This document shows, piece by piece, positions 1 to 64,000 of a DNA stretch of 64,000 bases. The notes under the pieces were generated by a model. It was not told where the DNA came from. It saw only the letters and a program-made list of their open reading frames with translations, and made no database searches. Source of the stretch: a virus. Position 1 is the stretch's first letter, and each line of letters begins with the position of its first letter. Position numbers and translations under genes: made by a program. The stretch is from positions 32,001 through 96,000 of the IMG/VR virus record IMGVR_UViG_3300025093_000011. One strand, given 5' to 3'.

Positions 1-1
1 G

Positions 2-454
2 TTAAGAAAAATAATTAAAACTTTTAACAAAGGTATTTTTCAAAATGTAATTGATAACAGAAATGGAGTTCAATTACCTGAATCAATTGGCTGGTTGTTC
101 ATAGGTACATGTCAACCAAGTAAAAAGAAAAATATTGATTTTGCTAAATCTAGAAAGTATGGTGTAAAAGTTGCCAATAAGAACTGGGACAGTGATGGCA
201 AGCTTGCAAAAATATTCTTTACTAGCCGTGCATTAAAACATAAAATGAAGAACAGAGAGTTTTGGAGTTTTAGTGCATCAAGAGAATTTAAAAGATCAGT
301 TGCTAAATCATATCCTGAAAATTGGAATATGTATGTAGAGGTTGATCCTAGACAGCAATTGAAAGCTGCATATAAAAGCAAGGAGTCTGGAATACAACTT
401 AATAAGAAGTATGAAAAGGAAGCCTTAAAAAACTATAATGAATTTGACTTATGA
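2..454 (+). CDS. HU/IHF-like DNA-binding protein, 5' partial (open from the window edge)
   Basis: Frame is open from position 2 (LRKIIKTFNKGIFQNVIDNRNGVQLPESIGWLFIGT...). The helix followed by 'V.LP..G.LFI' resembles the HU/IHF fold. Basic protein, and an IHF-like gene next to tail genes is typical of crAss-like phages. Confidence 0.55.
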   Translation, partial: LRKIIKTFNKGIFQNVIDNRNGVQLPESIGWLFIGTCQPSKKKNIDFAKSRKYGVKVANKNWDSDGKLAKIFFTSRALKHKMKNREFWSFSASREFKRSVAKSYPENWNMYVEVDPRQQLKAAYKSKESGIQLNKKYEKEALKNYNEFDL

Positions 455-1113
455 CTACAGTAGGGGAATCAATATCTAGAGTAAGAAATACATTAAAAGC
501 TGTTAAAGAGGATCCCTTTTTAACTGATAGAACTATATACTCATCAATAATAAAGTACGGTCAATCTCTTATGAAGAGAGAAGATAATCAACTTAGATTG
601 ATGAAAATTAGTAATATATTCAAAGCAATGCCTTATGTTGAACTTATAGAAGTTGATAAAGTTGATGCTGGATGCTATGGAGTTTATTCAGGTTGTTACT
701 TTAAAAGAACAAAAGAAAAACTTCCTGAACTTCTTACAGGTATACAAGGACCTATTATACGTACAGTGTCTTCAGTAGATGGTTCTATAGAATTATTTAG
801 AACTGATCCGGGAACATTTTCTTCAATGACAAAGAGTACAACTTTTAAATATAATAAGAAGCAGTACTTCTGGTTTTTAGATGGCTATTTATACTTTCCT
901 AATCTAGCATGGGATGCAGTTAAGATTGAAGCAATATTTGAAAATGATGTAGAAACATGTGATTCAGATAAATGTCTTATAAAACAAGAACAAGCATTAA
1001 ATATTCCTGATTATTTATTTTCAGAAATAGAACAGTATGTAGTAAAAGAATTAACTATGTCTATACAAGTTCCTACAGATGGAGCTGATGATAGCCAAAA
1101 TACCCTTAGATAA
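451..1113 (+). CDS. Tail ring / tubular-type virion protein
   Basis: 220 aa with an ATGA overlap to the previous gene. N-terminal 'MTTVGESISRVR', beta-rich middle (YFWFLDGYLYFPN) and C-terminal 'IPDYL..IEQYVVKEL' helix. Lies upstream of the stabilisation protein. Confidence 0.6.
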   Translation: MTTVGESISRVRNTLKAVKEDPFLTDRTIYSSIIKYGQSLMKREDNQLRLMKISNIFKAMPYVELIEVDKVDAGCYGVYSGCYFKRTKEKLPELLTGIQGPIIRTVSSVDGSIELFRTDPGTFSSMTKSTTFKYNKKQYFWFLDGYLYFPNLAWDAVKIEAIFENDVETCDSDKCLIKQEQALNIPDYLFSEIEQYVVKELTMSIQVPTDGADDSQNTLR

Positions 1114-2189
1114 TGGATTTTAATTATACATTAAGATATAGAACCTTTGATCAACTTCTAGAAGATGTAACAATTGATTTAAACACATTTGCTCTAGAAA
1201 ATATGATAGAGCCTCAGCAGCTAATTAAGCTTGCTAAAAAAATAAACTATGACTTAGGATTAAGAATTAATCAACAGAAGGAAGTTATTCTTGATGTTTG
1301 TCATGGTAAAGTAAAACTACCTGATGATTTTTATACATTTAACTTTGCATACATATGTGGAGATTTTAAAACTTCAGTTGGTTATGATGGATATGCTAGT
1401 GGCACTAACATTCAAGAAGTACCTTATAATGAAGTTCCTGGAAATGTAGATCAATGTGCACCTGCTACAGTTAATTGTAATACTTGTAATGCAGATCCTT
1501 GTAATAAAACTGCAGCATGTACTTCTGCTGTAAGCAGTCCAGCATCAACACCTTGTTGTGATGATAAAGGTAATCAAGGTACATGTTTAGTACCTAATCC
1601 TCAACAACCTTATGGAGATACTTGCATTAAACCAAGAGTTTTTCTTAATTGTAAAAATGAAGCTTATGAATTAATACAAGTAATTAATCCTTCAGAAACT
1701 AGAGTTTTTACAGAACTTTTACCATTAAGAATGAAACCTAGTCAAAATATTGATTGTGGTTGTCCAAATCTTTATTATAATACTATAAATGAAGGTTGGA
1801 TTAAACATGGCTTTTTACACACTTCTTTTAAAGATGGTAAAGTGTATTTAAATTATCAAGGTCAACTTGAAGATGATGATGGAAACTTGTTAGTTCCAGA
1901 TCATGACTTAATTAATGAATATTATGAGTATGCATTAAAATCTAGAATACTTGAGAATCTTTATTTGAATGGAGAAGATGTTGCACAAAGAATGCAACTA
2001 ATAGAACAAAGATTAAAAGCTGCTAGAAACAATGCACTTAGTGTAGTTAATACACCAAATTTTGCAGAAATAAAACAAATATGGGCAGCTAATAGAAAAG
2101 CAATGTATTGGAAATATTATGATATGTTTAAATCTCATTCTCCAACAAGTGGATTTTATGCTGCTCAAAACAGAAGTAGAGTTGTATAG
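1113..2189 (+). CDS. Tail ring / tubular-type virion protein with Cys-rich insertion
   Basis: 358 aa with a TAATG overlap. 'GKVKLPDDF', 'GKVYLNYQG...DDDGNLLVPDH' and 'YYEYALK' resemble crAss-like ring proteins. Confidence 0.6.
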   Translation: MDFNYTLRYRTFDQLLEDVTIDLNTFALENMIEPQQLIKLAKKINYDLGLRINQQKEVILDVCHGKVKLPDDFYTFNFAYICGDFKTSVGYDGYASGTNIQEVPYNEVPGNVDQCAPATVNCNTCNADPCNKTAACTSAVSSPASTPCCDDKGNQGTCLVPNPQQPYGDTCIKPRVFLNCKNEAYELIQVINPSETRVFTELLPLRMKPSQNIDCGCPNLYYNTINEGWIKHGFLHTSFKDGKVYLNYQGQLEDDDGNLLVPDHDLINEYYEYALKSRILENLYLNGEDVAQRMQLIEQRLKAARNNALSVVNTPNFAEIKQIWAANRKAMYWKYYDMFKSHSPTSGFYAAQNRSRVV

Positions 2190-2191
2190 TT

Positions 2192-5100
2192 ATGGCAAAG
2201 AAAAAACAAGGTCCCAATACACCTATAAATTTGGGAGATTCAAATTTAGATGCTTCTAGAACTTTTATAAAAGGTTTAAGTAAAGATACAGATCCTTCAT
2301 TTATAGAAGAGGGAATGTGGACCTATGCTAGAAATGCTGTAAATAATACTAAAGAAGGTGACATAGGTACATTATCTAATGAAGAATCAAATGCTCAATG
2401 TATAACTATTGGTCAAGATATTGGTAGACCTGTTAATCCTGTAATAGTAGGGGCCATTTCTTTATTTGAAAGTAAATGGGTTTTATACACTGCTATCTAT
2501 GATGCACAAGGAGATAACGTAATTACATCTGAGATAGGTTTATTTGAAGAAGACTTTTGTAAATACAGACCGATTGTAAGAGACAAGTGTTTAAACTTTA
2601 GTAAGTTCAATCTTGTAACAGGAGGTTCAAGAGAAAAAGGTGATTGTACATGGCAAGTCTACTGGGCTGATAACTTAAATCCTGATAGATATTTAAATAT
2701 AGGTGATCCTAAGTTATGGCCTGCAGATGACTATTCATGGTTAGGAGGATTAGATGGAAGCAGCACTATTAACTATTATTCTAATGGAGTTAATACACAG
2801 TTTTTATGGCCTGGTGTAGAGTGGCAAAAAGGTCCTAATTCTCAAACTCCAGAACCTTGTTTAGACTTTCCTAATTTAAATAAGCTTAACTGTGATGAAA
2901 TAAGATTAGCAAGCTTAGTTAGAACTCCGTGTGTAGATGTTTCTGTAAGTGATCAACCTGGTCAATTAGATAATGGTTCATATACATTTGCAGTTGCTTA
3001 TACTATAAATAATCAAAAAGCAAGTAGTTACTTTTCATTAACATATGTTCAACCTATATGGAATGAAGTTAATGGAAAAGGTGCTGTAGAAGTAACTATT
3101 GAAAACTTAGATTCAGATCATTTTGATCAATATGTTTTAGCATGTGCTTATGTAGTCAATGGTTCTGCTGTATATAAACAAATTGGTTTCTATTCTATAA
3201 GTACAGAAAAGGTTATATTAGATCAGATAAATGATAGTTTAGTAAACATATCTCCTTCACAATTATTTATACCAGATTATGTTATAGAAAAGTCTGAACA
3301 GATTGTAGAAGCAAATAGATACTTACTAAGAATAGGACCTAGCTTAAGATTTGATTTTAACTATCAACCATTAGCAAACATGATTAATACAGAATGGGTT
3401 TCTGTAGAATATCCTGAAACTTATTATAGAGATGGTGGAAAGAATGCAGGGTACTTAAGAGATGAAGTATATACATTTTTTATAAGATGGATTTATGATA
3501 CAGGAGATAAATCATCTTCTTATCATATACCAGGAAGAGCTCCTTCAACATATGTAGTAAATGGAGTTTCATATCCTGAAGATGGTTCTTACTCAGATAT
3601 TAACACCTTTCCGGGAGAAGATAAATTATTTGAAACTATAAATACTGCTACAGTAACTCCTCAACTTCCTCCTATGGATAATGGAGATGGTGGTAAAGTA
3701 GTAGCATATGGTAAAATGGGATACTGGGAATCAACAGAAATATATCCTGATAATAAACCTGAAATATGGAATTCTAGTTATCACTGCTGGACTAAAAATA
3801 ATGATCCTAACAATGATTTATGTGGTAAACCTATAAGACATCATAAGTTTCCAGATAACAGCTTACATCAAAAAGCTAATCATTTTAATGAAGATTCGGG
3901 ATTATATACTATAAGATTAATGGGTGTAAGATTTAAAAACATAATCTTACCAAAAGACAATGATGGAAATGATATACCTGGTATTGTAGGTTATGAGATA
4001 TTAAGAGGTTCTAGACAAGGTAATAGAAGTGTAGTTGCTAAAGGTATGGTAAATAACTTTAGAGATTATACATTACAAGGAACTAGTGGAGGTAATGATG
4101 CTAAAGTAGGACTTTATGCAAACTATCCTTATAACTCTATTAGACCTGCACTAAATAGTGGTAGCATGGGTGATCATAACTTTGGTTTTAATGATCCTTA
4201 TATATTAAGCAGATCTGGTGAACAACCATTGTTTGCAGGAGATGCTGATCCAAGTCATATAAATCAGACTGTTCCAAGAGATATGCTAAGTTTTCTTTCA
4301 CCTGATACATCTTTTCAGACTCCTTATCTAGGAATGCCTGAATTTAAAGTGTATGGTTACTTAACAGGTGAGGCTGAACAAAGTTTTGTAGAACCTAATG
4401 GACATCCTGAGTTTAAATTATTTAGTGATTCAATTGTTGTTATTGCTTTATTAGGTGGTTTAGTAAATGCTTTATTTCAAGCTGTAGGTACTATACATGT
4501 AAATTATCCAGCAGGATACTTTGAACCTGAGTATGTTGCTACTGGTAAAACTGCTTATCAATGGAATGTAGCAGGTGGACCACCTCTTGCAGGAGGTACA
4601 ACAGATAACATTCCGGGAGCTAAGTTAGAAGGAGAGTTCACTAATGAAACTCAAAGTCAAAATTTAAAAAATACAAGTACTGAGTTTTCTCCTAATGAAC
4701 CAGATGATATAGAAACAAATGTAAGTAAATGGAATGCATTTAATCAGATATTTTTTCCAGGTACTTCAGGTTTATATGGACATAGTGACTTCAATAAAAG
4801 ATTAGTAGATATTTCTCAAAGAACTAGAGATAAAGGTAAATTTTTAGTTAACCCAAATTATGAAAGAAAGTTTACTGCTCCTGATATGTTACCATCATAT
4901 TTACAATTTATGTATTCAACGGCTGGTGCTGCTGCTGGAGTAAATCAATTATTATTTGATTTTTTAGATGGAGCTCAAACTACTACAGACTTATTAACTT
5001 CTATTATAAGAAGTAGACAATACGCATTGGAATTAATTGGACATGGTAACTATAGTGACTTTGTATCACTTCCTTCAAACCAGACTGTAATATCTTCAAG

Positions 5101-7678
5101 ATTTAATATTGAGGATGCAATATATGTTTGGGATGATGTTCAGCAATTTCCTGAATATACGGACTCTTTTGGTAACTCTAGAACTTATATAATAAATAAT
5201 AAGCAAAGACCTAGAATGCCAGTGATGAGAGTTACAACAGCTAATGGTACTCAAGATGGTCCTTATTATATAATGGATCCTAGTACAGGTAATTTTTATG
5301 ATCAATCATTAATGACTTTAGATTATGCTTCTGAAACTTTTAGTGATGTAAATCATAACCCTGAAGGTAAATTAAAAGGATTCAATACTAAAATAGCAAG
5401 TTGGTATGGAGCATTAAAATATAACATTAGAAATCAATACGGTCAGTTAAATACTATTAGACAAATTCTTGCAACTCCTTGTGAGCAGATTATTGATTTT
5501 AATAATATAGGTGAAAATAATTATGGTAACAGTGTTCCTAACTGTACTACACCTTTAGTACATAAAGTTATTACAGAAACATCTACATTCTTTGGTGGTG
5601 ATACATATATTAATAGATTCACTGATAAAAACATAATGCCTTTCTTTGAAAACTGGCTTTACAACCAAGGAAAAGATTCAATATTTAATTACTTTCTAGT
5701 TCCAAGTGTTCCATTTCCAAAGTTCTGGGCTAATAGTGAACCGTGGGATTTTTCAGAATTTAATATAAATAATGTTGCAGATGTTATACTAGGAAACAAT
5801 CAAGGATCAGGTTTATTTCCTACAAGTTATTATAATTTAGACAATAAAAATTATAAAGCTGAAAGCAATAAAACTCCTGCAATTCCTGGGTATCCAGGAG
5901 TTCTATTCCCTAAGAATTCTTACTTCTATTTAGCAGCATGTGGTATTAGAGATTTCTTTGTAGAAAGTGATGTACTAGTTGACTTTAGAACAAGAGGAAA
6001 CTTACCAAGAGAATGGCATTATGATAAGTACAGATATACAAATCTTAAAGACTTATTTGATATTAATCCAGAGGTTTTAATTAAAGGTAACTTTTATGGA
6101 TATGATTATTCTTTATCTGTTTATAACTTTTTTATTAGTCAAATACTTAGTTTAGGTAATCTGCAAGATATCAGTTATGATCCTACTGTGGCACAACTTT
6201 GTTTTACACATTTCCCAAATGTAGTTCATTATTCTTTACCTGAAACACAAGAAAATCTTGTTGAGTCTTGGAGAACATTTTTATTATTAAATAAAGTTAC
6301 TTTTAAGAATAATATAAATTCAATAAAAAGCTTTGGTAAAACAGGTATGTTTGTAACTTTTGAAGATGCAAGTCCTTTAATATACCAAGGTGTTGATGAG
6401 AGAGAAACTTATTTAGGTGTTAGTGCAACTGTAGGTGATGGATTATTATTCTCAGCTACTCCTGTTAATGTAACTGCAGCAGATAAGAAGTATGAGTACG
6501 GTTCATCTCAAGATAGACTTGCTGTACTTTCTTCACCTGCAGGCTTATACTATATGAGTCAACAACAAGGAAAAATCTTTTCTTATTCTCAAGGTTTAAA
6601 GGAGATATCTAATATTAATATGAAATGGTGGTTTAATGAATTCTTACCATACAAACTTATAGAAGACTTTCCAAACTTTGAGCATGTAGATAATCCTGTA
6701 GCAGGTATAGGTTGTTCAATAGGTTATAACAATAATGATACAATGTTATACTTCTCTAAGAAAGATTATATGCTTAAACCTGAATATAAAGGTAAAGTAA
6801 CTTATGTTTCTGGAGATACATTTCATTACACTATTATGACAGATAGTGGTAAAGAAAGTATTACAAAAATAAAATTAGGAGATGAAAGAGTTTTTGAAGA
6901 TGCTTCTTGGACATTAAGTTATGACCCAAAAAATGGAAAATGGATTTCATTCCATGACTGGCATCCTAATTTATATTTATCAGGAAGAAACAAACATTAT
7001 ACAACTAAACTAGGAAAAGTATGGGAGCATAATGCTGGTTGTAATGATTACTGTAACTTCTACGGAAAACAATTTCCTTTTGAAGTAGGTATTCCATTTA
7101 CCACAGGACAAATAGTTACTACATTCAGAAGTGTTCAATATTTACTAGAGTGTTATAAAAGAGATGCAGAATTCTGTGTTGATCAATATCATGTTTTAGA
7201 TTACAACTTTGATCAAGCAGTTGTATACAACTCTGAACAAGTTTCAGGATATCTTAATCTTAACATGTTCCCTAAGAATAATATTACTTTAGCACAAGAG
7301 TATCCAAAGATAAATACATCTTCTATAGATATATTAGTATCAAAGGTGGAGCAAAAGTACAGATTTAATGAGTTCTGGGATATTACTAAAGATAGAGGAG
7401 AGTTTCCACAAGGAGCAGGTTCTCCTGCAACAGGACCTTTAGTACCTAACACTACAACTTTACTTGGTAATTATACTCAAGAGCAGATATGGAAAACTCA
7501 AGCAAATGGTTATATCCAAACTTTAAATCCTGCTAACTTAAATTATAATAAACCTCAAATGCAAAGAAAGAAGTTTAGACACTATACTAATTTCTTAAAA
7601 CTATCTAAACTTAATCCTCAAGATACCAACATGGTATTTAAGATTACTAAAAGCTTAGAACAAAACTCACCAAGATAA
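2192..7678 (+). CDS. Tail stabilisation (muzzle-like, P22 gp10-like) protein
   Basis: 1828 aa, beta-rich. 'FIKGLSKDTDP...YARNAVN', 'YLRDEVYTFFIRW', 'FFGGDTYINRF' and 'WTLSYDP...WISFHDWHP' resemble crAss-like stabilisation proteins; synteny with the ring genes. Confidence 0.7.
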   Translation: MAKKKQGPNTPINLGDSNLDASRTFIKGLSKDTDPSFIEEGMWTYARNAVNNTKEGDIGTLSNEESNAQCITIGQDIGRPVNPVIVGAISLFESKWVLYTAIYDAQGDNVITSEIGLFEEDFCKYRPIVRDKCLNFSKFNLVTGGSREKGDCTWQVYWADNLNPDRYLNIGDPKLWPADDYSWLGGLDGSSTINYYSNGVNTQFLWPGVEWQKGPNSQTPEPCLDFPNLNKLNCDEIRLASLVRTPCVDVSVSDQPGQLDNGSYTFAVAYTINNQKASSYFSLTYVQPIWNEVNGKGAVEVTIENLDSDHFDQYVLACAYVVNGSAVYKQIGFYSISTEKVILDQINDSLVNISPSQLFIPDYVIEKSEQIVEANRYLLRIGPSLRFDFNYQPLANMINTEWVSVEYPETYYRDGGKNAGYLRDEVYTFFIRWIYDTGDKSSSYHIPGRAPSTYVVNGVSYPEDGSYSDINTFPGEDKLFETINTATVTPQLPPMDNGDGGKVVAYGKMGYWESTEIYPDNKPEIWNSSYHCWTKNNDPNNDLCGKPIRHHKFPDNSLHQKANHFNEDSGLYTIRLMGVRFKNIILPKDNDGNDIPGIVGYEILRGSRQGNRSVVAKGMVNNFRDYTLQGTSGGNDAKVGLYANYPYNSIRPALNSGSMGDHNFGFNDPYILSRSGEQPLFAGDADPSHINQTVPRDMLSFLSPDTSFQTPYLGMPEFKVYGYLTGEAEQSFVEPNGHPEFKLFSDSIVVIALLGGLVNALFQAVGTIHVNYPAGYFEPEYVATGKTAYQWNVAGGPPLAGGTTDNIPGAKLEGEFTNETQSQNLKNTSTEFSPNEPDDIETNVSKWNAFNQIFFPGTSGLYGHSDFNKRLVDISQRTRDKGKFLVNPNYERKFTAPDMLPSYLQFMYSTAGAAAGVNQLLFDFLDGAQTTTDLLTSIIRSRQYALELIGHGNYSDFVSLPSNQTVISSRFNIEDAIYVWDDVQQFPEYTDSFGNSRTYIINNKQRPRMPVMRVTTANGTQDGPYYIMDPSTGNFYDQSLMTLDYASETFSDVNHNPEGKLKGFNTKIASWYGALKYNIRNQYGQLNTIRQILATPCEQIIDFNNIGENNYGNSVPNCTTPLVHKVITETSTFFGGDTYINRFTDKNIMPFFENWLYNQGKDSIFNYFLVPSVPFPKFWANSEPWDFSEFNINNVADVILGNNQGSGLFPTSYYNLDNKNYKAESNKTPAIPGYPGVLFPKNSYFYLAACGIRDFFVESDVLVDFRTRGNLPREWHYDKYRYTNLKDLFDINPEVLIKGNFYGYDYSLSVYNFFISQILSLGNLQDISYDPTVAQLCFTHFPNVVHYSLPETQENLVESWRTFLLLNKVTFKNNINSIKSFGKTGMFVTFEDASPLIYQGVDERETYLGVSATVGDGLLFSATPVNVTAADKKYEYGSSQDRLAVLSSPAGLYYMSQQQGKIFSYSQGLKEISNINMKWWFNEFLPYKLIEDFPNFEHVDNPVAGIGCSIGYNNNDTMLYFSKKDYMLKPEYKGKVTYVSGDTFHYTIMTDSGKESITKIKLGDERVFEDASWTLSYDPKNGKWISFHDWHPNLYLSGRNKHYTTKLGKVWEHNAGCNDYCNFYGKQFPFEVGIPFTTGQIVTTFRSVQYLLECYKRDAEFCVDQYHVLDYNFDQAVVYNSEQVSGYLNLNMFPKNNITLAQEYPKINTSSIDILVSKVEQKYRFNEFWDITKDRGEFPQGAGSPATGPLVPNTTTLLGNYTQEQIWKTQANGYIQTLNPANLNYNKPQMQRKKFRHYTNFLKLSKLNPQDTNMVFKITKSLEQNSPR

Positions 7679-10600
7679 TGAAGTTTAAACAGAGTAAATA
7701 CGGACAGTGGGCTTATCCAGGAGAAAATACATTAATTCCAAATGTAGATGGAAAGATAACTATGCAAGGTGTAGGAGGTCCTGTATTAGGTATTGATGAT
7801 GAAGGCAATAGTATGATGATGATGCCTGGTCATGATTATCAATTTCCGGGAAACTCTGTTTATGAAATACCAATGTATGGTAATGGTGGCCCTAAAGTAA
7901 AACAAAGAAGAGGAGTTAGAAAAAACTATGATAATAAAACATGGACTCCTTCAGGTCTTCAGTTTCCTACAAGTGTATCTTCTCATTTAATGAGAGCTGA
8001 ATATATTCCAGAAAGAGGGTGGGTAGCATTTCCTTCTTTATTTCAAGATTCTAAACCTTATGCAGATGATCAGCAAAATTGGATAGATATGTCTGAAGAA
8101 GAAGATTTGATGAAAGTTTATGAAGAGGCAGAAAGAAGAGGTGAGGTATATGACTTTGGAGAAGACAAGGAAGCTGCTTTAGCATTTGGAGAAGGTTCTT
8201 GGAAAGATCAATTACCAGATGAAGTTATAGAGGTTGAATTAACAGATAAAGAAGCTGACAAATACAGAGCAGGTGGATATATACTAGAAGAGATAGATGA
8301 GGGTGGAGAACCAGGACCAGGAGGACCTATATATGTTAAAGATAAAAATGATCCTAGATATCAAGAGTATTTAAAAAGAAAAGAACTATATGAAAAGTCT
8401 AAAGAAGCTTTTTATAGAGACCAAAAAGACTATGAAAAAAAGTGGGCTACTGAACATCCTACTACGGGGAAAATTAGTAAAGTTTATTTTAGTACTAATC
8501 CTAAAAATGTAAAAGATGATTGGAGTAAACCTACTCGTACTAAATATGATGAGGCTATTAAAAATAGATATTTTTTAGCATACGGTGACTCACCATCTAA
8601 TAACCCAGGCAATTTGAATAAATGGGATATAAGTAAAAATACATTAAATAGTGATGCATCAATTTTAGATTCCTCTGATACAAAAGTTGAGTTAGATGGA
8701 AGAATGAAAAATATATATAAGTTAGCAAAGAACTATGGTATTAAACCTGATTTTCATCAAACTGAAAATGTTGGATCAATCAATGTAACAAGTAATGTAT
8801 TTTTTAAAAAACCGGAGTTTGAAGTTATTGTTGATCCAAGTAAAGTGCCTGCTGAAGAAGAACTTACATTTGAAGATATGACTATTCCACAAATGGAAAC
8901 TTTAGATCCTCAAGTGATTCCTACAAATCTACAAAATTTTGTTTATGGACCTATAGACGATAATTGGCCAGAAGAAGAAGGATATACCCGTAGAGAACTC
9001 AGACAACAAGAAAGAGAAGGTAAACAAGATGATATACAACAAAATATTAAAACTAATAGAGTCTACAATCTTTTCGGTAAAAAGAAAAAAAATAGAGATA
9101 GAAAATCATACAGAAGAAAGTGGTTTGAAGAAGGTGGATATATATTAGAAGAGTTACACGAAGGAGGTGTTCCACATCAACATCCTCACAGTACAGATCC
9201 AACACCTTCAAGAACACCTAGAGTTTATACTTATAAAGATCATAAAGACATTATAGATAGTACTGCTAATTGGGAAACTAGATCAGATGTTCCAATTAGT
9301 TCAGATTATAATGCTCAAATACAAGATAGACTTTATTCAGGAAACTATGGATTTGATTCTAAAACTGGTCAGCTTATTAAGCTTGATAAAAGAGGTAGAA
9401 CTAAAGTAAAAGATCCTTATGTAAAAGAAGTTAAAAAAGATTTAAAAGTCATGCAAGACATGACACAGGATGAGAAGTTAAATTATCAACAAGGTAAAAG
9501 AGATGATAAAGACTGGGAGTTACATAAAAAATATATAGAAGGTAAAGTACCTCATACTATATCTACTGTAGATGCTTGGAGACCTCACTTTCAATTAACA
9601 GATAAGTACGGAAATACTTTTGATGCATATGATAGACCTGGTCAAGAAGTATTCATGACTCCAGCTCAAAAGGATGCATATATAAAAGCATCAGTTGCTC
9701 ATAATGCACCTATATGGAAAGAGCAAGCAAATAATGTATTTGGAGCTGCAACAGCATTTACACCTTGGGGTGCAGGAGTATGGGGAATGTATGGTCTTGC
9801 AAACTTGGGCTTAAAATCAGCACCTGAGCTTGTAAGTGATCCGGGGTCACTTGAAAACTGGAAAAATGTAGGTTTAGATCTTGTAACTGCATCTCCTTTT
9901 GTTCCTGGATCAGTTAGAGCTATTAAAAGATCAGCACCTGCTATAAAATCTAATACAAGAAAATTAGTTACAGCTATAGATGATGCTATACCTACTCCAG
10001 CTCCAGGAAGTCAAACATTTGCTTCTGGAATTATACCAGACGTTAAAAGAAATTTAAAAGTTTTAAAAAGTAAATTAAAATCAAAACCAAAATCATCTAA
10101 ACCAGATGTTAAAGAAAAATTAAAGAAAGGAACAACTCAAGAAGAATTTGATGCATTTGAAAAATCATTAAAACCAGGAGAATATCTTGATGAATATAGA
10201 GTAAAATTTGACAATCCGGCAGAAAGTCCTATAGGATGGTCTCCTGGTATGGTTCCAGGAGCAACTACACCAAGAAAACTGCTGAGGGAGGTAAGAAATT
10301 TTTCAATGGGAAACTTTCCTCTAGTAAATAGATTACCTATAGTAAGAAGAATGTCAGGGTCACCTTCAGTAGTTCATCCTGATGTTTTAAAGTATACACC
10401 ATATAAAAGTATGTATAATGCTCCTATTCCTGTAGGACCTCAAGGTTTTGATACATTTAATAGATTTAAGGATTTATCATCAAAACTTAAATATCCAGTA
10501 GGTCCTATAACTCAAAAAGAAGTAATTGCTTTAAATACAAAGCTTGATGATATAATGGGTTCGCAAACAATTAGTAGTAGAGGTGTTAAACCTAACAAAA

Positions 10601-13600
10601 AAGGTTTTCAAAAAGCAGCAAAGCAATATAATAGAATATTTGGAAATACAAAATTTGATGTAAAACCAGGTTCAACAAATTTTAGTAGACATGAACTTAA
10701 TAAGTTTTTATACAAAGGTGATAATAAAATAGGTGATGTTATGCCTACTACTGAGAGAGTTTTCATGAATCTTGCTATGCCTACTGTTACAGGATTGAGT
10801 GGATATCTTGCATATGATAGTGATACTGGACGTGATATTAGAGACTGGCTTCAAAATAATTGGCAAGCTTATGGAAATAAGCTTAATAGAGTGACAGGAT
10901 TAAATATTGTACCTACAGATATTACTAAAGCAGGGAATATAGTAAGAAATCCTAGTAGTGGAGACACAGGTCCAACTCCATATGATACTTTAATACGTTT
11001 AGATGATAATGTTTTAGGTTATGGAAATATTGATTCTGCTCCATCAAAATATACTACTATACTAGGAGGAGACTTTGTAAATAAATCAGATCAAAACAGA
11101 TATACTAAAGACAATACTGTTAGAATGGCACAGGACTGGACAGATGCTATAGAGAATGATCCTCGACAACAGGTTGGAGATAGAAGGTCTGGTGAACGTC
11201 CATTAAGAGTAAAGGATATTAAAAGTTATTATGGTGTAGAAAATGGTAAACTTAAATTAGGAATGCCTGAAGATTTTGAACCTGGAACAACTATTATACC
11301 TAATAGATATGATAAAGGTCAAACTGTTGCAAAAGCATTAAATGTAAAAGATGAGGGAGTATTTAGAATAGTAGATTCAAAAGGAAAACCAATATATCAA
11401 AATTCATCAAACTTTGGTAAAATTATATTTACTTCAGATGAAGGAGATCCTATATTTGTATCATTTGATAGTAACCCACGTTCAAGACAAACTGCTGTTG
11501 ATCAAGTTAATCAGTATATTGAAACACATAAAAATGTTAAACCAATAGTTCTTGATACAGGAAGATTTGCTCACTGGATGCATAATCCTAAAGGGTTAGA
11601 AACGATGCAAGGAGATACTGAATCTACAGGAAATGAACTATATTGGTCTACAGGTTCTATGGGTGGATCAGATAGAGGTTATAATATTTTTATTGAAAAA
11701 CCAAGACCTGTAAGAAGACCAAGAGGTGGTGGAGGTAGTTGGAAAGAAGGTGGACAACTTCCTAAAGCTCAAATGGGTGCGATCTCTACTATTAATCCTT
11801 ACTGGGCTATTCGGGGTCATAATAATGTTATAAAAGCTGGTGAAGCTTTGGGGTTACTTGGGAAAGATAGAAACAGAGTTGGATCATGTCCAAAAGGTAA
11901 GATCTATGATCATGAAGATGATGAGTGTATTAGTTATGAAGTTTATTTTAAAAAATATCCAAGAGGAGAAAAAATTAATAAAGCTATTGTAGAAGCTAAT
12001 GAAAGTTATCCTAAAGATGTACAATGGTTTAAAGATTATATGAATTCTCCTAGGTATAAACAAATGCTTAAGGAATCAATAGAAGCTGATTACCCTAGTC
12101 CTGCATGGAATCCTAATGCAACTCACCCTTGGGCTAACAGGGCTTTTAAAACTATGTATAATGAAAGAAACTTTAATCTAGCCAGTACACCACCTCCTAT
12201 ATATTTTCATAAAGAAAATGGAAACAGCAACAGTCCTCATCCAGATGGAGACTATCTTGCTTTATCTTCCGGTGTAGATGGAAGAGTTACTCATGATCCT
12301 AAATATCTATCATTGCAAACCCCTACATTTAAAGGAGAGGATAAGCATGCTTTTATACATGAACTCAGTCATGCTACAGATAGAGCACCTGGATATCGTT
12401 ATCCTCAAAATTGGAATAAAAAGTTAAACAGATTAATTCCTGTTTCTGATGTAAAATATATGAATAAAAATGCAACTACTGAATTTGATAAAAGTAGAGT
12501 TTGGAATAACCTTAAAGCAACTTATGAAGTCGATGGACTGTTTCCTTCTCATGTAAAGACTCCTACACAAAAATTGGAATGGTATGCAAAAACTTATCCT
12601 GATGCTATAGAATTACAAACTAAAACTAGCAAATATATTGCAAATCCTACTGAAACTAGAGCAAGGTTAATGGAAATTAGAAGAGCAGGTCAAAAGGCAG
12701 GCATATATGATCCGTTTACAGAAAAAGTAGATAAGAAAATTTTTAATAAACTAAAAAGAAGAAGAAGTCATACAGACAGGGGATTGGTACCTTTAGACGA
12801 CCTTCAACAGGTATATGATGATGATGAGATACTGTGGATGTTAAACAACATATCTAAGAATGAAGCTCCTCAAGTAGAAGGAGATGACATGCAAATGGCA
12901 AAAAAAGGTGGTTCTGTAGATATAGAGCTTACTGAAAAGGAAGTTGCTGAATATTTAAAAGGTGGTTATATCCTAGAAGAACTTCAAGATGGTGGATATC
13001 CAGGTGGAATAGACAGAGAGTTATATCAATATGAAGAAGGAAGAAAAACCTTAGATCAGCTAAGTCCTAAAGCAAAAAAAATTGCAATAGCAAATAACAA
13101 AAAAAATTATAAAAACAATCCTAATCCATTTGCATTTACAAAAATGCAATTTGAGTTTGATAAAAAACAATCAGATAAGAAATTAAAAAAAATTAAAGAA
13201 CAAAGTAAAAACTTATTAAATACATCTTCATCAGGTAATAAATTTGACCTTAATGATAAATTTAAATTTAAAGGGTTTGATACTAGAAGTGAAGAACAAA
13301 AAAGAATAGATGAAGAAAATTTTCAAAAATCAGTTCAAGACTCTTCTGCTTCAACTCAAGATGGATATGGTTTACCTATAAGTTTAATAGATGGTTCTAA
13401 AGAAGATCTAGCCAACTTTATGTATGATACTCCTAGAGAGCTTACTGCTGATGAAAAATCTAAGGCTTTATCTTGGATATCTGGACAGCCTCAGAATAAA
13501 GAGTTGTCAAATGATGATATCTACCAATTAATGGAAGGTCAGGTAAAATATTTAAATATACCAAAGAAAAGTGATGAGCAAATAGTACAAGAGTATTATA

Positions 13601-15450
13601 ATCAAGTTGCAAAGAATCCTAATTATCTTAAAAGAAACCTTGGAAAACCAGGTCCTTCAATTCATATACCTTATGAAGCTATGAAAAGATTGGAAGAGAA
13701 AAAGAAAAAAGAATTAGAAGGCTATGAAGTAACAGATGCATCACCCGGACCATTTGATGACCATATAGAATTTGCTAAAGAACTAACTATAAATCCTGCA
13801 ATAAGAACATATAATAAACTAACCACTGATCCTATAGGTTTTGGAAAAGATATTGGTACTACATACTCAGATCTTGTAACATCTCCAATTACTGCAGGTA
13901 AAGAGCTTTATGATTACACTCTTGGTGATGGCAACTTTGAGTTTGATAAGATTATTGACATGAATGCATTAGGTACAACTCTTGATCTAGTTGGGTCAGT
14001 ACCTATAAGTTCTGTTTTTACAAAGGTTCTTAAACCTGTAACTAAGTTTACTAAACCTGCTATAACTAAAGGGTTCTCTAAAGCACGTAAAGCTTTTAAG
14101 AGAAAACCAAATTACTATGAAAAGGTTGCAAATAGTGAGGGTATGGTCGATTTAAACCGTAAATTATATATAACAGATGAAAGCTATAACGCATGGTTAA
14201 AAAAATTTCCAGATTATGCAAATGATGAAACTCAAGTAAGTAAAATGTTACAAAAAGTTGACTCTGGAGAAATAGGAGTGTTGCAAAAAAAGCCATCTAA
14301 ATATTCTGTTAGAGAGGATGAGTTAATATTACCTCCAGAGAAGTTTAAAATTGTAGATGAGCAAGTAAAAATTAAGTTGGATAGAATGAAAAGTGAGAAA
14401 GGTTTTAAGCTTTTAAAAGAGCAAGAAAAAGCCTATCTAAATAAAACCCTTAATAAAGATGGTAAGCTAACTGCAAAAGAACTAGATGAAATGGCTGAGA
14501 CTGCTGCTAATGCTAGAATTGATGAAGTTGAAAATCTTTATAATACTAAAAACTATTCAGCAGACATCGAAATGTCAGCTTGGCATAGAAGAAGTCCTGA
14601 ATTAGGAAATTTATATGATAAGAGTGGACAATATGTAGCCAACATAAATAAAACATTTAGTCCTACTAATAAAGAGGTAGTTTTAGGCTTTAACCCTAAT
14701 TATGTAACAAGGAAAAATCCTGCTGTAATACAGCATGAATTAGGGCATATGGCTAGTGCAGGTAGAGACATACCTATAGAAAAAGAATTAATAGAAGCTG
14801 TTGGAAAACCTAATGTTTATAAAAATATTCCAAAAGGACAAAAGTATAATGATGGAGCATGGAGAGCTCATAATTATTTTATAAAAAAAGATGAAATGGG
14901 TGAAAAACTAGTAGAAACACTTCGCAAACTAGATCCTGTAGAAAATCAAAGTCTTACAAAGAGTCAGCTTTTTGATAAATATAAACATTATAAGGATGCA
15001 AACTTTCCTTATATGGCAAGTGATATTAGAATAAATACTTTAAAAGGTGGGGAACCTATACCATTTGCTCATGAGCTTAAGGAAACTTTAATGCAACAAG
15101 GTTTACTAAAAGATTGGTTTGATCCAGTTACTAAAGATATGTTAATACAATCTCAAAAATTAAGTAAACAAACACCACGAGGTTATTTTCAAAAATCTTC
15201 TTGGCACGATGGTAAATTAGATAAGCATGGACATGTTCAATCAACAACTAGAATTTTAGATTTTACAGATCCTTCAAGATATGAACAATTAGCTAAAGTG
15301 TTAAATAAACTTGCACCTGTTGTAGCAAGTCCTGTTGTAGCAACTAGCATGCTTGATAATAAAAGAGATGGAGGTTTTATAGATACTGAACTTACAGAAG
15401 ATGAAGTATTGGATTTATTACAAAAAGGTTATAACTTAGAAGAATTATGA
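7678..15450 (+). CDS. Giant modular virion cargo protein with two zincin (HEXXH) domains and repeated ELT..E...GGY.LEE modules
   Basis: 2590 aa with a TAATG overlap. HELSH at 12358-12372 with downstream PTETRAR, HELGH at 14734-14748, and four copies of the GGY.LEE module. Confidence 0.65.
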   Translation: MKFKQSKYGQWAYPGENTLIPNVDGKITMQGVGGPVLGIDDEGNSMMMMPGHDYQFPGNSVYEIPMYGNGGPKVKQRRGVRKNYDNKTWTPSGLQFPTSVSSHLMRAEYIPERGWVAFPSLFQDSKPYADDQQNWIDMSEEEDLMKVYEEAERRGEVYDFGEDKEAALAFGEGSWKDQLPDEVIEVELTDKEADKYRAGGYILEEIDEGGEPGPGGPIYVKDKNDPRYQEYLKRKELYEKSKEAFYRDQKDYEKKWATEHPTTGKISKVYFSTNPKNVKDDWSKPTRTKYDEAIKNRYFLAYGDSPSNNPGNLNKWDISKNTLNSDASILDSSDTKVELDGRMKNIYKLAKNYGIKPDFHQTENVGSINVTSNVFFKKPEFEVIVDPSKVPAEEELTFEDMTIPQMETLDPQVIPTNLQNFVYGPIDDNWPEEEGYTRRELRQQEREGKQDDIQQNIKTNRVYNLFGKKKKNRDRKSYRRKWFEEGGYILEELHEGGVPHQHPHSTDPTPSRTPRVYTYKDHKDIIDSTANWETRSDVPISSDYNAQIQDRLYSGNYGFDSKTGQLIKLDKRGRTKVKDPYVKEVKKDLKVMQDMTQDEKLNYQQGKRDDKDWELHKKYIEGKVPHTISTVDAWRPHFQLTDKYGNTFDAYDRPGQEVFMTPAQKDAYIKASVAHNAPIWKEQANNVFGAATAFTPWGAGVWGMYGLANLGLKSAPELVSDPGSLENWKNVGLDLVTASPFVPGSVRAIKRSAPAIKSNTRKLVTAIDDAIPTPAPGSQTFASGIIPDVKRNLKVLKSKLKSKPKSSKPDVKEKLKKGTTQEEFDAFEKSLKPGEYLDEYRVKFDNPAESPIGWSPGMVPGATTPRKLLREVRNFSMGNFPLVNRLPIVRRMSGSPSVVHPDVLKYTPYKSMYNAPIPVGPQGFDTFNRFKDLSSKLKYPVGPITQKEVIALNTKLDDIMGSQTISSRGVKPNKKGFQKAAKQYNRIFGNTKFDVKPGSTNFSRHELNKFLYKGDNKIGDVMPTTERVFMNLAMPTVTGLSGYLAYDSDTGRDIRDWLQNNWQAYGNKLNRVTGLNIVPTDITKAGNIVRNPSSGDTGPTPYDTLIRLDDNVLGYGNIDSAPSKYTTILGGDFVNKSDQNRYTKDNTVRMAQDWTDAIENDPRQQVGDRRSGERPLRVKDIKSYYGVENGKLKLGMPEDFEPGTTIIPNRYDKGQTVAKALNVKDEGVFRIVDSKGKPIYQNSSNFGKIIFTSDEGDPIFVSFDSNPRSRQTAVDQVNQYIETHKNVKPIVLDTGRFAHWMHNPKGLETMQGDTESTGNELYWSTGSMGGSDRGYNIFIEKPRPVRRPRGGGGSWKEGGQLPKAQMGAISTINPYWAIRGHNNVIKAGEALGLLGKDRNRVGSCPKGKIYDHEDDECISYEVYFKKYPRGEKINKAIVEANESYPKDVQWFKDYMNSPRYKQMLKESIEADYPSPAWNPNATHPWANRAFKTMYNERNFNLASTPPPIYFHKENGNSNSPHPDGDYLALSSGVDGRVTHDPKYLSLQTPTFKGEDKHAFIHELSHATDRAPGYRYPQNWNKKLNRLIPVSDVKYMNKNATTEFDKSRVWNNLKATYEVDGLFPSHVKTPTQKLEWYAKTYPDAIELQTKTSKYIANPTETRARLMEIRRAGQKAGIYDPFTEKVDKKIFNKLKRRRSHTDRGLVPLDDLQQVYDDDEILWMLNNISKNEAPQVEGDDMQMAKKGGSVDIELTEKEVAEYLKGGYILEELQDGGYPGGIDRELYQYEEGRKTLDQLSPKAKKIAIANNKKNYKNNPNPFAFTKMQFEFDKKQSDKKLKKIKEQSKNLLNTSSSGNKFDLNDKFKFKGFDTRSEEQKRIDEENFQKSVQDSSASTQDGYGLPISLIDGSKEDLANFMYDTPRELTADEKSKALSWISGQPQNKELSNDDIYQLMEGQVKYLNIPKKSDEQIVQEYYNQVAKNPNYLKRNLGKPGPSIHIPYEAMKRLEEKKKKELEGYEVTDASPGPFDDHIEFAKELTINPAIRTYNKLTTDPIGFGKDIGTTYSDLVTSPITAGKELYDYTLGDGNFEFDKIIDMNALGTTLDLVGSVPISSVFTKVLKPVTKFTKPAITKGFSKARKAFKRKPNYYEKVANSEGMVDLNRKLYITDESYNAWLKKFPDYANDETQVSKMLQKVDSGEIGVLQKKPSKYSVREDELILPPEKFKIVDEQVKIKLDRMKSEKGFKLLKEQEKAYLNKTLNKDGKLTAKELDEMAETAANARIDEVENLYNTKNYSADIEMSAWHRRSPELGNLYDKSGQYVANINKTFSPTNKEVVLGFNPNYVTRKNPAVIQHELGHMASAGRDIPIEKELIEAVGKPNVYKNIPKGQKYNDGAWRAHNYFIKKDEMGEKLVETLRKLDPVENQSLTKSQLFDKYKHYKDANFPYMASDIRINTLKGGEPIPFAHELKETLMQQGLLKDWFDPVTKDMLIQSQKLSKQTPRGYFQKSSWHDGKLDKHGHVQSTTRILDFTDPSRYEQLAKVLNKLAPVVASPVVATSMLDNKRDGGFIDTELTEDEVLDLLQKGYNLEEL

Positions 15451-18400
15451 AAAGATTAAAAAAATATCAAGGTATTCTTGGAGGAAGTAGTGTAGGTAAT
15501 GATGGTGGAACCTACAAGGTAAAAAAGGGTGATACCTTTTATGGTATTGCAAATGACTTTAATGTTGACTGGGATGAGCTTATTAAAAGTAATCCTAATT
15601 TAGATGAAAAAGCAAGAAATCATCTCATTCCTGGACAATCAATACTTGTTCCTGGTCTTAAAACACAATCATCTGTATTAGATCTTCCAACAATGTATGA
15701 CTTTCTTGATCAGGCAGGAGTGGTTTATGAACCTCCATCAAGACAAGCTTCTAATTCTCTACTTGATGCAGCTGCAAAAGCTGCTAAAAATAAAGCAAAA
15801 GGTACAAAAATAAATAAGGTTATAGAAGCTAAGAAAAAGAAACGAGATGATGATGCTGCTGTAATGGCTGCTTGGAAAGATGATTTAAAGATAAATGAAA
15901 ATTCAACAAAAGTAGGTTATAAAGGAGGTAGATGGTACCCACATGGAAGTTTAGAACCAGGTAATAGAACAATTGCTTATGGTCATAAACTTACAGATAA
16001 AGAAAGAGACAGCAAAGCTTTTGCAGGAGGGTTAAGTGAAAAGCAAGCAGACATGCTTTTAGATAAAGATATGGCTATTCATTTAAATGCATTTAGAAAT
16101 GAATTTAATAAAAAATTTGGACCTGGTTCTTATGATAAGTTATCTCTTAATGAAAAAGTAGTTGGAGCTGATTATCATTTTAATGGTCTTCCAGTTGAAG
16201 AATTTAAAAAATTCTTTACAGCAATGCATCAGGGTAATGTTGATAGAATGAAAAAAGAATATGTGCGAAAATACACAGACAAGAAACTTAAGAAAAAACT
16301 TCCTTTAAAACAAAGAAATACTTGGACAAGAAAAACATTAGGTTGGGAGAAGCAAGATGGGGGAATAGTTTCTGAATATGGTTGGGATTATAAAAAAGAT
16401 GGTGATAACTATTTAACTAGAAGAACTGGTAATGAAGATTGGATAACAGCTAGAGGTAATGCATTAGATGCTATTAAATCTAAAATATTTAATGAGGGTC
16501 CTCAAATGAGTCAGGAAGAAGCTGAAGTTTCTCACAGACAAGAATGGATGGATAGGGTTAGAAGATATATAAATAGAGGAATGACTTTAGATGACTTAGC
16601 TCCATTGATGGGAACCAGACGAGGTATTCTTCAATATTTTCCAGAATTAGCAAATGAAGCTGTAAATCAAAATGTAGATCAAATTGATGAAGATTTATCT
16701 ATAGAGTTAGATCTTTATGATGCTGGGGAAATGTCCCTTGATGATCTAAGTTCAGAGGCTATAGATATAATAGCTGAAAAAGAACGTAAAGCATGGAGAA
16801 AAGAAAGAGAGCAACAATTACAAGAACCTATTATTCAAGAAGAGGAAGAAGCAGTTGATTCTGATGGTGGTGGTTGGACTACAGAGGAAGAACATCAGAA
16901 AATGTTTGGTTTTAAAACAAATGAACCTATAGAAGAATCAATTGAAGAATCAATGGAAGTTGATGATGAGGGAACTTCAATAGAACTAGATTTATATAGA
17001 TCCGGTGAAATATCTATTGATGATTTAAGTCCTGAAGCTTTTGATATTATAGCTGAGGAAGAACGTAAAGACTATAGATCAAATCGAGAAAAAAAGATTG
17101 AAGAAGTTGTAGAAAGTCCGTGGAGAGATAATTTAAGACAAGAATATTTAAAGTCTAATGAAGAATTATTTACACAAGGTAATCCTTTTGATCAAGCTCC
17201 TGCAGAAAATGAAGCAGATGATTATTATCAAAATTTATTTCAAAGATTAAAAGATATAGATCAACAGAAGTCTGTTGAACCACAAACACTATATGATCCT
17301 GTAACAGGACAACCAATGTCTCAGTCATCTAATCCTGCTTCAACATTTAGAGATCTTAGAACTCCTTATGATATACAACAGCAAGAACTAAGAGATGCTG
17401 AAACTGCTGATTATGAAACTGTTACACAACCTTTTATGCAAGAAAACTTTCCCATAGTAACAGGTGTTGTTGATCAAATAGGAGATGGGGCAAAATTTAT
17501 TGCAGATGAAGTTGAAGATGTTGTTGATAAACTTCAAAAGACATCTATACTTCCAGGATATATAACAAATGATGCAGAAGCATTATATAATTTTGGATCA
17601 CATATAGTAAATAAAGACTATGAAGCTTTAATAAATAATAAATATGGTCAAAAACTTGCTTTAAAAATTCTTGATCAAAATGAGAATCCTAATAAATATA
17701 TGGGTCTTAGATTTAAAACATTAACTGATGTAGAACAACAATGGTTAAGAAGAGGTCTTGAAAAAGTAGGAGCAATTGATACTCCTGATTTTAAATTAGG
17801 TAACGTTGCAGAAGAAGTTGTAGAAGAAACTCCTGCACCTGAAACTTTTACTAGAAGAATAGGTGATGTAAAAGATTCTTATGCACCTGAATATAACTTA
17901 ATGGCTTATAGAAATCAATGGGATAATGGTGAAGGATTTGTATATAAAACAGCTCCTACTAAACAACATAGAAAAGATTCTGATGAATATGAAGGTGTAT
18001 TAGGTGTAGCTCACTTCTTATTAGATGCTAGTGTTGATTCTGAATATCCGTATAGTCATAAAAATAACGCAGCTTTTATTGAAAATGCAATTGCTAATGA
18101 TGATTGGATACCTGCTTTTGAACAACTTGAAGGTAATAGGGTTAGATTAAAATATAAAAAACCTGATGATATTCTTGAAACAGATATAGTAAACACACCA
18201 TTAAGACAATTAAATTTTTCAGATATTGATTTTAAAACAGATCAAACTCCTAAAGGTTTTAAATCTAGTGTACATGAAGTAACTACTAAAGATGGAGATG
18301 GAACTCTTTTATTATTTAAAAACAAAGATGGCTATTCTAGATTTAGTGGAGGTTCTGTAGTATTTATATTTGAAGATAAGTATGGTAACGTTATTGTTAG

Positions 18401-18701
18401 AGATTTTGCTGGTTCATTAAATAGTATTCAAAAAGAAGGAAACTCAATTACTAAACAATATAATCTTAAACCTGGACAACTTACTATTGGTTATCATGAT
18501 GTAGGTTCATTTAGTGCTAAACCAAAAGCTAATAAGAATAATGTTCTTAAAGCTAAACAATGGGAAGGTTATAATGATGCAGGGTATACAGGAGGAGCAT
18601 TGCTTATTCCAGCACCTGATGATGTTGAGCTTCTTAACCGTGAGTCTTTTAGATTCTTTGATCCTAAATATACTAATACGGGTCCTGATAATAAACCTTA
18701 A
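15447..18701 (+). CDS. Virion cargo protein with LysM and lysozyme-like (GH24/T4-type) domains
   Basis: 'TYKVKKGDTFYGIANDFNVDWDELIKSNP...LIPGQSILVP' is a LysM motif (~15510-15655). 'INENS...RTIAYGHKLT...LSEKQADMLLDKDM' is phage lysozyme-like (~15880-16350). Confidence 0.7.
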   Translation: MKRLKKYQGILGGSSVGNDGGTYKVKKGDTFYGIANDFNVDWDELIKSNPNLDEKARNHLIPGQSILVPGLKTQSSVLDLPTMYDFLDQAGVVYEPPSRQASNSLLDAAAKAAKNKAKGTKINKVIEAKKKKRDDDAAVMAAWKDDLKINENSTKVGYKGGRWYPHGSLEPGNRTIAYGHKLTDKERDSKAFAGGLSEKQADMLLDKDMAIHLNAFRNEFNKKFGPGSYDKLSLNEKVVGADYHFNGLPVEEFKKFFTAMHQGNVDRMKKEYVRKYTDKKLKKKLPLKQRNTWTRKTLGWEKQDGGIVSEYGWDYKKDGDNYLTRRTGNEDWITARGNALDAIKSKIFNEGPQMSQEEAEVSHRQEWMDRVRRYINRGMTLDDLAPLMGTRRGILQYFPELANEAVNQNVDQIDEDLSIELDLYDAGEMSLDDLSSEAIDIIAEKERKAWRKEREQQLQEPIIQEEEEAVDSDGGGWTTEEEHQKMFGFKTNEPIEESIEESMEVDDEGTSIELDLYRSGEISIDDLSPEAFDIIAEEERKDYRSNREKKIEEVVESPWRDNLRQEYLKSNEELFTQGNPFDQAPAENEADDYYQNLFQRLKDIDQQKSVEPQTLYDPVTGQPMSQSSNPASTFRDLRTPYDIQQQELRDAETADYETVTQPFMQENFPIVTGVVDQIGDGAKFIADEVEDVVDKLQKTSILPGYITNDAEALYNFGSHIVNKDYEALINNKYGQKLALKILDQNENPNKYMGLRFKTLTDVEQQWLRRGLEKVGAIDTPDFKLGNVAEEVVEETPAPETFTRRIGDVKDSYAPEYNLMAYRNQWDNGEGFVYKTAPTKQHRKDSDEYEGVLGVAHFLLDASVDSEYPYSHKNNAAFIENAIANDDWIPAFEQLEGNRVRLKYKKPDDILETDIVNTPLRQLNFSDIDFKTDQTPKGFKSSVHEVTTKDGDGTLLLFKNKDGYSRFSGGSVVFIFEDKYGNVIVRDFAGSLNSIQKEGNSITKQYNLKPGQLTIGYHDVGSFSAKPKANKNNVLKAKQWEGYNDAGYTGGALLIPAPDDVELLNRESFRFFDPKYTNTGPDNKP
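16689..17080 (+). repeat. Two diverged copies of a ~35-aa helical module (SIELDLY..GE.S.DDLS.EA.DIIAE.ERK)
   Basis: Copies at ~16689-16800 and ~16968-17080, similar at both protein and DNA level. Confidence 0.8.
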
Positions 18702-18737
18702 AGGTTTAAACAATAAATTAAAATTTAGTATATTATA
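18692..18737 (+). promoter_or_regulatory. Palindrome TAAAC-N7-GTTTA plus TATATT box (candidate operator/promoter), copy 1
   Basis: TAAACCTT-A-AAGGTTTA inverted repeat at 18692-18708, with TATATT starting 20 nt later (18729). Same geometry at 26196-26238. Confidence 0.55.
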
Positions 18738-18753
18738 TATAACTATTTAAATT

Positions 18754-21700
18754 ATGGCACAGAAGAAAAAATATAGAATATATAAAGCTGGTGGTCAGCA
18801 TGGTAGAATAATAAATCCAACTGCAAAATTCTTAATGAAAGCAGAAGCTGGAATGCAACAACCTACTCCAGCTGAAATGATCATGATGCAAGAACAGCAG
18901 ATGGGTCAACAGCCTATGGGAGCACCTTCTCCTGAAGAAATGCAAATGATGCAACAAGCTCAAGGTCAACCACCTATGCAAGGAATGCCACCTCAACCAT
19001 CAGATGAAGAAAGAATGATGATGGAAGCACAGCAAGAAATGCAAGAACTGATAATGTCTGTAAAAGAAGCTTTAGAAGTTGGAACATCTGTAGAAGAAAT
19101 TATTGAAGCTTTACAAGAAGATGGTCATAGCTCTGATAAAATAAAATTTGCACTAGTAGAATCTGGAATTTCAGAAGAAGAAGCTAATGTATTAGTTTCT
19201 CCTGATGAAGTTAAAACTCCTGATGCTCCAGAATTAGATATGGAAATGAAGGAAGAAGATGTTGAGGTTGAAGAAGTTCCGGAAGAAACTGATAGAGCTT
19301 TTGTAAAAAGAAGAGTTAAAGAACTTAAGAAAGCAAAAGAAGGTTTAGAAGCAAATAAAGATACTGAAGATGGATTAGATGTAAAAAATACTTTTAGATC
19401 TAATACTTTTGATATACCAGAAGGTGGTAGAAAAGATTTAGTTTCAGGTTTTTTATCTGGTATAAATGATAGTGTTCAGACTCATCAGTTTGAGCAACAA
19501 GCTGAAAATGAATTGATGCAAGCAAAGACTGGTAGAGAAATGCGTCAAGAAATGAGAGCTAATAGACAAGCTCTAAGAGAAAGAAGAAGAGCAGGTAGAC
19601 AAGCTAGAAGATATGGATTAGATCCTTTCTTATTTGCTGAAGAAGGTACATTTCATGGAGAAAAAGGACCTCTTGGTTTAGGACTTAGAAGTTTTGATAT
19701 AACTTGGAAGAATGCTACTCCTATGCCATATCATTTTTATGACGGTATTACAAATCCTTTTTTTAATGGTAGAGGTTATTATACTAACGTTGCTAAAAAA
19801 ATAATAGCTCCTGGAGAAGAATTGATTCAATCAGAAATTCAAGCAGAAGGTGATTCTAAAAATGTTGATGAAGGAACTACATTTACTTGGGATGATGTTG
19901 AGAAAGGAAAGGCTCCTGCAAAATCAGAATCTAGTAATAAACAAACTCATACTAGAAGACAAACTAATACAACAAATTATTGGCAAAGACGTCAAAATCC
20001 AGCAAGTGCTAGTATTTCCAGTGTAAGTAATCCTTCTAATGATGATTTAAATACTTTGGGTGCATTGTTTGCAATGCAAAAAGATATACCTGGAGGAGAA
20101 AAAGATATGCTTAAATTTATGGAGTTAGCTCAGACTAATCCTAAGTATATAAACAATGTAAAGAAAACAGTAAAAGGTTGGAATGCTGTTAATAAACAAC
20201 AGGTAACCAAAACTAAAATTACTCCAACTAAAGTAGATGAACCAGGTATGCCGGCATGGATGCAAATGGGTCTGTCTGTTGCAGGAGCTACAACACTATA
20301 TAAGACTGCGGAATGGGTCTTTAGATCTGTTAAAGCTGGTAAACCTGTAAAACCTTCTATTTTAAAATGGTTACAATCAAAAGGAGTTACACCTCCTAAA
20401 CCTGGAACAACTCAATCTTTTAACTCATGGCTTGATTCAAATAAAAGTTCAATAAAAAGTAAAAGTAAGCCTGCTGCTAAACCTACTGCTAAACCTAAAG
20501 TTAAACCTACTACACCTAAACCTAAAGTTAAAGCTAAAGCACCTAGTAAGTGGAATAAGTTTTTAAAAGGTTCAAAAAAGGTTATGAAAGGAGCTGTTAA
20601 GGGTATGAAAGGGATTAATCCATTGATGAATTTAGATATGTTTATTCCCGATCCAGAGATAATGAATATGATTATGGGTCGGAGTAGTGGGAGGCCATCA
20701 GCCCAAATAGGTGGATTTGTAGATTCAACTAATCCTGACTTATATAAATTTATATATGGAGGAGATGAAGCTTACTCAGGTATTCCACAAGGAGAAGATA
20801 TAAATGATCCTTACATACCTTTTATGAAACATGGTGGTCCACATAATGATCAAATTAGAGTTGTAAAAGAAACTCTCTCAGGTCGGAGTCCATCATATTA
20901 TCATGGTTGGGATCAAATGCCTTATGCACTTAATGAAGATGGAACTCTTGCTTTTAGTGCTGAAGATGTTGCTGCAGCTAACAAAGCTTATTTTGAAGAA
21001 GGGGATGAAAGTAGATTAGGAGATGCTGCATTAAAAGCTTATCCTCATATAGGACCTCATCAACAAAGTATGAATGTAGTTTATGCAGATGCAAATAATC
21101 CAGAAGCAGCTTTTGCAGCTGGAGACAGGTTTGGAGATAAAGAGCTTACTACAATGTATATGTCACCTGCATCTGCAAGAAATCCTGTAGGTTCTTATGA
21201 TCAACAACTTCAAGCATGGTCAATGAGTCAACCAAGAACAAATGTTGTACCAGATCAAGTTTTATATGATAATAAAAGTTTAGATTATTTTCCAGGTGAA
21301 ACCAAAGGAGAATACTATGGTAGAATGGGTGGTCCTGAAACAGTTCAATACATGATAGATAAGTATGATATGAATCCTGAAGAGATGTATAATACAAATC
21401 CTCTACCTAGTAGATTTAAAGATCCTAGTGCTAACATAGATCCTAATACAGGTAAAAGAGGTCCTGAAAAATACTATGATTGGGATACTGGTACTTGGAT
21501 AGAACCTTATTTAGAACCTAGACCTGTTGAAGAATATCCTAATATAGAAAGTTATGCAACTGGTGGACAACTAGATACATATCAAGGAGATGAGGGTGGT
21601 AATCAAATACCAAGAATAAGTGATCAAGCATTAGATTATATTCTTGATTATGAAGCTGCACATGGAAGTCCTCATGGATTAGGATTATCTAACTATGGTA

Positions 21701-23721
21701 TTCAAGATAAATACAGAACACAATATCCAAACATACTTCCTGCATCAGGAGATATAAGTAGAGATCAAGCTAGACAGTTTTTACTATCTGATCAATTTAG
21801 ATATGGAGACATGCAACAGTTTCCTTTAGATGTTCAAAGAAGATTACTTGATTACAGTTTTAACACTGGTAGAAACTTTGAAGATCTTTTACTTTTAGAT
21901 GCAGGTCTTACAGATATGGCTACAGTAGATAGTTCTGATCCAGCTGACATAGCTAAATTAAAAGAACTTTATACTGAAAATCAAGCAGATATATTAGCTA
22001 AGATGGGAGAAGAAGGTTATGCATCTCATTTAGATAAAAGTAAACATGATGTTTATAAAAGTTTAAATACAAGAAGAGGTTATGGCAGTGATCCTTCTAG
22101 CTATACTTATAAAGATAGTCCTTATGCAAGAACGTGGAGTCCTAGAATTGACATGTGGCAAGACTTTAAATTAAATGAAAAAGGTGAAGTTGTAGATCAA
22201 AATACAAATGAAGTTGTTGTAGATAAAGATGGTAATCAAACTACTACAACTACTACAACTACTAAAAAAAGAATGAGACCACAAGTAAGAGGATATAGAT
22301 ATAATCCTACAGGTGGTGCATTCTTTACACAAGGTAATCCCCGATTTGATAGATATAATGCTTTTGGTAGAATAAATCCAGCCTTTGGAAAAAGACCTTC
22401 AATATTTAATACTCATACATACATGACACCTTTAAATGACTTTGCTAGAAACTTACCACCAGAAGCTCTTGCAAGTTTAATGAAGTCTGGTAAAGCTGGA
22501 GTAATAAAACGAGGCATGTTTAGAGGAAGAGATCCGGAAACAGGTCTAAGACTTCCTAAAAGAGAAGCTTATATACAGTGGGGTGATGGTGTAAATACAC
22601 CTGAGCAAACTATAAGAGATCCTAAAACTGGTGAGATTTTAAACCGTGCAGGACTTAGACAAACTATCAGAGGTATCAAAGATGGCAACTATGGTAGAAA
22701 GGCTACAAGAAAAATGATACGTGGTGAAAGAAAAGCTTTTAGAGATGCTAGAAAAGCAAGAAGAAGAGGGTTTGGTGATGATTATAATTATAATGAAGAT
22801 TATACTCCAGAAATGGAAGAAGCAGCTAATGCAGAATGGGTTGAAAAGATGAATGCAGATAGAGATCGAAGATTAAATCCTGATGCAGGAGGAGATCAAA
22901 ATGCACCATACTATGATAAAAGAGGTGAAGATATGAATCCATTAAATAGATTTACAGAAGAAGAAGCAGGAGGTTATAGTAAAGATATGGGTTCTGATAA
23001 TATGAGATACGGTGGTTTCTTTAATCATGGTGGAACTCATCCTGATCAGCAACCTAATCCATATGGTAATACACCTATGGGACAGGGACTTAATACTATG
23101 ATGAATATGTTTGGTAATAACAATAACATGCAGACTCAACTTCAATCATCTGCAAACTTTCAAGCAAATCCTCAGTTTACTCCTCAAAATACAGGAGCTA
23201 GTCCTCAGACAGGTGGTTCTAATTTCTCTTATTCAGCTGCTGCACCTCCAATGATAGATGAAAATAATAATGGAATACCTGATACTATAGAAAGACCTAG
23301 TGATGAACAACCAATGATAGGTCCTCAAAATAAACCTAAAGAAACTAAAGGAGGAAAAGCAAGATTTGCTATAGATAATGCTTATGATATTAATCTTTCA
23401 GAAACTGCTAATATGGGTAAAGATCTTTCTTATGATGTTATAAAGTTTGCTAACACTCTTGGAAGTTCTTCGGGAGAGAAAGATAGATTCAATTTAGGTT
23501 TAGATGATTCTATAAATTATGGTGAAGATTTAGGATTAAAGAAAGTTAATACTCAAGGTAAAGATCAAGTATACCAAGATAACCGTGCAGATGTACAATA
23601 TGTTTCAGCAAAGTATGGAGGTGACGTAAGTAATATGTATGAGGAAGGTGAAGAATATGATTTAACTTTAGAAGAGCTTGCTGAAATTTTAGCAAATGGA
23701 GGTAATGTAGAATTTTTATAA
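18754..23721 (+). CDS. Low-complexity virion cargo protein with GH108/lysozyme-like domain
   Basis: 1655 aa with Q/M/P-rich, E-rich, R-rich and KP-rich tracts. 'ALDYILDYEAAHG...LSNYGI...ISRDQARQF...LLDYSFNTG' (~21620-22160) resembles GH108-type muramidases. Confidence 0.55.
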   Translation: MAQKKKYRIYKAGGQHGRIINPTAKFLMKAEAGMQQPTPAEMIMMQEQQMGQQPMGAPSPEEMQMMQQAQGQPPMQGMPPQPSDEERMMMEAQQEMQELIMSVKEALEVGTSVEEIIEALQEDGHSSDKIKFALVESGISEEEANVLVSPDEVKTPDAPELDMEMKEEDVEVEEVPEETDRAFVKRRVKELKKAKEGLEANKDTEDGLDVKNTFRSNTFDIPEGGRKDLVSGFLSGINDSVQTHQFEQQAENELMQAKTGREMRQEMRANRQALRERRRAGRQARRYGLDPFLFAEEGTFHGEKGPLGLGLRSFDITWKNATPMPYHFYDGITNPFFNGRGYYTNVAKKIIAPGEELIQSEIQAEGDSKNVDEGTTFTWDDVEKGKAPAKSESSNKQTHTRRQTNTTNYWQRRQNPASASISSVSNPSNDDLNTLGALFAMQKDIPGGEKDMLKFMELAQTNPKYINNVKKTVKGWNAVNKQQVTKTKITPTKVDEPGMPAWMQMGLSVAGATTLYKTAEWVFRSVKAGKPVKPSILKWLQSKGVTPPKPGTTQSFNSWLDSNKSSIKSKSKPAAKPTAKPKVKPTTPKPKVKAKAPSKWNKFLKGSKKVMKGAVKGMKGINPLMNLDMFIPDPEIMNMIMGRSSGRPSAQIGGFVDSTNPDLYKFIYGGDEAYSGIPQGEDINDPYIPFMKHGGPHNDQIRVVKETLSGRSPSYYHGWDQMPYALNEDGTLAFSAEDVAAANKAYFEEGDESRLGDAALKAYPHIGPHQQSMNVVYADANNPEAAFAAGDRFGDKELTTMYMSPASARNPVGSYDQQLQAWSMSQPRTNVVPDQVLYDNKSLDYFPGETKGEYYGRMGGPETVQYMIDKYDMNPEEMYNTNPLPSRFKDPSANIDPNTGKRGPEKYYDWDTGTWIEPYLEPRPVEEYPNIESYATGGQLDTYQGDEGGNQIPRISDQALDYILDYEAAHGSPHGLGLSNYGIQDKYRTQYPNILPASGDISRDQARQFLLSDQFRYGDMQQFPLDVQRRLLDYSFNTGRNFEDLLLLDAGLTDMATVDSSDPADIAKLKELYTENQADILAKMGEEGYASHLDKSKHDVYKSLNTRRGYGSDPSSYTYKDSPYARTWSPRIDMWQDFKLNEKGEVVDQNTNEVVVDKDGNQTTTTTTTTKKRMRPQVRGYRYNPTGGAFFTQGNPRFDRYNAFGRINPAFGKRPSIFNTHTYMTPLNDFARNLPPEALASLMKSGKAGVIKRGMFRGRDPETGLRLPKREAYIQWGDGVNTPEQTIRDPKTGEILNRAGLRQTIRGIKDGNYGRKATRKMIRGERKAFRDARKARRRGFGDDYNYNEDYTPEMEEAANAEWVEKMNADRDRRLNPDAGGDQNAPYYDKRGEDMNPLNRFTEEEAGGYSKDMGSDNMRYGGFFNHGGTHPDQQPNPYGNTPMGQGLNTMMNMFGNNNNMQTQLQSSANFQANPQFTPQNTGASPQTGGSNFSYSAAAPPMIDENNNGIPDTIERPSDEQPMIGPQNKPKETKGGKARFAIDNAYDINLSETANMGKDLSYDVIKFANTLGSSSGEKDRFNLGLDDSINYGEDLGLKKVNTQGKDQVYQDNRADVQYVSAKYGGDVSNMYEEGEEYDLTLEELAEILANGGNVEFL

Positions 23722-23729
23722 TATTAAAT

Positions 23730-26198
23730 ATGCGAGTTAGAATAACAAAAGTACCAAGTAAGAATAAATTAGAAAAAGCTGCATATGGTGGTCAAACTGC
23801 CACAGGTGCTTTGAATGTAAATCCTACATCTTATTTTGGTGGTGGACGTGATAAAAGTAATTTATCTCAAGCAAGAACAGGAAAAACACTTACATCAATT
23901 CCTAGAGATAAAGCTAATTTAGAAGCTGAAGGTGGAGAGACTGCATTTGGTCCTATATCAGGAGAAAGTATTCCAGATCATTATACTATAAAAGGTCCTA
24001 GACATAGTAATGGTGGAGTACCTTTAGATCTTCCGGATGATACATTTATCTTTAGTGACACTAAGTCAATGAAAATAACTGATCCAAGAATCTTAAAAAT
24101 GTTTGGGAAAAAAGCTAAGAAAGGAGGATACACTCCTGCTGAACTTGCTAAACCATATGACATAAATAAGTATAAGTCAATCTTAATGGATCCAGATTCT
24201 GATAGAAAAGAAAGAGAAACTGCTACATTAATGATCAAAAACTTTATTATAAAGCTTGGTGCTTTAGCTTTAGCTCAAGAATCTAAAAAAGGATTTCCCC
24301 AAGGTATTCCAGAAATGGCTAAACCTTACATGGAGTCAATAGGATTAAAAGAAGAAGATATATTACCACAGGAACAGGAAATGCAACCTGAACAAATGAT
24401 GGCTATGCAACAACAAGGTCCTCCTCCAGCTGCTCCTCCAGGTGCAATGGATCCTAACCAGATGGAAGAAGTATTGCAACAAGAACAGCAAATGATGCCA
24501 CCTCAGATGGAACAGCCTATGCCTATGGCTAGATATGGTGGAACACCTATGGCTGCTTATGGTATGCAACTAGGAGGATATGATATGCCTTTTATCATGG
24601 CTAATGGTGGTTATGCAGATATGTTACCATCTTATCAAGGAGACGAAGGTGGTAGTGAAGTAAGTAGTGAAGGTGGTATGTGTAGAGTTAAAATAGATTT
24701 TGGTGGTAAACAAAATCCAGATGAAGGAGGAGGAACTGCAATAAGTGATTTTGATCAAGGAACTAGAGGTTATGTAACAATGCCTTGTTCTAAAGCTCGT
24801 GAACTTAAAGCTGCTCAGAAACAATACTATGAAGAAAAACAAAAGCTTCTTGATGCAGAGTTTGATGTAAAGAAAGGTATACTAGATCCAGCTACAGGAG
24901 ATTATATTCCGTTTACTAGAAATCAAAGGAGAAGGGATCAAGCTAGAGTAACAGCAGGAGGAAAACAAACAGGTAATTATTTAGATCATGGATGGGGAGA
25001 TCCTGCAGGTAACTTAGGTAATAGTTTTTCAGTAGATCAAGTAAATGCAATTGCTCCAGATTTTTATGATAGTTTAAAATCTCTAGCTACTTTACATAAA
25101 GAATATGTTCCAGATCAAAAAATTCCTGATCTAAGAGGAGAAAGTGAAATAGCTAATGATCCAGATGGTAATACTATAACATCTTTAGAAAATGCATTTG
25201 GTCCTAGACAATTTAGTCTTAACTATGAAATGGGAGAAATTGAAGATAATGAGTGTGTTTGTAAACATCCTCAAACAGGAGAAGTGTTACATACATGGCC
25301 AAAACCTGCAGATGGAGATTGTAGTTCAGAAGGACAACCTAAATGTGTTGTACAAGAAGATGAGAATGTAGAAATATTAGAAGATGAAATACAAGAAGAA
25401 GGAGAAACACCTCAGTATTCAGATGCAGCATTAAGAAATATGATTGCTCAAAAAACATATGATACTAGTGTTGATTATATGACTTCTCAAAGAATAGATC
25501 CTAAAATGGGTAGACCTGCATTACAAGAGAGATATGATGCTGATATATTCTCAGCTCTTGCTAATCAAAACTTAGCAATAAATCAAGGTCCAGGTAGTGC
25601 ATCACAAAAATTAATTCAAAGTTTATCAATGATGGATAAAGGTTTGAATGCAACTGGTGGTAGAAATAAAGCAACTACAGATTACAATATAAATGTACTT
25701 AATACAGAAGGTGCTAGAAATAGGGCAAGGGAACAACAAGCAGCTGCTCAAAATGCACAACTGCAATTTAAAACAGATGCATATAATATAGGTCAAGGTG
25801 AAAAACAAAGAATTGCACAAAATGTAGTTAGACAAGCACAAGGTTTAGCATTAGCTGATGCAGAAAAAGAGTTAACACAAAAACTTATGTGGAATTATCA
25901 AAATCCAAATTTCCCAATAGGTTATAAAAAAGGGGATCCAGGATTTATACCATCTTATAAAGTTAACCCTTATAAAACTAAAGGTGATCAAGATATACTA
26001 AATGAATGTATGAGAACGTATGGTGCAGAAACTCAAGCATATAAAGATTGTGTAAAAATGAAAATGGATGCAAGAAATCCTAAGAATAAAAATAAAACTA
26101 CCAATACTAATACTACTACTGCTAATCAACAGCAGCCTCTTCTTAGAAATGGTGGTTATGTTTTAGCTAGTATGATGTATCCTTTTAATAACTATTAA
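23730..26198 (+). CDS. Virion cargo/core protein with conserved-looking N-terminal domain
   Basis: 822 aa. N-terminal 'ANLEAEGGE...KGPRHSNGGV...TFIFSD' resembles crAss-like internal virion proteins. Q/M/P linker and multiple xxYGG/xNGG motifs. Confidence 0.55.
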   Translation: MRVRITKVPSKNKLEKAAYGGQTATGALNVNPTSYFGGGRDKSNLSQARTGKTLTSIPRDKANLEAEGGETAFGPISGESIPDHYTIKGPRHSNGGVPLDLPDDTFIFSDTKSMKITDPRILKMFGKKAKKGGYTPAELAKPYDINKYKSILMDPDSDRKERETATLMIKNFIIKLGALALAQESKKGFPQGIPEMAKPYMESIGLKEEDILPQEQEMQPEQMMAMQQQGPPPAAPPGAMDPNQMEEVLQQEQQMMPPQMEQPMPMARYGGTPMAAYGMQLGGYDMPFIMANGGYADMLPSYQGDEGGSEVSSEGGMCRVKIDFGGKQNPDEGGGTAISDFDQGTRGYVTMPCSKARELKAAQKQYYEEKQKLLDAEFDVKKGILDPATGDYIPFTRNQRRRDQARVTAGGKQTGNYLDHGWGDPAGNLGNSFSVDQVNAIAPDFYDSLKSLATLHKEYVPDQKIPDLRGESEIANDPDGNTITSLENAFGPRQFSLNYEMGEIEDNECVCKHPQTGEVLHTWPKPADGDCSSEGQPKCVVQEDENVEILEDEIQEEGETPQYSDAALRNMIAQKTYDTSVDYMTSQRIDPKMGRPALQERYDADIFSALANQNLAINQGPGSASQKLIQSLSMMDKGLNATGGRNKATTDYNINVLNTEGARNRAREQQAAAQNAQLQFKTDAYNIGQGEKQRIAQNVVRQAQGLALADAEKELTQKLMWNYQNPNFPIGYKKGDPGFIPSYKVNPYKTKGDQDILNECMRTYGAETQAYKDCVKMKMDARNPKNKNKTTNTNTTTANQQQPLLRNGGYVLASMMYPFNNY

Positions 26199-26242
26199 AC
26201 TTAAAAGGTTTAATAAACTTATAAAATGTTAATATATTTATA
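26193..26242 (+). promoter_or_regulatory. Palindrome TAAAC-N7-GTTTA plus TATATT box (candidate operator/promoter), copy 2
   Basis: TATTAAAC-TTAAAAG-GTTTAATA at 26193-26215. TATATTTATA starts at 26233, 20 nt after GTTTA, the same spacing as copy 1. Confidence 0.55.
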
Positions 26243-26263
26243 ATTTAAAAAATATTTGATAAA

Positions 26264-29200
26264 ATGGCAAGATATCCACAAGGTGTAACCTCATTTGTTC
26301 CAAGTTATCAGGCTTATGAACCTGATTTTACTACTATGGGTAAAATGTTAAGCATTAGACAAAATCAGTATGACCAAAATTGGGATAGACTAAATCAGGT
26401 ATACGGTTCATTATTATATGGAAATACTACACATGAGCAAAGTCAGAAAGTAAAAGATCAATTAAAAAATGAAATTGATTTCAACTTAAGAAGAGTTGCA
26501 GGATTAGATCTTTCTAGAGAACAAAATGTACAACAGGCATTACAAGTTTTTCAACCATTTTATGAAAATAAAAATTTAATGTATGATATGGCAGCTACTA
26601 AAAATAGAGAGACTGCTATATCTAAAGGGATGGGTTATAAGAATGCAACTGATCCAAACTTAAAAGGTTTATGGTGGGCAGGAGGATTGCAAGCTATTGA
26701 AGAAAAAACTAAAGATTTTCAAGCAACTCCATATGATCAAATTAGAGAATCTGGATTTAATAATATATCATATACTCCATGGGTAGACATTAACGGTAGA
26801 GCTGAAGAAATAGCAAAAGACTTTGGTGATAGAGTTACTCCAAGCTTTAGTGCAGATGGTAAATGGGTTATTCATACTAAAAATGGTGAGCAACTAACTG
26901 AACCCTTACAAGAGTTATTTAGACTTAGATTAGGAAGTGACCCTGCTGTACAAGAGTTATATTCTACAAAGGCTTATTTAAAAAGAAAAAACTTTATGAA
27001 TGAGAGAGCTGGAGAATATGGAGGAGATCCTAAAGCAGCTGAGAAAGAATATCTTAAAGAACGTTATGATTTTTATAAACAAAGTGTAGAGAATAGAAAT
27101 AAATCTTTAAGAGAAAGAAAGTCTTATTATGATAATAATATTAACTTATTAAATCAAAGTATTAAGAATAATACTGCAACTGCAAATTCTGCAAGCACTC
27201 TTAGAGATTTAGAATTAAACAGACAAGTTCTACAAAATTCTTTAGATGAATCTGATCATGCATTAAAAATGGTTCAGGATGGTCAAAATATATTATCAGG
27301 ATCACAAGGTCAAAATACTCCTGATTATAAACAATTAGAAACTTTTGTTGATTCATTAGAAGCTAATCAACTTCTAGGAAATGATTTAGGATTGGCAGCA
27401 AGTACTTTTGCTAAAAGAAACTATGAACAAACTATAAAACAAAATCCTTATAAGGTTCAAGAAATAGCTTTTGCTAATAGTAAGGCATTGAAAAAAATGC
27501 AGTTTGAGCATGATGAAAACCAAAGGAGGTTAAAAAATAATGATGCTTTAACACAAGCATATTATAAGAATTTGGTAGAGGTGCAAAAAACACATCAATA
27601 CTATATGGATGAAAATGGAGCTATGAGTGTTGTTCCAATAAAGGGAGTTAATGAACCTTATAGTGTACAAGATCCTAACACTACTCCTCCATCAACAGAT
27701 TTTCAAGAAGCTGCTGCTGATTATAATACTAAAAAGTTTAGAGATGCAAGTCAATCTGTAAATGAAGGTATAGGATTATTAGCACCTTTAGGTCTTACTG
27801 AAGAACAACAAAAATCTATATTAGGTGATGGTTACACTTTTGAAACTTTTGATAAGTTACTACAAGAAACTCAAAAGAAAGGTGCTTCTAATGTTTGGGA
27901 TATGAAAAGACCTAATGGTGAATCTGTTGGAGACATATCATTTTTATTAGCTGATAAGCTTGAAAGGATGAGAGTTGCAATCTTTGAAAATAAAGATTAT
28001 AATGATTTAATAAGTAACAGAGAAACACAACCACGTCTAGATGAATTTGAAATAAAGGTTCAAGAAAACTTTTTGGATTTGCAGAACATGAATTCCAACT
28101 TAACTTGGATGAATAAAACTCATGCAGCAGTAGCAGAGCATGCATCTAAATCAACTAATCCTTCTGAACAAGCTTATGCATATGCCTATGATGATTTTGG
28201 AAATAAAGTAGGTGAAGAACAGTATATACAAAACTTAATAAATAGTAAAGCTATTAGTGCAGAAGCTATGGAAAAATTTAAAGATCTGGCACGAATGAGA
28301 GGCAGGCAAGATCTTATAGATGCTACATCTGAAATAGCTTGGGAGCAGGGACAGTATGGTATGTCTGTTGCAATGAAGTTTGGAAATCTTCTTGGAATAG
28401 GTACTATAACAGAAGAGGGTCCTGTTCAATGGGGAAAAAATATATTAAGTGTAATTACAGAAAATTGGGATTACCCGTCATATGAAGATGTTATAGAAGC
28501 CGGTGATGAACTGTGGAAAAATAATAATATAATAGGTAAAGATAGACCTATCTATTACGGAACATCAGTAGGAGAGGGGGGAGCAGGAGCTGCATCAAGA
28601 ACAACTTTTATGAATGTTATGCCTAATGGTACTAATTCATCTGTTTATAAATATACATATGGAGGAAATACTGTAAAGAGATCTATTTATGACAATGTAA
28701 ATCAAATGGACTTAGGTGATTCATCAAGATTTTTAATATCTCTAAATGGTGTAGGAAGAAGTGCTGGTGATAAAGTAAATAAAGATGATGCTACTTCAGA
28801 TAGAAATGCTGGAATGAGTGCTATTTCATTAATGCTAAACAATAGAGAAATGGCAAAATATGATGAGGATGCTTTAAGAGTTGGAGTATATGGAACTATA
28901 GGCTATGAAGGTAATAAATCAGCATACACTTTTAAACCCGGTAAAGAATTTATTGATGCTTATACAACCAAAGTTGATTCAGAGGGTAATGTGACTCAAG
29001 CAGGTTTATGGAGTGCAGAGCAGGGTCAGGCAATACTTACAAATGGTGTTTCTATAATAGGTGATCAAGATATGTTTGATTCAGATGTTTATGATAAATA
29101 TTATGGTAGCAGCATTGGTACTCATTTAAATACACAACAAATGAACGATCCTACAAAACCTGCAACATTAACTTACACACATGCTCCAGGATATACACAG

Positions 29201-29506
29201 ACTTTTACAAAAGTTCCTGTTTCAGATTCTTATGAGGTATCTTATACAATGCCTGTTTTTGATATACAACAATATTTATTATCTGGAACAATGCCTTCAA
29301 GAACAACTTATAATACACAAGCTGGTCAAGGTTCTCTTGATCAACAGTTTGCACAATTTCCAAGTCAGATGAAACAGTTTCAACAGTTTAATAATCAAAA
29401 TGCACAAGCAGTAAGAGGATTTAAAGATAATGGCTTTACAGATAAACAAATTATAGAACTCTGGAATAAGTCAGGTGGTAACTTTAGTGGTGTAAATAGA
29501 TATTAA
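26264..29506 (+). CDS. Virion cargo/ejection protein (coiled-coil rich, no Cys)
   Basis: 1080 aa, helical N-terminal half ('YEPDF...RQNQYD'). First gene after the intergenic element and immediately upstream of the RNAP cluster. Confidence 0.55.
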   Translation: MARYPQGVTSFVPSYQAYEPDFTTMGKMLSIRQNQYDQNWDRLNQVYGSLLYGNTTHEQSQKVKDQLKNEIDFNLRRVAGLDLSREQNVQQALQVFQPFYENKNLMYDMAATKNRETAISKGMGYKNATDPNLKGLWWAGGLQAIEEKTKDFQATPYDQIRESGFNNISYTPWVDINGRAEEIAKDFGDRVTPSFSADGKWVIHTKNGEQLTEPLQELFRLRLGSDPAVQELYSTKAYLKRKNFMNERAGEYGGDPKAAEKEYLKERYDFYKQSVENRNKSLRERKSYYDNNINLLNQSIKNNTATANSASTLRDLELNRQVLQNSLDESDHALKMVQDGQNILSGSQGQNTPDYKQLETFVDSLEANQLLGNDLGLAASTFAKRNYEQTIKQNPYKVQEIAFANSKALKKMQFEHDENQRRLKNNDALTQAYYKNLVEVQKTHQYYMDENGAMSVVPIKGVNEPYSVQDPNTTPPSTDFQEAAADYNTKKFRDASQSVNEGIGLLAPLGLTEEQQKSILGDGYTFETFDKLLQETQKKGASNVWDMKRPNGESVGDISFLLADKLERMRVAIFENKDYNDLISNRETQPRLDEFEIKVQENFLDLQNMNSNLTWMNKTHAAVAEHASKSTNPSEQAYAYAYDDFGNKVGEEQYIQNLINSKAISAEAMEKFKDLARMRGRQDLIDATSEIAWEQGQYGMSVAMKFGNLLGIGTITEEGPVQWGKNILSVITENWDYPSYEDVIEAGDELWKNNNIIGKDRPIYYGTSVGEGGAGAASRTTFMNVMPNGTNSSVYKYTYGGNTVKRSIYDNVNQMDLGDSSRFLISLNGVGRSAGDKVNKDDATSDRNAGMSAISLMLNNREMAKYDEDALRVGVYGTIGYEGNKSAYTFKPGKEFIDAYTTKVDSEGNVTQAGLWSAEQGQAILTNGVSIIGDQDMFDSDVYDKYYGSSIGTHLNTQQMNDPTKPATLTYTHAPGYTQTFTKVPVSDSYEVSYTMPVFDIQQYLLSGTMPSRTTYNTQAGQGSLDQQFAQFPSQMKQFQQFNNQNAQAVRGFKDNGFTDKQIIELWNKSGGNFSGVNRY

Positions 29507-29513
29507 TTAAGAT

Positions 29514-32500
29514 ATGGCTGAAGAATTAGAAAATCAGAATATGCAAGATGTTGCTAATGAGCAAATGAATCAACAAATGATGTCTCAGCAAGATCAAGCA
29601 AATCAACAAGAGCAATCTGTTGAGCAAAAGGTATTTAATCTTGACAATACTCAAAACGAACCTGTAGATCCAAATGTAACATCAACACTTGGTGCAGCAC
29701 AATTAATGAATAATTTAAATACTTCATTTCCAGCTTTACCTGTAGATAATAAATTTGATATACCAGCTCCTCAAGTACAAGAAAATGTTGTAGGTCTTCC
29801 TGATCAACCTCCTGGACCTTATGCTGTTAAAACTCAAGGGGATGCTTTAGTACAGATGCTTCGTGATCAAAGTGAACGTACAAGTAGAACAGAAAACAAA
29901 GATTTTGGAATGTTCTATAATTATGACAATGGTCCTGATGGAAATGCTTTTTATAAAAGGTATGCTGCATTAGTTGGTACTTCTGATTCTTTGTTTGGAG
30001 GAAAAACTTTTGATAATAAAACATTTGATCAAATAGGGTTTTCTCCATTAAGAAATAATGAAGCTAACTTTAATGCACATACTACAGGATGGAATGACTG
30101 GGGTAGAATGTATAGACATTCATTTCCTGTTTTATTTAAAAGAGGTTTTGTAGATGGACCTAAAAGTATGATAAAAGCATTTAGTGGAGATTTTAGAGGT
30201 GCTGATCTTGCTGATGCAAAAGAGTATGAAGAAGCCGCAGCTATAGGAATGTCAAGTAAAGATGGTGTTGGCCCATGGTTTAATAATACTGTAATGAACT
30301 TTGGTTATACTGCAGGTATAATTTTGGAAGCCATAGCAGAAGAATTTGCTCTGAGTGCTATGACTCTTGGTTCTGGAGGACTAGGAGCTGGAGTACAAGC
30401 ATCAAGAACTGCTCAACTTATAAAAGGTATTGGAAAAGGTCTTGGTAAATTTGGATCTGGTGGTAAAGCTGTGAAAGATTTATTAAAAGCAACTAGTACC
30501 GTACCTGGTGCAAGAGGTTTATTTAATGGAGTTAAAAAAACTGGAAAGTTTTTCAACCCTTTAGAAAATACTACAAGTACTATATCTGCTTTATATAAAG
30601 GTTCTAATGGTGGAAAGTATGTAACAGGAATAGCAGCGATGTCAAAAACTGCAGGTGCTTTATATAGAGATATGAGAGCATTGAACATGGCTGTATCTGA
30701 GTCTAGATTAGAAGCAGGAATGGTTGAGAACAAAGTGTTTGATAAACTTTATAAAAAGCACTACAAAGATTTTGGAGTTAGACCTACTGCAAAACAGCAA
30801 GCTGATATGAGAGAGCAAGCTAAAGTAGCTTCTTTATCTACATTTAACTCTAATGCTCCTATAATATATTTAACTAATAGATTAACTTTTAGAAACGTGG
30901 TATCTCCTAAAGGAGGTTTAAGAAATTTTATAAAAAATACAAGAGAAGATATTTATAAAATTGGTGCTACTGCAGGTGAAAGAAATTTTGGAACTTTAGG
31001 TAAAGTTATTTATAACAATAGTAAAAAAGCTTTTGAGTTTGAAGCTAATAACTTAAAAGGTTTAGCTAAAAGTTGGTGGAAAAATCCAGGTTATAAAACA
31101 GCTGCTAAAACATTAGGCTATTTTAAATCTAATTTCTCAGAAGGATTTCAAGAAAACTTTCAAGAAATAGTAGCACGGTCTACTGAAAAATATTACACTG
31201 AGGCATTTGAAACAAATGTTGTTTCTTCAAGTTTGTATGCTAATGCAGTAAATGACATGACATTTAAAATACAAACAGGAAGTGTACCAACAAATGTTTA
31301 TAGAGATGAAATTAAGAATGAACTTAGTGCTGAAGGATTTAAAACCTTTGCTTCAGGTTTTGCAATGGGTATGTTCTCAGCACCTTTAAATCAAGCAATA
31401 CCTTTTTTAAGTACTCAGTATAATAGAATATATCATAAAGATGAATATGTTAAATGGAAAAGAGATAAATTAAAAATTACTAAAGAGTTAGCTAAAGACT
31501 TAAATAATATAAATACAGGAGATCTTTTAAATCAGAGATTAATGAATGTTGGCATGCAAGATATAATAGCTGACATTTATAAAAATGGTAGCAAAAAAGA
31601 AGCTCTTGATGCAGAATTAGAAGGTTTTGTTAAAACTGTTTCTGTAATGAGTAAGACAGGAACGTTTGGTGTCTTCATTGATAAGTTGGAAGAAATGAAA
31701 ACTCAAACAGATGAAGAATTAATAGATGATGTTGGTTCATCTGATATTAAAGAAGCTCCAAAGTATAGAGAAAGAATTGATAGAACTATTGCTAGGTTAA
31801 AGTCTATTGATGAAAATCTTAAAACTGCTAGAGAAAAATTAGAAAATCCTGTAACAGATGAAATGATAGAAACTGCTGCTGATAATAAAGAGAAAGAATC
31901 TCTTAAAACATTACAATCAGCTTGGAATAAATCTGTAACAAATTTTGTTTTCTTTAATGAAAGTTTTAAGGATACATTACAAAGAATGAATTCTATTCAA
32001 ACCAACTATTTAAAAGGTGATCTTTTATCAGATGTTGATTATGCTGCTTCTAAAGTAATATTTGAACCAACCAAAAGAATTAAAGGTCAGATAAATATTT
32101 TAAAATCAGAAATAGAAATAGAAGAAAATAAAGATGACACTAATAAAACAAAAGTAAGAGACCTTAAAAATCAAATTAAATATTTAGAGGAGTATGAAAA
32201 AGCTTACACTGAATTTAATAAGTTTTATAATAGAGGTCCACTTGTTGCAGCTGCAGTTAAGTCTTTAAAAGAATCTGGAGTAAAAGAACCTACTGAAGAG
32301 CAAATTGAAAAAGAAGTAAATAAGAAAGTAGGGAAGATAGATGATGAAAAGAAACAAGTTTTAATTTTAGGAAATCTTAAAAAAGCACATGATGAATATA
32401 TAAAATCTCTTGCAACAGATGCTGCTGTTCCAATGCTTCAAGAAAATTTAGATAAAGCTTTTAATGAACTTCTTGATTTCTATAAGCTTGGAGAAGAGTC

Positions 32501-35500
32501 ATCAATGATGGCTAACTATATAAATATTCTACATGATCCAGGAGAGTTTTTAAAACTTGTAACTGAAACTCAAAAAGCTCAAGAAGAAGCTCAAGCTAAA
32601 ATGGAAAGTCTTATAAAAAACTTAATTGATAAACAAGTAAAAAATGTAGAGCATAATCAATTATTAAATACTTTAGCAAGCCATGCTCCTCCACTATTTT
32701 TTGCAGAAGGTCAGTTTATTGACTTTTATAATAATGGTATTGAGCCAACTCATTTCTTAGGTATTGATGGTGAAAGATATGAAAAAGGATCTCCTGAATA
32801 TGGTTCAGGATTAGCTCTAGTTAAAAAACAATTAGAGCTTAACAAGATTAAATTATCAAATGTAGATACTGCAAAAAATATTGAGATGACTCCTGAGATG
32901 AAAAAGTCTGTAGAAATGATCAAAGCAGTATTTGCTGATTCTATGGATATAATATCAAGCCAAGGAGTCTATAAGTTCCAAGGTGTTGACTTTGAAAGAG
33001 TTTCTAATATAGTTAATAGTATATATGGTGATTATGGTTATCAAGATATAAATAATAGATTATTTGGTGTAGAGTTTAATGAGAGTTTTAGTGATCCTGT
33101 ATTTAATGAAAAATTACAAAGACAGGTAAATAGAGTAGATGAGTCTGGTAATGAAATATTTAACTTTAATGAAGCTACTATAAACTCTTACATAGATAAG
33201 CTTGCTGCAGCTAACTTACCTGGATTTAATACAGCAACAATAAATAATTTAAGATCAGAGCTTTTAAGTTTAGCAGAAGGTAATATTTTAAATTCAAATC
33301 AAAAAGAAATTGATAAGCTTACTAAGCTGAAAGAAAATGAACAGTCTCAGTTTAGAAAAGAAAATTTAGATAGAGAGATTAAAAAATTGCAAGAAGAGTC
33401 TACTATAACTGAAGATTTAAATTTAGAACGTGTAAAACAAGTCATAACAGATATAATTCCAAGAATTACTTATGAGTCTGGTAGACAAAGAGGGGATACT
33501 CTGGATGCTTTGGTTAGAGACTTTTTTGATGCTAGTATTACAGATTTTACTTATGACTCAACTAAAATTACTAAAGAAGCTTTTGAAACATTGTTTGGTG
33601 AAAACGGTTTTTTAACTAAATTAAAAGAAGCTGAGTCTAGAGGTGATATTTATGTATTCTCAAAAAATTTAACATTAGCAGATAATAATTTATCAGATAA
33701 AGATGGTAATTTATTGCCACCTGCTGCAGGTTCTTTAGATTTAGTTATTGTAGATAAGAGTGGTAAAGTTTATATTGCTGATTTAAAAACGGGTTCATTA
33801 AATAAATGGAATAGTTATCAGGTAGCATCACCGGGAACTAAACAACAATATAATTATAAAAAGTATTTCCAAAATAGTATGCAGCAAAGAGCATATGCAA
33901 ATCTTCTTTACAATAAAAGTAACGGAATGATTGATGCTGAAACTTTAATACTTCCTGTACAAACTAAAGAAGATCCTGAAACTGGTAAAGTTACATTAGC
34001 TAGCAAACCTGAACAAGGTGACTTAGTAGCAATTCCTGAAATTCTTGAAGAGGAAATGTTTATTTATGCTGATAAAGATCTTAAATATATAGACGAAGAT
34101 AATAATCTTTACATGGTTCTTCAGATTGATAAGAAAATACCTAGAATAGATAAAGGTACTGATCAAAAAGAAATGAATGATGAAGAGGTTTTAAATGATG
34201 CTATAAAAGAACTACAGTCTGAATTAGAAGAATTAAGAAAAGATGAAACTCCTTCACAAAAAAGAATTAATGAAGTAGAGTTAGAACTTAAGCAAACTAG
34301 AAGTATACTTGCAGAATCAAAATTAACACCTGAACAAAAAGCAAAAAGAGACGCTGATGCTGAACGTACTGCTTATAACAAAGCTGTAACTAAAAGAAAA
34401 AATAAAGCCTTTAAAGAAATAAAAGAAACTAAATTAATTATAAGTGATAGAAATTCTTCAGGTTACAAAACTACTTATACAGATAGTAATGGTGAAGTTT
34501 ATATTTTAAATGAAATCATTCTTCCTCAAAAAGATAAAGAAACCGGAAAATATAAACCTATTACTGAAGCAGATAAACAACGTGCTTATAAAAAAATACA
34601 AAGAAGAATATTAAATTTAGCTGACTTTGATAAGAGTGATTATAAAAGACAAGCTAAAGTAGACAATACTATTGATAATATTACAGGTAGAACTTTTCCA
34701 TTCTTTGTTGGTAAAGATGCATTAGGAAATCCTTATGAACACAACCTTACAGTACTCAGTGTTTATGTAATGGATGATGGTAACTATAGAATAAGAGCTA
34801 AAAATAATGTTAACCAGAATGGTTATGATATGGTTGTTACACCTGACGGTGATGTTGTAAAACATTTTAGAGAAGGTAGATTTAGTCCATCTGAAAATGA
34901 AATAATTTTTAGTGCTGATAGTTTTGCTAGACAAAAAACTGAAGCTGAAAAAGAAGAAGAAAAAGATTCTGTTACAGATAAGAGAGCTGACATAGAAAAA
35001 AGAAGAGAAATAAGTTTAATAGTAGTAGATCAGCTTTCAGAGGAAGAAGTTAAAGAATTAGATAAATACGATGAAATTGAAGCAGCAATGCCTATAGCTG
35101 GAGATTCTGAAACTGGTTATGAAGCTTACTATTACCCAAATATTAATGAAGAAGTTTATTCAACTGATGACCTTAGTGAAGAAGATAGTAAAGATATAAA
35201 CAAAGTAAAAGCTTGGGTAAACGCTAAATATGATGCAGAATTAGCTGCTTTAGAAGCTAAAGGCAAACCTGTTGCTGAACCAGAATCTTATAAAAATGCT
35301 GTTGAAGAATACAAAAAAACAGATTTAGGAGGTGGTACAGAAGCACAAATAGCAAAAGATAATCTTATAAAAGAAGCTAAAACTAAAGAAGGAAAAGCTT
35401 TTGTAGAAGATCAAGTTGATAGATTAGAAAAAAATGATGATGGTACTATTACAGTTTATAGAGCTGGAACTATACAGGAGGGTAATATTCCTGTAACAAC

Positions 35501-36464
35501 AAGTAAACAAACTGCAGAACTTATAGCTGAAGAAAGAAAAGGACAAGGATTAAGTTCAGAAATTCAAGAGTTTAAGGTTATGCCGAGTGATGTTGCAGCA
35601 GTAGTTCCAGGAATAGAATCTGAACTTTTAATAAATATTAATACTGGTAATATTAATAGAATTTCAAATACCGCTAATAAACAAGAGAAAGCTTTAGAAG
35701 AACTTCTAAGTGAAAAAGAACAAATTCAAAATGAGCTTTCTAAAGTAGAAGCTGATTTAGCAAAAACTAAAAAAGATAAAAGTGAAGGAACTTTTCCTTT
35801 TGCAGATAGCATATATAACAAAGCTGTAAAAGACAAGACTACTAAAATTAAAAATTTAAAATATCAAATAGTAAAGCTTGATAAACAAATAGCTGCTTTA
35901 GATAAAAATAAAATAGATTCTACTGACTATGTTGCAAGTATTGAAAACATGCAAGATACTGGAGTCTATGATAATTTATTTGATACCTATCAGGCACTAG
36001 ATAGAGATAAAGTAAACTTAAAACCATCTGAGTATAATATGTATAAATCTCAACTTGATGATTTAGCTACTTTAGCATTTAATCTAACAGAGTCTGAAAA
36101 AATTGATAGCTTTAAAAAGTATGATGTGGTAAATGTTCTTCAAGATAAAAATGGTAAACCTTATTTATCAAGTGGTGATCAGTTTAGAGTTGTTAATGCA
36201 AATGTAAAAGACAATACTATAACTGTTAAGAAAGCAGGTAAAGGAAATAATAAAACAAAAACTATAACTCTTGATGGTTATAAGAAAGCTATTCAAGTTT
36301 CTGATCCAGGAACTGGAGATAGAAGTTCATCTGAAATAGATAATAATAAAGAATCTAAAACAAAGTTTGAAGATTATATAGCAGATAAAGAAAATTTAGA
36401 TAAATTAGATGGTCAGAATAATCAGCCTGAAGATTATAATGATGACAGTATTTTTAAATGTTAG
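29514..36464 (+). CDS. Giant ejection protein with PD-(D/E)XK nuclease-like and putative ADP-ribosyltransferase-like domains
   Basis: 2316 aa with Gly/Ala-rich amphipathic N-terminal helices. 'GSLDLVIVDKSGKVYIADLKTG...Q.RAYANLL' at 33726-33910 and 'TITVYRAG...VTTSKQTA...GIESELL' at 35436-35640. The only Cys is the last residue. Confidence 0.65.
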   Translation: MAEELENQNMQDVANEQMNQQMMSQQDQANQQEQSVEQKVFNLDNTQNEPVDPNVTSTLGAAQLMNNLNTSFPALPVDNKFDIPAPQVQENVVGLPDQPPGPYAVKTQGDALVQMLRDQSERTSRTENKDFGMFYNYDNGPDGNAFYKRYAALVGTSDSLFGGKTFDNKTFDQIGFSPLRNNEANFNAHTTGWNDWGRMYRHSFPVLFKRGFVDGPKSMIKAFSGDFRGADLADAKEYEEAAAIGMSSKDGVGPWFNNTVMNFGYTAGIILEAIAEEFALSAMTLGSGGLGAGVQASRTAQLIKGIGKGLGKFGSGGKAVKDLLKATSTVPGARGLFNGVKKTGKFFNPLENTTSTISALYKGSNGGKYVTGIAAMSKTAGALYRDMRALNMAVSESRLEAGMVENKVFDKLYKKHYKDFGVRPTAKQQADMREQAKVASLSTFNSNAPIIYLTNRLTFRNVVSPKGGLRNFIKNTREDIYKIGATAGERNFGTLGKVIYNNSKKAFEFEANNLKGLAKSWWKNPGYKTAAKTLGYFKSNFSEGFQENFQEIVARSTEKYYTEAFETNVVSSSLYANAVNDMTFKIQTGSVPTNVYRDEIKNELSAEGFKTFASGFAMGMFSAPLNQAIPFLSTQYNRIYHKDEYVKWKRDKLKITKELAKDLNNINTGDLLNQRLMNVGMQDIIADIYKNGSKKEALDAELEGFVKTVSVMSKTGTFGVFIDKLEEMKTQTDEELIDDVGSSDIKEAPKYRERIDRTIARLKSIDENLKTAREKLENPVTDEMIETAADNKEKESLKTLQSAWNKSVTNFVFFNESFKDTLQRMNSIQTNYLKGDLLSDVDYAASKVIFEPTKRIKGQINILKSEIEIEENKDDTNKTKVRDLKNQIKYLEEYEKAYTEFNKFYNRGPLVAAAVKSLKESGVKEPTEEQIEKEVNKKVGKIDDEKKQVLILGNLKKAHDEYIKSLATDAAVPMLQENLDKAFNELLDFYKLGEESSMMANYINILHDPGEFLKLVTETQKAQEEAQAKMESLIKNLIDKQVKNVEHNQLLNTLASHAPPLFFAEGQFIDFYNNGIEPTHFLGIDGERYEKGSPEYGSGLALVKKQLELNKIKLSNVDTAKNIEMTPEMKKSVEMIKAVFADSMDIISSQGVYKFQGVDFERVSNIVNSIYGDYGYQDINNRLFGVEFNESFSDPVFNEKLQRQVNRVDESGNEIFNFNEATINSYIDKLAAANLPGFNTATINNLRSELLSLAEGNILNSNQKEIDKLTKLKENEQSQFRKENLDREIKKLQEESTITEDLNLERVKQVITDIIPRITYESGRQRGDTLDALVRDFFDASITDFTYDSTKITKEAFETLFGENGFLTKLKEAESRGDIYVFSKNLTLADNNLSDKDGNLLPPAAGSLDLVIVDKSGKVYIADLKTGSLNKWNSYQVASPGTKQQYNYKKYFQNSMQQRAYANLLYNKSNGMIDAETLILPVQTKEDPETGKVTLASKPEQGDLVAIPEILEEEMFIYADKDLKYIDEDNNLYMVLQIDKKIPRIDKGTDQKEMNDEEVLNDAIKELQSELEELRKDETPSQKRINEVELELKQTRSILAESKLTPEQKAKRDADAERTAYNKAVTKRKNKAFKEIKETKLIISDRNSSGYKTTYTDSNGEVYILNEIILPQKDKETGKYKPITEADKQRAYKKIQRRILNLADFDKSDYKRQAKVDNTIDNITGRTFPFFVGKDALGNPYEHNLTVLSVYVMDDGNYRIRAKNNVNQNGYDMVVTPDGDVVKHFREGRFSPSENEIIFSADSFARQKTEAEKEEEKDSVTDKRADIEKRREISLIVVDQLSEEEVKELDKYDEIEAAMPIAGDSETGYEAYYYPNINEEVYSTDDLSEEDSKDINKVKAWVNAKYDAELAALEAKGKPVAEPESYKNAVEEYKKTDLGGGTEAQIAKDNLIKEAKTKEGKAFVEDQVDRLEKNDDGTITVYRAGTIQEGNIPVTTSKQTAELIAEERKGQGLSSEIQEFKVMPSDVAAVVPGIESELLININTGNINRISNTANKQEKALEELLSEKEQIQNELSKVEADLAKTKKDKSEGTFPFADSIYNKAVKDKTTKIKNLKYQIVKLDKQIAALDKNKIDSTDYVASIENMQDTGVYDNLFDTYQALDRDKVNLKPSEYNMYKSQLDDLATLAFNLTESEKIDSFKKYDVVNVLQDKNGKPYLSSGDQFRVVNANVKDNTITVKKAGKGNNKTKTITLDGYKKAIQVSDPGTGDRSSSEIDNNKESKTKFEDYIADKENLDKLDGQNNQPEDYNDDSIFKC

Positions 36465-36477
36465 TAAATAAAAGGTA

Positions 36478-39400
36478 ATGATAAAGTGTACACTTGGACA
36501 ACCACAATTTGATTGGCTTTACGGTTCTACTAAAGCTGCAATAAAAGCTGAATTAGATAATGGTAAGTCTTTTAATGTTAGTTCATATATGGATTTCTTA
36601 TATGAAAGAATTAAAAAGGCTGAAGATGCTGATAGAGCTGCTCAATTTTTAGCAGTTACTCCTGATATATTAGACCTTGTTATATCTAGAAATTATGCAG
36701 ATAATATTGATAATATAACTGGAGTAGAGCAGTTAACTAAGTTAAGAGCTAAGTTCTCTAATCCTGAAAGTAACATTGATAATGTAATTGAATTTTTTGA
36801 AAAAGATAATAAAGTTAATTTAGAAATAAATAAACAAAATAAAATCAATACTAAAGGAGCTACAGTAAATAAAGTTGATACTAAATATAAATCAGGTGGT
36901 CCAAGACTTTTAGCTAATACAATTTTATCTGCAACTTTTCCTGAGTATAAATCTGAAGGAGGAAAGTTTGATCCAGAAACTATTAATCCTGAAAGAAATC
37001 TTATAAATAAAACATTAAGTAAGATAGCTGAGTCAATTGATTTACAAAGTTCTCTTTTGCAGTTTCCTGAATATCAAGGTAAGAAGATTGCACTTAGAGC
37101 AGTTAACATGTCTAGTTTTACTTATGGTGGTACAGCAGAAGGTAGAACTAACTTTAGTAAATTAGATTCTACTACACAAGATGAGATCATGAGATCTAGA
37201 AAATTATCTAGTGCTGCTATAGCTAAATCTGATGTGACTCAAGTTAACAAAAGAGCTTTAATTGTAGTCATTGATGCAGAGACTGGTAAACCTTTGTCAT
37301 TTAATTTTAATGGAGATATTGTTGATTCTAAAGATATAAATGGAAAATATGTTTTTCAGTTTATGAGAGACATACAAAAAGTTGGAAATACTTATACTGT
37401 AAAAGATATTTATGGTATAGAAGATAGAGTTGATACATCAAACGTTGACCAAAAAGACCTTGAAGATGCTTATAAGTTAAAACAAAAAGCTTTAAGAGGT
37501 GATGGTGTAGTTCTAAACTTTTTAGGAATGACAGAAGGTGTAGATTCACAACTTACTAAAAAAGAGTTTAGTCTTAAAGAGCTTATGGATCAAGGACAGA
37601 TAAAGGAAAAAGACTTAAGTACTTTAAAAGTTTTACCTAAAGATTCTTTTGGTTTTAAAGCTGGATCAACTGTTATAAAAATTAACGGTACTTATTATAA
37701 GTTAAAAGGAAATAGAGTAACACCTGTAGTAGATCAAATTATAGATGTGCTCTTTTCTAAAAAGGTTGGAAGAAAACAGAAGATTGAATTCTATTCTCAG
37801 TTTATTCCGGAAAATAATAAACATAGATTAACTTATACAGCAAGGAGACATGTTATAACACCACTGAAAAACGGTAGAATAGCAATACAAATATTTGATA
37901 AAGTTGCTAAAACAGAAGAAGGTTGGCCGACTGTTGATGGTAAAACAGAAGGTTTAACACATACTTTCTTTATTGCTGAAAACGGAGATGTAATTGATAA
38001 AACTCCTATGGGTGAAGTTGTAGTTACTAATCCTGAATCAGTAGAAGAACTAAAAAATATATTTAGAGATGCATTAAATAATGCTTATGCTCCACCAAAA
38101 GGAGGTGCTAGTTTTATGCATTATGATACAGATCTTATAGAGAGACCTAATGACTTTTTAGAATATAGAGATGGAAAATTCCCATCTAGAAACTATATAG
38201 ATTTTTTAATGTCTCAACCTTCTATAGTAGAAATACAAGCTTCACAAAAAGGTTTCTTTAATAAGCAAATACTATTTGAAGAATCAAATAAAGAAGTTAA
38301 AAAGGAAGATCCTAATGCAGATCTTATGGGTCCTAAAAGAACTTTAAGTGCAGAAGAATTAGCATTGATTGACCTTTCTGAAAATTTAGAAAAGTATAGA
38401 AAACTTTTACCAAAACAAACTACAGAAAACTATGCTGTTCTTTCATATATTTTAGATCAAGTAACTGGAAATAGATATAGTGAACAACTTGCTAGAGATG
38501 TATTTGATCTTTATAATGGGCCTTTACAAAATACTTTTACTAGTGCACAAGTAAAAGAATTTAATAGAAAGTTAAATAGTTTATTCCCACCTATTACACC
38601 TGAGCAAAATAAAAAAGATATTGAAGATAATCAGGATGATATAAGTGGTCAAACATCTTTAGATCTTGATTTAGATAGATCTGGAAACTTAACTTCAGAT
38701 ACTATTTCAAAAGAAGATTTAAAGAATGCAAATGACTTTTGGAAGAATAGTAAATTAGGTAAAAAGTTAAGTAAATATATTGAGCTTAACCGTGCTGCAA
38801 ATATTGCAAACTCTGATGCATATGCAAAGTTCATTATTGATGGAGCACAATTATTAAATCCAGATGTCTTAGGTAGAATAGACATAAATAAAGCTAAGGG
38901 AACTTTAGTAGATGTGTATCATGAAGCTTTTCATGGATTTACACAGCTGTTTTTATCTAAACAAGAAAAGATTGATTTATATAATGCTGTTTTAAATTAT
39001 AAAGATAAGTCTGGAAGAAAGCCTTATGAAAATATGAGTGAGTTAGAAATTGAAGAATTTCTTGCAGAAGACTTCAGAACTTACATGAAAGGTAACTATA
39101 AAAGAAAAAGCACTTTAATAAATAGAATTTTTAGAAGAATCTTAAATATTTTAAAAGCTATATTTGGTGTAAAAAGTAAACCAGTTGTATCTAGCTTAAA
39201 GGTTGATGCAATGGCTATACCTGCTGTAAATGAACTTTATACAAAACTTAATTTTTCTGAAAAGTATCCTGGCTTTTTAAATAAGTATAAAGCTAGTATA
39301 GATAATGTTATGTTTTATCAACTAGACCGTGGTGTTACTGCTGTTGATAAATTAAAGAATGAAAAATATAGAAGAACTGTATTATCTAAACAAGATTCTG

Positions 39401-42400
39401 ACTTTATGTCTAGTAATATAGATTCTATCATATCAGAAGAAATTGATAAGTTTTACGATGTTAAAGTTGGTAAGTCAACAAATTCAGAATTAATTGCTAA
39501 ATATAAAGGAGCTAATATATCTGCTTTATTAAAACCAGGAAATAGAGCACAGATTTATAAAGAAGTTTTAAAAAGATTAAAAGACACTTTAGCTGAGTTG
39601 ACTGATAAACATTCTACTAGTGAAAACACTATAAGTAAAATAGAAGATTTTGAAGGAATAGAAACTGCTGCCGTTGCAACCTTAGTAGTAAATGAAGACG
39701 ACTCTACTAAAGATCCTAATAAATATTTTTTCTTAAGTTCTCAAATTGATTCATTTGATAATCTAACTCCTAATATGAAAAGAGGAGATAGAATTAAAGG
39801 TGAAACTTGGCAAGGTGTTAAAATAGTAGGTGATTACTATGTGCATAATACTATTAAAGATGGTAGCAATAGAAAAGCAGAAATAATTGTAATATCTGAA
39901 TTAGAAGATGCTGAAATTCAATTTGATAATTATATAAAAGCTGGTGCAAAAAAATATGAGAGAGTAGATGTTAAAGAAGCTACAGAGCCTGAATTAACAA
40001 TTGAAGATGAGAATGTTTTAAATAACATGCGTCTTTTAGAAACCTCAATAAAAAACTTTGGTGATCCTTTCTATGAATCAAAAGGTGGTAAACCCACAGG
40101 TCTTATTAAATATCATTTACAAAATTCAGATTTTGAATTTGGTAAAGTTAAGTATGTTGTTGAGGAAGAAGTAAATGAAAAAGGAGATGAATTAGGAGAA
40201 TCAGACTCACCAGTATCTGAAGGTCTTGAAAGTATGGATCCTGAATATTATGATAATAAAAAGTCATTATATGATTTAGCAGATAGTGAAGTTATTTATC
40301 TACTAAAAGGATTATTTAAAGTTGATTCTAATGGAAAGCCTATAAAGAATTCTTTAGGATTTAATGAAAGAGAAGACTTTAGAAGTACTTGGAACTTGGT
40401 TTCTAAAAGTATTGGAGGTATTCAAGATAGACAAAAAGCATTTGATATTTTAAAAGAAGAAGCAGAATTATTTCCTGCTTTAAAACAATTAGTTGATTAT
40501 AAACTGCCAGGCCCAGAAGGTATTAAGAATACTTATGCATTTGATATTAGCTCATCTTTTTGGCATACATTTGCTAGACCATCTGCAAAGTTTTGGCAAG
40601 TATCAGTTATAGAGGGTGAACCTGTACTACAAGAATCTTCTCCAGCAGCAGCTAAAGTATTAACTAATTTTAAAAGTTACTTTAAAAGCTTTCCTAATCC
40701 TTATGTTAAAGATCAAACTTTAAACTTAGAGAAGCTTGTTAAGTCTTTTAGCAATAACAATGGAGAGATTAACTCTAAAGATTTTAAAAGTTTTTTAAAT
40801 GCTTTAGGTATTATTCTTGACAATACTAAAAAAATTAATACTGCAATAGATAACTCTGATGTTCAAATAAATAAATTATTTGATTTAGTTAAAGACATAG
40901 AAACTATTTCGCAAAAAGAAACTTTAAGTAAGAATGAAAAAATACTAGTAAGTAGATTTACACAAGATCCTATTACTACATTACAAACTTTAGAATGGAG
41001 TAAATTTATGTATTTACTTCCTAGTTTTAAAACAGTTCAGATATTAGCACCAGTATCAACTATTAATTTATTTGCTAATTTGCAGTCTAAGTATGGATTT
41101 GATTCTCCTGTAGAAAATATAATTCTTCCTGATGGCAATAAAGCTTTTGCTGTTACAAATCATAGTTCAGTTAGTTCTATGGTAGATGGTATAAATAATT
41201 TAGATGAATTAGATAATGCTTGGGCAGATACTAATTCACATATGTCTTTTCTAGATCCTTCTAAAAACTTCTTTACAAATAGGTCAAAACTAATAGCATC
41301 TATTTTTGATCCAGTTACCGGTAAAAAAATTAAAGGTAGAGAATTAAACTTTTTAGCTTTTGCAGGTTTAGAAGTGGTTGATGAAATGGTTGCTCAGGGA
41401 ATTAATACTCCAGATCTAGTTCCTATAGATAAATTTTACTTAGCATATAATACAATGATGCAAAAAGGAATTGGTGAGTTTATTAGACATGCTGAGAAAA
41501 GAATGGCTTTTGGTATAGCACCAAATGAAAAAAGTCAAGTGATTTTAGATAATGGTTTAAAGTCCGGGACAGATGGTCTATGGATTTCTAAAGATTTATT
41601 TCAAAATGAATTAGAAGTTAGTGAAGGTGAGTTAATGGCTATTGAAGGTTACTTACTAGATTATATAGGTGTTGAGTTTGATAGAATTAGTTTCTTTAAA
41701 AAGAATCCAGAAGTATTGAAAAATACAATAGGATTTAATAGAGATGTAAGAGGTACTAAAGCTGGTTTAACTTTTGGTTTAACAGATGATCTTTTAACTA
41801 AAGATATTAAAAAGACTTTAACTGGATTAGCTGAAACTTTAGATGAGAATGAAGACATTGTTGAATACATAAAAGCAGATTCTAAACTTTATGATGAAAT
41901 TTCAAAAAGCATCACAAATTATTTTAATCAAGTAGCAGAAGAAACTTATAAAAACTATGTAAGTAAAATAAAATCTATACCTCAAGACATGGTTTCAGTA
42001 AAAGCTTTTGTCTATAATGATTACATTAATAAGTTTGAAATGTTTAATCTAATACATGGTGATGCTGTTCAGTTTAATCATAGTAAAGAACAAGCTACTA
42101 AACGTGCACCAGGTTCTACATCTAATGGAGATAGCTTTGTTTATGATGAGTATGCACAAGACTTTATTAATCAGGTGTTTCAGGGAGAAAATGTTAACAC
42201 ATATGCTAAAGAGCTTAGTAAAGAACTAGATGATGAAACTATACAAGACTTTAACTTTGATGGTACTCTTAATACAGGAGTTATAAAAGACCCTAAAAGA
42301 AAGACTGTATATATGGATGAACTAGTTGAGGGTTGGACAGAAGCTTATGAAAAAGCAGGACTGACTCCACAGGAAATAAAATACAGACTTGAAAAAGATC

Positions 42401-45400
42401 GTGATCCATATGAAGGAATTGAAGAAGCTGATGGAGCTGCATTTGCAACGTTAGATGCATACAGGATGCTTAAAAAATTAGGAGGTCCAAATGAATGGAC
42501 TAGTGAACAAGAAAACTTATATCAGCAAGTAATTAAAGGTGAAGATACTGATCCATTAAAAGTAAAGGAAGCATTTCCGGTTTATAAACTGCATTATTAT
42601 GGTCCCTTAATGAACAGTGAAATTAATACAACTCTTATGTATAAATTTGCTGTTGCACCTATCATACCTACAATTGCTAAATCAGATACAGAATTGTATA
42701 AATTGCAGAAGTACATGATTGAAAATAATTTTCAAATGATTACAATGAGTACTGGTTCAAAAGTATCTACTTTAACAATGAATGGTGAATTTGATGATAT
42801 ATATCTACCTTCTGATAATGATTATTTTAAAGATAAATATATTAATCCAAATGCTAAATTAGCAAATAATAAGATTCATATTAGATATTTAAAAAATGTT
42901 ACTAAGGTAGCATCTAAATTAAAAAAGACTATAACTAAACCAACTCAAGAAAGAATAATGACCATTAGTGGTTTATTCAAAGAAGGTGAAATTAATGATA
43001 AACATAGAGAATTTTATAATGAATATAAGAATGCTGTTGATGCTTTAACAGATGCCTATGAACAAGAATTTTTAGATGAGATTGGTTATGAATTTAAAGA
43101 TGGTAAATATGTCGGTAAGCTAGATAACTTAATAAGAGTTATAAGAGATGAGCTTGAATTAAAAGATGTACCTGTACAATTACGAGCTGCACTAGATGTA
43201 GATCTTAATGAACAACTTAGTAAAGATTTTTCATTACATCCTGAAGCAGGGTTAGTTGAAAAAATTGTAATTAATAGAATAGCAAAAGCACTTGTAAGAC
43301 AAAAAGTAAAAGGAGAAAAAGACATACAAGTTCCAAGTACTTTTTATAATGGACTATGGAGTTCTGAATATGAACAGGATCCAAAGATTATTAATGATCC
43401 TAAAGAAATAAAAAAGTTTTTAGGTAGTAATAATTTACCTAGTTATAGAAGAGGTGATATATTAAAAGGTAAAAACGGTAAGATATTAAAAGATAAAGAT
43501 GGATATCCTCTAAGAGAAAAAACAAAGTTAGCTAAAATTGCTGTTTCTATTAACCATGGTGATTTTATTAATTTATTAAACCTTGAATACAAAGGTAAAA
43601 AGATTGGAACAAGACAAAACTTAAATAAACTTATAAAAGATGATAAGTTTTTAGAAGAGCATGGTGATAAAGTTAGAATAACAGGACCTAGGATTCCTGT
43701 AGATGATTTGAATCTAAAGGATGGTTTTGAAGTGTGGCACTTTTTAGATGCTTCTTCTGCTAATACTGTAGTAGTTCCTACAGAAATTGTTGCAAAAGAA
43801 GGTTCTGACTTTGATGTTGATGCATTATTTTTATCTTTCCCTACTATAAATAAAGATGGATCTTTTCCAATTAAAGTTGACTTTAAGAAAGAGTATGCAA
43901 AACTAAAGGCAGAAAATAAAAGTACTAAAGCATTAATTGAAAACCAAATAGGTTATGCTCAAAATGAATTAATTAGAACTGAGCTAAATATATTAACATT
44001 AGCAGACAACTATGCAAATCTTACAAAACCAAATGCAACTTATCTAATATCTGATGAAGCTGAAGGTTTTTATAAAGAGTATGCTCAAGAGTTTGATCCT
44101 TTAGCTAATAAGAATACTACAGAAAGATATGTTAGTCCTACAACAGTAACTAATATTAATTATGATGTTAATAAGTTTGCTCAGTTATTAGGAGGTGCTA
44201 AACCTTTAGGGATGCTTGCTAAGAAAAAGAAACAACATGTTCTATATAAATATGCAGGTATGGCAATGCCTGGACAAATTCTTATTGATGATGATGTTTC
44301 ATATAATTATGTACCTAACTTTAAGTTTGAATATCAAAAAACATCTGATGGTAGAATATCTTTTTCTCACGAGAATTCTGTAACAAATCAAGATATTTCA
44401 ACTACATTTTCTCATAGCTTTCAAGGAGTTCTTGATAGAGGAAATAACCCATTCCCTGCATATGTGAACTTTACAAAAGATTCACTTCCTGTATTTAATA
44501 GAATGTTAGAATCAGGAATAGATAAAAGCATTGCTTTAGCACTTATAAACCAACCAATAATTAAAAGGTTTCTTAATGATTTAAATGAAACTAAAGGTAT
44601 AGTGGCTGTATTAAATGGTCAGCAAAGCACTAAAGGTGAAGTTTTAGAAAACATTTTATTAGGTCTTTCAGATAATTTAAGAGCTATTGTATATAATGCA
44701 GTGGATGTTGCTAATGAAAACAGACTTGATAAAATATTAGATAGCAATGAGGTATCTGCACTAGATGGTAAGTTTTCTGTAAAATATCTTGATGGTTACA
44801 CTGAACAAACCGAATGGAAAACTTATAAAACTCTAAAGGGTTTAAAAACTTTCATTAAGAAAAATTCAGATAATAGTTATGAACTTGTTATTAATGAAAG
44901 TAAACTAGGAAATAAAACTAGAGTTTATCAAGAAAAAGGTTTAAGATTTTTTGCTTGGTCACCTAATGAGTTGGCAGATGTTTTATGGAAAGATTCATAT
45001 GGTAGTAATGCTCCTACTGTAGAAGAGTTACAAAATAATATTTCTAAACTTGAACCAATTGCTTCTCAAAAATATTTGATGGATCAAGCTGCTTTATTAC
45101 TTTACTTTTTACAAATTCAAAACTTGTCTTCAGATTTTGAACAGTTTGAAATTGACTTTAATCCAGATACTAGTATTTTAGATACTATGGCTTCATTAGA
45201 TATTTATGAAAGAAATTTAAATAGATTACTGAAGGATCCTTTTAGTAAATTAGATACAGCTGGTGCTAATAGATTAATGAAAGAGTCAGTTTTATCTTCA
45301 ATGAATAAGTATGAGATTTATAAAGATATAGTAATTCCTTTATTTCCATTAAGATTAAATTCTAGAATAAACTTCTTCTTAGTAAATTCTCTTTTGGATA

Positions 45401-48066
45401 AAAAATTTAAGAAAAGAGTTACTGATGTATATGGTACAAGAAAAGAAGATGTAGATAGATTTATTTCAAACTTTAATAATGCTATAGTAGATTACATTTA
45501 TCAAAATACAATGTCAGGAATGCCTGATACTGTAGGATTACCTCAAACTATTCCTAATGAAAATCCTTATAACCTACCTGTTGAGTCTGCAGAATTAAGT
45601 TATGAAAAACCTGTTGAATTTACAGATAGTAAAATTAAAGTAGACTTTAAAAAGATTGATGCAATTTTTAAAACTAAAAGATATCTATCAAATAATAAAA
45701 GCAGTACATCTTTTGCTGAATTAGGTTTGGATACATTTAAACAGAATGAAGATCCTTTTACAAATAAAGATTCTTTTGTAAAATATTTAATTGAGAAAGA
45801 ATCTTTGTATAATCAATATGATGTAAAGGATTTTAAAAATAAAACTGAATATGAACAATTTATTTCTAAAAGAGCTTTATTAAATAACTTTAATCATAAA
45901 TACATAATGGGTAGAACTAAGTATTCTTATACTCAAGATGTTGTAAAGATGATACAGTCTAATAAATTACTTATGGAAAGATATCCTGTATTAAAACAAT
46001 TGAATAGTTCATTCTTTATGAAAGGTGTTGGATATAATCTATTAGAATTAAGAGATAAAGGTATAATTGATTCAAGTACTTCAAACTTATACAGCAAACA
46101 GTTAACTCAACTTGGAGATGTGACAGTTAAGAAAGTAAAAGATAAAGCTAAAAATAAAGAGATTAGTGATATATTTAAAAACTTTTTCTTAATAACCCTA
46201 TATCAGCATGGTATTGGAAGAGGTATTATAAACTTTCCACAGATACAGAATCCAGAAACTTTTATGGAAATTATGAGTAATACTACTAATTCTTTCTTAA
46301 ATAAGACTCTTGAATCTAAAGGTAGTGGTGAGATTTTCAACTTTATTACCAATAGACTTTTAGCTCCTAATGTTTATAAGAACTATGTTCAAAGTGCTAA
46401 TGCATTTAATGGTACAAATATAGAAACTGACTCAATTCCTACAGAGGATTCTCAGTTACAAAAGTTAGAAGAAGATATTACACTCATAGAGTTTGGTATT
46501 TCTATAGGGGCTGCTACTGAAGCTGAGTTAAATGCAGCTAGGGAAAGACTTAATAAGTATTTGGATCAAAATAAACCTAAACGTCCTAATAACTTAAATG
46601 TTAAAAAAGGTAGTGGAGTTAAAATTATATCTGAACCTTATGGAGTGGCAGTTATTGAAACAAATCCAACAAAAACATTACAGTCTAAGTTTTTAGATCT
46701 TATTAAACCTCAAATAAAAGCTCAAGCTATAAAAGAGAATAAAGGTAGAAATGCTAACTTGATGTTCCAATTTGGATTAAGATGGGCTAGAGTAGAACTT
46801 TCTGCTCAACCTTTAGAAATTAATTCTCCATCATATGATTCTAATGCTAGAAAGAAAGAGATTGCAGCACTAGAAAAATCTAATAAAGATAAAACTGATA
46901 AGTTTGTGTATGCATATCATCAACTAGATCAGAATGGAACTCTATTACCGGAACTATCAGAACTACAACCTATAATAGATGATATACAAAAATCTTTAGG
47001 AATAGATATGTCTAATTATGATGCAATGATTGGTAACATATATTTACCAGGACAAGCTGTAGCTACACATAAAGATGTTACTGAAAGTAAATCTGCAGAA
47101 AATTATCCTGTAATAGTATATACACTTGGTGCAGGAAATGCAATAAACATTTATGAAAATGTTAAAGATCCAGGTAAAGCATCATTCGCATCTGATAAAA
47201 AAGTTACTATACCAACTAAAGCAGGTACTATATATACATTTGGTTTAGAAGGAAAAGGTAGATTTGAATTAGCACATGATACACCAAGAGCTATACAGAA
47301 AGGTGAAGCATTAGAACCTATCACTCTTCCTGATGGTAAAGTAGTAAAAGATTATACTATTACACTTACTTTTAGAAGAGCAGCTGATTTAGATCCAGGA
47401 ATGCCTAAGACACCTAAATCATTAATATCTACTCCAACTGAAGAAGTTGAAGAAGTAGATATACAACCTATTGATATATCATCTAATAGTAGAGGTCTTG
47501 GAGGTGCTCTTACTAACCCTACAGAATTATCTAAATCAAAAGGTAATATTGCTATGTCATATCCTGTTGAAGTTAGAGGTAAAAAATATCAAGATGCTGA
47601 GGCAGCATACCAAGCTTTAAAAGATAAAAAAGAGAGTACTACTAAACCTTCTAAAGATAAAAGTAGTAACTTTGCATTGATGACAGAAATATTAACTAAT
47701 AAACTAGATACTTATCCAAATCTATTTTCAGAGATTCAAAACAGAGGAGGTCTAGCATTTCTTAATGTATCAGTTCATCAACCTACTAATAAGAACACTG
47801 TATGGGAAAGTGGAGGTCAGAATTGGTTTATAGAATCTTTGGCTGAAGCCTTTGTTGCAACTCAAGCAACATATAACTTGCAATCTATACAAGGTAGTTT
47901 ATTTATTGATCCTTCAATATCTAATTATTATAATAGCTTAAGTAAGAAAGAAAAAGAAGATCTTGAATTAAGATATGGAAATGAACAGTTTGCTCAAGCT
48001 CAATGGGATAGTGCTCCTGCAAGTTTCACAATGGAACAATTTATTGAAATATTAAAATGTAAGTAA
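36478..48066 (+). CDS. Virion-packaged DNA-dependent RNA polymerase (crAss-like, double-psi barrel) fused to zincin, AlkB-like 2OG-Fe(II) dioxygenase and NADAR-like domains
   Basis: Catalytic 'GSDFDVD' at 43801-43821, preceded by 'GPRIP' and 'VVVPTEIVAK'. HEAFH at 38920-38934 with downstream 'EEFLAEDF'. 'NIYLPGQAVATHKD...HDTP...ITLTFRR' (~47030-47380). 'LTNP...YPVEVRGKKYQDAEAAYQALK...GQNW' (~47490-47840). Confidence 0.85.
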   Translation: MIKCTLGQPQFDWLYGSTKAAIKAELDNGKSFNVSSYMDFLYERIKKAEDADRAAQFLAVTPDILDLVISRNYADNIDNITGVEQLTKLRAKFSNPESNIDNVIEFFEKDNKVNLEINKQNKINTKGATVNKVDTKYKSGGPRLLANTILSATFPEYKSEGGKFDPETINPERNLINKTLSKIAESIDLQSSLLQFPEYQGKKIALRAVNMSSFTYGGTAEGRTNFSKLDSTTQDEIMRSRKLSSAAIAKSDVTQVNKRALIVVIDAETGKPLSFNFNGDIVDSKDINGKYVFQFMRDIQKVGNTYTVKDIYGIEDRVDTSNVDQKDLEDAYKLKQKALRGDGVVLNFLGMTEGVDSQLTKKEFSLKELMDQGQIKEKDLSTLKVLPKDSFGFKAGSTVIKINGTYYKLKGNRVTPVVDQIIDVLFSKKVGRKQKIEFYSQFIPENNKHRLTYTARRHVITPLKNGRIAIQIFDKVAKTEEGWPTVDGKTEGLTHTFFIAENGDVIDKTPMGEVVVTNPESVEELKNIFRDALNNAYAPPKGGASFMHYDTDLIERPNDFLEYRDGKFPSRNYIDFLMSQPSIVEIQASQKGFFNKQILFEESNKEVKKEDPNADLMGPKRTLSAEELALIDLSENLEKYRKLLPKQTTENYAVLSYILDQVTGNRYSEQLARDVFDLYNGPLQNTFTSAQVKEFNRKLNSLFPPITPEQNKKDIEDNQDDISGQTSLDLDLDRSGNLTSDTISKEDLKNANDFWKNSKLGKKLSKYIELNRAANIANSDAYAKFIIDGAQLLNPDVLGRIDINKAKGTLVDVYHEAFHGFTQLFLSKQEKIDLYNAVLNYKDKSGRKPYENMSELEIEEFLAEDFRTYMKGNYKRKSTLINRIFRRILNILKAIFGVKSKPVVSSLKVDAMAIPAVNELYTKLNFSEKYPGFLNKYKASIDNVMFYQLDRGVTAVDKLKNEKYRRTVLSKQDSDFMSSNIDSIISEEIDKFYDVKVGKSTNSELIAKYKGANISALLKPGNRAQIYKEVLKRLKDTLAELTDKHSTSENTISKIEDFEGIETAAVATLVVNEDDSTKDPNKYFFLSSQIDSFDNLTPNMKRGDRIKGETWQGVKIVGDYYVHNTIKDGSNRKAEIIVISELEDAEIQFDNYIKAGAKKYERVDVKEATEPELTIEDENVLNNMRLLETSIKNFGDPFYESKGGKPTGLIKYHLQNSDFEFGKVKYVVEEEVNEKGDELGESDSPVSEGLESMDPEYYDNKKSLYDLADSEVIYLLKGLFKVDSNGKPIKNSLGFNEREDFRSTWNLVSKSIGGIQDRQKAFDILKEEAELFPALKQLVDYKLPGPEGIKNTYAFDISSSFWHTFARPSAKFWQVSVIEGEPVLQESSPAAAKVLTNFKSYFKSFPNPYVKDQTLNLEKLVKSFSNNNGEINSKDFKSFLNALGIILDNTKKINTAIDNSDVQINKLFDLVKDIETISQKETLSKNEKILVSRFTQDPITTLQTLEWSKFMYLLPSFKTVQILAPVSTINLFANLQSKYGFDSPVENIILPDGNKAFAVTNHSSVSSMVDGINNLDELDNAWADTNSHMSFLDPSKNFFTNRSKLIASIFDPVTGKKIKGRELNFLAFAGLEVVDEMVAQGINTPDLVPIDKFYLAYNTMMQKGIGEFIRHAEKRMAFGIAPNEKSQVILDNGLKSGTDGLWISKDLFQNELEVSEGELMAIEGYLLDYIGVEFDRISFFKKNPEVLKNTIGFNRDVRGTKAGLTFGLTDDLLTKDIKKTLTGLAETLDENEDIVEYIKADSKLYDEISKSITNYFNQVAEETYKNYVSKIKSIPQDMVSVKAFVYNDYINKFEMFNLIHGDAVQFNHSKEQATKRAPGSTSNGDSFVYDEYAQDFINQVFQGENVNTYAKELSKELDDETIQDFNFDGTLNTGVIKDPKRKTVYMDELVEGWTEAYEKAGLTPQEIKYRLEKDRDPYEGIEEADGAAFATLDAYRMLKKLGGPNEWTSEQENLYQQVIKGEDTDPLKVKEAFPVYKLHYYGPLMNSEINTTLMYKFAVAPIIPTIAKSDTELYKLQKYMIENNFQMITMSTGSKVSTLTMNGEFDDIYLPSDNDYFKDKYINPNAKLANNKIHIRYLKNVTKVASKLKKTITKPTQERIMTISGLFKEGEINDKHREFYNEYKNAVDALTDAYEQEFLDEIGYEFKDGKYVGKLDNLIRVIRDELELKDVPVQLRAALDVDLNEQLSKDFSLHPEAGLVEKIVINRIAKALVRQKVKGEKDIQVPSTFYNGLWSSEYEQDPKIINDPKEIKKFLGSNNLPSYRRGDILKGKNGKILKDKDGYPLREKTKLAKIAVSINHGDFINLLNLEYKGKKIGTRQNLNKLIKDDKFLEEHGDKVRITGPRIPVDDLNLKDGFEVWHFLDASSANTVVVPTEIVAKEGSDFDVDALFLSFPTINKDGSFPIKVDFKKEYAKLKAENKSTKALIENQIGYAQNELIRTELNILTLADNYANLTKPNATYLISDEAEGFYKEYAQEFDPLANKNTTERYVSPTTVTNINYDVNKFAQLLGGAKPLGMLAKKKKQHVLYKYAGMAMPGQILIDDDVSYNYVPNFKFEYQKTSDGRISFSHENSVTNQDISTTFSHSFQGVLDRGNNPFPAYVNFTKDSLPVFNRMLESGIDKSIALALINQPIIKRFLNDLNETKGIVAVLNGQQSTKGEVLENILLGLSDNLRAIVYNAVDVANENRLDKILDSNEVSALDGKFSVKYLDGYTEQTEWKTYKTLKGLKTFIKKNSDNSYELVINESKLGNKTRVYQEKGLRFFAWSPNELADVLWKDSYGSNAPTVEELQNNISKLEPIASQKYLMDQAALLLYFLQIQNLSSDFEQFEIDFNPDTSILDTMASLDIYERNLNRLLKDPFSKLDTAGANRLMKESVLSSMNKYEIYKDIVIPLFPLRLNSRINFFLVNSLLDKKFKKRVTDVYGTRKEDVDRFISNFNNAIVDYIYQNTMSGMPDTVGLPQTIPNENPYNLPVESAELSYEKPVEFTDSKIKVDFKKIDAIFKTKRYLSNNKSSTSFAELGLDTFKQNEDPFTNKDSFVKYLIEKESLYNQYDVKDFKNKTEYEQFISKRALLNNFNHKYIMGRTKYSYTQDVVKMIQSNKLLMERYPVLKQLNSSFFMKGVGYNLLELRDKGIIDSSTSNLYSKQLTQLGDVTVKKVKDKAKNKEISDIFKNFFLITLYQHGIGRGIINFPQIQNPETFMEIMSNTTNSFLNKTLESKGSGEIFNFITNRLLAPNVYKNYVQSANAFNGTNIETDSIPTEDSQLQKLEEDITLIEFGISIGAATEAELNAARERLNKYLDQNKPKRPNNLNVKKGSGVKIISEPYGVAVIETNPTKTLQSKFLDLIKPQIKAQAIKENKGRNANLMFQFGLRWARVELSAQPLEINSPSYDSNARKKEIAALEKSNKDKTDKFVYAYHQLDQNGTLLPELSELQPIIDDIQKSLGIDMSNYDAMIGNIYLPGQAVATHKDVTESKSAENYPVIVYTLGAGNAINIYENVKDPGKASFASDKKVTIPTKAGTIYTFGLEGKGRFELAHDTPRAIQKGEALEPITLPDGKVVKDYTITLTFRRAADLDPGMPKTPKSLISTPTEEVEEVDIQPIDISSNSRGLGGALTNPTELSKSKGNIAMSYPVEVRGKKYQDAEAAYQALKDKKESTTKPSKDKSSNFALMTEILTNKLDTYPNLFSEIQNRGGLAFLNVSVHQPTNKNTVWESGGQNWFIESLAEAFVATQATYNLQSIQGSLFIDPSISNYYNSLSKKEKEDLELRYGNEQFAQAQWDSAPASFTMEQFIEILKCK

Positions 48067-48938
48067 TGGCTTGTATAAATAAATCAAATAAAACATATCA
48101 AAATATAGAGAAACGTTATGGTGTATTCTTAGCTGAAGTCTATACAAGAAGTCATCCTAAGAATCTTTCTATGAAAGCTAATGATGATTTTTATATTCCT
48201 TCATTAAGTGAGGTATCTAAAATTGTTAAAGCTGAAGGTATTGATACTATAGAAAACTTTGATGCAAATATGAAACAAAATCCTTATATGACTGAAGAGT
48301 TTATAAGGGATTCATTAAAAGGAGTTATTAGAAAGCATAGAGGTGAATACTATGTAATTAAAGGTATAGATGTAGGACCTTTGCAAACAGCAATCTCTAT
48401 AAAAGAAATCTTTGAAAAAAATTATAGAGTAATGAATACTCTACAATCAAAGTATCCTCAAATAATATCTTTAAGACAAGGACGTAAGCCAAGAAGTTTT
48501 AAAGTTATTATAACTCCTCAGCAAAAACCTGAAGAGGTTGAAGAAAGAACTATAGAACCTAGCTTAAGAGCATATGCTAGATTAGTAGAGCTTAATGATG
48601 GAGCACAACCCAAGATGTTTCAGAGTGGTCCGCATAGATGGCAAAGAGTCGGAAATAATCTATATACTCTTATAGATGAAGACACTGGAGCTGTGTTTAT
48701 GCCAAATGTTAATTTAGTAACAGGGATGCAAGAAGTTGAATCAAATACAACTCCTGTAAATCCTGAATATAAAAAGTATGTACTAAACCAAGTTAAACCA
48801 CTTAATACATCAGCTATGCAAGTATACTTAGCTGAAAGGGGTTATAATATGAATTTAATTATAAAAAACTTAGAATCTGCAGAAACTCAAGAAGAACTTC
48901 TTAGAGTATATAAAGATTTTGTTAAAACTGTATGTTGA
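48066..48938 (+). CDS. Small cargo-cluster protein with N- and C-terminal Cys (putative linker in the chain)
   Basis: 290 aa with a TAATG overlap to the RNAP gene. Starts MACINK and ends KTVC; no other Cys. Confidence 0.7.
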   Translation: MACINKSNKTYQNIEKRYGVFLAEVYTRSHPKNLSMKANDDFYIPSLSEVSKIVKAEGIDTIENFDANMKQNPYMTEEFIRDSLKGVIRKHRGEYYVIKGIDVGPLQTAISIKEIFEKNYRVMNTLQSKYPQIISLRQGRKPRSFKVIITPQQKPEEVEERTIEPSLRAYARLVELNDGAQPKMFQSGPHRWQRVGNNLYTLIDEDTGAVFMPNVNLVTGMQEVESNTTPVNPEYKKYVLNQVKPLNTSAMQVYLAERGYNMNLIIKNLESAETQEELLRVYKDFVKTVC

Positions 48939-48939
48939 T

Positions 48940-51900
48940 ATGGCAACTTGTCCTAATAAAAATAGTAAAGAATGGAAAGAGATTCTTTCAGAAGCACAAA
49001 ACAATGAACAAATTGCAATGGATCTTTGGATTAAAAAAGGATTCAATCAGCAAGAGGATTTAAACGAAGATGCTAAAGAGGGAGATCTAACTAATGAGGA
49101 AATAGAAGCACTGCAAGAGCTTGATCCTATGCAAAGATTAGCTCAAAAGACTAAAGTATATCTTCAAAAAAGAATTAATATTCTTTCAAATCAGAAAGTT
49201 AAAGACGTAGATAGAAAAACAAATAGGCTCAAAGAACTTTTACAAAACATGAAAGCTGTAGAGGAAGTTGAGTCAATAAATCTATTTATCGAAGAAGCAT
49301 ATAAAATGTCTCAACAGTTAAAGCAAAGAACAAAACAATTTTTGATTGATGTAAAGAAAGAGGATGTTGATAGAAAAGAACTTATAGAAGCTTTAACTAA
49401 TATAAACGAGTATGCAAACAGTTATAATATATTAGATGAGATATCTAGTGAAGATCTTTTTGATTTCTTTCAGTTAGACGAAGACGCTGAACAAAAAATG
49501 TTTGAAGAAGATGAAGAAGGGAATGTGAAATTAAGTATGAAAGAAAAACTAGAAAGAGCAGTAACTACTAGAAATATCATACGACAAAGAATGCTGGATG
49601 AAGGCATACCTTTATTAGCAGAGTTTTTATTAGATGCAAGATCAAAATACAGTGCTGAAGGTTTAGAAAAAGAAATTGCAGCAAAACGAGCAGAGATTGA
49701 AAAAATAAAGAATGATGTAACTAATGAAAAAAGAAGAGATAGACTTATTCAAAAAGTAGAAAGACAAATAGATCTTTTAAGCACGAAGGCTCAAGATAAA
49801 GATGGTATGATTAAGATACTAAAAGAAGCTGCTATAGAAGAAGGAGTCTTAGACTTTTTAGTAGGGCCATTAATTAGTTCACCTGATAGTGCTGTTGCAT
49901 TATTTGCTAAAGCAATTAAAGATCAGTTAGAGTTTGCTAGATTAAAAGATATTAATATTAAAAGAGAATTGACTGACGAATATTTAGAATACAGAAGTCA
50001 AGCTCCGGGATCAACTGACAATCCTCAAAAATTTAATGAAGGTTTATATACTGTAGTAGAAGTACCTGTATATGAAACGGTGCAATCAAAAAAGAATCCT
50101 AACTATTATTATAAGACGGTTAAGAAAGATGAGGCTGGTAATATAGTATATAAGAAAGAGGTACACTTTGTTGAAAGAATAGATAGAAAGAAATTTAAAG
50201 CTGCACAAGCCCAATGGTGGGCTGAAAACCCTAAGCCGCATGCAGATAAAATACCTGAGCAATTAACATCATCAGAAAAACAAGATGTTAGAAATTGGGA
50301 AAATAAAAAGAAGCAATGGTATAAAGAAAACATGACAGAGAAATCTGCAGAAGCTATTAAAGCTATTGATGATAAGATGAAGAATGAAAGAGATGCAGAA
50401 ATCATTAGTAAAAAACAATACGCAAACTGGTTTAACAATGAAAGGTTTAAAGAGATACAAGAACCTTCTTCAAAGTATATAAGTGAGAAGTGGTTAGCAA
50501 TGTATAACAAAGATGGTAAGCCTAAGAATGCAATGGGAGAATATCACAAAGCACTTACCGATACTTACTACGGTGCTCAAGAGTTATTACCTGAATCACA
50601 ACGAACAGGTTCTAGAATACCATCTATTCCTAAGAAAGATTTAGAAAGGTTATTAGATGAAGGAATTAGTAATCTAGTAAAGACTAACATTAAAGAAACT
50701 ATTTCTATACAAGCTTATGATACAGAATACGGTGGCAACATTGCAACTTTGGGAGGGGAAGCTGTGAAGTTCTTACCTATATTCTTTACACAAAATATTG
50801 ATGAATCAGATATAAGCTATGATTTATTAAGTTCTGTTTTATTATTTAGTCAAATGGCAAATAAGTATGACGCACTGAATGAAGTTAATGGTGAGATATC
50901 TTTAATGAAACAAGTTATATCTAAAAGAGCTAATCCGAAATTTGATGAGGTATCTGGTAAGAAACAATTTGATGTAGTGGCTAAGAGATTTGGCCTTGAA
51001 GAATTTATTGTTAAGAGTGGAGAAAGTTTTACTAAAAAACATTTAGATGCATTTATTGATATGATTGTATATGGAGAGATGCAAAAGAAAGAAGTTCTCT
51101 TGGGTTTACAGTTTGATAAAATAACTAACACAATAACCGGATTTTCTGCACTAACATCTATTGCAGCTGATTTACTTAAAGGTGTGGCTAATAACTTACA
51201 AGGTAATATACAATTAATTATAGAAGCATCGGGAGCAGAATTCTTTAGTGCTGCTGACTTAGCAAAATCTAAAGTTCAGTTCATGGAGAATGTTGCGGGA
51301 ACATTAGGAGACTTTGGTAAACCTAGTCCTACAAGTTGGATGGGTAGACTTAATGAGTTATATGACCCTATACAAGGAGACTTTACTGATAAGTATGGAA
51401 GAATTGTTTCTGCAAGTGTAGCAAATAAACTATTTAGAACTAATACATTATTCTTTAATCAGTACTTTGGGGAATATGAAATACAAGTTTCAGGAATGCT
51501 AGCATTAATGAATGCTACAGAAGTTAGAGATAAGGAGAATGGTACTAATATAACTATGTATGAAGCACATAAGAAATATGGTCCTGATTCAGGTGATTTA
51601 AATGGGAAAGTTGAGTGGATTACTCAGGATAAAGATGGGAATAATGTTTATGAGGATTTTAATGAAAAGCATAGGAGATCTTTTCAAGATAGAGTTCATG
51701 CATTAAGTAAAAAAATGCATGGTATATACAATACCTTTGATAAAGGTACTGCACAAAAGCAATCTTTGGGCCGTCTAGCTTTGATGTATAGAAAGCATAT
51801 GTATCCTGGATTTAAAAGAAGATGGAAACAGTATTCTTGGGATGAGGAACTTGGTTCAGGGACTGAGGGTCACTATAGAACCTTTTGGAATACTTTTGTT

Positions 51901-52401
51901 AGAGATTTAAGAACTTATAAATTAAATGTTGCAAAAGAATGGAGTACATATACTCCTATGCAAAAAGCAAATATCAGAAGAACTCTTTCTGAGATAGGTG
52001 TGTTCTTAACAATTGTAGGTTTGATAGGTATTCTTTCAGCTATGGCTTCTGATGATGGAGAGGATAAAGAAAAGTATAAAGACAATTATCTTTATAACTT
52101 TCTTCTGTATGAAATGGTTAGGATGAGATCAGAGACAGCTCAGTATATTTCTCCTAAAGATATGTGGAGAACTATAAAATCACCTTCTGCAGCTTTAAGT
52201 ACCTTAAGTAGATTCATAAGATTTACAAATCAGATACTACCTTGGAATATTACAGAAGAGTATAAAAGAAAGTCAGGTATTTGGGAGAAAGGAGATAACA
52301 AAGCATGGGCATACTTTATTAAATTAATTGGTCTTCCTGGTTATAATATTAAACCACAAGATGCAGTTAAAGTTTATGAGAACTTATCTAGAGCAATTTA
52401 A
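48940..52401 (+). CDS. Large ejection protein with C-terminal hydrophobic helix
   Basis: ATG at 48940, 1 nt after the previous stop, gives MATCPNKNSKEW and is preferred over the track's TTG at 48919. Helical; 'IGVFLTIVGLIGILSAMA' is TM-like (51994-52047). 'RVH......HGIYN...LGRLALMYRK' resembles the last crAss-like cargo protein. Confidence 0.65.
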   Translation: MATCPNKNSKEWKEILSEAQNNEQIAMDLWIKKGFNQQEDLNEDAKEGDLTNEEIEALQELDPMQRLAQKTKVYLQKRINILSNQKVKDVDRKTNRLKELLQNMKAVEEVESINLFIEEAYKMSQQLKQRTKQFLIDVKKEDVDRKELIEALTNINEYANSYNILDEISSEDLFDFFQLDEDAEQKMFEEDEEGNVKLSMKEKLERAVTTRNIIRQRMLDEGIPLLAEFLLDARSKYSAEGLEKEIAAKRAEIEKIKNDVTNEKRRDRLIQKVERQIDLLSTKAQDKDGMIKILKEAAIEEGVLDFLVGPLISSPDSAVALFAKAIKDQLEFARLKDINIKRELTDEYLEYRSQAPGSTDNPQKFNEGLYTVVEVPVYETVQSKKNPNYYYKTVKKDEAGNIVYKKEVHFVERIDRKKFKAAQAQWWAENPKPHADKIPEQLTSSEKQDVRNWENKKKQWYKENMTEKSAEAIKAIDDKMKNERDAEIISKKQYANWFNNERFKEIQEPSSKYISEKWLAMYNKDGKPKNAMGEYHKALTDTYYGAQELLPESQRTGSRIPSIPKKDLERLLDEGISNLVKTNIKETISIQAYDTEYGGNIATLGGEAVKFLPIFFTQNIDESDISYDLLSSVLLFSQMANKYDALNEVNGEISLMKQVISKRANPKFDEVSGKKQFDVVAKRFGLEEFIVKSGESFTKKHLDAFIDMIVYGEMQKKEVLLGLQFDKITNTITGFSALTSIAADLLKGVANNLQGNIQLIIEASGAEFFSAADLAKSKVQFMENVAGTLGDFGKPSPTSWMGRLNELYDPIQGDFTDKYGRIVSASVANKLFRTNTLFFNQYFGEYEIQVSGMLALMNATEVRDKENGTNITMYEAHKKYGPDSGDLNGKVEWITQDKDGNNVYEDFNEKHRRSFQDRVHALSKKMHGIYNTFDKGTAQKQSLGRLALMYRKHMYPGFKRRWKQYSWDEELGSGTEGHYRTFWNTFVRDLRTYKLNVAKEWSTYTPMQKANIRRTLSEIGVFLTIVGLIGILSAMASDDGEDKEKYKDNYLYNFLLYEMVRMRSETAQYISPKDMWRTIKSPSAALSTLSRFIRFTNQILPWNITEEYKRKSGIWEKGDNKAWAYFIKLIGLPGYNIKPQDAVKVYENLSRAI

Positions 52402-52402
52402 G

Positions 52403-52552
52403 ATGGTTCTAGAATTTTCTATATATTGGCCCCATGATAGATGTATGTTGGGATGGGAACATATAGGTTCAACAGATGAAGAACCTATAAACTCCTATAT
52501 CTTACACTTAACTATCCTGACACTGAGCCTTCATCTGCCGGATAATTCATAG
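52403..52552 (+). CDS. Small hypothetical protein (49 aa, MVLEFSIYWPHDRCMLGWE...)
   Basis: ATG 1 nt after the upstream stop, in frame with track ORF 52328..52552. Overlaps the 3' end of the convergent ORF. Confidence 0.45.
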   Translation: MVLEFSIYWPHDRCMLGWEHIGSTDEEPINSYILHLTILTLSLHLPDNS

Positions 52553-52724
52553 TAGCAAATCTTTTAAATTTATTTAAATTTCTTTTATTTAAACCTTCAA
52601 GATCTTCTACATCTACTTTATAAATTTTAAATGTTTTACTTTCATCTTCAGTAACTAGTGCATACTTATGATCTGAAGATACATATTTTACATAAACAGT
52701 TTTGTTATTATGTTTTAGTTTCAT
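52512..52724 (-). CDS. Small hypothetical protein (70 aa, MKLKHNNKTVYVKY...)
   Basis: The ATG at 52724 overlaps the end of the upstream 59-aa ORF. Phage-like composition. Confidence 0.5.
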   Translation of the reverse strand: MKLKHNNKTVYVKYVSSDHKYALVTEDESKTFKIYKVDVEDLEGLNKRNLNKFKRFATMNYPADEGSVSG

Positions 52725-52887
52725 TCTTGATTTTTTTAGGATTAGATAACTCATCTCTCATATCAGAGAGGATTTTGTTGAACATCATTTTCTCATTACT
52801 ATTCAGCTTTTCATACCATGATGCAAAATCTCCGGACTTAATTTTAAGATATTCTTTGTGTAAATCATATAAGCTTCTACTTTTCAT
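52708..52887 (-). CDS. Small hypothetical protein (59 aa, MKSRSLYDLHKEYLKIKSGDFASWYEKL...), not in the ORF track
   Basis: Translated by hand from ATG 52887 to TAA 52708. Preceded by a TATATTTATA box and coupled to the next ORF. Confidence 0.5.
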   Translation of the reverse strand: MKSRSLYDLHKEYLKIKSGDFASWYEKLNSNEKMMFNKILSDMRDELSNPKKIKNETKT

Positions 52888-52901
52888 AATATAAATATAT
52901 G

Positions 52902-52927
52902 AAAAAAGGAGGACTTACATCCTCCTT
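52902..52927 (-). terminator. Rho-independent terminator
   Basis: Minus strand AAGGAGGA-TGTAAG-TCCTCCTT followed by a T-run. Confidence 0.7.
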
Positions 52928-52987
52928 CTCCCCTAATTAATCAAATAAATAATATGAGACACTATAAATATAGTAAAATTTTCTTTA

Positions 52988-53024
52988 AATAAAAAGGAGA
53001 CATTACATCTCCCTTTTATTTTTT
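52988..53024. terminator. Bidirectional rho-independent terminator
   Basis: AATAAAAAGGAGA-CATTACA-TCTCCCTTTTATTTTTT, a stem with A/T tracts on both sides, just downstream of the 53035 stop. Confidence 0.7.
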
Positions 53025-53034
53025 GAACTTTAAA

Positions 53035-54180
53035 CTAAAATAGATCAGGTAAGTCACCCTCTTCCACTTCAGTATCTTCATCAGAACTCTCAGTATTAGA
53101 TACACTAAAGTCTAAATCAAAATCAGCATCTTCTGTAATATCCGTTACAGATTCTTCAGCTATTTGCTTATCTACGATTACTTGACCTTTAATTAATTCA
53201 TCTAACTCTTTGAGTTCTTCATCTTCTTGATGCTCTGGACATGAATTCATATCATCAGAGCCCAGGGGTGGGCTTGATGGTTCATCACATACTTCTGCCA
53301 CTGCAGCTTCATCTTCTGCTATCTGCTCTTCAATTGTAAGTTCAGGAGTAGTTTCAACTTCTGTAGATTCGGTAACAGTTGTTTCCTCTTCAGCCTCAAC
53401 CTCTGCAATCATATCTTCTAGATCTACTTGATTAGGATCTACTTCAGGCTCTACCTCTTCTGCTTTATCAAATTTAAAAGCATCAGATATAAACCAATGA
53501 AGAACTCTTTGATCCTCCATCCAAGTTTTAGGATGTGACTGTTGTAAAGCTAGAGTAACATGATTATAAAATGCCCATAAGCTATCAGGATTTCCATACT
53601 TAAAACTAGGTCTAGACATTTGTTGTCTGATGATGCTAGCTTGTTCAGTAGTTAGAATCTCATGTTCAGCAAACAGGATACCAAGTAACTGAGCTTGTTG
53701 TCTTTTACTAATATGAATTTCCTTCATACTTTCTTTATCTTTAACAAGCTGCTTATAATACATATTAGCATCTTTGATTTGCTCTTTAATGGTCTCTTCA
53801 GTTTCTGTATCTGCAGTACCTGTGTGTTTACGGGCCCAAGAACCCATGTCTCCACAAACCATACTACTACCAGTTTGATTTATGTAAGCTCCAATACCAC
53901 ACTTAAACCTCATCTGTTTGTTATAACTGTTAGACCAGGCAAACATCATGGACAACTCAGGGTCATCCATAAACGTTAATCTATATACTCCTTGTGCTAT
54001 ATTTCCATTTCCTGTACATCTATAATGCTCTTGATTAACTTTAAATCCGGCATTCTCTAGACATTCAATTGATAGATCTACAACTGACTTATGACTGATT
54101 ACAGTATAAGTACTTGTCTGATTTGGTAAAGCAACATCAAACAGATGCTGCTTTGTACATTCTTTAATTTTTGTTGGCAT
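53035..54180 (-). CDS. DUF932-like protein with long acidic C-terminal tail
   Basis: 'YTVISH', 'FAWSNSYNKQMRFKCGIGA', 'RKHTG' and 'SLWAFYNHVT.AL' resemble the DUF932/DUF945-type phage family. The last ~140 aa are E/D-rich. Confidence 0.55.
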   Translation of the reverse strand: MPTKIKECTKQHLFDVALPNQTSTYTVISHKSVVDLSIECLENAGFKVNQEHYRCTGNGNIAQGVYRLTFMDDPELSMMFAWSNSYNKQMRFKCGIGAYINQTGSSMVCGDMGSWARKHTGTADTETEETIKEQIKDANMYYKQLVKDKESMKEIHISKRQQAQLLGILFAEHEILTTEQASIIRQQMSRPSFKYGNPDSLWAFYNHVTLALQQSHPKTWMEDQRVLHWFISDAFKFDKAEEVEPEVDPNQVDLEDMIAEVEAEEETTVTESTEVETTPELTIEEQIAEDEAAVAEVCDEPSSPPLGSDDMNSCPEHQEDEELKELDELIKGQVIVDKQIAEESVTDITEDADFDLDFSVSNTESSDEDTEVEEGDLPDLF

Positions 54181-54182
54181 AA

Positions 54183-56165
54183 TTAAAATAATTGTAATTG
54201 TGTTTTAACAGGTTGCAAGAGCTCTATCTCCCGCATAACCTTTTTAAGATAAAAATCATAATTTATATCATATTCTTCAAATGGCTTTTCTATGTGATTA
54301 ATAAACACAGTTTGTAACCATTTACCTGCTTCTACTTGTACAGATCTTCCATCAACATTGTTAACTTTCATAATTTTAGAACCTGTGTTTGAGATGTAGT
54401 ATCTGACAGTTCCTTGAAGTTTATCAATTTTATGTTCACCATTGATAACATATTCTTCATTGAACTCCCAATTACCTCTCTTCTTAACTCCTCCACAAAA
54501 ATCAAATATATTTTTGTTAGACTTAAGAGATTCTTCAGGGTCTATGTTTTTAATTAAGTAATCATATATTGCTTTCTTAACACATAAGAAACTCTTGTTT
54601 TTATGTAAAGGAAGATCTTCAAATACAAAACGTCCCTTGGACTTAACACCTGCAAAATAATACTTATCATTAAGTATCTTATACAAATAGTTAGGATTTG
54701 ACTTTCTTAAATCTTCAAATACATCTTTGTGAACTTCTTTATATTCATTTATAGCAATATAGTTGTTGACATCTGCCAGTAGAACTTTCTGGTATGTATC
54801 ATGTTCAAGTTGCAAGTTTGTAATCTTTTCCCATTCTTTACAAATTTCCATATACTTATCTACATAGTTCCGTGGTATTCTTGTTTCAAGACCATCAGTA
54901 TTATGCATCAAAGGAACAGCATTTGGGATACCTTCACATATCATTTCATGTAACATCATTAGACTCAATTGTCCATTGATAGTTATCTTCATTGTAAGTT
55001 CAGGGTCATATAGAAAACTATTTGCATCATTACTTAAACCATAAGTACTATTTAATACAATCTTATAAACATAATTTCTAGGGTCAGATTTAGGAATCTT
55101 TTTTCTTTCTTTGAAAAACCATTCATACTGATCAGTGAACTCTTCTTTAGGAAGATGTAATGGTGCCCACTTGTTTTTAATAGCTAGATTAGGATAAAAA
55201 CTTGTAACATCTGAAGACATTATAACATGATTATCATCAGAAACATATACTTCTTTTCTAGCTCCGTGTACACCACCGAGACCAAAATGAGTTGTTATAT
55301 TCTTATATCTAACTTTATATTTGAAATTACCTTTTAGATCATTTGCATCTAGTACCAGGTCATTAAACTTATTAACTAATCTTTGAAATGTAGCTGTCTT
55401 AAAATTAATATAAGGCAGAATTAAATCTTTAACTATAAGTTCATTACGATATGTTCTCAATTGCTTGAGGTCATATTTCTTTATACCTGTTTTCTCACTA
55501 AGGAAAAGTGAAAACAGTTCTTTAGCTATTCTTGGTTCAGATGCACTATATAAATCTATATTATATTCTTCTGTCAATGCTCTCCTAAGTTCTATCTGTT
55601 TTTTACTTTTAAACATGATAGCTTTAGTTGACTTGACATCATTAATACAATAAGTTATTATGTCATCTACCTGCTCTTTAGTTTTAATTTCAGTACTGTG
55701 ATGGATAGGCATATCTTGTATGTTCTTCCAATCCATAGTATACTGAATCCACTTAAGACTAGACCTCTTAGCTGCATTATCCCAATGATTTAGTTTAAAT
55801 ACATCTACTTGTCTGATCTGTAAGTGCCAAGGTGCAAATTCAGAGAATTCTCCTTCATTCTGCCTTTGAATTATACTTTGAGCTTTTCCATATAAAAATA
55901 AAGCTATTTCCTCCCCTGGCATTTCCAGGAGTTGTTCTTTATTTCTTAATACATGTTCTGTAATTTGAGCATCAAAAGACAAACCATTAAAAGATACATG
56001 CCATTCATTCAATAAAATATTCTTTTCTAGAAATGTAATAAATTCTAGAATATCATTTCTTGAATTATGAATAACAAATATCTCACGGTCATCACTTTTG
56101 ATATCTTCAAATACTCCTATGAAACAATTGAGTAAAGTTTCATAGTCCATAACATAATGACTCAT
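54183..56165 (-). CDS. Family B DNA polymerase
   Basis: Exonuclease motifs 'DYET', 'FNGLSFD' and 'YCINDV'. Polymerase motif A 'SSDVTSFYPN', motif B 'KIVLNSTYG', motif C 'NTDG'. Confidence 0.92.
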   Translation of the reverse strand: MSHYVMDYETLLNCFIGVFEDIKSDDREIFVIHNSRNDILEFITFLEKNILLNEWHVSFNGLSFDAQITEHVLRNKEQLLEMPGEEIALFLYGKAQSIIQRQNEGEFSEFAPWHLQIRQVDVFKLNHWDNAAKRSSLKWIQYTMDWKNIQDMPIHHSTEIKTKEQVDDIITYCINDVKSTKAIMFKSKKQIELRRALTEEYNIDLYSASEPRIAKELFSLFLSEKTGIKKYDLKQLRTYRNELIVKDLILPYINFKTATFQRLVNKFNDLVLDANDLKGNFKYKVRYKNITTHFGLGGVHGARKEVYVSDDNHVIMSSDVTSFYPNLAIKNKWAPLHLPKEEFTDQYEWFFKERKKIPKSDPRNYVYKIVLNSTYGLSNDANSFLYDPELTMKITINGQLSLMMLHEMICEGIPNAVPLMHNTDGLETRIPRNYVDKYMEICKEWEKITNLQLEHDTYQKVLLADVNNYIAINEYKEVHKDVFEDLRKSNPNYLYKILNDKYYFAGVKSKGRFVFEDLPLHKNKSFLCVKKAIYDYLIKNIDPEESLKSNKNIFDFCGGVKKRGNWEFNEEYVINGEHKIDKLQGTVRYYISNTGSKIMKVNNVDGRSVQVEAGKWLQTVFINHIEKPFEEYDINYDFYLKKVMREIELLQPVKTQLQLF

Positions 56166-56171
56166 ATTTTA

Positions 56172-56510
56172 TTATTTATAAAGTTGTAGTTCTCTTAACC
56201 TACGTTTTACGGGAATCTTTAAATGTGAATCTACAAAAGACTGCTTACTTAACCATTCTAAGTATTGTTCATCTTTACAGTTTCTTATTAAAGAACCTTT
56301 ATGTTTTCCAAAAGGAAATCTTCTAACTTTAAATGTACGAGTTTCTTTTACAGTAGAATATCTGAATCTATATTTTTTATTATTAAAATTTAGTTCAATA
56401 TTCTTTTCTGCACTCTCTTTAATTTTAGATGCAGGTATATTAAGAACTTCTCCCGCTAACTTCATTGATTCAAAGTTTTGCCGGGAGTAGACATCATATA
56501 CAGCTATCAT
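56172..56510 (-). CDS. Small protein: NUMOD1-like HTH plus 'FPFGKHKG..YLEWL' (DUF3820-like) domain
   Basis: 'FESMKLAGEVLNIPASKI' and 'FPFGKHKGSLIRNCKDEQYLEWL'. Confidence 0.5.
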   Translation of the reverse strand: MIAVYDVYSRQNFESMKLAGEVLNIPASKIKESAEKNIELNFNNKKYRFRYSTVKETRTFKVRRFPFGKHKGSLIRNCKDEQYLEWLSKQSFVDSHLKIPVKRRLRELQLYK

Positions 56511-56893
56511 ACTTTTTCAACAACTGCAGCTACTGAGGGTTTATCTTTTTTACTTTCTAAAAAACTTTTAAGACTAAACTTTTTAGCATTCACAGCAAAG
56601 ATGTTTACAATTTCTTTTATAGAGTCTGCATCTTCAATGTAGTACTCTTGAAAAGTTTCAATTGATGTTCTTTGTTGTTTAGCTCCTCTATTACCGCTGA
56701 TAGCTTTTCCATACTCATCTAGTTTAGGTAACATATGTAATGCAGTTTTAACTGTCTTACCTATAATTACAAAAACTTTTGATGTTGGATCAAATATACA
56801 TTCTACATATGGACAATCATTACTGATAGGTACCATTTTAAAAGTTTGTGTTTCTTGCCAGGTTGATTTAACCAGGATCATTGAATTTTCCAT
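56507..56893 (-). CDS. Hypothetical phage protein
   Basis: Start placed at MENSMILV (ATG 56893, after an A-rich leader). 'CPYVECIFDP' core; ATGA overlap with the next gene. Confidence 0.6.
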   Translation of the reverse strand: MENSMILVKSTWQETQTFKMVPISNDCPYVECIFDPTSKVFVIIGKTVKTALHMLPKLDEYGKAISGNRGAKQQRTSIETFQEYYIEDADSIKEIVNIFAVNAKKFSLKSFLESKKDKPSVAAVVEKV

Positions 56894-56976
56894 GTTGATT
56901 TTTTTTATAAAATTAATCAATAATTTTGATATTATCTAAATTAGCTACCTCCATTACTAACTTTTCTTTCTCAAGG

Positions 56977-57480
56977 TCAGGTTTGGCTACAGAGTTCACC
57001 TACAGATTCTATCATTTTTACGTCTACATTTAAACAGTTTGCATAGTCTTCAAAGTACTTTTCTGGATACAAATAACTTTTCATATATACATAGTTACCT
57101 GTATGAGGATTAAAGAAGCTCATGATATCTCCTTTTACTTTTGTACTAATCATACTATACTTACCATCTAAAAACAATTGCCAATCATATTCTAAATCAG
57201 AAAAATCAAACACAAAAATTCTATTTGATTTGTCAACCATTATACAATCATGTAACCGGTTATGTTTGAGTAATATATTCTTCTCAAACTTTTTATACTC
57301 AACATCTTCTCTTGGATGATATAAACATACTAGCTTCATATCATTAGGAGAAACTGAATCATTCCAAGCAAGATAAGTCTCACTTGGAATAACACTTGTA
57401 CCTCTTTTAATTCCAAGGAGTGGGTACAAGAACACCTTAGATTTTTGAAAATATTTCTTATATACTGATTTTATTCCCAT
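56977..57480 (-). CDS. Hypothetical phage protein, C-terminus apparently cut by a 1-nt insertion
   Basis: 'YFQKSKVFLYPLLGI...YLYPEKYFEDYA..L.V...VGELC'. The shifted frame continues KPDLEKEKLVMEVANLDNIKIID to TAA at 56913. Confidence 0.6.
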   Translation of the reverse strand: MGIKSVYKKYFQKSKVFLYPLLGIKRGTSVIPSETYLAWNDSVSPNDMKLVCLYHPREDVEYKKFEKNILLKHNRLHDCIMVDKSNRIFVFDFSDLEYDWQLFLDGKYSMISTKVKGDIMSFFNPHTGNYVYMKSYLYPEKYFEDYANCLNVDVKMIESVGELCSQT

Positions 57481-57484
57481 GTTT

Positions 57485-58519
57485 TTATAATTTAATAGTT
57501 CCTGTTGCTAATTCATAAGGCAGATCATAATTTTTATTTACATAATGAAAATCTAATACCGGTAGTACTAAATTTCTAAAGTCAACCAACCATTCTTTCA
57601 TAGTTTTAGCACTTACTTGAAATGGATATACTTGATTATATTTGTCTATTACAACAAAAGTAAAGTTAATTGTCCACTCCAACTTATCTTTTCTATTGTT
57701 TATATACTTATAAAACGCAAGTTGATAGTAAATAGATGCTTGGATCCAATATTTATAGTAGTCTACTGAATCAGGAAATTCTACTAGTGGTTTACCCGTA
57801 GTCTTTAAATCATTAATAAATAAATTCTTAGTGTCTTCATCTATAACAACGTTATCTAAGATACCTTTAAATCCAAAGGGTGCATCATTAAAGAATAAAT
57901 TTTCATCAGATATCAATCCTATTTCATTATAAACAGTTATATGAGTATCCTCTTCACTTTTATTAAATCCTAACAAAGTTTTTACATTATCATTTGCATT
58001 TAGAGCATTAACACTTTCCTGACAATAGTCTATTGTTTCATTATCTACTAAAGTTTTACCTTTAGCCTTCTTTAAGAAATCAAAATATTTAACATTATCA
58101 TCTGTTAGAATTTTCTTTAACCTTGCTTCATCAGTTTTAAGCTTTTGGTGCAAGTTTATCTTTTCTAATAAATCTAATATTTCTTTTTCAAAAAGTCGTA
58201 ATGATAATGATTCATCTGCAAGCTCTGTATAGATTTTAAAAATCTCATCTACAATCATTCTATTATTACCTGAAGGTAATTTGCTAGGAATTGTTATAAA
58301 TTCCTTATCAAAGTCTTCAGGATTCAAAAGCAAGCAGTGAATGACCCTACCTTTTACAAGGTGAGGGTCAACACTATCTTCTCTTTCATTTAAAATATAA
58401 TGAGAATAAAACATTCTTGGTGAGAACAAGAGTTTATTTATTCCACTGTAACTAAAATAAAATTTATTTTTATAAAATTGTTCTAATTCACTAGAACCAG
58501 TCAAAGTCTGTGTCTGCAT
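57485..58519 (-). CDS. PD-(D/E)XK exonuclease (RecE/Cas4-like)
   Basis: 'FSYSGINKLL', 'GRVIHCLLL', 'FKGILDNVVID...INDLKTTG' and 'YWIQASIY'. Confidence 0.8.
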   Translation of the reverse strand: MQTQTLTGSSELEQFYKNKFYFSYSGINKLLFSPRMFYSHYILNEREDSVDPHLVKGRVIHCLLLNPEDFDKEFITIPSKLPSGNNRMIVDEIFKIYTELADESLSLRLFEKEILDLLEKINLHQKLKTDEARLKKILTDDNVKYFDFLKKAKGKTLVDNETIDYCQESVNALNANDNVKTLLGFNKSEEDTHITVYNEIGLISDENLFFNDAPFGFKGILDNVVIDEDTKNLFINDLKTTGKPLVEFPDSVDYYKYWIQASIYYQLAFYKYINNRKDKLEWTINFTFVVIDKYNQVYPFQVSAKTMKEWLVDFRNLVLPVLDFHYVNKNYDLPYELATGTIKL

Positions 58520-59978
58520 TTTTAGTTTGTGTTTTTGAATTATTAGGTTGTGATCCTGTTTCTACCAGGGACCTTTCTGGTTCAGAAACTACTTCTTCTT
58601 CAGTAATTTCTTCTTCTGTGTCTTCATTAGACTCTACTACAGGTACTACTTCTTCTATAGCTTCAATAGATGCTTTTTCTTCAACATTTGCTGAATCCGG
58701 ATCACCAGTCTCATGATCTGAATTTTCTGAAATAGTTGGGTCTTCTTCAGGAATTCTTTCAACATCACTTCTTTCATAAGAATACTGTGTATCCTTTGTC
58801 CAATAGAAACCTGTGTTTGCTGCAGTCTCAGTACTAAGTGTGTAAGTCTTAGGTTTAATGAACTCACTATACCCACCCCTATTAAAAAACTCAACATTTT
58901 CTTCCATTATGATTTCTAAAGCTTCCTTACTTAATGCATCATGATTTATTAAACCTCTAATCAGTGTATCCACATGTTGATTGTAATAATTATCCTTACC
59001 CAAATAACTTTTAAGAGACTTAAAGTTTACATGATTTTTAGATCTACAATATTGTATATGATGGTTATGATGATAATATAAAAGTTCTAACCACAGGATG
59101 CTTTCTTTATAATTACAATTAGCCATAATTTCCATAGCAAGAACATGATTTTCATTATCAGAACTCATAAACATATTTCTTAAATTCTGATAGGTATCCT
59201 TATCAATAGTTGTAGAGTCTTCACCATTAACTACCTCAAGCAAACCATTCTGATCAATTATTGTTTTATCACCTATGTTTTCAAGAAATTCAAGGTTATG
59301 ATCACTTATAACAAAGCAGTGTTGACTATTTCTTTGTACATTATGTTGAGGATTAGCATTAGTTAAAAGATGATCTTTCCAAGCTTGTTCTTTGAGCTTT
59401 AAAAATTCACTAGGATTATGAGTATTACCTTTACTATATAATCTTGAAGCACTCCAGTCACATAATATATAAAAGTTTTCACCATTCTCTTCTACATATG
59501 CTTCTAAGACTTTATTAAAAGCTTTAACTTCTTTTTGACAATAATAACCACCGTGTTCCTCCCACTGATCTTTCATATAGTCTATACATGCTGCATATAC
59601 CTTATATGGTATTTTATAATACCATTCAGCTTTTACTAATTTATCATTAGCAGCAGAACTTCCCACAACAACAGTTGCTTTATCTATTTCAGTAGTTGTT
59701 CTAATTTTATACTTTACAGATAAGTCTTTAAGTTTTACTCTAGGGACAGTACATCCCTTCATAAAATAAATTCTATCTTTCATTTGAGGAACATATGTTT
59801 TTGCCTCAAGGTCTACAAGATTTCTAGGTGTATCAAAACCCTCTTCATCTTTTTGTACAACATTAATAAGATATTGATTTTCACTTTCATAGTTTAACTC
59901 AGTAAACTCTACGTTATTATACTCATCTCTTCTGGCATTCCAGGTCAGTTTTAAAAAAGGTATTTTCTTTGTTTTCAT
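58491..59978 (-). CDS. Hypothetical protein with possible BRCT-like N-terminal region and acidic tail
   Basis: 'IYFMKGCTVPRVKLKDL....KIRTTTEIDKATVVVG' is weakly BRCT-like. The 'LRNMFMSSDNEN' motif is shared with 62463..62843. Confidence 0.55.
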   Translation of the reverse strand: MKTKKIPFLKLTWNARRDEYNNVEFTELNYESENQYLINVVQKDEEGFDTPRNLVDLEAKTYVPQMKDRIYFMKGCTVPRVKLKDLSVKYKIRTTTEIDKATVVVGSSAANDKLVKAEWYYKIPYKVYAACIDYMKDQWEEHGGYYCQKEVKAFNKVLEAYVEENGENFYILCDWSASRLYSKGNTHNPSEFLKLKEQAWKDHLLTNANPQHNVQRNSQHCFVISDHNLEFLENIGDKTIIDQNGLLEVVNGEDSTTIDKDTYQNLRNMFMSSDNENHVLAMEIMANCNYKESILWLELLYYHHNHHIQYCRSKNHVNFKSLKSYLGKDNYYNQHVDTLIRGLINHDALSKEALEIIMEENVEFFNRGGYSEFIKPKTYTLSTETAANTGFYWTKDTQYSYERSDVERIPEEDPTISENSDHETGDPDSANVEEKASIEAIEEVVPVVESNEDTEEEITEEEVVSEPERSLVETGSQPNNSKTQTKNADTDFDWF

Positions 59979-59993
59979 TTTTAATAGTTGGTT

Positions 59994-60018
59994 AAAAAGG
60001 GAGACTTGAGCCTCCCTT
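59994..60018 (-). terminator. Rho-independent terminator downstream of the AAA ATPase
   Basis: Minus strand AAGGGAGGC-TCAA-GTCTCCCTT followed by TTT. Confidence 0.65.
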
Positions 60019-60075
60019 ATCTGTTGATTAAAATTGTTTAATAATTAGTAAAAAAGGAAGCTGTCTAACTGTGAT

Positions 60076-61248
60076 TTACTTCACAGCCATTGCCACCACC
60101 TTTTGATTTAACATTAGTTTTGAGAACTTAGCTTTATTACCATTTATGATTTCCTTAACCATATAGTATCTCAAATCATCAGTAAAGGCTTTACTATCTG
60201 TAGTTAATTGAACAAGTCTGTCAATCATCTTTTGAGGTATAGAACCTTTGCTAGCTTTAATTAAAGAATAGTTAATAATTCTAGTTGTAATTATACTAGA
60301 TATATCAGCTCTGAATTCATCTCCTGTTCCAATACAAGAGTTTAAGCTTCCACTTACATATTCCCAATTATCATTTTCTAGAATTTGCTGAGGACTAATA
60401 ATCTTATCAAGTTGATTATTAATAAACATAGTAAACATGCTACTAAATTCATCTCCTACAGATCCTTCACCAATCATTTGAATTAGAGGTAATTGCTCTT
60501 CAAACTTTTCAATAGAACTGATAGAGTTAAAGAATGTAGTTACACTTCTAGGATTAACATCCTTACTAACTAGTTCAGGATGCATTAATAAGAAGTTAAT
60601 ACATCTACCATCAATCTTTACAGTCTCAGCCCACTTAGCCCATACATCTGCATCAAACTTTACTGCAGTAGAAATAAATCTAGTTCTCTGAGCTGTATCT
60701 AATGCTGTAACATTATAGTCACCATTGTCTGGATTAGTAGTAAGAAGTACATGCCAGTTCTTTGGAAGACTCCAAGAAATATACTCTTGTCTGTCAATCA
60801 ATTCCATAGTAGCTTGCATGAATCTATGGTCAGCTCTAGTATAATCATCTAATACTAAGAACCCACCTTCACCTTTACCTTGAATCCACTCAGGTGCAGC
60901 ATGAGACATTCTCTTGTCTACAACTTTGTAACCTTTCTTCATAGCAACATCTACTTGAGCTTCATTTATCCAAGTAGTTTTACCATCTTTATTTTGAATT
61001 TGGAATTCTTTAACAGGAAAACCAACAAGATCACCTAACTCCTCTATCTGTGATAAGTTAATCTTAACTACATCCATCTCAAGTTCTTCTCCTAATTGCA
61101 TAATAGCAGAAGTTTTACCAAGACCAGCATCACCTTCAATATTTACAGCAACAGGAACTTTTCCTTCTGCTTGAATGTGCTGATTGTTTTTTACCATGTG
61201 CTTTAAAAAGTCTTTTAATTCATTAACGTTTAATTGTGTCTCACTCAT
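60076..61248 (-). CDS. MoxR-like AAA+ ATPase
   Basis: Walker A 'GDAGLGKTS', Walker B 'FLVLDDYTRA', 'TTNP' and Arg finger 'LDTAQRTRF'. Adjacent to a VWA gene. Confidence 0.85.
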   Translation of the reverse strand: MSETQLNVNELKDFLKHMVKNNQHIQAEGKVPVAVNIEGDAGLGKTSAIMQLGEELEMDVVKINLSQIEELGDLVGFPVKEFQIQNKDGKTTWINEAQVDVAMKKGYKVVDKRMSHAAPEWIQGKGEGGFLVLDDYTRADHRFMQATMELIDRQEYISWSLPKNWHVLLTTNPDNGDYNVTALDTAQRTRFISTAVKFDADVWAKWAETVKIDGRCINFLLMHPELVSKDVNPRSVTTFFNSISSIEKFEEQLPLIQMIGEGSVGDEFSSMFTMFINNQLDKIISPQQILENDNWEYVSGSLNSCIGTGDEFRADISSIITTRIINYSLIKASKGSIPQKMIDRLVQLTTDSKAFTDDLRYYMVKEIINGNKAKFSKLMLNQKVVAMAVK

Positions 61249-61258
61249 CTTTTTTAAT

Positions 61259-62470
61259 TTAAAGTTCTAATTTAATTTGTTTACCAGGCAAGCTTTCATT
61301 ATAACTGGATCTCTCCGATAATACCCAAAGTACTTGCTTCTTTGGTTTAATGTCTGTAAATGCTTCACCATCAGTGAAATATATAAGACTTGTATATTTA
61401 TTATGCTCATTGTAATATTCAAGAACAGGGTTAAATTCAGTTCCACCTCTACCGGAAACTTCTAACTCAAATTTCCCATCATATTCTTTTATAGACTGTA
61501 TTCTAGTATCACACTGTATAATTGTAATACTCACTCCACACTTATATAAATGATATATTTCATTCATAAACTCCTTTAACTCTTCATCTTCTACTGAAGC
61601 TGATGTATCAATTGCTAATAACATCTGTTGCCTCATCTTTATCTTAAGTCCGGGATTATCAGAAAATCTTCTATTCTCTTTTCTCCTCAACTTTCTAGTA
61701 AAGATCTTTGTACTTATACCTGTGAATCTTTTAATATATGCTTTCCAATTAAACTTAGGTGGAATAATCTCTTCTAGTTTAATTAAACCCTCAATCTCAC
61801 CTGGTATATAACCTCTCTTCTTAATTGTCTGTTCCTTAGCTTCAGTAAGAACTCTTTGAATTTGTTTTTCAATAAGTTTCTTTTCAGCTTCAGGCATGTC
61901 TTCAAACTCACCCCATGCATGATCAGGGATTTCTACATCACCTTTTTCATCTAGAGTAACTGTCATCTGACCTTGTTCCATACCATCAAGAACTTTATCC
62001 ATGTTCTTATCTCCACAAGTACCATTACACTTCTTATCTTCTTGAGCTTGTTTAAGCTGATCATAATAATATCTAGAACCAGCTCTCCTATCTAGATCAA
62101 GATCATCATAATCATCTATATCTATACCACCTTCAGGCAGCCAATCTTTAGATATATACTGATTAATCTCCATATCCATTGCAATATTAGCCAACTTCTT
62201 GTCTTCAAATAATTCAAAGGCAGTCAGGTGATTAAATGCAATATGAAGTAATTCATGTTTAAGAAGACCCAGTTTCTTGATATCTTCTAAACCTTGCCAA
62301 AATGTTTCATTAATAATCAACTGAAAATTAATTCCATTTTTACAAACTCCTGCAGTAGGAATTTTATCTTTTGTCCATACTTTATTTAACATAAGTAGAA
62401 AGAAACCATAGTATGGTTCCCTCAGCATCAGATCTTTTGATATTCTGCTTAACGAATCTTGTTTATTCAT
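61259..62470 (-). CDS. DUF2201-type metallopeptidase plus VWA domain protein
   Basis: 'LLKHELLHIAFNH' (HEXXH), 'NIAMDMEINQ', MIDAS 'AIDTSAS', 'GRGGTEFNP' and 'YFTDG'. Confidence 0.82.
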   Translation of the reverse strand: MNKQDSLSRISKDLMLREPYYGFFLLMLNKVWTKDKIPTAGVCKNGINFQLIINETFWQGLEDIKKLGLLKHELLHIAFNHLTAFELFEDKKLANIAMDMEINQYISKDWLPEGGIDIDDYDDLDLDRRAGSRYYYDQLKQAQEDKKCNGTCGDKNMDKVLDGMEQGQMTVTLDEKGDVEIPDHAWGEFEDMPEAEKKLIEKQIQRVLTEAKEQTIKKRGYIPGEIEGLIKLEEIIPPKFNWKAYIKRFTGISTKIFTRKLRRKENRRFSDNPGLKIKMRQQMLLAIDTSASVEDEELKEFMNEIYHLYKCGVSITIIQCDTRIQSIKEYDGKFELEVSGRGGTEFNPVLEYYNEHNKYTSLIYFTDGEAFTDIKPKKQVLWVLSERSSYNESLPGKQIKLEL

Positions 62471-62843
62471 ACACTATTTTAAATTTTACTTCTTGACCTA
62501 TAGTTTTAAATATTCTTTTTAAGTCTTTCATATGCTCCTCTATTAATAGCTCCTTCATATAAGGTTTATTATCATGTATACACAGATGCCAATTATGAGT
62601 TGCTATTAAACTGTTTTTAAGAGATACTCCTACTCTGATTTTTTCACATAATAATTCACTAGAAGCTTTAAAATTTTCTTGCCACTCTCCTAGAGCAGGT
62701 GCTGCATACATATACAAATAGAATATTTCTTCTTCAATCTTATTTACATCATAAGATTCCAAAATCTTGAAACCCATATACATATTATCCTTATCTGAAG
62801 AGTTTAACATATTGTAAATCTTCACCAACTTTTCTTTATCCAT
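62463..62843 (-). CDS. Hypothetical protein
   Basis: 126 aa, coupled to its neighbours. N-terminal 'IYNMLNSSDKDN' motif. Confidence 0.6.
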   Translation of the reverse strand: MDKEKLVKIYNMLNSSDKDNMYMGFKILESYDVNKIEEEIFYLYMYAAPALGEWQENFKASSELLCEKIRVGVSLKNSLIATHNWHLCIHDNKPYMKELLIEEHMKDLKRIFKTIGQEVKFKIVYE

Positions 62844-62846
62844 AAT

Positions 62847-63278
62847 TTATTTTTGTTTATAGAATCTACCTAAGATATTAGCATTTAAGAATTCATCTTT
62901 TTCTAAAACTTCATTGATAAACTGTAGCTTAGTTTCTTGATATGTAAGTTCTGTTTTAGAGTAACATATCTTTAGAATATTTCGATGTACTACTATTCCT
63001 TTTTTATGAGCATCTTTTAACACTTTGTTACTACTAAAGTATTTTTGATAATCAAGTTTAGTGACTATCTCATACTTTTTAGTTCTTTTATCTGTTATAG
63101 CAGCTAGAGCTTTCTTACCAAACTTTTTCTTTCTTTTAGAATAAAAGTTTTTCTTGCCAATATATTTAACATGCTTACCATCTATAATAGCTTGCATTTC
63201 ATATACAAACCCCACAGCATCTTCAGGTATCATTTCTTCTAGAAACTCTTTACCTTTGTATAACCACGGATGTTTCAT
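62847..63278 (-). CDS. GIY-YIG-like phage nuclease
   Basis: Start placed at MKHPWLYKG. 'GFVYEM....KYIGKK', 'KYFSSN', 'ELTYQE' and 'FLNANILGRF'. Confidence 0.6.
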   Translation of the reverse strand: MKHPWLYKGKEFLEEMIPEDAVGFVYEMQAIIDGKHVKYIGKKNFYSKRKKKFGKKALAAITDKRTKKYEIVTKLDYQKYFSSNKVLKDAHKKGIVVHRNILKICYSKTELTYQETKLQFINEVLEKDEFLNANILGRFYKQK

Positions 63279-63298
63279 TGAATTCTTAATTCTAGTTC

Positions 63299-64000
63299 TT
63301 AAATGCATAACTCTTTTAATAAAGGTAATAAAGTTTCTCTAGTTTTAGTAAGACCATGTGCTTTTATAGAGTCAGATAAATCTTTCTCCATATTTAAAAT
63401 TACATAATCAAAACCGTATTTCTCTTTATACTTTTTCATAGATGTGATACCTGCTTCATCATTGTCAAATAAAACAAATACTTTTTCATACTTTGATATT
63501 ATACCTTTAAGCATGCTCTCTGGTATTAAAGTATTCTCACTGTCAGGAGCAATTGATTCTGCATCACTTAACTTAAGCCTGTTAAAGGCCATTAAGTCTT
63601 TTAATGAAGATGTAATCACAAGATATTTCTTATCATATTTTAATTGTTCAGATCCTTGTATATAATTTTTAATCTTTATAAACTTCTTTTTAGAAACTTT
63701 AGGTTGATAAATTTTATATATAGAGCCATCATTTTTAAAATATCCGTATATACTGAAACCTTTAATAGTTATTGACTTTTCAATAATACCTTCTTCATTC
63801 TTCTTTTCCATCTTATAATACTCCAAAGGAGCTACATTATATTTCTCAAGAAGTCTAGAACCAATATTAAACTTAGTCCAATACTTCTGATCAATTGTAG
63901 TCCAATGTCTAATCTCATAATCAGTAACTTTATACTTACTATAAGACTTATATTGTATTATAGGATTATGACCATTATTTAAGATATGCTCATTATAATC
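63299..64000 (-). CDS. DnaG-type primase (TOPRIM), 5' partial
   Basis: Frame is open to the window edge (DYNEHILNN...RHWTTIDQKYWTKFNI...). 'YKIYQP', 'LVITSSLKD', 'LFDNDEAG' and 'KDLSD'. Confidence 0.8.
   Translation of the reverse strand, partial: DYNEHILNNGHNPIIQYKSYSKYKVTDYEIRHWTTIDQKYWTKFNIGSRLLEKYNVAPLEYYKMEKKNEEGIIEKSITIKGFSIYGYFKNDGSIYKIYQPKVSKKKFIKIKNYIQGSEQLKYDKKYLVITSSLKDLMAFNRLKLSDAESIAPDSENTLIPESMLKGIISKYEKVFVLFDNDEAGITSMKKYKEKYGFDYVILNMEKDLSDSIKAHGLTKTRETLLPLLKELCI

Follow-up and report, generated by a model that had tools for sequence, protein, structure and literature searches.

Recent structural studies of coliphage N4 (PMC13434306) and of the crAss-like phage crAss001 (PMC10172136) leave open how podoviruses pack megadalton cargo proteins in defined amounts and move them through a narrow tail. 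The locus analyzed here raises this question in a particular form, namely whether the placement of Cys in four neighboring giant proteins indicates that they are linked end to end. The window, a stretch of 64,000 nucleotides from the virus record IMGVR_UViG_3300025093_000011, carries on its plus strand the consecutive genes of protein A (29514–36464; 2316 aa, 261 kDa), the first member of the proposed chain, protein B (36478–48066; 3862 aa, 438 kDa), a virion-type crAss RNA polymerase (RNAP) protein, protein L (48066–48938; 290 aa, 33.5 kDa), a separable link module, and protein D (48940–52401; 1153 aa, 133 kDa), the final member. Together they comprise 7621 aa (865 kDa) with six Cys, every one at most four residues from a terminus. 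The single Cys of A, Cys2316, is its last residue (TGT at 36459–36461, ending ..SIFKC), and the N-terminus is free of Cys. B has Cys4 (36487–36489) and the second to last residue Cys3861 (48058–48060, ending ..ILKCK), L has Cys3 (48072–48074) and Cys290 as its last residue (48933–48935), and D has a single Cys4 (48949–48951) and a Cys-free C-terminus. Each of the A/B, B/L and L/D junctions is flanked by a Cys pair, and the two outer ends of the chain lack Cys. With Cys placed uniformly over 7621 positions, the chance that six of six fall within four residues of a terminus is (32/7621)^6 = 5.5e-15. An initial annotation had described this pattern, and its coordinates and residues proved exact on recheck; the N-terminal motif that it had seen in both L and D, C-[IP]-N-K-[SN]-x-K-x-[YW]-xx-I, was found as well.

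True start codons downstream of the N-terminal Cys would make the pattern spurious, a concern that the same annotation had raised. The start codons of B and L are the first ATG, two to three codons past an in-frame stop, and the following Met lies only 27–38 residues further downstream. Residues 1–12 are kept at the protein level among relatives of 21–55% identity. It follows that the N-terminal Cys are translated. The six Cys of the chain are all encoded by TGT, adjacent to stop or start codons; at terminal Cys sites of relatives we counted 61 TGT and 27 TGC, and since both codons are used, selection acts on the residue. In an alignment of L (A5; 14 sequences, 21–41% identity), M1, C3 and C290 are among eight invariant columns, and in an alignment of 36 D-type N-termini (A6) C4 is the sole invariant column. 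Residues following the N-terminal Cys are conserved as well (CPNK.S.EW, CINK).

Judged by its sequence, the window is the cargo and transcription block of a divergent crAss-like phage. Protein B carries a catalytic GSDFDVD motif (aa 2442–2448, 43801–43821, plus strand) within a conserved region R2 (43618–43902), whose profile matches phi14:2 gp66, crAss001 gp50, crAss002 gp33 and the ctbg_1 RNAP with E values of 1e-27 to 1e-32. In blastp, B and phi14:2 gp66 share 25% identity over 548 aa (E 1e-13). A second region of B, R1 (aa 732–909, 38671–39204, plus strand), was assigned by profile search and alignment A7 to a zincin-like HExxH...E domain with YHEAFH at 38917–38934; H84, E85 and E129 of the alignment are invariant, and the profile matches crAss001 gp47 (aa 2083–2242) with E 1.5e-40. 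R1 had also been considered as the first polymerase barrel, which was ruled out when the alignment showed the zincin HExxH domain. The conserved C-terminal domain of D (50437–52398, plus strand) is homologous to crAss001 gp49 and phi14:2 gp65 by tblastn (24–27% identity, E 1e-37 to 1e-55) and by blastp of D aa 496–1136 (E 2e-53 to gp49, E 3e-42 to gp65). It includes the sole strongly hydrophobic segment of the chain in a hydropathy scan (D aa 1014–1039, 51979–52056). In G000, PHROG matches upstream comprise terminase, portal and major head protein, and the minus strand carries DNA polymerase, exonuclease and ATPase, the DNA polymerase with phi14:2 as its best match. The locus hence combines the elements of a Crassvirales virion RNAP module, i.e., a DFDxD protein, a gp49/gp65-type companion, a zincin HExxH domain and a crAss-type genome context. 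PHROG and Pfam searches with A, B, L and D found no family above threshold, and phmmer of B against PDB sequences gave no match. To go by their homologues, as seen in virion mass spectrometry of phi14:2 and crAss001, the window proteins are presumably packed in the virion and ejected.

The genes upstream of A also encode presumed cargo proteins poor in Cys (7678–29506, plus strand), of 2590 aa (two Cys), 1084 aa, 1655 aa and 1080 aa (none each); an endolysin-like domain forms the N-terminal part of the 1084-aa protein. This upstream block, which is interrupted by an 822-aa protein with eight Cys (23730–26198), is context and lies outside the Cys-linked chain. Taken together, the eight proteins of the cargo block (14,030 aa) contain eight Cys, whereas about 221 would be expected at the 1.57% Cys found in the rest of the genome (Poisson P ~2e-82).

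The terminal Cys are kept across Crassvirales, in cultured phages as well as in IMG/VR surveys. Of the computational checks suggested by the initial annotation, this one and most others favored its interpretation, which is partly supported. Among cultured phages, phi14:2 has Cys1797, the last residue, as the only Cys of gp67, Cys3 and Cys2179 in gp66, and Cys3 as the only Cys of gp65. In crAss001, gp47 has only Cys2339, gp50 has Cys5, Cys2404 and one internal Cys1334, and gp49 has Cys5; these genes are not adjacent, and gp47 is encoded on the other strand. The rule also holds for crAss002, ctbg_1, cr4_1 and cr108_1. For the surveys, relatives were collected with Cys-free search patterns, which found about 120 IMG/VR contigs, and the motif GSDFD[VIG]D[KAS] retrieved 469 IMG/VR relatives. 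The related chain of G001 (38–55% identity) has a pattern identical to that of the window, and eight more full chains with the pattern occur among G003 to G010; the A homologues of G001 (47% identity) and G003 have a single Cys zero to one residues from the end. At 45 loci centered on the D domain, both Cys were present in 44 cases and neither in one, and no junction was one-sided. Centered on the RNAP motif (80 loci), unique junctions upstream of B had both Cys in 33 cases and neither in nine, with two explained exceptions, and those downstream of B had both in 54, with three explained exceptions. The five one-sided cases are accounted for by a mis-called start, by inserted ORFs or by a Cys that lies 19 aa short of the end. 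Overall, 96 unique junctions carry both Cys and nine carry neither, and among more than 100 junctions none is one-sided without explanation; the gp055/gp056 junction of IAS virus adjoins N's in the assembly and was left out of these counts. The C-terminal Cys lies 8–19 residues from the end in crAss001 gp50, L107 and L108. Internal Cys amount to 25 in 273,362 aa of surveyed B proteins, and some are tolerated in gut lineages, where IAS, crAss002 and ctbg_1 have 6–10. Flanking motifs co-vary by junction type, ..ILKxIC occurring with MxxCPxK whether B or L carries it, and the spacing of the genes ranges from overlaps through intervals of up to 66 nt to non-adjacent positions on opposite strands (crAss001). 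Our literature searches found no description of terminal Cys for Crassvirales.

The Cys also move when the proteins break at other places. Relative to the zincin and DFDxD landmarks R1 and R2, breakpoints shift, and Cys flank the actual break every time. In most lineages, the junction comes 35–1088 aa ahead of R1; it follows R1 by 99 aa in crAss001 and by 1168 aa in G004, and G005 and G006 lack it. Across its break, crAss001 has a summed R1–R2 spacing of 1528 aa, equal to the spacing in single chains (1472–1527 aa). Fusions of A and B lack the N-terminal Cys, fusions of B and D (crAss002 gp33, ctbg_1) have no Cys at the C-terminal end, and the all-in-one protein of L161, 5005 aa long, contains no Cys at all. 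Distant relatives were out of reach for profiles of A and of the 1080-aa protein upstream, so the fusion of A with B is argued from the positions of R1 and R2 and not from homology of A. On the tree, the A/B state changes at least three times, and both Cys move together in three of three changes (sign test p 0.25, underpowered); the state of L also changes at least three times. Independent evolutionary events are few. The initial annotation had named joint gain or loss of the pair in fusions and splits as a test, and this is how the pairs behave: fusions lack them, and breaks are flanked by them. On these sequence data, the thiols very probably function as pairs across the junctions.

Protein L follows the same rule. 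Where relatives have no separate L, its profile matches the C-terminal 140–310 aa of B; in L098, L139 and L153, it matches D-type proteins at their N-terminus. The module is hence found fused to B, free or fused to D, with Cys only at real ends. It had been proposed as an insertable link; a separable module with Cys at its real ends it is, but not an added adaptor, because its homology to the RNAP C-terminal domain of relatives lacking L marks it as split off. An AlphaFold2 model of L (pLDDT 83, pTM 0.40) matched no PDB structure in Foldseek at E ≤ 0.001, and IMG/VR locus searches with L alone or with P0003 gave no matches. A complex prediction of L (A5) with the first 150 aa of D (A6), run without controls, scored 0.00 and carries no weight in either direction.

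What the paired thiols do can be read in several ways. As the initial annotation had noted as an option, the facing Cys might share a metal, such as Zn or Cu(I), whose further ligands would be carboxylates or water, and so clasp the termini without a disulfide. Acidic residues are common near the C-terminal Cys (..DTTSDC, ..DEDNC, ..EQDRC), and the sequence data as such show only that two thiols work as a pair; we nevertheless consider a metal bridge unlikely, given that neither terminus has a conserved His or second Cys nearby, that phages have one, two or three pairs, unlike one four-ligand site, and that the sole solved case of the signature, in cyanopodophage A4, is a disulfide. The partners could also be chosen differently, with B and L each closing on themselves from N- to C-terminus and A pairing with D, or with homodimers formed through each terminal Cys. 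Self-closure likewise predicts equal numbers of N- and C-terminal Cys, and B and L have one of each. Such pairings are very unlikely in view of systems with two proteins and a single junction, which join the C-terminal Cys of A with the N-terminal Cys of B in ctbg_1 and the C-terminal Cys of B with the N-terminal Cys of D in G005, cr4_1 and cr108_1. As these offer no other partner, the pairing there is head-to-tail and heterotypic, and it uses homologous termini. Homodimerization, moreover, gives no reason for the two sides of a junction to be present or absent together, yet unexplained one-sided cases are lacking, and other pairings sit poorly with flanking motifs that co-vary across junctions.

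Alternatively, the terminal Cys might stay unjoined and serve each free end as a packaging or portal tag, as a thiol modification site or as a redox sensor on entry. The conserved residues behind the N-terminal Cys would fit a recognition motif; we regard such roles as highly improbable, as they leave unexplained why the outermost N- and C-termini and the full fusions are free of Cys and why both sides of a junction occur together. The probability that the Cys are a by-product of gene splitting, left by a junction cassette or by nucleotide signals of translational coupling and without a role for the thiols, is practically negligible. The uniform TGT codons next to stop and start codons in the window would suit this explanation, yet TGC occurs in about 30% of the sites in relatives, gene arrangements vary from overlaps to opposite strands, and the Cys columns are invariant at 13–46% identity against an almost total loss of Cys. 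A single four-Cys metal cluster was rejected, as phages have one, two or three pairs, and a split intein was rejected, as no intein-sized sequence lies beside the Cys.

Head-to-tail pairing of the thiols thus remains our preferred reading, and that it takes the form of a functional disulfide is likely. On this reading, A, B, L and D belong to one collinear "virtual polyprotein", which the lineages of Crassvirales split at different positions. At each cut, an interprotein disulfide within the particle most probably joins the upstream C-terminal Cys to a downstream Cys at position 3–6, and with internal Cys purged, wrong pairs could not form. The product would be a linear A-S-S-B-S-S-L-S-S-D of 865 kDa with overhangs of at most four residues per joint. 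We infer that these bonds form in the window phage. Because assembly takes place in the reducing cytoplasm, oxidation would have to be late or catalyzed. That crAss001 virions do contain disulfides is known from its tail and from the dimer of gp57 at the portal vertex, where such bonds were resolved (PMC10172136). Against a disulfide we counted that the crAss001 cargo proteins gp47, gp49 and gp50 show no clear density in the reconstructions (PMC10172136). Many crassviruses inhabit the anoxic gut, which was also counted against it, as were the small number of independent evolutionary events, the internal Cys tolerated in gut lineages and the C-terminal Cys that lie 8–19 residues from the end in some proteins. 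The bond might keep stoichiometry and order in packaging, the partly unfolded proteins might leave through the tail one after another, and host thiol reductases might afterwards separate the pieces; we propose threading and reductive release only tentatively.

A chain of terminal disulfides, if true, would set order, stoichiometry and release by one simple rule. It would account for the almost complete lack of Cys in ejected proteins, those of N4 included, and for the freely drifting gene boundaries in the crAss transcription block, and it would indicate correct start codons, for example of crAss002 gp33. It would also concern the most abundant phages of the human gut.

Short C- and N-terminal elements that bring giant proteins into order are known from the docking domains of polyketide and non-ribosomal peptide synthases, in which cognate pairs co-vary. 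These are non-covalent, not viral and unrelated in sequence to the chain termini, and the likeness is one of analogy only. In coliphage N4, the capsid contains the giant vRNAP gp50, which passes through a narrow tail on ejection, probably in an unfolded state (PMC13434306). Like the interiors of A to D, gp50, gp51 and gp52 of this member of the Schitoviridae are entirely Cys-free. Unlike the window phage, N4 has a T7-like RNAP in a single chain, its ejected proteins lack terminal Cys, and nothing points to covalent bonds between them.

A link of the kind proposed here has been seen by cryo-EM in cyanopodophage A4 (Anabaena phage A-4L), in which a disulfide joins gp27 Cys1715 to gp26 Cys5 and the C-terminal helix of gp27 is docked in gp26 (PNAS 2025, PMC12002296). 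The A-4L genome encodes these two proteins with 1717 and 1114 aa and no further Cys. As in the window, consecutive ejection proteins carry an upstream Cys near the C-terminus (1715 of 1717) and a downstream Cys within positions 3–6, and the neighboring ejection proteins are Cys-poor. In contrast, A4, a T7-like phage of 42 kb, has one link and not three and no RNA polymerase, and the proteins build a folded pentameric pre-ejectosome on its portal. phmmer of A4 gp26 and gp27 against A, B, L and D gave no match at E ≤ 1; what the two systems share is a mechanism, not family membership. The A4 study treats the disulfide as a local stabilizer and does not generalize it (PMC12002296). Conceivably, the ejected transcription machine of Crassvirales is a polyprotein re-joined after translation that leaves the capsid as one ordered thread, with cytoplasmic reduction as the switch for RNAP release and activation, and the same trick arose separately in A4, but this wider view we hold with some doubt.

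Within Crassvirales, mass spectrometry places the RNAP-associated proteins of phi14:2 and crAss001 in the virion, and they are assumed to leave it in a partly unfolded state (PMC10172136). gp47-gp50-gp49 of crAss001 and gp67-gp66-gp65 of phi14:2 share with the window the DFDxD RNAP, the zincin, the gp49/gp65-type domain and the terminal-Cys rule; the window phage differs by its larger proteins, by L as a fourth, free module and by a zincin inside the RNAP protein. Drobysheva et al. described that the three crAss proteins are fused in some phages. Such fused forms (L161, crAss002 gp33, ctbg_1) have the same domains in the same order, joined by peptide-bond continuity and with the junction Cys missing, whereas the window phage represents the most fragmented state, in four pieces.

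The four consecutive cargo proteins A, B, L and D, of which B is the virion RNA polymerase (RNAP) protein, contain only six cysteines in 7621 residues (865 kDa), every one of them at most four residues from an end. A (29514-36464, 2316 aa) has Cys2316 as its last residue, B (36478-48066, 3862 aa) carries Cys4 and Cys3861, L (48066-48938, 290 aa) Cys3 and Cys290, and D (48940-52401, 1153 aa) Cys4. All three junctions have a cysteine pair, and the two outer ends of the chain have none. For uniform placement over the chain, the probability of such terminal clustering is 5.5e-15. Our re-reading of the window reproduced exactly the four open reading frames, coordinates and cysteine positions of the initial annotation; the starts of the chain proteins are sound, and their N-terminal residues are conserved at the protein level. 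The cysteine shortage reaches upstream, with 8 cysteines in eight proteins (14,030 aa) versus about 221 expected from the remaining genome. In the block preceding the chain (7678-29506), four large proteins (2590, 1084, 1655 and 1080 aa) together have 2 cysteines in 6409 aa. An 822-aa protein in this block (23730-26198) has 8 and is thus probably not ejected cargo. The N-terminal domain of the Cys-free 1084-aa protein (15447-18701) is endolysin-like (phrog_380, E 8e-7; phrog_15410, E 3e-9), as would be expected for an ejected cell-wall hydrolase.

The parent IMG/VR record, of which the window spans bases 32001-96000, has 113 kb and is 98% complete. Genes for terminase, portal and major capsid protein are found upstream and those for replication downstream on the opposite strand. 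The DNA polymerase comes nearest to its counterpart in phi14:2, a marine crAss-like phage (33% identity). B matches phi14:2 gp66 and features GSDFDVD at aa 2442, the catalytic motif of crAss virion RNA polymerases, as well as, at aa 732-909, an HExxH domain of the zincin type. In the C-terminal part of B, aa 3444-3607 (46807-47298) weakly match PF13532, the 2OG-Fe(II) oxygenase superfamily (E 1.3e-4), at 22.7 bits, under the 31.2-bit cut-off. D shares homology with crAss001 gp49 and phi14:2 gp65 over its C-terminal 640 aa, and within this region lies the one strongly hydrophobic segment that the chain has. A and L had no family match in PHROGs or Pfam, and the AlphaFold2 model of L (pLDDT 83) had no PDB match. 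Previous work showed that crAss001 gp47, gp49 and gp50 and phi14:2 gp65 to gp67 are virion proteins, thought to leave the particle partly unfolded (PMC10172136).

The terminal cysteines are conserved in relatives, as the initial annotation had proposed to tabulate. One relative (G001, 38-55% protein identity) has the same pattern residue for residue. Eight more complete IMG/VR chains show it; in a ninth genome, G007, one Cys-free protein makes up the whole block. The pattern also holds for cultured and reference phages from three Crassvirales families. In phi14:2, gp67 has only Cys1797, its last residue, gp66 has Cys3 and Cys2179, and gp65 only Cys3. In crAss001, gp47 has only Cys2339 (..LRCNS), gp50 has Cys5 (MSKRC..) and a C-terminal Cys2404 (..DKICGANTLYEL) plus one internal Cys1334, and gp49 has only Cys5 (MAKKC..). 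Here gp47 is encoded on the opposite strand, so adjacency of the genes is not needed. The pattern is also present in crAss002, ctbg_1, cr4_1 and cr108_1. Among 14 L family sequences of 21-41% identity, eight columns are invariant, including M1, C3 and the C-terminal cysteine; in 36 aligned D N-termini, the cysteine is the sole invariant column. Both cysteine codons are used. Some C-terminal cysteines lie 8-19 residues away from the end, and gut lineages tolerate a few internal ones.

How strictly facing cysteines occur together was assessed from counts at gene junctions. Our first search for D relatives had used a Cys-containing motif; we searched again with patterns of the D C-terminal domain and with the RNAP catalytic motif. 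At 45 D-centered loci, the upstream C-terminal and the D N-terminal cysteine were both present in 44 cases and both missing in one, and no locus was one-sided. The RNAP motif found 469 relatives, of which the best 80 were kept and unique junctions counted. Among these best 80 of 469, the junction upstream of B had both cysteines in 33 cases, neither in 9 and one in 2; of these two, one has a cysteine as far as 19 residues from the end, and in the other an unrelated ORF has been inserted. Downstream of B, 54 junctions had both and 3 were one-sided: one is a start mis-call (internal ..KH-MASC), and at the other two, L130 and L146, inserted small ORFs separate the RNAP protein from the D-type protein and explain the apparently one-sided junctions. 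At L130, the ORF following the inserted one resembles a GIY-YIG homing endonuclease (..YIIRNLVNGKRYIGST..). Internal cysteines in the B proteins of the best 80 of 469 relatives amounted to 25 per 273,362 residues.

Gene splits and fusions, which the initial annotation had suggested as a test, agree with this picture: cysteines occur at every real break, and the pair is missing in fusions. We measured break positions against the HExxH domain and the catalytic DFDxD region of B. The break between A and B lies 35-1088 aa before the HExxH domain in the window, G001, G003 and G008 to G010, 99 aa after it in crAss001 and 1168 aa after it in G004, and cysteines flank it at every position found. In G005, G006, cr4_1 and cr108_1 it is absent, with both landmarks on one protein; neither the start of the unbroken protein nor the end of its upstream neighbor has a cysteine. 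Summed over the crAss001 pieces, the spacing of the landmarks is 1528 aa, equal to the 1472-1527 aa of single chains, which makes the pieces collinear fragments of one virtual polyprotein. Fusions of B and D (crAss002 gp33, ctbg_1) retain only the N-terminal cysteine of the terminal pair, and a 5005-aa protein with the catalytic region and the D domain (L161) has zero cysteines. In the complete 131.7-kb genome G007 (IMGVR_UViG_3300045391_000819; L065, L072-L074, L081-L085), the D domain forms the end of a single 3143-aa protein that is free of cysteine. The ORFs of at least 300 aa in this genome include no giant DFDxD protein, and its virion RNAP may thus be absent or unrecognizable. In independent A-B pairs both cysteines shifted together in three of three cases, too few to reach significance.

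Relatives without L have a match to its profile in the final 140-310 residues of B (e.g., G003 B 4063-4372, E 5.5e-31), and at three loci the profile also matches the N-terminus of long D-type proteins. From these matches, L is a module that can be fused to B, free or fused to D, and it changed state at least three times on the tree. An end of L has a cysteine only if it is a real terminus. Flanking motifs move together with the junction: whichever of B and L has it, ..ILKxIC is always opposite MxxCPxK, and ..LKCKL is opposite MSCINK.

The terminal-cysteine rule also predicts gene starts. In crAss002 gp33 (L086, NC_055828, locus 9270-22007), the annotated start puts the cysteine at position 35, and residues 33-35 are Met-Ser-Cys; the true start is hence predicted 32 codons downstream (MSCTPSNPK..). 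In cr108_1 (L090, NC_055878, locus 17122-17413), an apparent intron of about 290 nt splits the catalytic motif of the RNAP gene into ..AKAGSD and LYDIDK... This agrees with Yutin et al., who in 2021 reportedly described crAss RNAP genes as rich in introns.

The initial annotation had proposed a disulfide-linked chain in gene order. Facing terminal cysteines would form interprotein disulfides, and the chain might be threaded as one string and released by reduction. Disulfides have been resolved in crAss001, in the tail and in the portal-vertex gp57 dimer (PMC10172136). Alternatively, each terminal cysteine could homodimerize with a second copy, or B and L could self-close. Homodimers, however, do not require cysteines on both sides of a junction. 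Two-protein systems permit only one heterotypic pairing, and the same homologous termini are used: the A C-terminus with the B N-terminus in ctbg_1, and the B C-terminus with the D N-terminus in G005, cr4_1 and cr108_1. This favors a head-to-tail chain over self-closure, and judged from sequence, homodimers are likewise the less favored reading. Besides the head-to-tail chain, there are orphan terminal cysteines. A 323-aa protein (G009 oriented 4829-5800, in L075/L076) and a 268-aa protein (G010 oriented 4329-5135, in L079/L080) have their sole cysteine as last residue (..GGKKC), and a 603-aa protein (G004 oriented 30890-32701, in L016-L018) has it at position 3 (MAC..). No partner is obvious for any of the three, and additional links to other virion proteins are thus possible.

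The terminal cysteines go unmentioned in the accessible papers on phi14:2 gp66, the crAss001 atlas, crAss genomics and N4. New from the window are the four-piece state and L as a movable chain module. The same terminal-cysteine signature is found in cyanopodophage A4, where cryo-EM showed the ejection protein gp27 docking into gp26 by its C-terminal helix, with a disulfide between Cys1715 and Cys5; this one bond was described as a local stabilizer (PMC12002296). The corresponding proteins of the A-4L genome, of 1717 and 1114 aa, contain no other cysteine, and neither resembles any of A to D in sequence. In coliphage N4 (L171, NC_008720), the three ejected proteins gp50, gp51 and gp52 (3500, 644 and 150 aa) have zero cysteines, and the DNA polymerase and primase have 1.1-1.4%. 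Cysteine avoidance in ejected proteins seems to be general, and its extent in N4 fits a general purge from proteins that have to pass a narrow channel. The window chain keeps terminal pairs only, and against such a purge these retained pairs stand out.
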